Of a stretch of DNA of 32,000 nt, positions 1 to 32,000 are shown piece by piece. The notes under the pieces are model-generated. The model ran no database searches. It had not been told where the DNA came from and saw only the letters and a list, made by a program, of their open reading frames with translations. Both the position numbers and the translations under genes were made by a program. The stretch covers positions 420,001-452,000 of the forward strand of contig CP072208.2 of the NCBI GenBank assembly GCA_015257795.3, in the 5' to 3' direction. Numbering within the stretch: position 1 is the stretch's first letter; the number at the start of each line of letters is the position of its first letter. The stretch comes from Candidatus Nanogingivalaceae bacterium. Its GTDB lineage: Bacteria; Patescibacteriota; Saccharimonadia; Saccharimonadales; Saccharimonadaceae.

Positions 1-606
1 ATCTATCGTATCGCCACGAACTCGAAAAGTTCCGCGAGAAAAATCAACATCGTTTCGTTCATATTGAATATCTTTCAAATGCCTCAAAAATTTATCTCGA
101 TTATAACGCATTCCGGGTTTGATATGCAACGCCATTTGCATATAGCTTGCTGGCGAACCGATACCATAAATACAGCTAACACTCGAAACAATAATCGTAT
201 CGCTCCGAGTTAACAACGCCTCAGTTGCGGCGTGTCGAAGTTTTTCAATCTCTTCATTTATTCGCGAATCTTTTTCGATATATGTATCCGTACTTGCAAT
301 ATAAGCTTCGGGCTGATAATAATCAAAATAGCTCACAAAATAATGAACTTCATTTTCAGGAAAAAACTTTTTAAACTCACCATAAAGCTGAGCCGCAAGA
401 GTTTTATTGTGCGCCAGAATTAAAGTTGGTTTTTGAGTGGCTTGAATAATATTTGCCATTGTAAAAGTTTTACCCGAACCAGTTACACCCAACAAAGTTT
501 GTTCATGCTCACCTTTCTTTAAACCCTCGACTAATTGTGAAATTGCCTGCGGTTGATCACCAGTTGGTTGATATTTTGATTTTAATTTAAACTCACGATA
601 TTTCAT
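1..606 (-). CDS. uvrB: Excinuclease ABC subunit B (UvrB), first 202 codons; gene runs off the window start
   Basis: Own reverse-strand translation from ATG at 604-606 gives [102 protein letters not shown]... It shows the Walker A GSGKT and the UvrB-typical YFVSY(F/Y)DYYQPEAY block. The frame stays open to position 1. It is absent from the ORF track because it is truncated. Confidence 0.9.
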
Positions 607-613
607 TATTTAT

Positions 614-642
614 ATTTTATAATATATTTCATCAAAAAGCAA
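614..642 (-). promoter_or_regulatory. Putative sigma70-type promoter of uvrB, leaderless geometry
   Basis: On the minus strand: TTGCTT (637-642), 17 nt, TAAAAT (614-619), 7 nt, ATG (604-606). No Shine-Dalgarno sequence fits in between. Confidence 0.5.
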
Positions 643-663
643 AACCGCCCAAATTGAGCGGTT
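634..663 (-). terminator. Intrinsic terminator after the LOG-like gene
   Basis: Stem AACCGC (643-648) pairs with GCGGTT (658-663). On the minus strand it is followed by a T-rich run (plus-strand A-run 634-644). Confidence 0.55.
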
Positions 664-667
664 AGCT

Positions 668-1276
668 TTATCCGTTTCCAGCGCGTTTTTCTGAAAGATG
701 GTCATCATCTCGTGGTGCAATGAAGTCTGCATTTTTTTCATCAAGTCGTGCAATCACTTTACGAACAAGCCGTTCAGGGTTATTGTCATAAATTATATCT
801 TTCGTTCCTGGAGCTTCAACATTTTGCAAAAGTGTTGGAACGTAATCGGCAAGCGCCATACTTCCAAGCAAGACACCGCAAACTTTGCGAGATTCTAGAG
901 CGGTTGCGAGTTCGTGAAGCGACCCCATCCGGCCGCCAACTGTAATTACCGCATCGCTTGAAAGCACCAAGTGTGTATCACGCCCAACATAGCTCATTCC
1001 CGTAAAATTAATATAATCAAAAGGCTTAAACGGCAATTTATAAGTATTCACATGTTGTCGAAAACTTGAAGCAGGCGAAAAACCAATACTCAAGCCCGTT
1101 CGACCTTTAACACTAACCGCACCCAAAGCAGCGTAGTGTGGCAAACCAACCGTTGCACCAGTTGTTAAAATCTTTCCTTGCCGAACAATCTCTTGCCCGA
1201 GTCTAAAAGCTAAATCCTTTGAAGCCATAACACTATCTCCGGTGGCAGCCCCAGAAACACAAATTTGATATCTCAT
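668..1276 (-). CDS. LOG / TIGR00725-like Rossmann-fold protein (possible nucleotide 5'-monophosphate nucleosidase)
   Basis: 202-aa ORF with a GGAG Shine-Dalgarno upstream. It has an N-terminal glycine-rich segment (ICVSGAATGD) and a VGGRMGSLHELATALE block resembling the LOG-family PGGxGTxxE motif. Confidence 0.6.
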   Translation of the reverse strand: MRYQICVSGAATGDSVMASKDLAFRLGQEIVRQGKILTTGATVGLPHYAALGAVSVKGRTGLSIGFSPASSFRQHVNTYKLPFKPFDYINFTGMSYVGRDTHLVLSSDAVITVGGRMGSLHELATALESRKVCGVLLGSMALADYVPTLLQNVEAPGTKDIIYDNNPERLVRKVIARLDEKNADFIAPRDDDHLSEKRAGNG

Positions 1277-1286
1277 TTTTCTCCTT

Positions 1287-1745
1287 TTAAAATATTTTTT
1301 CTTCTAGTTGTTTTTTTGAATAATTTGAAAATACTTTTTGGTATTTTTCTAAGATTTCTACTTTTAAAGCTTCTTGAAAATTTTCGAAAACCAACTTATC
1401 GGTATTTTTAAATTCTTTTTTTGAATTCAACTCAACATCTTTTTTATTCACCGAAACAAAACCGTCTTCGGTAAATATCACCGACGTTTCATTCTTCTTC
1501 CAAAAATCATCATTATTAAGCTTATTTTTTAAAGCCGAAATTGCTTCTACATTCAAAACATCACTCTGTAAAAAACCCAATTCCTGTTCTAAATCACGCG
1601 ATTTTTTATACAAGTTTGCCATAATCTGCGCTGAAACGCTTTTTGTTTGTGGCTTTTTAGACTCTAAACTAGTTATTTCATAATTAAACCTTCGCGCATA
1701 AGCACCTTTTAAACCTAAAAGCTCTGAAAGTTTATAAGTTTTCAT
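1287..1745 (-). CDS. Hypothetical protein embedded in the sugar-phosphate operon
   Basis: The ORF-track entry starts at a TTG at 1751. An ATG at 1743-1745 (MKTYKLSELL...) lies 8 nt after GGAGGAG and 2 nt after the PfkB TGA stop, so I prefer that start. I recognise no motif. Confidence 0.6.
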   Translation of the reverse strand: MKTYKLSELLGLKGAYARRFNYEITSLESKKPQTKSVSAQIMANLYKKSRDLEQELGFLQSDVLNVEAISALKNKLNNDDFWKKNETSVIFTEDGFVSVNKKDVELNSKKEFKNTDKLVFENFQEALKVEILEKYQKVFSNYSKKQLEEKIF

Positions 1746-1747
1746 TA

Positions 1748-2710
1748 TCAAATCTCCTCCATCGGCATATCGTGAAGATTTGAATCTTTATATAAAATTC
1801 CTTTTTTAGCACCCAGATATTGAATCACAGAAGTTGAATTTGCGCTTGCGAATAAAATACTCTGCTTAATATCTGCGCCCTGAGCCCATTGACTAACAAA
1901 CCCAGAACCAAAAGCATCACCCGCACCCGTTCTATCAACCGAAGGAATATCTTCATACATTCCGGCATGAATAATTTTGCCCCCGGCTTTGACCCAAACA
2001 CCGTTTGGACCATCTGTTAAAATCATCACCGGCACAAATTCTGCACCACTGCGAACAATTTCTTCAGCAGACACGCCCTCAAAAATTAAACTAGCTTCTT
2101 CTTTATTTAAAATTAAAATTTCAACATCTTTTAATAAAGTTCGAACTTTTCCTGGATTCTCGAGTTCATTTTTACCAGGATTCCAGGCAATTTTTGCGCC
2201 TTTTTTTACCGATTCTTGAATGATTTTCGAAATAACATCGAATCTTCCAGCTAAGTTAGAAAGGTAAACCCAATCAAACTCACCATATTTTAATTCAAAA
2301 TTATCAACATAAATATGTTCTGACGCACCACGATAAGTTAAAATTGTACGCTCACCATTTGGTGCTAAAATAATTGCTGAATAATCTGTATTATATCTAT
2401 CTGAAAACTCCACCCGAGATGTATCGACAGACTCTTCGTCAAGCATTTTTAATACCTGCTCTCCCGATGAATCCGACCCAACTACACCCATAAAACTAGA
2501 TTCTAAACCTTGTCGAGCAAAAGTGGTTGCAGCATTCGTAGCGCCACCACCACTTGAAATTTCAATATTTTCAACTGTTATTTTAGAGCCCAAATCAAGC
2601 TCAACGATATCTTGATTCTTTGCCATTGAGATCAATTTAAAGTCTGGTGAATTGATCAAAAAAACATCTTGAGTGGCAGCCCCAACTGAAAGTATCTTAG
2701 GCGATGACAC
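1748..2710 (-). CDS. PfkB-family carbohydrate/nucleoside kinase (ribokinase-like)
   Basis: 320 aa. It has the GG motif (SSGGGATNAA) and the C-terminal signature DRTGAGDAFGSGF. The start is GTG with AAGGAG upstream. Confidence 0.85.
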   Translation of the reverse strand: MSSPKILSVGAATQDVFLINSPDFKLISMAKNQDIVELDLGSKITVENIEISSGGGATNAATTFARQGLESSFMGVVGSDSSGEQVLKMLDEESVDTSRVEFSDRYNTDYSAIILAPNGERTILTYRGASEHIYVDNFELKYGEFDWVYLSNLAGRFDVISKIIQESVKKGAKIAWNPGKNELENPGKVRTLLKDVEILILNKEEASLIFEGVSAEEIVRSGAEFVPVMILTDGPNGVWVKAGGKIIHAGMYEDIPSVDRTGAGDAFGSGFVSQWAQGADIKQSILFASANSTSVIQYLGAKKGILYKDSNLHDMPMEEI

Positions 2711-2712
2711 TT

Positions 2713-3360
2713 TTAAATTGCTCCTTTACGGTTAATTTCAGTCTCCATCTGATGATAAGCCTGCTCTGGATCTTGTGCTTGCATAATTGCCGCACCAACA
2801 TTCACAACATCAACTCCAGACTGAGTTAAGTTAAAAACGTTCGAAAGGTTAGCGCCACCGTCCCAACCTATTTCAACGTTGCTATTAATGGCCTTTATTA
2901 ATCGAATCTTCTCTAGTTGCATCATATTTGCGATACCACCCATTTCGCCCAAGTTGCCACTAAAAATTAAAATGTGCTCTGCAGCCTTAATTGCTGGCGC
3001 AACTGTCTCTGGGACAGTTGAACGAAGCAAAGCCAAACCTGGCTTAATCATAGTTTCATTTTTAAGTCGCTCAAAAATAGGCACAAGATCTTCTTCAACC
3101 TCAGAATGAAAAACCACCATATTAGGGTTAAGTTGAATAATCGCATCAATGTGCTCACTAGGACGAGCAACCATCATATGAATATCAACCTTCCATTCTT
3201 GAGGCCACCAAATTTGAGTTTCAGGCAAGGTTAAATTAGGCGCAAATTCGCCATCTGTAACATCAATATGAACCCTTTCAGCAAAAGGAAAGATTTTCTC
3301 AACCTGCTCTTTATATTCTTCTGGATTGGTTGCTAAAATTGCTGGTGTAATTATCGACAT
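2713..3360 (-). CDS. rpe: Ribulose-phosphate 3-epimerase family protein (divergent)
   Basis: 215 aa. Blocks HIDVTDGEFAPNLT, DIHMMV and GWDGGA align with the Rpe metal and catalytic blocks HxDxMDGxFVPNxT, DVHLM and DGG. It abuts rpiB with no gap. Confidence 0.7.
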   Translation of the reverse strand: MSIITPAILATNPEEYKEQVEKIFPFAERVHIDVTDGEFAPNLTLPETQIWWPQEWKVDIHMMVARPSEHIDAIIQLNPNMVVFHSEVEEDLVPIFERLKNETMIKPGLALLRSTVPETVAPAIKAAEHILIFSGNLGEMGGIANMMQLEKIRLIKAINSNVEIGWDGGANLSNVFNLTQSGVDVVNVGAAIMQAQDPEQAYHQMETEINRKGAI

Positions 3361-3819
3361 TTAAACCTCATCTATCTGATTATTTCTTCGTATAAAACGC
3401 GGCGCAGCCGCAAAAGGAGTTTTAAGCCAAACGTCTACGGTCTCCTTCCACATGTTTTCCATATCATCTTTATCAAAGACTCGCGCTGGCAAACAGAGAA
3501 CATTACTATCATTGTCGTTACGAGTCCATTTTGCTTCTTCAGGCTCCCATACAACAGACGCACGAATACCTTTATAACGGTTCGCGGCCATTCCCATTCC
3601 TTGTGCACCGCCACAAATTAGAATAGCACGAGAATCGCTCTCATCACTGGCGCGAATTTTCGAAACCGCCATGTGCGCAAATTCTGGAAAATCATCATTT
3701 GGATTATATTCAAAACCACCAATATCTTCTATATTGTAGCCATTATTTTTTAAATATTTAAAAACTTTTTCTTTAAGGTAATAACCTCTGTGGTCTGCAC
3801 CAATAAAAATCTTCATCAA
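3361..3819 (-). CDS. rpiB: Ribose-5-phosphate isomerase B
   Basis: 152 aa. It starts MKIFIGADHRGY and contains ILICGGAQGMGMAANRYKGIRA, both typical of the RpiB/LacAB family. Confidence 0.9.
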   Translation of the reverse strand: MMKIFIGADHRGYYLKEKVFKYLKNNGYNIEDIGGFEYNPNDDFPEFAHMAVSKIRASDESDSRAILICGGAQGMGMAANRYKGIRASVVWEPEEAKWTRNDNDSNVLCLPARVFDKDDMENMWKETVDVWLKTPFAAAPRFIRRNNQIDEV

Positions 3820-3826
3820 AAAACCT

Positions 3827-4834
3827 TTAAATATTCACCGCTACATCAGCAACAATTTCGACCAAGCGGTTAGAGTATCCCCATTCATTATCATACCAAG
3901 CTACGACCTTAATAAGATTTCCGTCAACAACGTTTGTCAATGATAAGTCAACAATAGAGCTATGAGAATTTCCCTTGAAATCCATCGAGACCAAAGGTTC
4001 ATCTGTAACCGCTAGAATTCCCTGATAAAATGGATCTGCGGCAGCACGCTTAAATACTTCGTTAATCTCTTCTTTTGTTGTGTTTCGTTTCAAAACAGCA
4101 GTAATATCGCTCAACGAAACAACCGCCGTTGGAACTCGAACTGATAAACCATCAAACTTTCCTTCAAGAGATGGAATAACTTTTGCGGTCGCAATTGCTG
4201 CGCCGGTTGTAGTTGGAACTATATTTTCAGCTGCAGAGCGAGCCTCACGTAAGTCTTTTGCTGGAGCATCTAGAATCCTCTGGCTTGCGGTATAAGAGTG
4301 GACTGTCGTCATCAAAGACTTTTCGATACCAAATTCGCGTTCAAGAACTGCCATCACTGGAGCAATACAGTTTGTCGTACAACTAGCGTTAGAAATAATA
4401 TCATCTTCGCGCGTAAGTTCGCGCTCATTCACACCAAGCACAATGAATTTAGCTCCATCACCTTTCGCAGGAGCTGAAATCACAACCTTTTTTGCACCAG
4501 CGTTAATATGTGCACGAGCTTTTTCTGGTTGTACAAACAATCCTGTTGCTTCGATTACAACATCAATACCAAATTCTCCCCAAGGCAAAAGCGCTGGATC
4601 ACGCTCTGCTAATACGCGAATTTGTTTTCCGGCAACAAAAATTGAGTTTTCATCATAAGACACATCATAGTGATAAGTTCCATAAGTTGAATCGTGCTTT
4701 AAAAGATGCGCTAAAGTTTTCGTATCTGTCAAGTCATTAATCGCTACAACTTCAATATCATCTCTTTCAAAAGCTAATTTAAAGGCATTGCGACCAATTC
4801 GCCCAAATCCATTAATTGCAATTTTTTTAGACAT
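3827..4834 (-). CDS. gap: Glyceraldehyde-3-phosphate dehydrogenase, type I
   Basis: 335 aa. INGFGRIGR is the NAD-binding motif and SNASCTTNC is the active site, followed by WYDNEWGYS. AGGAG lies upstream. Confidence 0.95.
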   Translation of the reverse strand: MSKKIAINGFGRIGRNAFKLAFERDDIEVVAINDLTDTKTLAHLLKHDSTYGTYHYDVSYDENSIFVAGKQIRVLAERDPALLPWGEFGIDVVIEATGLFVQPEKARAHINAGAKKVVISAPAKGDGAKFIVLGVNERELTREDDIISNASCTTNCIAPVMAVLEREFGIEKSLMTTVHSYTASQRILDAPAKDLREARSAAENIVPTTTGAAIATAKVIPSLEGKFDGLSVRVPTAVVSLSDITAVLKRNTTKEEINEVFKRAAADPFYQGILAVTDEPLVSMDFKGNSHSSIVDLSLTNVVDGNLIKVVAWYDNEWGYSNRLVEIVADVAVNI

Positions 4835-5079
4835 TTCGTCTCCTTTTTATTAAATTTCCTAGTTCTATTTTAACATAAACGCTTTAAAAAATCTAGAAAA
4901 AGCACCAAATTAAAACTCCACTGCTAAAGGTAGGGTTTCGACTTTTCTAGCAATATACTAATTACTTATTTTTTCACCAGCTCTTATCACTTTAATCACC
5001 TTAGTATTCTTGATTAGCCCTAAATTACCCCTTTGATGAAGTTACAAACAAAGATTGATTCATGCGTATGAAGTTTTTA

Positions 5080-5298
5080 CTATAAAAGATTGATAGCATC
5101 ATCTTTAATTTCGTCAAAAATCTGGTCGTAATATTCGTAAAATTCTTTAAGATTCCCCTCATTACCTTCAACCGCACGCAATGCAAGGGTTAAAAGGGTA
5201 TCTAATAGATCCCTATTCTCAGAATTTTCATATTCCGTAGAGCCCAGAAGTGTTACAACCGCTTTCGGGTTCCTTGAGATTTTGTCCTTAATTTTCAT
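5080..5298 (-). CDS. Hypothetical small acidic protein (72 aa)
   Basis: The ORF overlaps the upstream 182-aa ORF by 11 nt, which suggests coupling. I recognise no motif. Confidence 0.45.
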   Translation of the reverse strand: MKIKDKISRNPKAVVTLLGSTEYENSENRDLLDTLLTLALRAVEGNEGNLKEFYEYYDQIFDEIKDDAINLL

Positions 5299-5836
5299 AT
5301 TTCACTCTTTCAATCTTGCCCTGCGACAAATCACGCCATTTTCCATTTTCAAAAACCCTAAAATGCGATTTTTTGAAAGGAACCTCTTGCGATTTTAGCC
5401 AATCTAAAACTTTTCGAAAATTCTCCACACGAAAAACAAAACCGTCGTAGCCAAAATCAAAATTCTTAAAACTCATTTTTTGCGGGTTTTCTTCGTTTAA
5501 CATTTTAACAAAATCTTGAATCGCAAATTCAGGATAATTCAAAGCTTCGCCCAACAAAATTGATTTTTCTCTTTCATTACCGTACCAGGAAAGACTTTCA
5601 GCCTCAAGATATTTTTCCAAATTCTCAATTTTGCGAAAAAGAAAAATTTGCGTTTTCGAATGTGTGCGGCTTTTATTCCAGAACGAGTGAAAGTGAATAT
5701 TCTTTCGAAAAACAGCCCGAATAATTGAAAATTTTATTCTTCCCCAAAAGCTATTCTCAAAAACCAAAATCATACTTTTACGCCGCTTCAGCGCGAATGC
5801 CAAAATCATTTTTCGATGAATTTTCGAAAGTTTCAT
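5288..5836 (-). CDS. Hypothetical basic protein (182 aa)
   Basis: The ORF lies 64 nt downstream of rel on the same strand. Its N-terminal 80 aa are very basic and low-complexity, so the true start is uncertain. It contains four TTCGAA copies. Confidence 0.45.
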   Translation of the reverse strand: MKLSKIHRKMILAFALKRRKSMILVFENSFWGRIKFSIIRAVFRKNIHFHSFWNKSRTHSKTQIFLFRKIENLEKYLEAESLSWYGNEREKSILLGEALNYPEFAIQDFVKMLNEENPQKMSFKNFDFGYDGFVFRVENFRKVLDWLKSQEVPFKKSHFRVFENGKWRDLSQGKIERVKYEN

Positions 5837-5900
5837 ATTCTCCTTTTACATTTAAAATTAAAGTTGGAAAAATCAAAGAAGTCGACATATTTTTCAAATT

Positions 5901-7457
5901 TTATTTCTCGCCCGATTTTCTGGCTCGAATCGCTTCAGCATTTTTAATCGGCTCCAAATCGCCTCTTTGGCGAAGCTGTGAACGAAGCTTGATTCGTGCG
6001 TGTGAAGTTTTTACTAAATCAAGCCAATCGATCTTTGGCTCAGAACTCTTGCGCGTTAAAACTTCAACCACATCACCCTTTTCAAGCGGTTTATCGAACG
6101 CATGGATTTTCTCATTCACGCGAAAAGCATAAGCATATTTACCAATATCGCTGTGGACCATATAAGCAAAATCAAGTGGCAAAGCACCTTCGGGTAGATT
6201 GTAAATATCGCCTTTTGGAGAATACACAAAAATCCGATCACCGAAAATATCAATTTGAAGCTGTTCGGGGTTAATCTCTTCACCATCTCTTAACCGTTGC
6301 GCAACATCCTGGAGCTGCACAATCCATTGCAATTCATTCGATAGACCCCCATTACCTTTAACCTCACTTCGTCGCTTCGAAGTTGCTCCCGAAATATAGT
6401 CTTTGCTCGATTTTTGCTCGTGATAATGAAAACTCGCCGCCAAACCACGCTCGGCAAACTCATGCATATCACGCGTTCGAATTTGAAACTCTGCAATTAA
6501 TTTCGAAGGTGTGATCACAGTCGTATGCAGCGATTGATAGCCGTTTGGTTTTGGCATTGAAATATAATCTTTGATTCGTTCAATCATTGGCTTATAAATT
6601 GAATGCAATACCCCCAAAACACGGTAGCAGTCATCTTTCGAATTCACAATAATTCTCAAAGCCATTAAATCGTATACCCGATCAATATCGCCCCTGGTTT
6701 TTTTAAGTTTTTTATAAAGAGAATAGACACTCTTAACTCGCCCTGAAATCTCAAACTCTACACCCGCTTTTTTTAGCTCTTTTTCAACCTCTTCACGTAC
6801 TTTTCCTAATTTTCGAGTACTTTTACCGAGTCGTTTTCGAATTTCATTTTCAAGTCGCTTATATTCTTTCGGATTCAAGTAAAGAAAAGCTTGCTCTTCC
6901 ATTTGCATTCGTACGCGTCCCATTCCTAAACGGTCAGCAATTCGTGCAAAAACATCCAAAGTTTCTTGGGCGATTTTCTTTTGTTTTTCTGGAGACATAT
7001 ATTGTAAAGTCTGAACATTATGCAATCTATCCGCCAACTTAATAATCACCACGCGAACATCTTGCCCAACCGCAATCAATAATTTCGAAAGATTATCTTT
7101 TGTTTGAGGAAGATACGTTTCGAGATTTCCCATTCCTGCACGTGCCTTCCCAACCTTAGTTACACCATCAACCAAAAAAGCGATATCTTTGCCGAAATGT
7201 TCTTCAATTTCATCTAATGGTGTTTCTGTGTCTTCTACAACGTCGTGTAAAACCCCTGCAATAATCGTATCAATATCCATACCCCATTCAACTAAAAAGC
7301 TAGCCACTTTTAATGGGTGCGTTATATATTCTTCGCCAGATTTTCGCATTTGACCTTTATGTTTTTCGGTTGCAAAATCAATAGCTTCTTCTAATTTTTT
7401 TATATCTTCCGCAGAATAAAACGGTTTCGCAATTCTTAAGAGTTCAGCCTTTTCCAT
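5901..7457 (-). CDS. rel: Bifunctional (p)ppGpp synthetase/hydrolase, short Rel/SpoT homologue (HD + synthetase + TGS only)
   Basis: 518 aa. The HD motif is HPLKVA...HDVVEDT. Synthetase blocks are GRVKSVYSLYKKL, DLMALRIIV and YQSLHTTV. A TGS-like segment is IFVYSPKGDIYNLPEGALPLDFAY. The protein ends about 45 aa after TGS. Confidence 0.9.
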   Translation of the reverse strand: MEKAELLRIAKPFYSAEDIKKLEEAIDFATEKHKGQMRKSGEEYITHPLKVASFLVEWGMDIDTIIAGVLHDVVEDTETPLDEIEEHFGKDIAFLVDGVTKVGKARAGMGNLETYLPQTKDNLSKLLIAVGQDVRVVIIKLADRLHNVQTLQYMSPEKQKKIAQETLDVFARIADRLGMGRVRMQMEEQAFLYLNPKEYKRLENEIRKRLGKSTRKLGKVREEVEKELKKAGVEFEISGRVKSVYSLYKKLKKTRGDIDRVYDLMALRIIVNSKDDCYRVLGVLHSIYKPMIERIKDYISMPKPNGYQSLHTTVITPSKLIAEFQIRTRDMHEFAERGLAASFHYHEQKSSKDYISGATSKRRSEVKGNGGLSNELQWIVQLQDVAQRLRDGEEINPEQLQIDIFGDRIFVYSPKGDIYNLPEGALPLDFAYMVHSDIGKYAYAFRVNEKIHAFDKPLEKGDVVEVLTRKSSEPKIDWLDLVKTSHARIKLRSQLRQRGDLEPIKNAEAIRARKSGEK

Positions 7458-7463
7458 ATATTA

Positions 7464-7491
7464 ATTATACATAAATTCCAAAAAAAATCAA
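7464..7491 (-). promoter_or_regulatory. Putative rel promoter, leaderless geometry
   Basis: On the minus strand: TTGATT (7486-7491), 16 nt, TATAAT (7464-7469), 6 nt, ATG (7455-7457). Confidence 0.5.
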
Positions 7492-7500
7492 TTATTCCAT

Positions 7501-7529
7501 TTGACTTTTATGGATAAATATTGTAATAT
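7501..7529 (+). promoter_or_regulatory. Putative promoter of the 231-aa orphan gene
   Basis: TTGACT (7501-7506), 17 nt, TAATAT (7524-7529). A leader of about 55 nt ends in AGGAGG, 6 nt before the ATG at 7590. Confidence 0.55.
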
Positions 7530-7589
7530 ATAAAAATACGAAAGTTGAACATTTCAAATTGATTTTCGATTTTTTTAGGAGGTGCTAAC

Positions 7590-8285
7590 ATGGCACAAGA
7601 ACCGTTGAGAGAATTAACAGACAACTTACTGTCTCTGTTTAAGGAAATTGTCGCATCTGAGTGTGAAGAGCAAAGTCAAAGAATAGATTTGCTCGAAATG
7701 AAAGTAAATAAAATATATACTTTCTTTTTCGAATCACAAAAGCTGATTAACTCTATACTTGCGGTAGAAGAAAACAAGGAGGACTATCAAATAATCCAAA
7801 CCGAAAAACCTTCGGAATTAAAATTTGATCATCCAAAAGTTGATAATTTTGAGGAAAGTAGCCCCATAAAAAAAGACTACATAAGCCGAATAGCCAACAT
7901 AAGGAGTAGATTCCCAGAACAATACCTTGATATAGTGAAAGAAACTAAAGTTTGTATTTTTAGAAAAAACAGCAAGAAAGGCTTAACCCATACGAAAAAT
8001 ACTTATTTACCATTTTTCACACAAGGCTCTTTAGTAAGTAATCTATCCTCTAATGATGACACATCTCTCAAATCCATTAAGAGATATTTAAGAAATGACG
8101 AATTTAGATATGTCATCATACACAAAAAGGAAGCAACAGATAATCTTCTGAAAAATATCAGAAAACTGGACGCAGAAGATTATTTTAGAGTATTGATTGT
8201 ACAAACTCATAAACCGATGTATTCAATATTCAACAATATAATCAGCAATAGAATGGAGGCTGATAGAAAGAGAAAATCAAAATAA
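7590..8285 (+). CDS. Hypothetical protein (231 aa), compositionally atypical orphan
   Basis: Long ORF with a strong Shine-Dalgarno, its own promoter and its own terminator. It is CpG-poor and AGA-rich compared with its neighbours. I recognise no motif. Confidence 0.65.
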   Translation: MAQEPLRELTDNLLSLFKEIVASECEEQSQRIDLLEMKVNKIYTFFFESQKLINSILAVEENKEDYQIIQTEKPSELKFDHPKVDNFEESSPIKKDYISRIANIRSRFPEQYLDIVKETKVCIFRKNSKKGLTHTKNTYLPFFTQGSLVSNLSSNDDTSLKSIKRYLRNDEFRYVIIHKKEATDNLLKNIRKLDAEDYFRVLIVQTHKPMYSIFNNIISNRMEADRKRKSK

Positions 8286-8312
8286 ACTGAGCAATATGCT
8301 CAGTTTTTATTT
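8286..8312 (+). terminator. Intrinsic terminator
   Basis: An 8-bp stem, ACTGAGCA (8286-8293) with TGCTCAGT (8297-8304), is followed by TTTTATTTT. It lies immediately after the stop codon. Confidence 0.75.
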
Positions 8313-8350
8313 TATATAATTATATTTATTATCTCAATTCAAATCTATAA

Positions 8351-8881
8351 TTATTTTTCATTCCAGCGAGCGATTGATTCCGCAATAACTTCTTTTGCTT
8401 CTTCGATATCGCCAAATTTTTCAACCTTAGTTGTACCAGCTTTTTTCAAATCTTTATAGTGATTAAAGTGGAATTCAATCTGTTTAATAAGCTGCTCTGG
8501 CAAATCCGCCAAAGTCTTATATGCATTACCAGTATCACGATCATCTGCTGGAACAGCGATAATTTTGTCATCAACTTCACCATCGTCGACAAACTTCATC
8601 ACACCAAGAATTCGTGCTTCCAAGAAAATTCCAGTCGTGAGCGGATCATTTGTGATAAGCAAAACATCCAATTCGTCACCATCTTCATCAAGAGTTTGTG
8701 GGATAAATCCGTAATTTGTAGGTTTTGCAAAAACTTTTGGCTCCACACGATCTAGTTGCATCACAGCCAATTCACGATTCCATTCAATCTTATGAGTTGA
8801 GCCAGTAGGAATTTCAACCACAACATTAATAATTCCGTCTTGATAATTTCCAGGTGTTAAAATTTTATTAAAATCAGCCAT
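8351..8881 (-). CDS. ppa: Inorganic pyrophosphatase (family I)
   Basis: 176 aa. Blocks YGFIPQTLDEDGDELDVLL and DDKIIAVPADD are typical family I PPase acidic motifs. Confidence 0.9.
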   Translation of the reverse strand: MADFNKILTPGNYQDGIINVVVEIPTGSTHKIEWNRELAVMQLDRVEPKVFAKPTNYGFIPQTLDEDGDELDVLLITNDPLTTGIFLEARILGVMKFVDDGEVDDKIIAVPADDRDTGNAYKTLADLPEQLIKQIEFHFNHYKDLKKAGTTKVEKFGDIEEAKEVIAESIARWNEK

Positions 8882-8905
8882 ATTTTCCTTTCTTTTCTTT
8901 CTCTA

Positions 8906-8934
8906 ATTTTAACAAAAAAACAACTTGTTTTCAA
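8906..8934 (-). promoter_or_regulatory. Putative ppa promoter
   Basis: On the minus strand: TTGAAA (8929-8934), 17 nt, TAAAAT (8906-8911). The 24-nt leader contains AAAGGAAAA. Confidence 0.5.
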
Positions 8935-8948
8935 GATCTGGCCATACA

Positions 8949-8977
8949 TTGACATAAAAAGACATATATGATATAAT
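8949..8977 (+). promoter_or_regulatory. Putative consensus promoter of the 129-aa gene
   Basis: TTGACA (8949-8954), 17 nt, TATAAT (8972-8977), a perfect consensus. Confidence 0.6.
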
Positions 8978-9008
8978 TTAAAAATCACAAATGAAGGAGG
9001 TCTCAAAA

Positions 9009-9398
9009 ATGGGACTTAAAAATTCAGCACATTTCATTGGTATTATTAGAGGTAATTTTATCGAATTACGTGATTACGACGATATTCAAGATCTGCAAGA
9101 TGGGACTATGATTATTATTTTTACGCCCACTTTAGATGAACAAGAAGCGCTCAGAAAATTAATCGCAATATTCAAAGGCTTAACTCAATCCAAACTGCAA
9201 TCCGAAATTAATAGTTTCGAAAGAATTCCAAACCTTTTCGAACCAGATTTCTTAAAAAACTTAGGAATGTCTCGTCAGGCCCGAATTACTAAAAAATCTA
9301 GGGAGAACGAAATTCTATTAAAAAAATATCGCACCCCGGTTGTTAGCACTAAAAAACGCTTCCAATCACGAAAAATACCAATGACATCAAAAAAATAA
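9009..9398 (+). CDS. Hypothetical protein (129 aa; acidic N-terminal domain, basic C-terminal tail)
   Basis: The track ORF begins at 8991, but that ATG is itself part of AAGGAGG. The in-frame ATG at 9009 lies 8 nt after this Shine-Dalgarno, so I prefer 9009. Confidence 0.55.
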   Translation: MGLKNSAHFIGIIRGNFIELRDYDDIQDLQDGTMIIIFTPTLDEQEALRKLIAIFKGLTQSKLQSEINSFERIPNLFEPDFLKNLGMSRQARITKKSRENEILLKKYRTPVVSTKKRFQSRKIPMTSKK

Positions 9399-9432
9399 AG
9401 GAGAGCGGATATTTGCTCTCTTATTCTTTATT
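9399..9432. terminator. Bidirectional intrinsic terminator between convergent genes
   Basis: Stem GAGAGC (9401-9406) pairs with GCTCTC (9415-9420). It is flanked by an A-run upstream and a T-rich run downstream, and overlaps the yacL stop codon. Confidence 0.6.
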
Positions 9433-10377
9433 CGCAAGTTCGACCAAACTCGCTTCCATCGATTTTTGTGTTCGGCGACGAGTTTGAGTTTTAGGCTTTT
9501 GGCTTTTTTCCTTAGTCTTTGATGTATTTTTTGCGCTCGGTTTTGCTTTGACCGCCCTCTTATTCTTTTTACTTCGAGATTCAACATTATTTTTTTTCGA
9601 AACTTCTACTTGTGTATTTTGCACAGGCTTTTCGACTTTCGAATTTTTAACAGCACGACCTTTACTTTTCGTATTTTCGATTTTTGCTTTTTTAACGCCC
9701 ACTGGTCGTGCAAACATCATTTTTCCCGCAGCAGTTTGAAGTGAACGAATAAATTCTACCTCACTAATTGTTCCAATTAAATTTTCGCCGTTTTCAACAA
9801 CAACCATTGTACCATCAGGTAAATGTCCGATACCTTGCTTTTTCTCATTTCCTTTTTGGGTAATTTCAAGCATGATTTTTTCACCCGGCAGATAATCCGC
9901 TCTAACAGACTGAACGAGTTCATTGATATTTAAAACCTCAATTCCTTCAACCTTAGCAACTTTATTAAGATTGTAATCTGCTGTCAAAATTTCAGCATTC
10001 ATTTTTTTAGCCAACGAAAGCAATCGATTATCAACCCCCTCTGAAGCAGAATTTCCATCAGCTAAAATACTTACTGTCACCTTTTCTTCGCTCTGAAGGG
10101 CTGAAATAATATCTAGCCCATATCTTGCTCGAACCCGTTTTTCATCATCTCCACCATCAGCTAAAATCTGTAATTCGCCAACAACACTTCGAGGAATTAA
10201 AATATCAAAATTAATAAACCCAGTTCTTGCTACTGCCAAAAAACGCCCGTCGATTAAAATTGAAGTATCGACTAGTATTTGCTTTTTTGCTTTCGAAATT
10301 AATGGCTTATCCTTTTTAAGATCAAACCAAATTCCGCAAACAATAAATAAAATTAAAACTAATAAAAATGTTTCCAT
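9421..10377 (-). CDS. yacL: PIN/TRAM-domain membrane-anchored protein (YacL-like) with long Lys-rich C-terminal tail
   Basis: 318 aa with an N-terminal TM helix. The PIN block is ILVDTSILIDGRF...VVGELQILADGG. A TRAM-like segment is GEKIMLEITQKG...GHLPDGTMVVVENG. It lies just downstream of radA, as in Firmicutes. Confidence 0.8.
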   Translation of the reverse strand: METFLLVLILFIVCGIWFDLKKDKPLISKAKKQILVDTSILIDGRFLAVARTGFINFDILIPRSVVGELQILADGGDDEKRVRARYGLDIISALQSEEKVTVSILADGNSASEGVDNRLLSLAKKMNAEILTADYNLNKVAKVEGIEVLNINELVQSVRADYLPGEKIMLEITQKGNEKKQGIGHLPDGTMVVVENGENLIGTISEVEFIRSLQTAAGKMMFARPVGVKKAKIENTKSKGRAVKNSKVEKPVQNTQVEVSKKNNVESRSKKNKRAVKAKPSAKNTSKTKEKSQKPKTQTRRRTQKSMEASLVELANKE

Positions 10378-10391
10378 AAAATAATATCCTT

Positions 10392-11744
10392 TTATTGTAA
10401 ATATTTAATTAAGGCTTCGCGCAAATCACGCACCGCTGTCACAAAGCTATCTTTCGAAGAATTTTTTGGCGCAAGCGCATTCGTAAAACCAAGTTTTTTA
10501 GCTTCCGCAATTCTTCTTTCTGCTTGAGAAACCGTTCGAATTTCACCACCCAAACCAACTTCACCAAATACCACAACACCATCAGAAAGTTTACGTTTAG
10601 CTGCCGCCGAAGCAATCGCCATCGCAACAGCCAAATCTGCCGCACGATCATCAAGCTTAAGCCCGCCCACAACGTTAATATGCACATCTTTATCACTTAA
10701 GTCTAATTTTGTGCGTCGCTGAAGAACCGCAATCAATAAATTAAGTCGATTAATATCAAATCCGCTTGCAGCTCTTTTTGGATAACCAAAATTTGAGGTG
10801 GTAACTAAAGCCTGAATTTCCACTAAAATTGGCCGCGTACCTTCAAGTGTAGCCATAATTATTGACCCATCGGTATTTTGTCGCTCTGCCAAAAGAGCAG
10901 CTGAAGGATTTTCGACAATCTTCAATCCATTATCAACCATTTCGAAAATAGCTGCTTCGCTGGTTGAGCCATAACGATTTTTAACCGCTCTAACTACTTT
11001 GAAACCACCATATCGGTCGCCTTCAAAGTTAAGAACAACATCCACTAAATGTTCGAGAGTTTTGGGTCCAGCAATTGAACCCTCTTTGGTAATATGGCCG
11101 ACCAAAACAACCGCTGTTCCAGATTTTTTCGCAGCCCGAATAATTAAATTAGATGAATTTGTGATTTGCGAAACCGTTCCCGGTGCGCTTGAAACTTCTT
11201 CCATCGCTAAGGTTTGAATCGAATCAATTATAACTAAATCAAAATTGCCTTCACGAATAGTTGCCGAAATATCATCAGCTGAAGTTGAACTGGCGAATTT
11301 CAATTTATTCGATCCCGAAGCACCGAGTCGTTGAGCTCTTAAAGCAACCTGTTCCGCAGACTCTTCACCCGAAACATACAATACTGGTCGAGAGCTGGCA
11401 ATGAAAGATGATACTTGCATTAAGAGTGTTGATTTGCCAATTCCTGGTTGACCAGCAATCAATAACACACCCGCCGGCAAAATTCCACCCCCCAAGACAG
11501 TATCCAGATCTTTTATTCCGCTAGAAATCCTTTCCTGCTTCTTTTCAGAAATAATCTCATTTAAATTTTGCACATCCAAAATGCGCCCGGTTTTAGCACT
11601 TTTACTAATTGCATCCTTACCGGAAGATTCACTAACCTGCTCGACTAGTGTGTTCCAGCGGCCACAATTTTCGCATTTTCCCGACCATTTTGGATAACTA
11701 GCTCCACATTCTTGACATACAAACTTTGTTTTTAACTTCGCCAC
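10392..11744 (-). CDS. radA: DNA repair protein RadA/Sms
   Basis: 450 aa with a GTG start. It has the zinc finger CQECGASYPKWSGKCENCGRWNT, the Walker A GQPGIGKST, the RadA motif KNRYG and a Lon-like C-terminal domain. Confidence 0.95.
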   Translation of the reverse strand: MAKLKTKFVCQECGASYPKWSGKCENCGRWNTLVEQVSESSGKDAISKSAKTGRILDVQNLNEIISEKKQERISSGIKDLDTVLGGGILPAGVLLIAGQPGIGKSTLLMQVSSFIASSRPVLYVSGEESAEQVALRAQRLGASGSNKLKFASSTSADDISATIREGNFDLVIIDSIQTLAMEEVSSAPGTVSQITNSSNLIIRAAKKSGTAVVLVGHITKEGSIAGPKTLEHLVDVVLNFEGDRYGGFKVVRAVKNRYGSTSEAAIFEMVDNGLKIVENPSAALLAERQNTDGSIIMATLEGTRPILVEIQALVTTSNFGYPKRAASGFDINRLNLLIAVLQRRTKLDLSDKDVHINVVGGLKLDDRAADLAVAMAIASAAAKRKLSDGVVVFGEVGLGGEIRTVSQAERRIAEAKKLGFTNALAPKNSSKDSFVTAVRDLREALIKYLQ

Positions 11745-11780
11745 TAGTCTATTTTACCATATGTTAATTATTTTTCGAAA

Positions 11781-12773
11781 TTACAAGCTTGGTGAGCTTA
11801 AATTCGAGTTCATGCTTTTATATAGTTCATTTTGTTGAATGGAAACTTGATTTAACTCTTCTACTTTCGAATTGTAGTTGTTTACTAAATTATTAATAGC
11901 TGTTCGCCACGCCTCTATTTGCCGAATTCTCGCCAAAAGCTTTGCTCGATCCGCATTAAAAGCTTGTTGAGTCTCATAATACCCGCTCTTTGCATTAGAA
12001 TTAAAATTTGCAATATCCGAATTAATTTTCTTAATATCATCTGAATACTTCACGTTTAAGGCTTCAATTTGCTCTTTTTCGGCCTTTAATTCATTACTTA
12101 GCTTTTCGGCTTGATTTTTTAGGTTTTTAAGGTTATTGTCATAACTCTGATATATTTGCACAATCTCTTTTCGATTTTGAAAAAACTTAGCATAATGACT
12201 TTCGAGTTCTTTCGAAATATTCGCATATTCAGTACCAATTAAAGAGTGTAGCTCGTTTATTTTTTCACCAGGCTCAGTCTTTTCGTAAGACTGCATAAGC
12301 TTTTCAAACTCCGGGGTTTTATTTTTTTCGTATTCAGCCTCAAGAAGATTGCCGATTTTTATCCGCTCATCCCGACTCATCCTTTGCCAAATTGCATGCA
12401 AAAGCTCATGTGCCGCAGTCACATCCTTAATTCCATCGAGTTTAGTATTTACAACATTGTATACATGAATTTTTTCAGCTCGATAACATCCTAAAACTGC
12501 TGAATCCCCTTCACTATTTTTACAATTACCATTAAACTCTGCCGAATCTTCAACTTGAGGATTCGAAGCATAAAAAATAGTCTTGCCTGTGTCTGTTGGT
12601 TTTATTCTTTGAACGATTTGGGTGATGTCAGTTGTCGGTTTATAATTTTTTGCGGCAATATAATCTAAAATACCACGCCAATTTAAAAATGTAAAAGCTA
12701 CCGATCCAGAAATTAAAACAAACGATAAAATCGCTCCAAATACCTTAAAAAAAGTTTTATGTTGAAAATTCAT
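11781..12773 (-). CDS. Membrane-anchored hypothetical protein with HExxH motif and coiled-coil C-terminal half
   Basis: 330 aa with an N-terminal TM helix (FGAILSFVLISGSVAFTF). AAHELLHAIW is an HExxH motif. The C-terminal 150 aa are heptad-like and rich in K, E, N and Q. Confidence 0.6.
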   Translation of the reverse strand: MNFQHKTFFKVFGAILSFVLISGSVAFTFLNWRGILDYIAAKNYKPTTDITQIVQRIKPTDTGKTIFYASNPQVEDSAEFNGNCKNSEGDSAVLGCYRAEKIHVYNVVNTKLDGIKDVTAAHELLHAIWQRMSRDERIKIGNLLEAEYEKNKTPEFEKLMQSYEKTEPGEKINELHSLIGTEYANISKELESHYAKFFQNRKEIVQIYQSYDNNLKNLKNQAEKLSNELKAEKEQIEALNVKYSDDIKKINSDIANFNSNAKSGYYETQQAFNADRAKLLARIRQIEAWRTAINNLVNNYNSKVEELNQVSIQQNELYKSMNSNLSSPSL

Positions 12774-12790
12774 ATCATAACCATTATAAT
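12762..12790 (+). promoter_or_regulatory. Putative promoter of the nuclease gene, leaderless geometry
   Basis: TTGAAA (12762-12767), 17 nt, TATAAT (12785-12790), 6 nt, ATG (12797). The -35 lies inside the divergent neighbour's first codons. Confidence 0.55.
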
Positions 12791-12796
12791 ATTTTT

Positions 12797-13474
12797 ATGA
12801 GAAAAAAGCAAAATATCTTTCGAAAGCGACAAACGATTGGTTTAAGCATTTTATTTTTAATTGCGATTGGTGTAGTTTTTTCAATGCCCGATTTCTGGAA
12901 GATACCAAAAAATAATAATTCTTCGAATCAAAATATAAATCAATCTTTAGACGCATTGAGTTCTCTCGAAGTCAAAGGACGCGCACCAAAAACTGGCTAT
13001 TCTCGCGATCAATACGGTAAGGGTTGGGCGAAAGATTCAAGCGGATGCGATACTCGAAATCGAATACTGAAGCGTGATTTAACTAATATTGTTGAAAATT
13101 CTGACTGTAAAATTATTAGCGGAACACTAAACGACCCATATACCGGAAAAACTATTGATTTTTCACGTAAACAAAACGCTTCTGCTATACAAATCGATCA
13201 TGTTGTTGCACTTTCTGACGCCTGGCAAAAAGGCGCTCAACAACTATCAAAAGAAAAACGTATCGAAATTGCCAATGATCCGTTAAATTTATTAGCCGTT
13301 GATGGCCCAGCAAATCAACAAAAAGGCGATTCAGATGCCGCATCCTGGCTCCCTTCAAATAAAAATTTTCGTTGCACCTATGTCAAACGCCAAATTGATG
13401 TAAAGAAAAAATACTCTCTTTGGATTACTCAGGCAGAAAAAAGCGCAATGCAAGATGTATTATCTAGTTGCTAA
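12797..13474 (+). CDS. Secreted or membrane-anchored DUF1524/HNH-type nuclease
   Basis: 225 aa with an N-terminal signal-anchor (IGLSILFLIAIGVVF). Blocks IDHVVALSDAWQKGA and NLLAVDGPANQQKGD match the GmrSD C-terminal (DUF1524) His-Me finger nuclease motifs. Confidence 0.75.
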   Translation: MRKKQNIFRKRQTIGLSILFLIAIGVVFSMPDFWKIPKNNNSSNQNINQSLDALSSLEVKGRAPKTGYSRDQYGKGWAKDSSGCDTRNRILKRDLTNIVENSDCKIISGTLNDPYTGKTIDFSRKQNASAIQIDHVVALSDAWQKGAQQLSKEKRIEIANDPLNLLAVDGPANQQKGDSDAASWLPSNKNFRCTYVKRQIDVKKKYSLWITQAEKSAMQDVLSSC

Positions 13475-14508
13475 TCTAAAATTTTAAACCAATTAAATTT
13501 TTCAAAATCTTCACCCTCGACAATAGCACCTGCTAGATAAAGATTTACATTTTGAAGATTATTTTTATGTGCAAAATAGTTTGCAGCAAATCTCATCTGT
13601 TCAAGTTTCTTTTTCGAAATAGCACCTGTACCCCCGCCAAAATCAGCATTTTTTCGAAATTTAACCTCCGTAAAATAATAATCTTTATTACATTTTGAAA
13701 CAATATCAATTTCACAAAATTTTGTCCGCCAATTACGCGCTATAATATCATGATTTTCCCGTTTTAAAAACTCCGCTACAAAATTTTCTGCATCATCCCC
13801 GAGTTTTTTTGTTGTTATTTTTTTATTTTTTTGCTTTTGATCTTTCTCTAACTTTTCCTTAGATTTTTCTGTAAGTTCCATGATTGGCTTAAAACTTTTG
13901 CGATGAAAACTACTCACACCAAATTCCGCTAAAGCCGCCCGATGCTTTGCAGTTCCATACCCTGAATGCTTCTCGAAACCATAGCAAGAAAATTCAGGTT
14001 TTTTCGAAAGTTCCGCCATAAAATTATCGCGTGCAACTTTAGCGCAAATTGCTGCAGCCGACACGCTCGAAATCAATAAGTCAGCCTTTTTAAGCGTTGA
14101 TGTATGTTTTTCAAGTGGAGTATTAGATAAAAAATTAACAGTTCCATCAATAATAACTTCATCAAAACCAACACCGCAATCCTTGCATTTAGCTTGTACT
14201 TCTTTAACGGCTTTTTTTGTAGCTAATTTTAAACTGTCGCTTAATCCAATCTTATCCAATTCTTCATTCGAAACCCAGCCCAGCCCAACAATTGCTGGAC
14301 TTTCACGAATTTCTGATACTATTTTTTCTCGTTGCTTTTTTGTAAGAGCCTTCGAGTCTGTTAATCCATCAATTTGTGCATTATTCAAAATGCAAGCCCC
14401 GACAACTAAAGGGCCAGCCCAAGCTCCGCGACCAACCTCATCGATTCCTAAAATCATATTTCTATTATACAAAAAATCGCTCAGAAATACGAGCGATTTT
14501 TTACCCAT
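13471..14508 (-). CDS. rnhB: Fusion protein: RNase HII (N-terminal) + YraN/UPF0102 PD-(D/E)xK endonuclease-like domain (C-terminal)
   Basis: The RNase HII blocks are GIDEVGRGAWAGPLVVGA and DSKALTKKQRE. After a Lys-rich linker comes GDDAENFVAEFLKRENHDIIARNWRTKFCEIDIV...YFTEVKFR, the YraN family signature. An alternative start at ATG 14457 gives MILGIDEVGRG. Confidence 0.85.
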   Translation of the reverse strand: MGKKSLVFLSDFLYNRNMILGIDEVGRGAWAGPLVVGACILNNAQIDGLTDSKALTKKQREKIVSEIRESPAIVGLGWVSNEELDKIGLSDSLKLATKKAVKEVQAKCKDCGVGFDEVIIDGTVNFLSNTPLEKHTSTLKKADLLISSVSAAAICAKVARDNFMAELSKKPEFSCYGFEKHSGYGTAKHRAALAEFGVSSFHRKSFKPIMELTEKSKEKLEKDQKQKNKKITTKKLGDDAENFVAEFLKRENHDIIARNWRTKFCEIDIVSKCNKDYYFTEVKFRKNADFGGGTGAISKKKLEQMRFAANYFAHKNNLQNVNLYLAGAIVEGEDFEKFNWFKILD

Positions 14509-14514
14509 AAGCTA

Positions 14515-14940
14515 TTAAGCTTCTTCTTTTTCTTCAACCTTTTCTTCGGCTTTTGGAGCTTCAGGTAAAGTGTTTACAGCCTCACGATCAAAAACAACTG
14601 GTTTAAGGCGGGCACTTTTACCACTTCGGTTTCTCAAGAATGAAAGATAGTTTCGGCGAACTTTTGAACGACGAACAATTTCAATCTTTTCTACTAATGG
14701 ACTATGAAGAAGGAAAGATTTCTCAACACCAACGCCACTAGCAATTTTTCGAACAGTAATTCGAGAAGTATGAGATTTTTTACGGTCAGTTCGAATAACT
14801 ACACCTTCAAAAATCTGGATTCGCTCTTTATTACCTTCTTTAATTTTTTGGTGAACGCGAACAGTATCGCCACTTTTAATATCAAGAACGGCGTGTTTTT
14901 TCTGTGCGTCATTAACTTTTTTGATTAACTCAAAACTCAT
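14515..14940 (-). CDS. rplS: 50S ribosomal protein L19
   Basis: Blocks GDTVRVHQKIKEGNKERIQIFEGVVI and RKIASGVGVEKSF are L19 signatures. The track ORF starts at an upstream TTG (14973). ATG 14940 (MSFELIKK...) matches the canonical L19 N-terminus. Confidence 0.9.
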   Translation of the reverse strand: MSFELIKKVNDAQKKHAVLDIKSGDTVRVHQKIKEGNKERIQIFEGVVIRTDRKKSHTSRITVRKIASGVGVEKSFLLHSPLVEKIEIVRRSKVRRNYLSFLRNRSGKSARLKPVVFDREAVNTLPEAPKAEEKVEEKEEA

Positions 14941-14982
14941 ATTTTCACTCACTTTTAAATTTAATATATACAATCAAGGTTT

Positions 14983-15011
14983 ATTATAGCACACTTTTTA
15001 GGTTTTGTGAA
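14983..15011 (-). promoter_or_regulatory. Putative rplS promoter
   Basis: On the minus strand: TTCACA (15006-15011), 17 nt including TGc, TATAAT (14983-14988). The leader is about 35 nt. Confidence 0.5.
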
Positions 15012-15014
15012 GAG

Positions 15015-16643
15015 CTAAATTACGCGATTTACTTCTTCGATAGTCGTATCGCCCCGTAAAGCTGAAATTACACCCTGTTGCATAAGTGTCAATAAGCCGT
15101 CTTCACGCGCTTGAGCTTCAATTGCTTCGGTTGAAATCATCCCCCTTTCACCACGCAAGAATGCCGCAATATTATCATTTACAACCATCATTTCCATCAC
15201 CACAATTCGCCCCTTATACCCAAATGGACTCTCTTCTGAAGGCATTGGTTTCCAAAGCTTAAAATCACCCGAGATATCTTGTGGGATTTTTTCTGCAGGA
15301 ACCCCATCTAAAACGCTTCGAACCCAGTTCTTAGTTGCTTCATCAGGTATATATTCTTTTGCATTCTTGTCTAATTTTCGGACAAGTCGCTGAGCTATTA
15401 AAAGTCGAATCGCTGTTGAAAAGATAGGGTTTAGCCCGATCATATCAATCATACGCGAAAAAGCTGCACTAGTTGAATTGGCGTGAAAACTCGAAAGCAC
15501 CAAGTGTCCCGTAATCGAAGCTTGAATTGCCGTTCGCGCAGTGTCATTATCACGAATCTCACCAACCATCACGACGTCTGGGTCAAGACGCAAAACCGAG
15601 CGCAAACCGTCGGCAAAGCTTGCACCGTGTGTTGTATCAATAGGGATTTGCGAAATTCCACCAATTCCATACTCAATCGGGTCTTCAAGCGTAATAATCT
15701 TCCGGTCAAGCGTGTTTAAAGCGTTAAGCATCGAGTATAGTGTTGTTGATTTACCCGAACCAGTTGGACCAACCATCAAAACCATTCCGCGTGGATGTGA
15801 AATAATCTCATCAATTTCTGCTCGCTCTTTTGGTGCAATCCCAAGCAAATCAAGCTGAAGCATACTTTCATCAAAGTTAAACAAACGCATCACCGCATCC
15901 ATTCCATACATTGTTGGCACAGTTTCAACACGCAAATTTAAAAGATGCGAAGTCCCATCACGATAAATATCCTTCTGCATATGCCCAGATTGTGAAGTTT
16001 TTGAAGCGCTCGAAACCCCTGCGCGCGAAGAAAGTTCACCCATAATAACACGGTACCGATCTCGTCCAAGTTCAGCAACCGGGTGGAGTGCACCATCAAC
16101 ACGCATTCGAATTCGAATCGTCTGACGTTGATTTTCGATGTGAATATCGCTCGCGCCAAGCCTATCTGCTTGATCGATCAAATAATCAAAAACCTGATCA
16201 GAGGCAACATTTGCTAGGGTTTGGCTAACTTTATCTAAAGTAGTACTATCACCCTCTCCGGCAATTTCAATATCATCATAAATAATCTTTTTTGGCGGAT
16301 CATACCTCCGCATAATATTTTTCCAAGCACTCTCAGAAATTAAGAAAAGCTCAAGAGTTTTACCTTCTTCCTGGTATTTTTTACTCAATTTTTGTATTAC
16401 TGAACGTGGAGTTTGACTCGTAATCAGAATCCTCCAAGGTTTATTCGTATCAATATCACCAATTTGTAGTGGCGCCAAAAAAGCACGATACATTTGTTCG
16501 TTAGTAAAAAGATCTCTAGCTAGTGGAAAAATATTCTCAAATTCCCTAGTGTCAAGATAAGTTAAGCCTAAAATACCAGCACGCTGCTCGGTTGCTTCTT
16601 CCTCTTTTTGCCGACGCATTAACTGAACTTTATCTTCTTCCAT
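15015..16643 (-). CDS. pilB: Type II/IV secretion family ATPase (PilB/GspE-like, type IV pilus assembly ATPase)
   Basis: 542 aa. It has the Walker A GPTGSGKST, the Asp box ITLEDPIEY, the Walker B DPDVVMVGEIRD and the His box GHLVLSSFHAN. Confidence 0.9.
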   Translation of the reverse strand: MEEDKVQLMRRQKEEEATEQRAGILGLTYLDTREFENIFPLARDLFTNEQMYRAFLAPLQIGDIDTNKPWRILITSQTPRSVIQKLSKKYQEEGKTLELFLISESAWKNIMRRYDPPKKIIYDDIEIAGEGDSTTLDKVSQTLANVASDQVFDYLIDQADRLGASDIHIENQRQTIRIRMRVDGALHPVAELGRDRYRVIMGELSSRAGVSSASKTSQSGHMQKDIYRDGTSHLLNLRVETVPTMYGMDAVMRLFNFDESMLQLDLLGIAPKERAEIDEIISHPRGMVLMVGPTGSGKSTTLYSMLNALNTLDRKIITLEDPIEYGIGGISQIPIDTTHGASFADGLRSVLRLDPDVVMVGEIRDNDTARTAIQASITGHLVLSSFHANSTSAAFSRMIDMIGLNPIFSTAIRLLIAQRLVRKLDKNAKEYIPDEATKNWVRSVLDGVPAEKIPQDISGDFKLWKPMPSEESPFGYKGRIVVMEMMVVNDNIAAFLRGERGMISTEAIEAQAREDGLLTLMQQGVISALRGDTTIEEVNRVI

Positions 16644-16650
16644 TAATCTA

Positions 16651-16679
16651 ATTTTATCACAAGCACTTTATTTTTTCAA
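16651..16679 (-). promoter_or_regulatory. Putative pilB promoter, leaderless geometry
   Basis: On the minus strand: TTGAAA (16674-16679), 17 nt ending in TGa, TAAAAT (16651-16656), 7 nt, ATG (16641-16643). Confidence 0.55.
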
Positions 16680-16743
16680 TAAAAAATGCTAAAATATCGG
16701 CATCGCTTAGCGAAAATATTTTCAGGAATCGAGGTCTTAAAAA

Positions 16744-17097
16744 ATGACTAGTAGTACTTTAAAAAATATACTGGAACAAACCATATTGGGTTGCCAAAAT
16801 GTTAAACATCTCCCTTCTAATAAAAACTGGGATTCTTCTTTTAATATTAATGACAAATTTATTGTCGAAATTAGTAGAGTTTCAACGGATAGATCTATTA
16901 TTAGAGTTTATGGTTTTAACGATTTTCAAAATCAAACTCTTTCAAAGAAAATAACAATAGAATTCGAAAGGGTTAAATTTGAAGACCAATGCACGTTCAG
17001 TATAGATGTAAAAAATGCCTCACGAGAAACGGAAGATTACGCCTATGAAATTATTGGGCGAGTTCTAAATCGCTTTAAAGGCAATAAAATCACCTAA
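16744..17097 (+). CDS. Hypothetical protein (117 aa)
   Basis: The ORF is preceded by TGCTAAAAT (16687-16695) and GAGG 9 nt before the ATG, and followed by a terminator. I recognise no motif. Confidence 0.55.
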   Translation: MTSSTLKNILEQTILGCQNVKHLPSNKNWDSSFNINDKFIVEISRVSTDRSIIRVYGFNDFQNQTLSKKITIEFERVKFEDQCTFSIDVKNASRETEDYAYEIIGRVLNRFKGNKIT

Positions 17098-17100
17098 CTT

Positions 17101-17125
17101 GAGCCTCCGGGCTCTTTTTATTTTT
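17101..17125 (+). terminator. Intrinsic terminator
   Basis: Stem GAGCC (17101-17105) pairs with GGCTC (17110-17114) across a tccg loop, followed by TTTTTATTTTT. Confidence 0.7.
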
Positions 17126-17134
17126 AAAGAAATT

Positions 17135-17143
17135 TGATAAAAT
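17135..17143 (+). promoter_or_regulatory. Extended -10 element of the trmH-like gene, leaderless geometry
   Basis: TGaTAAAAT (17135-17143), 7 nt, ATG (17151). The -35 is weak (TTTTTA). Confidence 0.45.
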
Positions 17144-17150
17144 TAAGATA

Positions 17151-17708
17151 ATGAAAAATCCAAACTCTCTCGAAAACCGCAATCGCACACAGAATCGTGA
17201 AATAGTTGTTTTAGCGCACAATATTCGCTCAACACACAATATTGGAGCAATCCTGCGTACTTGCGAAGGCTTTGGTGTCTCGAAAATTATTTTTAGCGGA
17301 TATTCACCTTTTCCAATTTTACCAGACGAAAATTTTAAAAAAACCAACCGCTTGCCCCACATTGCGCAAAAATTAAATTCCCAAATACACAAAACTGCCC
17401 TCGGCGCAGAAAAGATCGTACCAGCAGAAATTTCTGATAATATTCTCGACACAATCCAAAATCTTAAAAAACAAAATTTCGAAATATTTGCACTCGAACA
17501 GAGCAAAAAATCAATTTTTTTAAAAGATTTTTCAGCCCCAAAAAACGCTAAAATAGCCTTACTTTTAGGTGAAGAAGTTGACGGTATCTCAGAAAAATTG
17601 ATTGACTTGTGCGATAAAACTCTCGAAATCCCAATGTTTGGTAAAAAAGAAAGTTTTAACGTATCAGTTGCTACAGGAATCGCCCTCTATAAAATTGCCT
17701 GCGAATGA
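17151..17708 (+). CDS. SpoU/TrmH-family RNA 2'-O-methyltransferase
   Basis: 185 aa. Blocks NIGAILRTCEGFG, LLLGEEVDGIS and IPMFGKKESFNVSVATGIALYK are SpoU methylase motifs 1 to 3. Confidence 0.85.
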   Translation: MKNPNSLENRNRTQNREIVVLAHNIRSTHNIGAILRTCEGFGVSKIIFSGYSPFPILPDENFKKTNRLPHIAQKLNSQIHKTALGAEKIVPAEISDNILDTIQNLKKQNFEIFALEQSKKSIFLKDFSAPKNAKIALLLGEEVDGISEKLIDLCDKTLEIPMFGKKESFNVSVATGIALYKIACE

Positions 17709-18244
17709 TTATTTTTTATCTTTTCTTGCGCGTCTTTAATAATTCTTAAAGAAAACTCCAAAGAATCCATAAAATCATCTGGATTTCCTCGGATCATCTC
17801 TTTAAACTCGGCAAGATTTACAAGCTTAACTTCTGCAACTTCATTATGTAAGATAGCTAAATCTTCAAGATTGAAATCGACTTTAGCCGCAAAAAACTGC
17901 ATAAATCTACGTTTATTCTCTTTAGTGTGAATAAAAACTTTTTCAACTTCAATAAAATCGCTTGGCTTCAGATTCAAGCCAATCTCTTCAATAGTTTCTC
18001 GATAGATCGCATCTAAGTAACTTTCACCAATTTGAACATGACCAGCAGATGCTGAAAACTGCCACTTTCCCGCAAAAGTTTTTTTTGAAAAAGCTCGACG
18101 TTGAATTAAAAATTCATCATTCTCGTTAAATAAAACTAGTGAAACAACCCTATAGATTCTGCCGGTCTTTTTATCAAAAATAGATTTATCAATCTCGTCA
18201 ATAATTTCATCTCGTTCATTAACGATTGGTAAAATTTCCACCAT
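17687..18244 (-). CDS. NUDIX hydrolase
   Basis: 185 aa with the Nudix box GHVQIGESYLDAIYRETIEEIGL. Its ATG overlaps the murF stop (TAATG). Confidence 0.85.
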   Translation of the reverse strand: MVEILPIVNERDEIIDEIDKSIFDKKTGRIYRVVSLVLFNENDEFLIQRRAFSKKTFAGKWQFSASAGHVQIGESYLDAIYRETIEEIGLNLKPSDFIEVEKVFIHTKENKRRFMQFFAAKVDFNLEDLAILHNEVAEVKLVNLAEFKEMIRGNPDDFMDSLEFSLRIIKDAQEKIKNNHSQAIL

Positions 18245-19551
18245 TAAACCTCATCCTCAGCAATTTCAGCAAAACTTGCGAAAAAATCATGCTTGACTTT
18301 CTTCCAATTTTTATCTTGGCGAACAAGCCATTTTTCATCTTCCTGATTTCTAAGAAGCATTTTTGTTGTTTCTTCAAGATAAACATCCCCCTGAGAACCT
18401 TTCAACAAGATTAAAGCGCCCTTTTCCATAATCTTACGAACAAATATACCAGCATCGATAGCATTTTTTGCCTCATAAACCTGACAGCCACGCAAACGAG
18501 CGGCTGGAGCCAAGTACTTATTAGCCTGTTCACCAACAGTAACAACCCAAGATAACTCAACACCATCAAGCATCTCACCAATCCTTTGATGTTCCATCGC
18601 AGAAGATTCGCCAAGCTCATTCATGCTACCAATAACGGCAATCTTTGAAGGAGCAGAAAGCGCATAAAGAGTCTGAATCGCTGCGGTTAGTGCCGCAGGA
18701 CTCGAATTATAAGTATCGTCAATTAATACAGAATCTTCCAGACCTCGCATAAAGTTCATTCGGCCAGGTACGGGTTTTAAGCTCGCTAGGCCATTTATAA
18801 TTTCTTGCGGGTTCAACCCCAGCTTAATAGCAACAGCAACGGCACCAGTTATAGGTCTTAAAGAATGCTCCCCGAAAACTTTTGCTCGAACGGGTATTTC
18901 TCCGAACTCTGGAGTTTGAATATTACCGCCAAACCCTTCAAGAAGTGAAAAATCATTAGGGATAAAATTATAGTTAGCCCCACCGCTTGAGCTGTAAGTG
19001 GAGAAGTTAGAATTCCTAAGATATTTCAAAAATTCACCATTAATATCATCTTGGTTTAAAATTGCAATTTTCGCATAAGTTGCAGCATCGAGCTCTTCTT
19101 GAGCTACTGCATCAATCGTACCAAAAAACTCCATATGTTCAGGAGTAACAGATGTAATTATTGAAATGTCCGCAAAAAGATAAGCTCCAAATTGGGCGAT
19201 ATCACCAGGATGATCAGTTCCAAGCTCTTGAATAATCACCTCAGGCTCACTACCAGCTGGAGACTTAATCCGCTTTCGAGCAGCCTTAAAAACTTTATGC
19301 CATTGCCAAAAATTTCTTGGGTTTCCAGGAAAATTTATACCTAAAATAGCAAGAGGAGCACTTAAATGTGTGTTATGATTGCCCTCATGCAAGCGCACTC
19401 GATATTTCTGACTTAAAATAGTGGCAATAGCTAATTTTGTACTTGTCTTTCCAACCGATCCGGCGACTGTAACCAATTTAATATCTGGATGTTCTTCAAA
19501 ATATCTTCGAACATATTTTTCAAGTTTTGTCTGAATTCCTTTTTTAAACAT
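18244..19551 (-). CDS. murF: UDP-N-acetylmuramoyl-tripeptide--D-alanyl-D-alanine ligase (MurF-like Mur ligase)
   Basis: 435 aa with the P-loop AGSVGKTSTK, the DDTYNSSP block (MurF DxxYNANP-type) and a Mur ligase C-terminal domain. Confidence 0.8.
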   Translation of the reverse strand: MFKKGIQTKLEKYVRRYFEEHPDIKLVTVAGSVGKTSTKLAIATILSQKYRVRLHEGNHNTHLSAPLAILGINFPGNPRNFWQWHKVFKAARKRIKSPAGSEPEVIIQELGTDHPGDIAQFGAYLFADISIITSVTPEHMEFFGTIDAVAQEELDAATYAKIAILNQDDINGEFLKYLRNSNFSTYSSSGGANYNFIPNDFSLLEGFGGNIQTPEFGEIPVRAKVFGEHSLRPITGAVAVAIKLGLNPQEIINGLASLKPVPGRMNFMRGLEDSVLIDDTYNSSPAALTAAIQTLYALSAPSKIAVIGSMNELGESSAMEHQRIGEMLDGVELSWVVTVGEQANKYLAPAARLRGCQVYEAKNAIDAGIFVRKIMEKGALILLKGSQGDVYLEETTKMLLRNQEDEKWLVRQDKNWKKVKHDFFASFAEIAEDEV

Positions 19552-19561
19552 AATCTTCTTT

Positions 19562-19590
19562 ATTATAATACAAAATCACTACTTTTTCAA
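19562..19590 (-). promoter_or_regulatory. Putative murF promoter (very short leader)
   Basis: On the minus strand: TTGAAA (19585-19590), 17 nt, TATAAT (19562-19567), 10 nt, ATG (19549-19551). Confidence 0.55.
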
Positions 19591-19746
19591 GCAGTGATTT
19601 GTTTGTTGATGTGTGCCCACCCTGGGCGGTTTTTGTTATTTTATTTTTATTTATAAGTGTTATTTAGGGGAGAAAACAAACATCGCCCTTGATAACACAT
19701 CAACTATGTTTATATATTATCAAAATAGTTATGCTTTGTCAATAGT

Positions 19747-20559
19747 TTATTTTAAAAAAGGTTCATTTTCTAAAATTTGTTCCCTCAGCTCACTATTAGA
19801 AAAATCTCTTCGAACATCGAACTCTTCCCAATTACCATATTTTCCATCAGCTTCACCTAGGTTCAAAACCCTTCGCCAAGAAAAATTCTCACGAACATCG
19901 CTAGCATCTAGCGGGTTAACTCTCGAATACTCAATTGCACCAAGGTTGGGGATGTCATAAATATATCTTTTCGACATATCATTCCACTTTTCCGGCAAAA
20001 GACCCTCTATCAGATAACATGCTGATTGAATTAATTGCTTATGAGCAACAATAAGTACATTCTGGTTTGAATCTTCTTTTTTTAATCTATCCGTGAAAGT
20101 TCGGAACCTTACATAAACATCAAAAATGCTTTCACCCCCATCAAGACGCATATAAAACGGATCATTATACAAATATTTAACAGATAAAGGGAAGTTATCA
20201 AGTCGTTCATTAACGCTAACACGACCATAAATACCCCAATTTCGCTCCGCTAATAAATCATCAATTTTCCAAAAATATTGATTTTCACCACTTAAAATTA
20301 CGGCAGTCTCTCTTGCGCGAATAAAAGGTGATGAATATTTTGAATCAAAAAAATCTAAACTTCCATAAACCTTTGCAAGTTCTCTTTCAGCTCTCTCAGC
20401 TTGCTCTCTTCCCTCCGGCGAAAGTCGCTGTCGCCAATCCGCACGTGTCTCGACTTTTTCCTCCAAATCAATCTTCCTACCAAGTTTTTGCGCGTGCTGA
20501 ACTATATTTGCTTCGCTCTGCCCGTGTCGAATCATTACAAGTCGTAGTGGATTCGCCAT
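19747..20559 (-). CDS. Histidine phosphatase (phosphoglycerate-mutase-like) family protein
   Basis: 270 aa with the RHG motif (MIRHGQSEAN) and a second histidine block (IVAHKQL). AAGGAAG is the Shine-Dalgarno. Confidence 0.75.
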   Translation of the reverse strand: MANPLRLVMIRHGQSEANIVQHAQKLGRKIDLEEKVETRADWRQRLSPEGREQAERAERELAKVYGSLDFFDSKYSSPFIRARETAVILSGENQYFWKIDDLLAERNWGIYGRVSVNERLDNFPLSVKYLYNDPFYMRLDGGESIFDVYVRFRTFTDRLKKEDSNQNVLIVAHKQLIQSACYLIEGLLPEKWNDMSKRYIYDIPNLGAIEYSRVNPLDASDVRENFSWRRVLNLGEADGKYGNWEEFDVRRDFSNSELREQILENEPFLK

Positions 20560-20658
20560 TTCTTCCTTTCTTTTTTATTTAAAATTCTTATGCTTTAATT
20601 AAAATTATATCATATTTTAAACTTTTTCGAAAGTAATGTTTTATTTAATCCTAAAAAA

Positions 20659-20667
20659 TGCTATAAT
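20659..20667 (+). promoter_or_regulatory. Extended -10 element of the hydrolase gene, leaderless geometry
   Basis: TGcTATAAT (20659-20667), 6 nt, ATG (20674). Confidence 0.5.
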
Positions 20668-20673
20668 TTATTA

Positions 20674-21489
20674 ATGAACCTAAGAGATTGGCGAAAAAAT
20701 CTTAAACATATTTTTATCAATATCGACAAAAACAAGATTTCAACTTATCAAAATATCCAAAAAAATAAACCAACTGCAGTACTTTTTCATGGTTTTGGCG
20801 GAAATTATTTCGGTTTAACACCTCTAGGATTTGAGCTTTCAAAAAAATATTCAATTATTATTTGCGAATTACCCGCGCACGGCAAAAGCTCACTTGAAAC
20901 TTTTGAAAAAAATGAAGATTTTCAAAAATTTTATACAAAATTAATCAACGAACTAAACAAACACAATACGATAGACCTTATTGTAGCGCATTCGTTTAGC
21001 TGCTATTTTGTCAGTGATCCGAAAATTTCAAAAAAAATCCCAACAGTCATCATAAACCCCGTCTTCAGCCCAAGTCCTTCTTTTTTAGCGGGTATGAAGG
21101 CTTGCTCCAATTCAAAAACTATTATGGTTTTATCAAATCTACCAATATTCTCGCCCCTTAAAGTTGCCTTAATTCAAAAAAAATGGTCACTTGAAGCTAT
21201 TAAAAATGTTTTTCAAAATATGTTTTTTTGCCAACATTCCCCCAAAAGATTACTATCCCAGAAAAAAACCATTCCAATAGCATTAAATGCTAATAATTTT
21301 TCTGATAAAAATTTTGTTAAAATTGCTTTTATTGGAAAAAATGATTCGACCGTTGAACCTTTTTGTGAGAAAAAATTTAAAGAAATTTTTCCAAAAGCAA
21401 TTTCGAAGGTCGTGCCAAAAACTGGTCATTTACTACCTATGGAAAACCCCAAAGATATTGCTGAAATAATTCTTAAAACAATAAAATAA
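20674..21489 (+). CDS. Alpha/beta hydrolase fold protein
   Basis: 271 aa with an HG oxyanion motif (LFHGFGGN), a nucleophile elbow variant (VAHSFSC) and a C-terminal histidine (TGHLLPMENP). Confidence 0.7.
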   Translation: MNLRDWRKNLKHIFINIDKNKISTYQNIQKNKPTAVLFHGFGGNYFGLTPLGFELSKKYSIIICELPAHGKSSLETFEKNEDFQKFYTKLINELNKHNTIDLIVAHSFSCYFVSDPKISKKIPTVIINPVFSPSPSFLAGMKACSNSKTIMVLSNLPIFSPLKVALIQKKWSLEAIKNVFQNMFFCQHSPKRLLSQKKTIPIALNANNFSDKNFVKIAFIGKNDSTVEPFCEKKFKEIFPKAISKVVPKTGHLLPMENPKDIAEIILKTIK

Positions 21490-21518
21490 AGCCCGACACG
21501 TACCGAGCTTTATTTTTT
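21488..21518. terminator. Bidirectional terminator between convergent genes
   Basis: AAAGCCCG (21488-21495) pairs with CGAGCTTT (21504-21511) at 7 of 8 positions. An A-run precedes it and a T-run follows. It overlaps both stop codons. Confidence 0.55.
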
Positions 21519-22974
21519 ACATTTTTTCAATCTCTCGAAAAGAGTTTTTAAGTCGTTTTATACTTTCATTTTTGCCAATTACTCGCAATGTTTGATTTAG
21601 CGCTGGCGAAAATGGAGCCCAAGTGAGCGAAATTCGGATAATCTGAAATAGAATTCCCGGTTTTTGGCCAGTTTCCTCAAGAAGTTGGTTTAATGATTCT
21701 TGAAGTTTATCCTCGTTCCAGTCTTCAACTTTTTCGAATTTATCAATTGATTTTCCTAGCAAATCTAACAATTGTGATTTTTCGAGCTTTTTAAGCTGTT
21801 TATTTTTAGAAATCATCTCCAAATCAGGATTTTGTTCAGTGAAGAAATAATCACTCGCAAGCGGTAAGTCTTTAAGTGTTTTTAATCTATCAAAAACCAA
21901 GCTAAGAACTTCTTTTTTATATTCTTCATTAGCATTTTGAGCACTTTCTCCCCAAAAATCTTTCACACGATTAAATAAATCATCCAAAGAAATTCGACGA
22001 ATCCACTGCCCATTGAGCCATAAAAGTCGTTGCTCATCAAACCTTGCGCCAGATTTCTGCACACGATCTAGTGAGAATTTTTCAATTAATTCTTCTTTCG
22101 TAAAAATATCCTGTTCAGTACCATCATTCCAGCCTAGTTGTGCTAAAAAGTTAAGCATAGCTTCAGGCAAAATACCATCTGCACGATATTCGCTGACACT
22201 CTTAGCCCCATCACGTTTACCAAGTTTTTTATTTCCTTCCGGAGCTAAAATATGTGGTAAGTGCGCTAAAATTGGCGGCTGAATCCCGAGAGCCTCATAA
22301 AGCGAAAGATATTTTGGTGTGCTTGCGACATATTCAGACCCACGAATCACATGCGTAACTTTCATTTCGAAATCATCAACAATATGCGCAAAATTATATG
22401 TTGGTAACCCATCTGCCTTAATTAGAATAAAGTCATCTAAAGCTTCTGGCCCTGCAGAAAGATCACCCATAACAGCATCATGCCAATTATATCTTTTAAT
22501 TTCTGGTGTTTTAAACCGAAGTGGCATTCCGATTTTCCATTCCGGTGGATTTTCCGGACGATGATCACGATATAGAAATGCTCTCTTTTCAAGTTTTGCT
22601 TTTTTTCGAAATTCTTCAACTTCTTCAGGAGAATACGGGTCAGCATAAGCCAATCCTTTTTCGATCATTTTCTTCGCCCAATCAAGATATTTTTCACGAC
22701 GATCTGTCTGATGGTATGGACCAAAATCACCCATCTCCTTGGTTTTATCTCCGTAAACCGGCCCTTCATCCCAATCAAGTCCAAGCCATTTTAGAGTATC
22801 CAGAATTAGATCTTCCGCCCCTTCAACAAATCGAGCTTGATCAGTGTCTTCAATTCTTAAAATGAAATCTCCGCCTGTTTGTTTGGCGATTAAATAAGGG
22901 TAAAGTGCGCTTCGAACATTTCCAACATGGATATAACCGGTTGGACTTGGCGCAAAACGAGTTCTTGCTTTCAT
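21517..22974 (-). CDS. gltX: Glutamate--tRNA ligase
   Basis: 485 aa. RFAPSPTGYIHVGNVRSAL is the HIGH region and KLGKRDG is the KMSKS-like block. The class I GluRS architecture is present. Confidence 0.92.
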   Translation of the reverse strand: MKARTRFAPSPTGYIHVGNVRSALYPYLIAKQTGGDFILRIEDTDQARFVEGAEDLILDTLKWLGLDWDEGPVYGDKTKEMGDFGPYHQTDRREKYLDWAKKMIEKGLAYADPYSPEEVEEFRKKAKLEKRAFLYRDHRPENPPEWKIGMPLRFKTPEIKRYNWHDAVMGDLSAGPEALDDFILIKADGLPTYNFAHIVDDFEMKVTHVIRGSEYVASTPKYLSLYEALGIQPPILAHLPHILAPEGNKKLGKRDGAKSVSEYRADGILPEAMLNFLAQLGWNDGTEQDIFTKEELIEKFSLDRVQKSGARFDEQRLLWLNGQWIRRISLDDLFNRVKDFWGESAQNANEEYKKEVLSLVFDRLKTLKDLPLASDYFFTEQNPDLEMISKNKQLKKLEKSQLLDLLGKSIDKFEKVEDWNEDKLQESLNQLLEETGQKPGILFQIIRISLTWAPFSPALNQTLRVIGKNESIKRLKNSFREIEKM

Positions 22975-22982
22975 AGCTATAT

Positions 22983-23011
22983 ATTATACTTCAATTTTTA
23001 TTTTTTCTCAA
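22983..23011 (-). promoter_or_regulatory. Putative gltX promoter (near-leaderless)
   Basis: On the minus strand: TTGAGA (23006-23011), 17 nt, TATAAT (22983-22988), 8 nt, ATG (22972-22974). Confidence 0.5.
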
Positions 23012-23013
23012 CC

Positions 23014-23041
23014 TAAAATAAAAAGTAGCCTTAGCTACTTT
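23014..23041 (-). terminator. Intrinsic terminator of the 337-aa gene
   Basis: Stem AAAGTAGC (23022-23029) pairs with GCTACTTT (23034-23041). On the minus strand it is followed by TTTTTATTTT and lies directly after the TAA stop. Confidence 0.7.
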
Positions 23042-24055
23042 TTATGCATTCATACTTGTTGCGATTTTTCGAACCTCTTCTTCGGAGATTTTTCCAGACG
23101 ATTCAACTTTATATAGTTTTCCGTTATTAACCCAGACAGATTCACCCCGTCGATTTGAATATATCGTTAGGCCGTTGCTGTATGTAGTAGAGTAATCTTC
23201 GCTCCAATTCTCTTTTACATAATTTTGCAATAACGCCGAGCTATCCCAATTGCTTTGAGATTGTTGAATCTTATAGTTAGCACTACCGTTCTTATATTCA
23301 AAATTAACATTCTTCCCATCAAAATATGCAAAACCTTTTCGAGAGTACCCTTTAGCAATATAAGCCGGAGTTTCTACCGCCATACCAGACTGAAAAGACG
23401 TAATTTTACTAGAGATATCGGGCAAATTTACATAAGTTAGATAACCAACGCCTAGAACCGCTACCGCAAACCCCATAGATAAACTGACAAATTGTTTTCT
23501 TGCAAAAAAACTTTTATAATGAACGCCTCGGCTTTTTTTACTTTCTCGACGAGATTTCTCAATAGCTTGATTGATTTCAAAATTCTTAATTGCACGATCT
23601 GATAATTGCTTATTTTGAATCTTTTTAGAACGAAGTTCTTCATTAGCTTTTTGTGCAATTGAATGCTCTTTAAATGGTGCAATTTTTTCCACTTCTTTAA
23701 TTTGCTCTTTCGAAATCGGGGAAATAATTTTAGATTCTTTCGAGAAACGAGAGATTAAAAGCCTATCTTCATGGCTCTCTTTTGCTTCACGTGCGCGCAA
23801 AATCGCCTCTTGATAATCATGACGACGTTTAAATTGATTAATCATTTCATCTTGATGTAATGAAACGCCTTGCCTTTTTGGAACTCTTACATATTTTCGA
23901 TTTAGAGTGCTTGAACGCTGCAAATTATCATGAATTTTTGAAACATCATGTTGTACATTAATTTGGTGATTCTCGGCTGCGCTTAAAAGCGCCCCGGTAG
24001 TTGCATCATATTTTTTTCCGTTTATAATAATTTCATTCTTCATTTTCTTCCCCAT
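23042..24055 (-). CDS. Hypothetical single-pass membrane protein (337 aa)
   Basis: It has a central TM helix (FVSLSMGFAVAVLGVGYLTYV), a charged N-terminal half and a C-terminal extracytoplasmic domain of about 130 aa. An alternative start at ATG 24043 gives MKNEIII. Confidence 0.6.
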   Translation of the reverse strand: MGKKMKNEIIINGKKYDATTGALLSAAENHQINVQHDVSKIHDNLQRSSTLNRKYVRVPKRQGVSLHQDEMINQFKRRHDYQEAILRAREAKESHEDRLLISRFSKESKIISPISKEQIKEVEKIAPFKEHSIAQKANEELRSKKIQNKQLSDRAIKNFEINQAIEKSRRESKKSRGVHYKSFFARKQFVSLSMGFAVAVLGVGYLTYVNLPDISSKITSFQSGMAVETPAYIAKGYSRKGFAYFDGKNVNFEYKNGSANYKIQQSQSNWDSSALLQNYVKENWSEDYSTTYSNGLTIYSNRRGESVWVNNGKLYKVESSGKISEEEVRKIATSMNA

Positions 24056-24068
24056 TTAGCTTATGTAT

Positions 24069-24097
24069 ATTTTACTTTATTCTAACTATTTTTTCAA
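24069..24097 (-). promoter_or_regulatory. Putative promoter of the 337-aa gene
   Basis: On the minus strand: TTGAAA (24092-24097), 17 nt, TAAAAT (24069-24074). Confidence 0.5.
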
Positions 24098-24107
24098 GGG
24101 TTTTCAT

Positions 24108-24139
24108 AAAAAAAGACCCATAGAATTTTCGTTCTATGG
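24108..24139 (-). terminator. Intrinsic terminator downstream of tRNA-Leu
   Basis: An 8-bp stem, CCATAGAA (24118-24125) with TTCTATGG (24132-24139). On the minus strand it is followed by a T7 run (plus-strand A-run 24108-24114). Confidence 0.7.
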
Positions 24140-24165
24140 ATCCAGTAAAATCATATAGTCAACTT

Positions 24166-24253
24166 TGGTACCGCGAGCCGGACTTGAACCGGCACGAGCG
24201 TAATGCTCACCAGATTTTGAGTCTAGCGTGTCTACCAATTCCACCATCGCGGC
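24166..24253 (-). tRNA. tRNA-Leu (anticodon CAA), 88 nt, CCA encoded
   Basis: The reverse complement is GCCGCGATGGTGGAATTGGTAGACACGCTAGACTCAAAATCTGGTGAGCATTACGCTCGTGCCGGTTCAAGTCCGGCTCGCGGTACCA. It folds as a cloverleaf with a 7-bp acceptor stem, anticodon loop CTCAAAA, a long variable arm (GAGC/GCTC) and the canonical T-loop TTCAAGT. Confidence 0.92.
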
Positions 24254-24342
24254 TGATATGTTCACGACTATCGATTCTGTTTTTGGTTATTTACATAACT
24301 CAATATCTATTGTATACTAAGAATAAGGAAAAAGCAATAGAA

Positions 24343-25785
24343 ATGAATGATAATAATAAAAAAAATCAGGATAACGGTCTAAGAATCCCTGAGCGAAAAA
24401 CACAAAACTCCCTTCTCGAGGGTCAAAATCGTGCCGCAATCGATTTTCGAAGACAGAAAGTCGAACAAATTTATAAAAAAGTTAATACCGAACAGCAAGC
24501 CGAAATCCAAAACCAGCAAGAAACTCAGGCGCCTGCAAAAATAAACCTTGCAGATTATTTGAAATCTCAAAAAAATACAGAAAATATCGAAAAACAACGA
24601 GAAGATTTAATAAAAAAATCAATTTCTGAAGTCTCACAGCCACTTCAATCAAAACCAAAAGCAGATTTTAACTCTGGCATTGGTCAAGAGACTGCTGATT
24701 TTAAATCAAGACAAAAAATAATTCAACCACTCCAAAATAAACAAGATATTATAAAAACTAACTCTTTCGAAAAACCTACCTACAAACCTCAACAATCTGT
24801 TCAAAACACATATCAAAATAATCAAAAGCAGCAAATGAGCGAACAGTGGAAGCGATATCATGCGGCTTGGCAAAATTATTATCAAAAATATTATGCAAAT
24901 TATTATTCTGCAGCCCTAGAGCAACAAAAAAAGAAAATTGCCAATATTCAACCAGAAGTTATAGAGGAGTTAACCGAAAGTCAAAAGAAAGAACGCGCTT
25001 TAGCTAAACTAAAAAAAGACATCTCAGCAAAAGCTCGTGAGCAAACTGATAAAATTCGCAAATCACGACATTTTGTGCCAATTTTCTCCGCAATCATTGT
25101 AGTGTTATTATTTATGTTCTTGCAGTACAACCGATTGATTTTTGCATCTGTTGAGGCTTATGTTGCACCTGGAAATTCTGATGCGGCACAAGTTATTTAT
25201 AGCCCAAATTCTACAAATTCAGTTAGCCAAGAGCCTAAGTTGATAATTCCTAAAATAAATGTTGACGTCCCTGTAGTTTATGGGGTTGGTAATGATAGCG
25301 CATCTCAACTTAAAGCGATGGAAAAAGGAGTTGCCCATTTTGCAATTCCTGGAGCGAATGCAGTTCCCGGAAAAAATGGAAACACGGTGTTAAGTGGTCA
25401 CTCAAGTAACGATCTTTTTGATACAGGAGATTATAAATTTATCTTTGCTCAGCTAGATAAGCTTCAAAAAGGAGACGTTATTTACGCCAACTATAATGGA
25501 GTTCGTTACACTTACAACGTTACAAGGTCTGAAGTCGTGCTTCCAAACCAAGTTAATCGCGTTCAAGTCGGAACAGACAAGCCTATGTTAACCTTGATAA
25601 CCTGCGTACCAATTGGAACCGCCGAAAAACGCCTTCTAGTATTTGCTGAACAAGTTTCTCCAGATCCAACAAAAGCAGAAGCAGCACCAAAAGAAGAGGG
25701 TCAGTCACAAAATTCAAACCAAACTTCACTCCCTCGAAATTCTCTAACATTTTTCGAAAAACTATTTAGCTGGAAGTGGAATTAA
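24343..25785 (+). CDS. Sortase-family transpeptidase with about 250-aa Q/N/K/Y-rich N-terminal region and one TM helix
   Basis: The track ORF (24136) overlaps tRNA-Leu, so I start at ATG 24343 (MNDNNKK). The catalytic blocks are GNTVLSGHSSN (His), MLTLITCVP (TLxTC Cys) and EKRLLVFAE (Arg). The TM helix is FVPIFSAIIVVLLFMFLQY. Confidence 0.8.
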   Translation: MNDNNKKNQDNGLRIPERKTQNSLLEGQNRAAIDFRRQKVEQIYKKVNTEQQAEIQNQQETQAPAKINLADYLKSQKNTENIEKQREDLIKKSISEVSQPLQSKPKADFNSGIGQETADFKSRQKIIQPLQNKQDIIKTNSFEKPTYKPQQSVQNTYQNNQKQQMSEQWKRYHAAWQNYYQKYYANYYSAALEQQKKKIANIQPEVIEELTESQKKERALAKLKKDISAKAREQTDKIRKSRHFVPIFSAIIVVLLFMFLQYNRLIFASVEAYVAPGNSDAAQVIYSPNSTNSVSQEPKLIIPKINVDVPVVYGVGNDSASQLKAMEKGVAHFAIPGANAVPGKNGNTVLSGHSSNDLFDTGDYKFIFAQLDKLQKGDVIYANYNGVRYTYNVTRSEVVLPNQVNRVQVGTDKPMLTLITCVPIGTAEKRLLVFAEQVSPDPTKAEAAPKEEGQSQNSNQTSLPRNSLTFFEKLFSWKWN

Positions 25786-25804
25786 TAGCCATATCTAGCT
25801 ACTC

Positions 25805-25833
25805 TTGCTTTATTTCTATTTTTGTGCTATAAT
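25805..25833 (+). promoter_or_regulatory. Putative promoter of the 102-aa gene
   Basis: TTGCTT (25805-25810), 17 nt ending in TGc, TATAAT (25828-25833). The leader carries GGGAGG before ATG 25866. Confidence 0.55.
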
Positions 25834-25865
25834 ATATTCATTCTTATATTAATGGGAGGCACGTT

Positions 25866-26174
25866 ATGGAAACACAACAAACTAAAAAAATAATTTCTGG
25901 CGATAGCTTTTCTACGTTTGTTAGAAATGCGAACAATAATCAACACCGCACTAGCCGCGGCTCGCATAAAAGCGGAGAGTACTTCGTAGTGACAGTCCTC
26001 CTAGAAGGATCTCACGACAGTTTTATTGTACCTACGGAGATAACTAAAATTGAAAAAAATTCATGCAAGTTTAGTGGCTGGATGTCTATCGATGGACATC
26101 GAATCAATGTTTCTGGCCAATATGACAGAAACTTTGAAAATAGCTTTGTTGAATATGTAGGTGACGCTGATTAG
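25866..26174 (+). CDS. Hypothetical protein (102 aa)
   Basis: The ORF has a strong Shine-Dalgarno, its own promoter and its own terminator. I recognise no motif. Confidence 0.55.
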   Translation: METQQTKKIISGDSFSTFVRNANNNQHRTSRGSHKSGEYFVVTVLLEGSHDSFIVPTEITKIEKNSCKFSGWMSIDGHRINVSGQYDRNFENSFVEYVGDAD

Positions 26175-26189
26175 TGTTTCAAATTTTTT

Positions 26190-26215
26190 AACGCTCAATT
26201 TTGGGCGTTTTTTCT
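26190..26215 (+). terminator. Intrinsic terminator
   Basis: AACGCTC (26190-26196) pairs with GGGCGTT (26203-26209), including one G-U pair, followed by a T-run. Confidence 0.6.
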
Positions 26216-26228
26216 TTACCTTTTTTAG

Positions 26229-26257
26229 TTGTAAAAACTTAAAAAATATGTTATACT
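26229..26257 (+). promoter_or_regulatory. Putative promoter of the lipid kinase gene, leaderless geometry
   Basis: TTGTAA (26229-26234), 17 nt, TATACT (26252-26257), 7 nt, ATG (26265). Confidence 0.5.
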
Positions 26258-26264
26258 AACACTT

Positions 26265-27209
26265 ATGAAAAAACATCTTATTCTCGTTATCAACCCTCGT
26301 TCGAGCGGTTTTGAATTGATTCGAGAAAAAATCCTCCCTTTTTTAGAAGATGCTCATTTCGAAAAAAATCAGCTTACAACTTTCGAAATCCAGCCGACTT
26401 CACCAATGGAAAATGTGCAGGAAATGGCCAAAGGGTTAAAAGATGGAGATATTATCCTTGTCGCTGGCGGTGATGGAACCGCCCACATTGCTACTAACGC
26501 CGCAGCACTCTCGGGAAAGAAAAACTTAAAAATAAAATTCACAGGCTTCGGTAATTTTAATGATTATGCTCACAGTTTTTCAAAAAATAGCGGAAAAGCC
26601 GCGATTGAGGCTTTCGAAAAACTTGAAGTCAAAGCTAAAATCCGCCCCATTGAATTAAAAATTAACGGATCTTTTTTTAGATATGCACCACTTTATGCAA
26701 CAATTGGCTTAACTGCAGAGATGGCCGAGATTTTTGAAGGTCGAAGAATTCGGAAAGTTTTGAAAAAAATCCACAATCGAAACATGCGCTTGATTCTCTC
26801 GCTTAGCGCTGCAACTCGCTTTTATTTCAAGCATTGTCGAAATCACGTTTTGAATATATCAGAAATTAAAGCCGACACAAATAAATTTGACAAAATTCCA
26901 CAAAACCCAACAGATATTGTTTTTATGAATGGTCCACGAATGGCTCGAATTATGCGTAGCTCCATAAATAAAACAGATGCTGACAATTTTGGGTTTGGGG
27001 TTTTAAATTCAGCAAGATTAATACAAAATTCTCCTTTTTTGCTTCGAGGAATTTTTGGAAAAATACCCTTAACCCGTAGAAAATCTATTAAAATTAATTT
27101 TAAAAATCCACAAGACATAACAATTCAAATTGAGGGTGAAGTTTGTAAAATCAAAAAAGTTAAAACAGTTGAAGCTAGCTTAAGTGAAAAAATAATAGAG
27201 GTTTTATAA
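26265..27209 (+). CDS. Diacylglycerol/lipid kinase catalytic-domain protein (DAGK/YegS-like)
   Basis: 314 aa. LILVINPRS followed by ILVAGGDGT is the DAGK_cat signature. Confidence 0.75.
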   Translation: MKKHLILVINPRSSGFELIREKILPFLEDAHFEKNQLTTFEIQPTSPMENVQEMAKGLKDGDIILVAGGDGTAHIATNAAALSGKKNLKIKFTGFGNFNDYAHSFSKNSGKAAIEAFEKLEVKAKIRPIELKINGSFFRYAPLYATIGLTAEMAEIFEGRRIRKVLKKIHNRNMRLILSLSAATRFYFKHCRNHVLNISEIKADTNKFDKIPQNPTDIVFMNGPRMARIMRSSINKTDADNFGFGVLNSARLIQNSPFLLRGIFGKIPLTRRKSIKINFKNPQDITIQIEGEVCKIKKVKTVEASLSEKIIEVL

Positions 27210-27210
27210 A

Positions 27211-28356
27211 ATGGATGAAATCGAATTAACAAAAAAATTAATCGAAATAGAAAGCGTTTCAGGCAATGAAACTAAAATTCTAGAGTTCATTGCCGATTTC
27301 TTGCAAAAAAAATCAGCAAAAGTGTGGCAAAATGAAGATTTTGTGGCAGGCCTTTTCAAGATTCGAAATTCCAAAGATCAAAATCTAAAAAATAATCGAG
27401 CAATTATTCTAACCGGTCATATCGATACTGTTTCTGCTGGAGACTTAAATGCTTGGGATAAATCACCTTGGCAAGCAATCGAAACGAGCGAAAAAATCAT
27501 CGGACTCGGCGCAAGCGATATGAAAGGCGGCTTAGCTGCTCAATTTATCGCGGCATTAGATTTTATTAAAGAAGGAAATTTTAAAAGCAATTTTGATCTC
27601 TGGCTTGTTGCAGTTTCAAATGAAGAAATTGATGGTCGTGGAAGTCGTAATTTTGTAAAATGGCTAAATCAACAATCTGGTTTTAGCTATAAAGAAACTT
27701 TTGGAATTATCGCTGAGCCAACAAACAATAAAAATATCGAAATCGGCCACCGTGGAAACAGATTTCTAACTTTAAAATTTACCGGAGAAAGTGGACATGC
27801 TTCACAACAAGAAAATTATCAAAAATCCGCACTTTCGAAAGCTTCAAGTTTCTTATTAAATATCGATGCTATTTTTAACAAATGGGTTGATAAATATTCA
27901 AATATCTATCTAAGGAAACCTAGTTTAGTCCCAACTTCTTTGAGCGCCGGAGATAAGCAAAGCCCCAACAAGACAGCAACCTCCGCCGAAATAGTCCTAG
28001 ATATACGAACGACACCAGAGCTTGACACGGATTTCGAAAACGCCTTTAATCTTCTAGCTAAAAAATATGGATTTTCCTGGAAATATCATAGCGATCCCGT
28101 ACCATCAACTCTTGTTTCAGAAAACTCAGCAGTTATTAAGAATATACTAAAATCTGCAGACCTAACAGAGTCATCGATCATGATTAGCCCTGGCGCAACA
28201 GACCAAGGAGAGTTTGTTAATGGTCTTAAAAATACTCAGGTAGTTGTTTTCGGGCCCGGCGAATGGGATGAAGCACATCATCAAAATGAATTTATCTATA
28301 AAGAAAAACTTTCAAAATACAAAATGGAAATAGTAGATTTTCTGAAAGAATTTTAA
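27211..28356 (+). CDS. M20-family metallopeptidase (ArgE/DapE-like deacylase)
   Basis: 381 aa with the blocks LTGHIDTV, GASDMKGG, VSNEEIDG and GHRG. The start lies 1 nt after the upstream stop. Confidence 0.8.
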   Translation: MDEIELTKKLIEIESVSGNETKILEFIADFLQKKSAKVWQNEDFVAGLFKIRNSKDQNLKNNRAIILTGHIDTVSAGDLNAWDKSPWQAIETSEKIIGLGASDMKGGLAAQFIAALDFIKEGNFKSNFDLWLVAVSNEEIDGRGSRNFVKWLNQQSGFSYKETFGIIAEPTNNKNIEIGHRGNRFLTLKFTGESGHASQQENYQKSALSKASSFLLNIDAIFNKWVDKYSNIYLRKPSLVPTSLSAGDKQSPNKTATSAEIVLDIRTTPELDTDFENAFNLLAKKYGFSWKYHSDPVPSTLVSENSAVIKNILKSADLTESSIMISPGATDQGEFVNGLKNTQVVVFGPGEWDEAHHQNEFIYKEKLSKYKMEIVDFLKEF

Positions 28357-28365
28357 TTAAAATCC

Positions 28366-28394
28366 TTGACTTAGTTAATATTTTTTGCTAAAAT
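28366..28394 (+). promoter_or_regulatory. Putative tRNA-Gly promoter
   Basis: TTGACT (28366-28371), 17 nt ending in TGc, TAAAAT (28389-28394). The tRNA 5' end lies 10 nt downstream. Confidence 0.6.
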
Positions 28395-28404
28395 ATTAAC
28401 ATAC

Positions 28405-28480
28405 GCGGGTTTAGCTCAGTTGTTAGAGCGCTTCCTTGCCATGGAAGAGGCCAGGAGTTAGAGTCTCCTAACCCGCACCA
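28405..28480 (+). tRNA. tRNA-Gly (anticodon GCC), 76 nt, CCA encoded, non-canonical elbow pair
   Basis: The sequence is GCGGGTTTAGCTCAGTTGTTAGAGCGCTTCCTTGCCATGGAAGAGGCCAGGAGTTAGAGTCTCCTAACCCGCACCA. It has a 7-bp acceptor stem and anticodon loop TTGCCAT. The D-loop is AGTTGTTA (usual AGTTGGTA) and the T-loop is TTAGAGT (usual TTCGAGT). Confidence 0.9.
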
Positions 28481-28498
28481 TATAATAGATTTTATTTC

Positions 28499-28525
28499 AT
28501 AAACCTTAAATAGGTTTATTTTTTA
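28499..28525 (+). terminator. Intrinsic terminator after tRNA-Gly
   Basis: ATAAACC (28499-28505) pairs with GGTTTAT (28513-28519), followed by TTTTTT. Confidence 0.65.
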
Positions 28526-28541
28526 TTATTCCTTAATAATC

Positions 28542-28565
28542 TAAAAGAGTAGCCTAGGCTACTCT
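28542..28565 (-). terminator. Perfect 20-bp palindrome acting as likely terminator of the 484-aa gene
   Basis: AGAGTAGCCTAGGCTACTCT (28546-28565) is self-complementary. It includes the TAG stop codon and is followed on the minus strand by TTTT. Confidence 0.55.
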
Positions 28566-30013
28566 TCTGTTGTCATATTCATTCGGTTTATCGAAAATGT
28601 ACCGTTATCATTTTTTATAAAAGTATAAATAAACTTATTATTTGCAGAAATTGTAAATGGAAAATCCGCCAACCCCTTCGATAAAACTTGCCGATTCATG
28701 CTATCAAAATCTGAAATTACCAGTTTACCTTCAGAATACCCCCCTAAAACAAAGTCATCAAGCCACTTAATTTCATCTCCGTCAACCGAAGTGTATGTGT
28801 AATTGTTACGAGTTTCAAGATCGTAAGAGTAAACACTATTACCTTTCTTTGCGATTAAGATCCTTGATTCACCATTAAGCTTTAAGTAGTCCGGCATAAA
28901 ACCAACATTCAACACTTTGATTAGCTGTAAGCCGTCCGACCAGCTCGCAGACTTATAAATATTAATTTTCGGCCCTTCAGCCACATAGAGATAACTTTCT
29001 CTATAATATCGTCCTATCGCAATCTTTGGTTGGTTTTTTAAACCGCTCGTCGTCTCATTATTTTTGTCGCCGCGCCTTACACCAACTGAAAATTCACCAT
29101 TTTTAACATTTTTTTGAATATATGCAATATTTTCCTTATCATAAATTTCAAAATCAACGATATTATTTAAAAATGCAGCAGAAATAGTATTATTCGAAAT
29201 ATTTATTTCCCGTAAGTCCGTTCCAGAAAGCCCAACAAACTTGTTAGCGTCATCACTTGAGGCCGCCAGCTTAGAAAAATCAAGATGAAACTTTTGAGTT
29301 AGATTTATAGATTCTGTAGGGTTTTCGAAATTTAAAATCAACCAATCAAGCTTTCCGCTATTATTAAAACTCACTATCGCCTTTTTGTTATCGTTAGAAA
29401 TCTTTGAAACCTTTAAATTATCTGCGATTTTATAAAAATTATCTTTTCCAGATGTTTCTGAAGTTTGATTATTTCGTTCGAAAATGTTTGAGTTAAAATT
29501 TAGTTTCGATATTTTTGGCTCTCGATCCGAAATATCGATTAGCCAAAATACAGCCTCGCTGTTTGAATCTTCTGATATGGCGAAAATCTTTTTCTTATCA
29601 GGAGCTACAAAAGCATTTTTTAAATTCGGAATATTTAAAAAACTTTTCTCTGTTATTTTTTTAGGAACTAAGCGCGCATAGTTTAACCACAAAATTTCAC
29701 CAACCCTAACTTCTGTTTGACGCCACCAAGTTTGATAGCCTTCTTTCCAGATTGAAAATTCGTGCCTTCCGGGTGTGGCTAAATTTTTCGTTGGTGTACC
29801 TTCTGGTAAGGGTTTTTTATCTATTTCTGAAATTGAATTTGGGATTGAAGAGTTAAACTGAACCAAACCAGTCCTCTGAACTTCAAATTTTTCATCGAGG
29901 CGCCAACCTTGAGTTAGAAAAATCAAAACAGAGACAACACCCAAAACCGTAGCCGTCATTATAAAATTTTTAAAGAAAACTATTGTATTTTCTTTTCTTC
30001 GAGATATTTTCAT
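28559..30013 (-). CDS. Membrane-anchored surface protein with PEGA-like domain and large beta-rich C-terminal region
   Basis: 484 aa with an N-terminal TM helix (MTATVLGVVSVLIFL). The segment PGRHEFSIWKEGYQTWWRQTEVRVGE resembles a PEGA domain. The remainder is repetitive beta-strand-like sequence. Confidence 0.6.
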   Translation of the reverse strand: MKISRRKENTIVFFKNFIMTATVLGVVSVLIFLTQGWRLDEKFEVQRTGLVQFNSSIPNSISEIDKKPLPEGTPTKNLATPGRHEFSIWKEGYQTWWRQTEVRVGEILWLNYARLVPKKITEKSFLNIPNLKNAFVAPDKKKIFAISEDSNSEAVFWLIDISDREPKISKLNFNSNIFERNNQTSETSGKDNFYKIADNLKVSKISNDNKKAIVSFNNSGKLDWLILNFENPTESINLTQKFHLDFSKLAASSDDANKFVGLSGTDLREINISNNTISAAFLNNIVDFEIYDKENIAYIQKNVKNGEFSVGVRRGDKNNETTSGLKNQPKIAIGRYYRESYLYVAEGPKINIYKSASWSDGLQLIKVLNVGFMPDYLKLNGESRILIAKKGNSVYSYDLETRNNYTYTSVDGDEIKWLDDFVLGGYSEGKLVISDFDSMNRQVLSKGLADFPFTISANNKFIYTFIKNDNGTFSINRMNMTTEE

Positions 30014-30023
30014 ACTATTCGTA

Positions 30024-30053
30024 ATTATAGCATATTTTAACCGTTGTTGGCAA
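30024..30053 (-). promoter_or_regulatory. Putative promoter of the 484-aa gene
   Basis: On the minus strand: TTGCCA (30048-30053), 18 nt ending in TGc, TATAAT (30024-30029), 10 nt, ATG (30011-30013). Confidence 0.5.
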
Positions 30054-30076
30054 ATTATTATTTTTCATAAAAGCAC

Positions 30077-30105
30077 TTGCTAAAGATTTTTTATGGTGCT
30101 AAAAT
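30077..30105 (+). promoter_or_regulatory. Putative eno promoter, leaderless geometry
   Basis: TTGCTA (30077-30082), 17 nt ending in TGc, TAAAAT (30100-30105), 6 nt, ATG (30112). Confidence 0.55.
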
Positions 30106-30111
30106 GGAAGT

Positions 30112-31389
30112 ATGGAATATATAATTAAAGATATCAAAGGACGACAAATTTTAGACTCCCGCGGCAATCCAACAGTTGAAGCGGATGTAATTTTAGAAAG
30201 CGGTGCTTTTGGCCGTGCAGCAGTTCCAAGCGGCGCATCAACAGGATCGGGTGAAGCTCTTGAACTTCGCGATGGCGATAAAGCTTTTGGTGGAAAATCA
30301 GTTTATAAGGCTGTTTCTGCTGTTAATAATCAGATTCGAGAAGCCTTGATCGGTAAAAATGCTGAGGATCAAGAAACTATCGATAAAATTATGATCGATC
30401 TTGACGGAACTGAAAATAAAGCTGGCCTAGGTGCAAATGCAATCCTTTCAGTATCTCTTGCAACAGCAAAAGCTGTAGCAAACGCGAAAGGTGTTGAACT
30501 TTGGCAATATATCGCCGAAAAAACTAACTCAACTCCAAATCTTCCACTTCCAATGATGAATGTCATGAATGGTGGTGCACACGCTGGATGGGCAACTGAT
30601 ATTCAGGAATATATGATTATGCCTGTTGGCGCTAAAGATATCTTCGAAGCCATTCAAATGGGTGCTGAGACTTTTCATGCTTTAGCAAAAGTCCTTAAAT
30701 CGAAAAACTACCCAACAACTGTTGGTGATGAAGGTGGTTATGCGCCAAGAGTTCAAAACGGAAATGAAGAACCTCTACAATTAATTTCTCAAGCTATCAA
30801 AGACGCCGGTTATGAACCAGGAAAAGATATCGCTTTCGCGTCAGACCCAGCATCAAGCGAATTCTACAAAGATGGAAAATATGATTTGAAAGCCAATGAT
30901 GCAGTTCTTTCTAGTGAAGAAATGATCGAATTCTATGAAGATTTAACTTCAAAATATCCTTTTGTTTCAATTGAAGATGGACTTGCTGAAAACGATTGGG
31001 ATGGATGGAAAGTTCTTACAGAACGTCTTGGCAAAAAAATCCAACTTGTTGGTGACGATTTAATGGTTACAAATTCAAAACTTCTCCAAAAATCAATCGA
31101 TTTAAATGTTGCGAATGCTATTCTTATTAAACCAAATCAAATTGGTTCTCTAACAGAAACTATTAATGCCGTAAAATTGGCTCAAAATAATGGCTACAAC
31201 ACTGTAATGAGTCACCGCTCAGGCGAAACAGAAGATGTAACAATCGCTCATTTGGCTGTCGGTTTAGGATGTGGACAAATTAAAACTGGATCTCTTTCAC
31301 GAACTGATCGTGTTGCAAAATACAATGAATTAATGCGAATCGCTGAAGCACATCCAGAACTAAAACTTGCGCAACCTTTTGAAAAATAG
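30112..31389 (+). CDS. eno: Enolase (phosphopyruvate hydratase)
   Basis: 425 aa with the blocks [23 protein letters not shown] and SHRSGETED. Confidence 0.97.
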
Positions 31390-31404
31390 CATACTATAAT
31401 GTAA

Positions 31405-31437
31405 ATAAAAAAATCTCCAAACTCTGGAGATTTTTTT
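31405..31437. terminator. Bidirectional intrinsic terminator (eno / dnaE convergent)
   Basis: ATCTCCA (31413-31419) pairs with TGGAGAT (31425-31431). It is flanked by an A-run upstream and a T7 run downstream. Confidence 0.75.
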
Positions 31438-31446
31438 ATTTACGAA

Positions 31447-32000
31447 TTAGTCTTTAAGCACCACACACTCTTCACCAAGTAGCAAAACCAACTCTTTAAG
31501 TAGTTTCGAACTCGCATCAACTTTAAAGCGCATTCGAATTGCAGATTTTTCAACTTCACCAAGAACCAAGATTACCTCACTCATTCCAGGGAATTTTTCA
31601 CAGATTTTCCTTATCGAAAGCAAAGATTTATGATCGCTTGGATTCTTTATGTGCAAAAATACCCTTTGTATTTTTTCTGCCTGATAATTTTCCGCCGATC
31701 GAGACTTGTCTAGCGTCTTATTTGTATCTTGTGTTTTTAAAGTTGTTCCACTATTTTTTTGCGTGAATGTATGTTTTTTCCCATTCGAAACTCTTTGAGA
31801 AACAGTCTTAGTTTGTGGTACTTTTCTAGTCTTCAAGCCTTCTGCACGATGGCCAGTTGATTCATAATTCTCCAATTCTTCATCTGTTATAACCGAAACT
31901 GTTTCAGCAATAATTTGCGCATCTGGTTTTAAATTACCATCACGATCTCTTGCTGACACTTTGCCTTCAATTTTTAATACGGCATCAATATTTAACCTAT
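31447..32000 (-). CDS. dnaE: Probable C-terminal end of DNA polymerase III alpha subunit (partial; continues beyond window end)
   Basis: The frame is open upstream of the track's GTG at 31959. My translation of 31960-31998 gives RLNIDAVLKIEGK, continuing into VSARDRDGNLK. That is an OB-fold-end pattern, and the tail (PGMSEVILVLGEVEKSAIRMRFKVDASSKLLKELVLLLGEECVVLKD) resembles DnaE C-termini. I recognise it from memory only. Confidence 0.5.
   Translation of the reverse strand, partial: RLNIDAVLKIEGKVSARDRDGNLKPDAQIIAETVSVITDEELENYESTGHRAEGLKTRKVPQTKTVSQRVSNGKKHTFTQKNSGTTLKTQDTNKTLDKSRSAENYQAEKIQRVFLHIKNPSDHKSLLSIRKICEKFPGMSEVILVLGEVEKSAIRMRFKVDASSKLLKELVLLLGEECVVLKD

Follow-up and report, generated by a model that had tools for sequence, protein, structure and literature searches.

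Dispersed palindromes and uptake signals

A role as a self-DNA tag is established for the uptake signals (USS/DUS) of Pasteurellaceae and Neisseriaceae, which are non-palindromic words of 9-12 bp, and has been proposed for the cyanobacterial palindrome HIP1. HIPs occur together with cognate methyltransferases (PMC4390886), methylated HIP1 boosts transformation up to >100-fold (bioRxiv 10.1101/2024.09.10.611283), and DNA-uptake machinery correlates with HIP1 abundance (bioRxiv 10.64898/2026.06.24.733823). Saccharibacteria are naturally competent via ComEC, and com and type IV pilus (T4P) genes are conserved across the CPR; competence has been demonstrated only in G1-type Saccharibacteria, these being transformable with synthetic DNA, no signal being known (PMC10633639).

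In the window, by which we mean the whole 32,000-nucleotide stretch analysed here, TTCGAA is hyper-abundant and belongs to the dispersed palindromes of the HIP type; it favours T on its 5′ side and A on its 3′ side, which gives the full form TTTCGAAA. The source of the window is Saccharibacteria clade G6 strain JB003 (CP076102), and an oral TM7 (Saccharibacteria G6) group has TTCGAA/TTTCGAAA every 300-500 bases, its codon choice being bent accordingly. The motif closely resembles the cyanobacterial HIP1 repeat, itself unexplained, and it acts like a HIP element with a new sequence in a new phylum, while its palindromic form and length of 6-8 bp are unlike those of USS/DUS. Its role could be to label DNA as self, for uptake or for methylation. 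To our knowledge, the clade G6 Saccharibacteria are uncultured.

Abundance of TTCGAA and the recognition unit

Exact counting returned 67 TTCGAA and 30 TTTCGAAA octamers in the window, together with a tandem TTCGAATTCGAA at 16106-16117, in agreement with an earlier sequence-only reading in which both totals, the tandem, all octamer coordinates (30/30) and the codon phases that had been assigned (17/17) were correct. The sites, with coordinates from exact counting, are palindromes and their strand is given as '.'; ORF strands are bracketed.

1382..1389 (.), TTTCGAAA, ORF 1287-1751(-), phase 0 (Phe-Glu)
2140..2145 (.), TTCGAA, ORF 1748-2710(-), phase 1 (Arg CGA)
2225..2232 (.), TTTCGAAA, ORF 1748-2710(-), phase 2 (Ser TCG)
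2840..2845 (.), TTCGAA, rpe ORF 2713-3360(-), phase 2
3658..3665 (.), TTTCGAAA, rpiB ORF 3361-3819(-), phase 2
5412..5419 (.), TTTCGAAA, ORF 5288-5836(-), phase 1
5655..5660 (.), TTCGAA, ORF 5288-5836(-), phase 2
5703..5710 (.), TTTCGAAA, ORF 5288-5836(-), phase 1
5822..5829 (.), TTTCGAAA, ORF 5288-5836(-), phase 2
6376..6381 (.), TTCGAA, relA/spoT ORF 5901-7457(-), phase 2
6476..6481 (.), TTCGAA, relA/spoT ORF 5901-7457(-), phase 1
6502..6507 (.), TTCGAA, relA/spoT ORF 5901-7457(-), phase 2
6637..6642 (.), TTCGAA, relA/spoT ORF 5901-7457(-), phase 2
6836..6841 (.), TTCGAA, relA/spoT ORF 5901-7457(-), phase 1
7083..7090 (.), TTTCGAAA, relA/spoT ORF 5901-7457(-), phase 2
7728..7733 (.), TTCGAA, ORF 7590-8285(+), phase 0
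9215..9222 (.), TTTCGAAA, ORF 8991-9398(+), phase 0
9237..9242 (.), TTCGAA, ORF 8991-9398(+), phase 0
9595..9602 (.), TTTCGAAA, PIN/TRAM ORF 9421-10377(-), phase 2
9638..9643 (.), TTCGAA, PIN/TRAM ORF 9421-10377(-), phase 2
10291..10298 (.), TTTCGAAA, PIN/TRAM ORF 9421-10377(-), phase 2
10453..10458 (.), TTCGAA, radA ORF 10392-11744(-), phase 2
10535..10540 (.), TTCGAA, radA ORF 10392-11744(-), phase 1
10940..10947 (.), TTTCGAAA, radA ORF 10392-11744(-), phase 0
11773..11780 (.), TTTCGAAA, intergenic
11866..11871 (.), TTCGAA, ORF 11781-12773(-), phase 2
12210..12217 (.), TTTCGAAA, ORF 11781-12773(-), phase 2
12562..12567 (.), TTCGAA, ORF 11781-12773(-), phase 2
12818..12825 (.), TTTCGAAA, nuclease ORF 12797-13474(+), phase 1
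12922..12927 (.), TTCGAA, nuclease ORF 12797-13474(+), phase 2
13612..13619 (.), TTTCGAAA, rnhB-UPF0102 ORF 13471-14508(-), phase 2
13652..13659 (.), TTTCGAAA, rnhB-UPF0102 ORF 13471-14508(-), phase 1
14002..14009 (.), TTTCGAAA, rnhB-UPF0102 ORF 13471-14508(-), phase 2
14267..14272 (.), TTCGAA, rnhB-UPF0102 ORF 13471-14508(-), phase 2
14748..14753 (.), TTCGAA, rplS ORF 14515-14973(-), phase 1
14790..14795 (.), TTCGAA, rplS ORF 14515-14973(-), phase 1
15317..15322 (.), TTCGAA, pilB ORF 15015-16643(-), phase 1
16106..16117 (.), tandem TTCGAATTCGAA, pilB (Ile-Arg-Ile-Arg-Met), phase 1 for both copies
16963..16968 (.), TTCGAA, ORF 16744-17097(+), phase 0
17477..17484 (.), TTTCGAAA, SpoU-type ORF 17151-17708(+), phase 0
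19506..19511 (.), TTCGAA, murF ORF 18244-19551(-), phase 1
19809..19814 (.), TTCGAA, ORF 19747-20559(-), phase 1
20625..20632 (.), TTTCGAAA, intergenic
21402..21407 (.), TTCGAA, ORF 20674-21489(+), phase 2
21733..21738 (.), TTCGAA, gltX ORF 21517-22974(-), phase 0
22365..22372 (.), TTTCGAAA, gltX ORF 21517-22974(-), phase 0
22604..22611 (.), TTTCGAAA, gltX ORF 21517-22974(-), phase 1
22911..22916 (.), TTCGAA, gltX ORF 21517-22974(-), phase 1
23068..23073 (.), TTCGAA, ORF 23042-24055(-), phase 1
23708..23715 (.), TTTCGAAA, ORF 23042-24055(-), phase 2
24446..24451 (.), TTCGAA, sortase-domain ORF 24136-25785(+), phase 1
24765..24772 (.), TTTCGAAA, sortase-domain ORF 24136-25785(+), phase 0
25752..25759 (.), TTTCGAAA, sortase-domain ORF 24136-25785(+), phase 0
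26357..26364 (.), TTTCGAAA, DAGK ORF 26265-27209(+), phase 0
26381..26388 (.), TTTCGAAA, DAGK ORF 26265-27209(+), phase 0
26612..26619 (.), TTTCGAAA, DAGK ORF 26265-27209(+), phase 0
27362..27367 (.), TTCGAA, M20 peptidase ORF 27211-28356(+), phase 1
27833..27840 (.), TTTCGAAA, M20 peptidase ORF 27211-28356(+), phase 2
28032..28039 (.), TTTCGAAA, M20 peptidase ORF 27211-28356(+), phase 0
29193..29198 (.), TTCGAA, ORF 28559-30013(-), phase 2
29323..29330 (.), TTTCGAAA, ORF 28559-30013(-), phase 0
29477..29482 (.), TTCGAA, ORF 28559-30013(-), phase 0
30643..30648 (.), TTCGAA, eno ORF 30112-31389(+), phase 0
31505..31510 (.), TTCGAA, dnaE 3' part, ORF 31447-31959(-), phase 2
31533..31538 (.), TTCGAA, dnaE 3' part, ORF 31447-31959(-), phase 1
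31784..31789 (.), TTCGAA, dnaE 3' part, ORF 31447-31959(-), phase 2
15015..16643 (-), PilB-type type IV pilus ATPase (T2SSE; PF00437, E=8e-90), context only

Window GC is 36.2%, and the composition-only expectation of 10.9 hexamers and 1.1 octamers gives an excess of 6.2-fold for TTCGAA and 27-fold for TTTCGAAA, as had been estimated by eye (~6-fold and 25- to 30-fold). A first-order Markov model predicts 24.7 and 4.4 copies, respectively, and by z-score TTCGAA ranks first among all hexamers, and TTTCGAAA first among all octamers, of the window. The maximal-order Markov check proposed earlier yields 60 and 25, values near those observed, a result that says no more than that the sub-words nested within the motif are themselves in excess. 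The excess outlasted both coding-aware nulls, bearing out the claim that it is not a dipeptide or codon artefact: synonymous shuffling within genes gave 27.5±4.3 TTCGAA (maximum 45 in 1000 shuffles) against 67 observed and 7.5±2.1 TTTCGAAA (maximum 16) against 30 (z≈9-10), and a stricter shuffle of CDS sites only, in which the protein sequence, the codon usage and every dinucleotide count stayed fixed, still left z≈7 (65 TTCGAA against 34.6±4.3, z 7.1; 28 TTTCGAAA against 9.2±2.8, z 6.7). The control palindromes behaved as ordinary words under the nulls, as had been claimed, although their eye counts were too low (TTGCAA 15, AAGCTT 22 and AACGTT 5 on exact counting).

All three codon frames are used (18/21/26, with 2 sites intergenic), and non-coding DNA is enriched as well (O/E 3.6), the full octamer making up 64% of sites there as compared to 37% in coding DNA. 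Spacing is a little more regular than random (CV 0.76-0.9), and the patchiness described previously did not reach significance (chi-square across genes, p=0.73; variance/mean of 0.9 in 1-kb bins), the supposed bias towards accessory genes in the window likewise being without statistical support. By extrapolation from window density, the genome of 692 kb would contain ~1,450 copies of the hexamer and ~650 of the octamer. Flank information is confined to position -1/+1 (T at 0.61, baseline 0.38-0.41), with none further out, and other hexamers containing TCGA are at or below expectation; the enriched unit is the hexamer/octamer rather than the TaqI-type TCGA core mentioned earlier.

Lineage distribution and the force on coding sequence

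TTCGAA is strongly enriched, at 2.7-3.4 sites/kb, in ~20 species-level relatives. Among species whose PilB is at least 95% identical, loci of full length (21.6 kb) hold 58-74 sites per 21.6 kb, and in shorter loci from this clade the density is similar or somewhat lower (2.2-4.0 sites per kb). Enrichment is weak in the sister group (17-18 sites per 21.6 kb), reversed to depletion in Nanogingivalis gingivitcus (2 sites at the locus) and lacking in six more distant Saccharibacteria, where counts are at or below expectation, a lineage specificity resembling that of HIP variants and DUS dialects. A second, unlinked region in the clade carries 75 sites in 20.9 kb versus 16.6 expected, while its locus in a more distant lineage has 10 versus 12.8 expected. 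In the 10 kb to the window's left, which encode UvrB, SecY and ribosomal proteins, enrichment is only weak, with 7-12 sites against 5.5-6.6 expected. An MmeI-type gene (mobile R-M) has 0 sites in 2.4 kb as compared to 4.1 per kb in the remainder of its locus; it is foreign DNA without the motif, and the force has very probably yet to act on recently acquired genes.

Motif-compatible peptides carry the motif at 0.53/0.53/0.38 versus 0.13/0.16/0.11 expected, and there are 55 versus 35 such peptides that only the enriched clade has, the motif-bearing among them 34 versus 4. Motif presence is linked to amino-acid differences. At the murF site at 19506 the clade has Val-Arg-Arg and the sister group Val-Lys-Lys; the site at 14002, 100% common to the clade, corresponds to Leu-Ala-Ile in the sister group, and the radA site at 10940 to a synonymous TTTGAA. 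The radA site at 10535 is present in 100% of aligned clade species, and the pilB site at 15317 is common to 100% of the clade. Motif density does not follow protein constraint.

Between species, the motif is retained at ~2x the rate seen for matched codons (p between 2e-3 and 1e-4); retention only ~2x the neutral expectation lies numerically near equilibrium occupancy, a value at which selective conservation and continual regeneration look the same. Variants at conserved sites concentrate on the central CpG (26/55 being C>T or G>A), which differs from the outer-base bias reported for HIP1 variants. There was no support for a repair bias of the simple T:G→C:G (Vsr-like) kind. The presence of sites in all frames and in non-coding DNA, the lineage specificity and the retention above neutral sustain the earlier proposal of a positive DNA-level process of the HIP1 or uptake-signal kind. 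We are confident that a directional force on duplex DNA built and maintains the motif within a single genus-level lineage of the Saccharibacteria G6 clade, and there is little doubt that this force outweighs synonymous-codon preference, extends to the amino-acid sequence and also populates non-coding DNA.

Candidate readers of the motif

The combination of a strict palindromic core of 6 bp and soft, symmetric flanks suggests recognition by one site-specific, two-fold-symmetric protein, which would be present in the enriched lineage and absent from its relatives. A methylation- or repair-linked iterated palindrome, a DNA-uptake signal and a nucleoid-protein site were the candidates put forward in the sequence-only reading. 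The protein would most likely be a TTCGAA-specific DNA methyltransferase, either orphan or an R-M component, and the motif would most likely serve to tag self DNA during natural transformation: motif-bearing fragments, possibly methylated, would be preferentially bound, taken up or recombined, and motif-containing alleles would then spread in the recombining population (molecular drive) and persist. That TTCGAA is a self-DNA tag for transformation, read by a site-specific protein that is probably a methyltransferase, is a reading we hold tentatively, at somewhat less than even probability. In ~100 kb of sampled clade DNA no TTCGAA methyltransferase or reader was identified, the N6-MTase motif being found there only in strain-variable MmeI-type enzymes, and a motif of 6-8 bp discriminates less well than the longer USS/DUS, which is counted against the tag. 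The weak enrichment left of the window, the central-CpG variants and the ~2x retention are also counted against it, as are the limitation of demonstrated competence to G1-type Saccharibacteria and the uncultured state of G6. Both the PilB (T2SSE) and the secreted nuclease (GmrSD_C/HNH-type) named in the sequence-only reading are present in the window, where PilB, given as context only, is relevant to the uptake hypothesis.

Abundance and anatomy of TTCGAA in the window

An exact count across the whole window, which has a GC content of 36.2%, established that the palindromic hexamer TTCGAA occurs 67 times, that 30 of these occurrences represent the full octamer TTTCGAAA, and that a tandem TTCGAATTCGAA is located at 16106-16117. 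The sequence-only reading, which had described a hyper-abundant palindrome of HIP1-like or uptake-sequence-like character, had obtained by eye both of these counts, all octamer coordinates and the tandem, and its codon-phase assignments were correct for 17 of 17 sites. TTCGAA ranks first among the hexamers and TTTCGAAA first among the octamers of the window. Base composition predicts just 10.9 hexamers and 1.1 octamers, a first-order Markov model 24.7 and 4.4, and a maximal-order model 60 and 25, the expectations climbing with Markov order because the nested sub-words are themselves enriched; for the octamer this amounts to a 27-fold excess over composition and a 7-fold excess over the first-order model.

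The closeness of the maximal-order expectation to the observed count, a CpG dinucleotide that is not depleted in the window (rho 1.2) and a high AA/TT value (1.32) would be in keeping with an artefact. Such an artefact might stem from the usage of amino acids, codon pairs or dinucleotides, from mutation that depends on sequence context but involves no recognition of a specific site, or from errors of sequencing or assembly. Coding sequence makes up 91% of the window, the sites being distributed over the codon phases as 18/21/26 with 2 sites intergenic, and three shuffles were run as nulls of the synonymous-codon type. In one of them synonymous codons are permuted within genes, which keeps the protein, its dipeptides and its codon usage; 1000 such shuffles gave 27.5±4.3 TTCGAA (maximum 45) and 7.5±2.1 octamers (maximum 16), as compared to 67 and 30 observed. 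A stricter shuffle, which additionally preserves each dinucleotide count with codon junctions included, lifted the hexamer expectation in coding sequences to 34.6±4.3, a rise that favours an artefact, as compared to 65 observed (z 7.1), while 28 octamers were observed against 9.2±2.8 expected (z 6.7); the octamer z ranges from 6.7 to 10.6 across the coding-aware nulls. Both of these nulls are conservative because the codon and dinucleotide usage that they inherit was shaped by the motif itself. The sequence-only reading had held that its claim would fall if shuffles reproduced the count; the excess lies beyond both coding-aware nulls and therefore survives synonymous as well as dipeptide- and dinucleotide-preserving shuffling. 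The control palindromes which it had considered ordinary are indeed so under the nulls, although its eye counts for them were too low (the true counts being TTGCAA 15, AAGCTT 22 and AACGTT 5).

A codon, dipeptide or dinucleotide artefact was thus rejected, as the three shuffles and the dinucleotide-preserving shuffle all fall short of the observed count, leaving a z of approximately 7 with amino acids, codon usage and all dinucleotides preserved. Non-coding DNA is also enriched (O/E 3.6), and the motif is missing from sister lineages whose GC content and proteins are similar. Nor can sequencing errors account for the excess, as Illumina MAGs obtained independently in several studies display the same enrichment as the nanopore-hybrid genome. 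We consider an artefactual origin of any of these kinds to be largely refuted and scarcely credible, and an explanation at the level of translation or of the peptide fails on the frame-independence of the motif and on its enrichment in non-coding DNA.

Alignment of all sites revealed a T at position -1 (A at +1) in 61% of sites, as compared to a baseline of 38-41% for other TTC words, and no conservation past the ±1 flanking base, which places the motif outside any longer repeat or mobile element and disposes of a REP or MITE as its carrier. Among hexamers containing TCGA only TTCGAA is enriched in the clade to which the window belongs, ATCGAA, GTCGAA and the other NTCGAN hexamers being at or below expectation, so that the recognised unit is the hexamer with soft flanks and not a TaqI-like tetramer; the hexamer is enriched whatever its flank, and its inner one-off variants are not enriched. 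The full octamer accounts for 64% of non-coding sites as compared to 37% of genic sites, and TTTCGAAA therefore looks preferred once coding constraint is lifted. An RNA-level motif or a mimic of the tRNA T-loop (GTTCGAATC) is unlikely in view of the symmetric T/A flanks, the presence of a G at -1 in just 11% of sites, and the occurrence of sites in all phases and in both gene orientations. Spacing of the sites is slightly more even than random (CV 0.76-0.90), and no correlation was seen between the density of the motif in a gene and the conservation of the encoded protein (rho -0.23, p=0.42). The patchy distribution proposed from the sequence was not borne out within the window, as the per-gene chi-square gave p=0.73 and the variance/mean in 1-kb bins was 0.9, and the proposed bias towards accessory genes was not significant.

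Lineage distribution and evolution of the sites

The window derives from strain JB003 of Saccharibacteria clade G6 ('Candidatus Nanogingivalaceae'), its enolase being encoded on CP076102.2, the complete 691,584-bp genome of that strain; the species is represented in hundreds of public oral metagenome assemblies. A PilB ATPase is encoded in the window, confirming the pilB gene noted from the sequence, and a scan anchored on this protein with one genome per species yielded 34 loci, in which PilB identity ranges from 100% down to 57%.

TTCGAA and TTTCGAAA at PilB-anchored loci of Saccharibacteria (expected TTCGAA given as composition / dinucleotide)
Enriched clade, about 20 species representatives (values from the full-length loci): PilB ≥95%; TTCGAA 58-74 per 21.6 kb; expected 7.4 / ~16; octamers 23-29
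Sister group, loci L025, L026 and L034: PilB 82%; TTCGAA 17-18 per 21.6 kb; expected 7.3 / ~13; octamers 5-7
Nanogingivalis gingivitcus, locus L024: PilB 86%; TTCGAA 2 per 21.6 kb, depleted, CpG rho 0.66; expected 7.4 / 4.9; octamers 0
Six more distant Saccharibacteria: PilB 57-74%; TTCGAA at or below expectation; octamers 0-2

The pattern is sharply lineage-specific, with a 4-9-fold enrichment of TTCGAA in the focal clade, where the window and the full-length loci carry 2.1-3.6 sites per kb and shorter loci are of similar or somewhat lower density (2.2-4.0 per kb). A second, unlinked region, which encodes G6PD, RlmH, an ABC transporter, PNPase and ValS and was reached via a metagenome match and a homologue search, holds within 20.9 kb 75 TTCGAA, as compared to 16.6 expected, and 34 octamers, as compared to 3.1 expected; its placement in the clade is provisional, being based on GC content, the provenance of the sample and homology to Saccharibacteria. 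The corresponding locus of a more distant Saccharibacterium has 10 TTCGAA as compared to 12.8 expected. As two unlinked regions are enriched, the enrichment is genome-wide in character at the level of the sampled loci.

Density is heterogeneous at the 10-kb scale over approximately 52 kb of contiguous sequence. The right flank of the window contains 15 sites as compared to 4.8 expected, and the left 10 kb beside the window in strains resembling JB003 is only weakly enriched, with 7-12 sites as compared to 5.5-6.6 expected; at 0.7-1.2 per kb this is significantly below the 2.1 per kb of the window (Poisson p 4e-4 to 0.025). The dip is no general effect of conserved genes because rplS carries 7.6 sites per kb. 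This left region (positions 10610-20609 of loci L041-L044) encodes a SHOCT protein, UvrB, BacA, SecY, a sortase, a HAD protein, IF-1, L36, S13, S11, S4 and RpoA. A mobile MmeI-type restriction-modification gene in locus L288 has 0 sites in 2.4 kb, as compared to 4.1 per kb in the remainder of that locus; the motif-building process acts slowly on resident DNA.

TTCGAA is identical in sequence to restriction-modification sites of the BstBI/AsuII type, and TCGA to those of the TaqI type. Unlike targets of such restriction, the site is enriched and not avoided in the focal clade, and inspection of the sampled DNA gave no such system; under-representation of the kind expected of a restriction target was found only in the near relative N. 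gingivitcus. Over the whole 21.6-kb locus of that species TCGA occurs 23 times as compared to 36 expected and TTCGAA 2 times as compared to 5-7 expected, and CGA and AGA make up 8% and 41% of its arginine codons, respectively, an opposite signature which fits CpG-targeted methylation/deamination or restriction avoidance.

Codon alignments were built for 14-20 orthologous genes. At four-fold degenerate sites the window is just 46-50% identical to most clade members and thus near saturation, and the other clade species carry TTCGAA at a site of the window in 59% of cases (median 70%). At these positions the sister group arrives at identical residues through different codons, namely TTTGAA for Phe-Glu, CGT, CGG or AGA for Arg, and TCT or AGT for Ser. 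The motif occupies 53% of compatible Phe-Glu, 53% of [F/L/I/V]-Arg-[A-initial codon] and 38% of x-Ser-[Asn/Lys] peptides in the clade, as compared to 13%, 16% and 11% predicted from codon usage; the corresponding occupancies are 24%, 21% and 9% in the sister group and 0%, 0% and 4% in N. gingivitcus, with distant relatives at or below expectation. In the aligned columns of L021 and L026, which represent the enriched clade and the sister group, 55 and 35 compatible peptides, respectively, are unique to one species, and the motif is present in 34 of the former and 4 of the latter; the motif is thus tied to amino-acid differences, an example being murF, where the clade has Val-Arg-Arg and the sister group Val-Lys-Lys. 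For conserved amino acids only, motifs are retained between clade species at approximately twice the rate seen for identical codons that lie outside a motif (0.65 vs 0.32, p=2e-3; 0.68 vs 0.33, p=1e-4), and over all pairs retention is 0.63-0.68 as compared to 0.31-0.33 expected (p=1e-4 to 4e-3), from modest samples of 19-39 sites per pair. Where conserved sites vary by a single base, the change is most often a C>T or G>A in the central CpG (26 of 55), a pattern consistent with sites that erode through AT-biased or CpG mutation while a restoring force counteracts the loss.

Very-short-patch repair linked to a methyltransferase, exemplified by Vsr and Dcm of E. coli (CCWGG), raises the frequency of the very site that it recognises. 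A Vsr-like conversion of T:G to C:G predicts loss of TTTGAA and TTCAAA, the commonest neighbours of the motif; these are not selectively depleted (O/E 0.90 in the clade vs 1.03 in the sister group), and simple repair of this type is therefore excluded. More generally, in the model published by Elhai for HIP1 (PMC4390886), a neutral ratchet without cellular function would build the motif, a TTCGAA methyltransferase and a methylation-dependent mismatch nuclease, both hypothetical, mending hemi-cognate mismatches to the motif and leaving the sites as a by-product. The palindromic core of restriction-site type, the clade specificity and the absence of the motif from the newly acquired gene agree with this proposal, as does the mild depletion of CG-containing one-off neighbours relative to the sister group (ATCGAA 0.57 vs 0.94, TGCGAA 0.63 vs 0.89); retention, moreover, is numerically near equilibrium occupancy, so that continual regeneration would suffice. 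Against it, many sites needed multi-step codon changes or transversions (AGA/CGT to CGA, AGT/TCT to TCG) or amino-acid replacements, and for HIP1 itself Xu et al. argued for selection over biased repair (PMC5861425). In addition, regex screens of all ORFs of the clade loci, approximately 100 kb of non-redundant DNA, gave no cognate methyltransferase and detected only MmeI-type enzymes with an N6-methyltransferase motif, which are strain-variable. No lead to such an enzyme was found in the JB003 genome paper and its supplements, which are silent on restriction, methylation, competence and palindromes, or in a preprint on CPR methyltransferases. On this evidence functionless repair is an unlikely origin of the motif.

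Relation to HIP1 and uptake sequences, and candidate mechanisms

To our knowledge HIP-type palindromes were until now reported from cyanobacteria alone, and it has taken 30 years for work on their function to begin linking it with methylation and transformation. The feature described here is real, strong and lineage-specific and arises at the DNA level, it is HIP-type in its behaviour, and it is the first such palindrome that we can find outside cyanobacteria, AT-rich and residing in a CPR epibiont of reduced genome; in the literature searched neither TTTCGAAA nor TTCGAA is described as a motif iterated in bacteria, and uptake sequences are not reported for Saccharibacteria. The nearest described system is HIP1, GCGATCGC, with the alternate HIPs of cyanobacteria (Robinson 1995; Elhai 2015, PMC4390886; Xu et al. 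2018, PMC5861425). HIPs are palindromes of eight bases within which methyltransferase sites are nested, and alternate HIPs are found together with the matching methyltransferase (PMC4390886); HIP1 sites are conserved beyond neutrality (PMC5861425), methylated HIP1 raises natural transformation up to >100-fold (bioRxiv 10.1101/2024.09.10.611283), and HIP1 abundance co-varies with the DNA-uptake machinery (bioRxiv 10.64898/2026.06.24.733823). The motif shares with HIP1 an 8-bp palindrome of nested cores (TCGA in TTCGAA in TTTCGAAA, as GATC in CGATCG in GCGATCGC), over-representation of tens-of-fold with approximately one site per gene or more, outer bases that are soft in composition, and presence, absence or replacement by lineage; it is likewise dispersed, being found in all reading frames and intergenically, in two unlinked enriched regions and within no longer repeat, and it is retained between species above the neutral level. 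It differs in that it is AT-rich, belongs to a 0.69-Mb genome of the Patescibacteria/CPR, and lies at the low end of the HIP1 range of over-representation (27-fold for composition, 7-fold for dinucleotides), and in that its TCGA core alone is not enriched and its variants at conserved sites hit the central CpG, in contrast to the outer bases of HIP1. HIP1 proper was rejected, as the motif is TTTCGAAA and not GCGATCGC and the host is Saccharibacteria G6 JB003 and not a cyanobacterium.

The uptake sequences of Pasteurellaceae (USS) and Neisseriaceae (DUS) are asymmetric, 9-12 bp in length and of experimentally shown uptake bias; they occur approximately once per kb, lie in genes in all frames with an effect on protein sequence, form clade dialects, are scarce in foreign DNA and are fairly evenly spaced. 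The motif resembles them in density (approximately 1-3 per kb; 2.1-3.6 per kb in the window and full-length loci), in its use of all frames and of amino-acid-changing positions, in its clade dialect, in its scarcity in foreign DNA (0 in the 2.4-kb MmeI-type gene) and in its even spacing. It differs from them in being a perfect palindrome of just 6-8 bp with no further conserved flank, known here from sequence alone, and we know of no characterised USS or DUS of that form. A pure uptake sequence read directly by the pilus or a surface receptor, free of methylation, would gain from the competence machinery conserved in Saccharibacteria, relatives of the motif clade being naturally competent with type IV pili and ComEC (PMC10633639); competence has been demonstrated only for Saccharibacteria other than G6, and those of G1 internalise synthetic DNA in which no signal is known (PMC10633639). 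The literature searched does not link uptake sequences to Saccharibacteria, our analysis found no receptor candidate, and we consider such a signal quite unlikely.

We know of no nucleoid protein or Dam-type system that reshapes codon usage or fills approximately 50% of compatible positions, as the motif does. This argues against a role in binding a nucleoid protein or another organiser of the chromosome, and equally against a methyl mark that times replication or mismatch repair in the manner of Dam, SeqA and MutH, in either case selected for dense and fairly even coverage. So basic a function would, moreover, be unexpected in one genus-level clade when its closest relatives have the motif absent or reversed. 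The palindromic T/A-flanked site, its slightly even spacing and its retention above neutral expectation favour a mark of this kind, as does the 10-kb-scale heterogeneity, which is reminiscent of the 10-90 kb periodicity of HIP1 (PMC5861425), albeit that we hold it to be decidedly improbable. Functionless repair, a methylation-free uptake signal and a chromosome mark all fit the lineage-specific, frame-independent enrichment equally well.

The strict palindromic hexamer, its symmetric soft flanks, its gain in one lineage and its absence or avoidance in the nearest relatives point to recognition by one acquired, site-specific protein of two-fold symmetry. A cognate methyltransferase or binding protein might read the motif as a tag of self-DNA, such reading could bias DNA uptake or recombination, and this bias would in turn act as a molecular drive that spreads and maintains the motif. 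In view of the HIP1 results on methylation and transformation, the natural competence of Saccharibacteria via ComEC, with com and type IV pilus genes conserved across the CPR (PMC10633639), and the presence of PilB in the window, a self-DNA tag of this kind is the reading that we favour, though tentatively, as it could readily prove mistaken. The more specific proposal that an uncultured CPR bacterium uses TTTCGAAA as a true signal for transformation, in the form of a palindromic self tag that may depend on methylation and is read by the type IV pilus/Com or recombination apparatus, is possible if rather doubtful. If true, it would represent the first uptake or recombination signal in Patescibacteria and an independent second origin of HIPs, and would imply that gene exchange biased towards kin is a problem to which HIP-type palindromes offer a general answer.

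An independent, sequence-unrelated case would constitute a natural replicate for asking what HIPs are for, here in the setting of a 0.69-Mb genome of a naturally competent phylum. The relatives form a graded series in which the motif is strong, weak, absent or reversed, and this makes correlation with the presence or absence of a gene for a methyltransferase or receptor directly feasible. Should the motif improve uptake or recombination, adding TTTCGAAA or TTCGAA to donor DNA could help to open the uncultured G6 to genetics; its density also offers a sharp criterion by which contigs can be binned to G6 and foreign DNA within them recognised.

Minor features of the window and of compared loci

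Among the listed viral octamer-pair and metagenome octamer-triplet matches there was no other dispersed carrier except the G6-like contig L187, the matches being chance pairs or local arrays such as AGTACTTTCGAAAGTACT clusters and coding tandem repeats. Dense local clusters of a longer palindrome, AGTAC-TTTCGAAA-GTACT, interspersed with half-sites GTACGAAAGTAC are present in four unrelated environmental metagenome contigs with a GC content of 0.46-0.50 (L206 1829-2392, L208 2833-2958, L284 2496-3020 and L191 328-835), and look like putative binding-site arrays of a dimeric regulator or iterons. A viral contig (L124, IMGVR_UViG_3300023210_004010) carries at 6966-7461 a tandem 15-bp unit GAAATTAGCACTTTC, each copy with TTTCGAAA, and a metagenome contig (L223) has at 30-1675 a tandem array with TTTCGAAA in each unit at 27/54-bp spacing; both probably represent repeats of a coding or structural nature that have no relation to the dispersed motif of Saccharibacteria. 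In more distant, motif-free Saccharibacteria (L285-L287, positions 1-4950) a type I R-M module (HsdM, HsdS) is interleaved with a KAP-family NTPase near a conserved ABC transporter locus, L285 having two shorter ORFs in place of the HsdS gene.

Within the window, GC skew is -0.14 to -0.22 over 1-24000, where genes are mostly on the minus strand, and moves towards 0 at 24-28 kb, where they are on the plus strand; as the skew relaxes where genes switch strand, it tracks gene orientation. The ORF at 13471-14508 (-), of 345 aa, encodes RNase HII fused to a UPF0102 (YraN-like, nuclease-fold) domain (Pfam E=5e-34 and 5e-18). A minus-strand ORF at 17090-17506 (138 aa) lies almost wholly inside the plus-strand SpoU-type methyltransferase gene at 17151-17708 and is probably a spurious antisense ORF. 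The sortase-domain ORF at 24136-25785 (549 aa) starts across an opposite-strand tRNA-Leu(CAA) at 24166-24253 (-), reading '...WYREPDLNRHE...' in the region 24136-24343; the gene is called as 480 aa in some assemblies and 549 aa in others, so its first approximately 69 codons are probably untranslated. The gap at 28356-28559 between an M20 peptidase and a 484-aa PEGA-domain protein holds a tRNA-Gly(GCC) at 28405-28480 and is a strain-variable insertion point, where an MmeI-type R-M enzyme, a helicase and a T5orf172 protein are encoded in one strain and a serine recombinase in another. Islands at this gap are of intermediate TTCGAA density, with 8 sites in 6.2 kb (L006 2288-8448) and 6 in 2.9 kb (L003 5591-8448).
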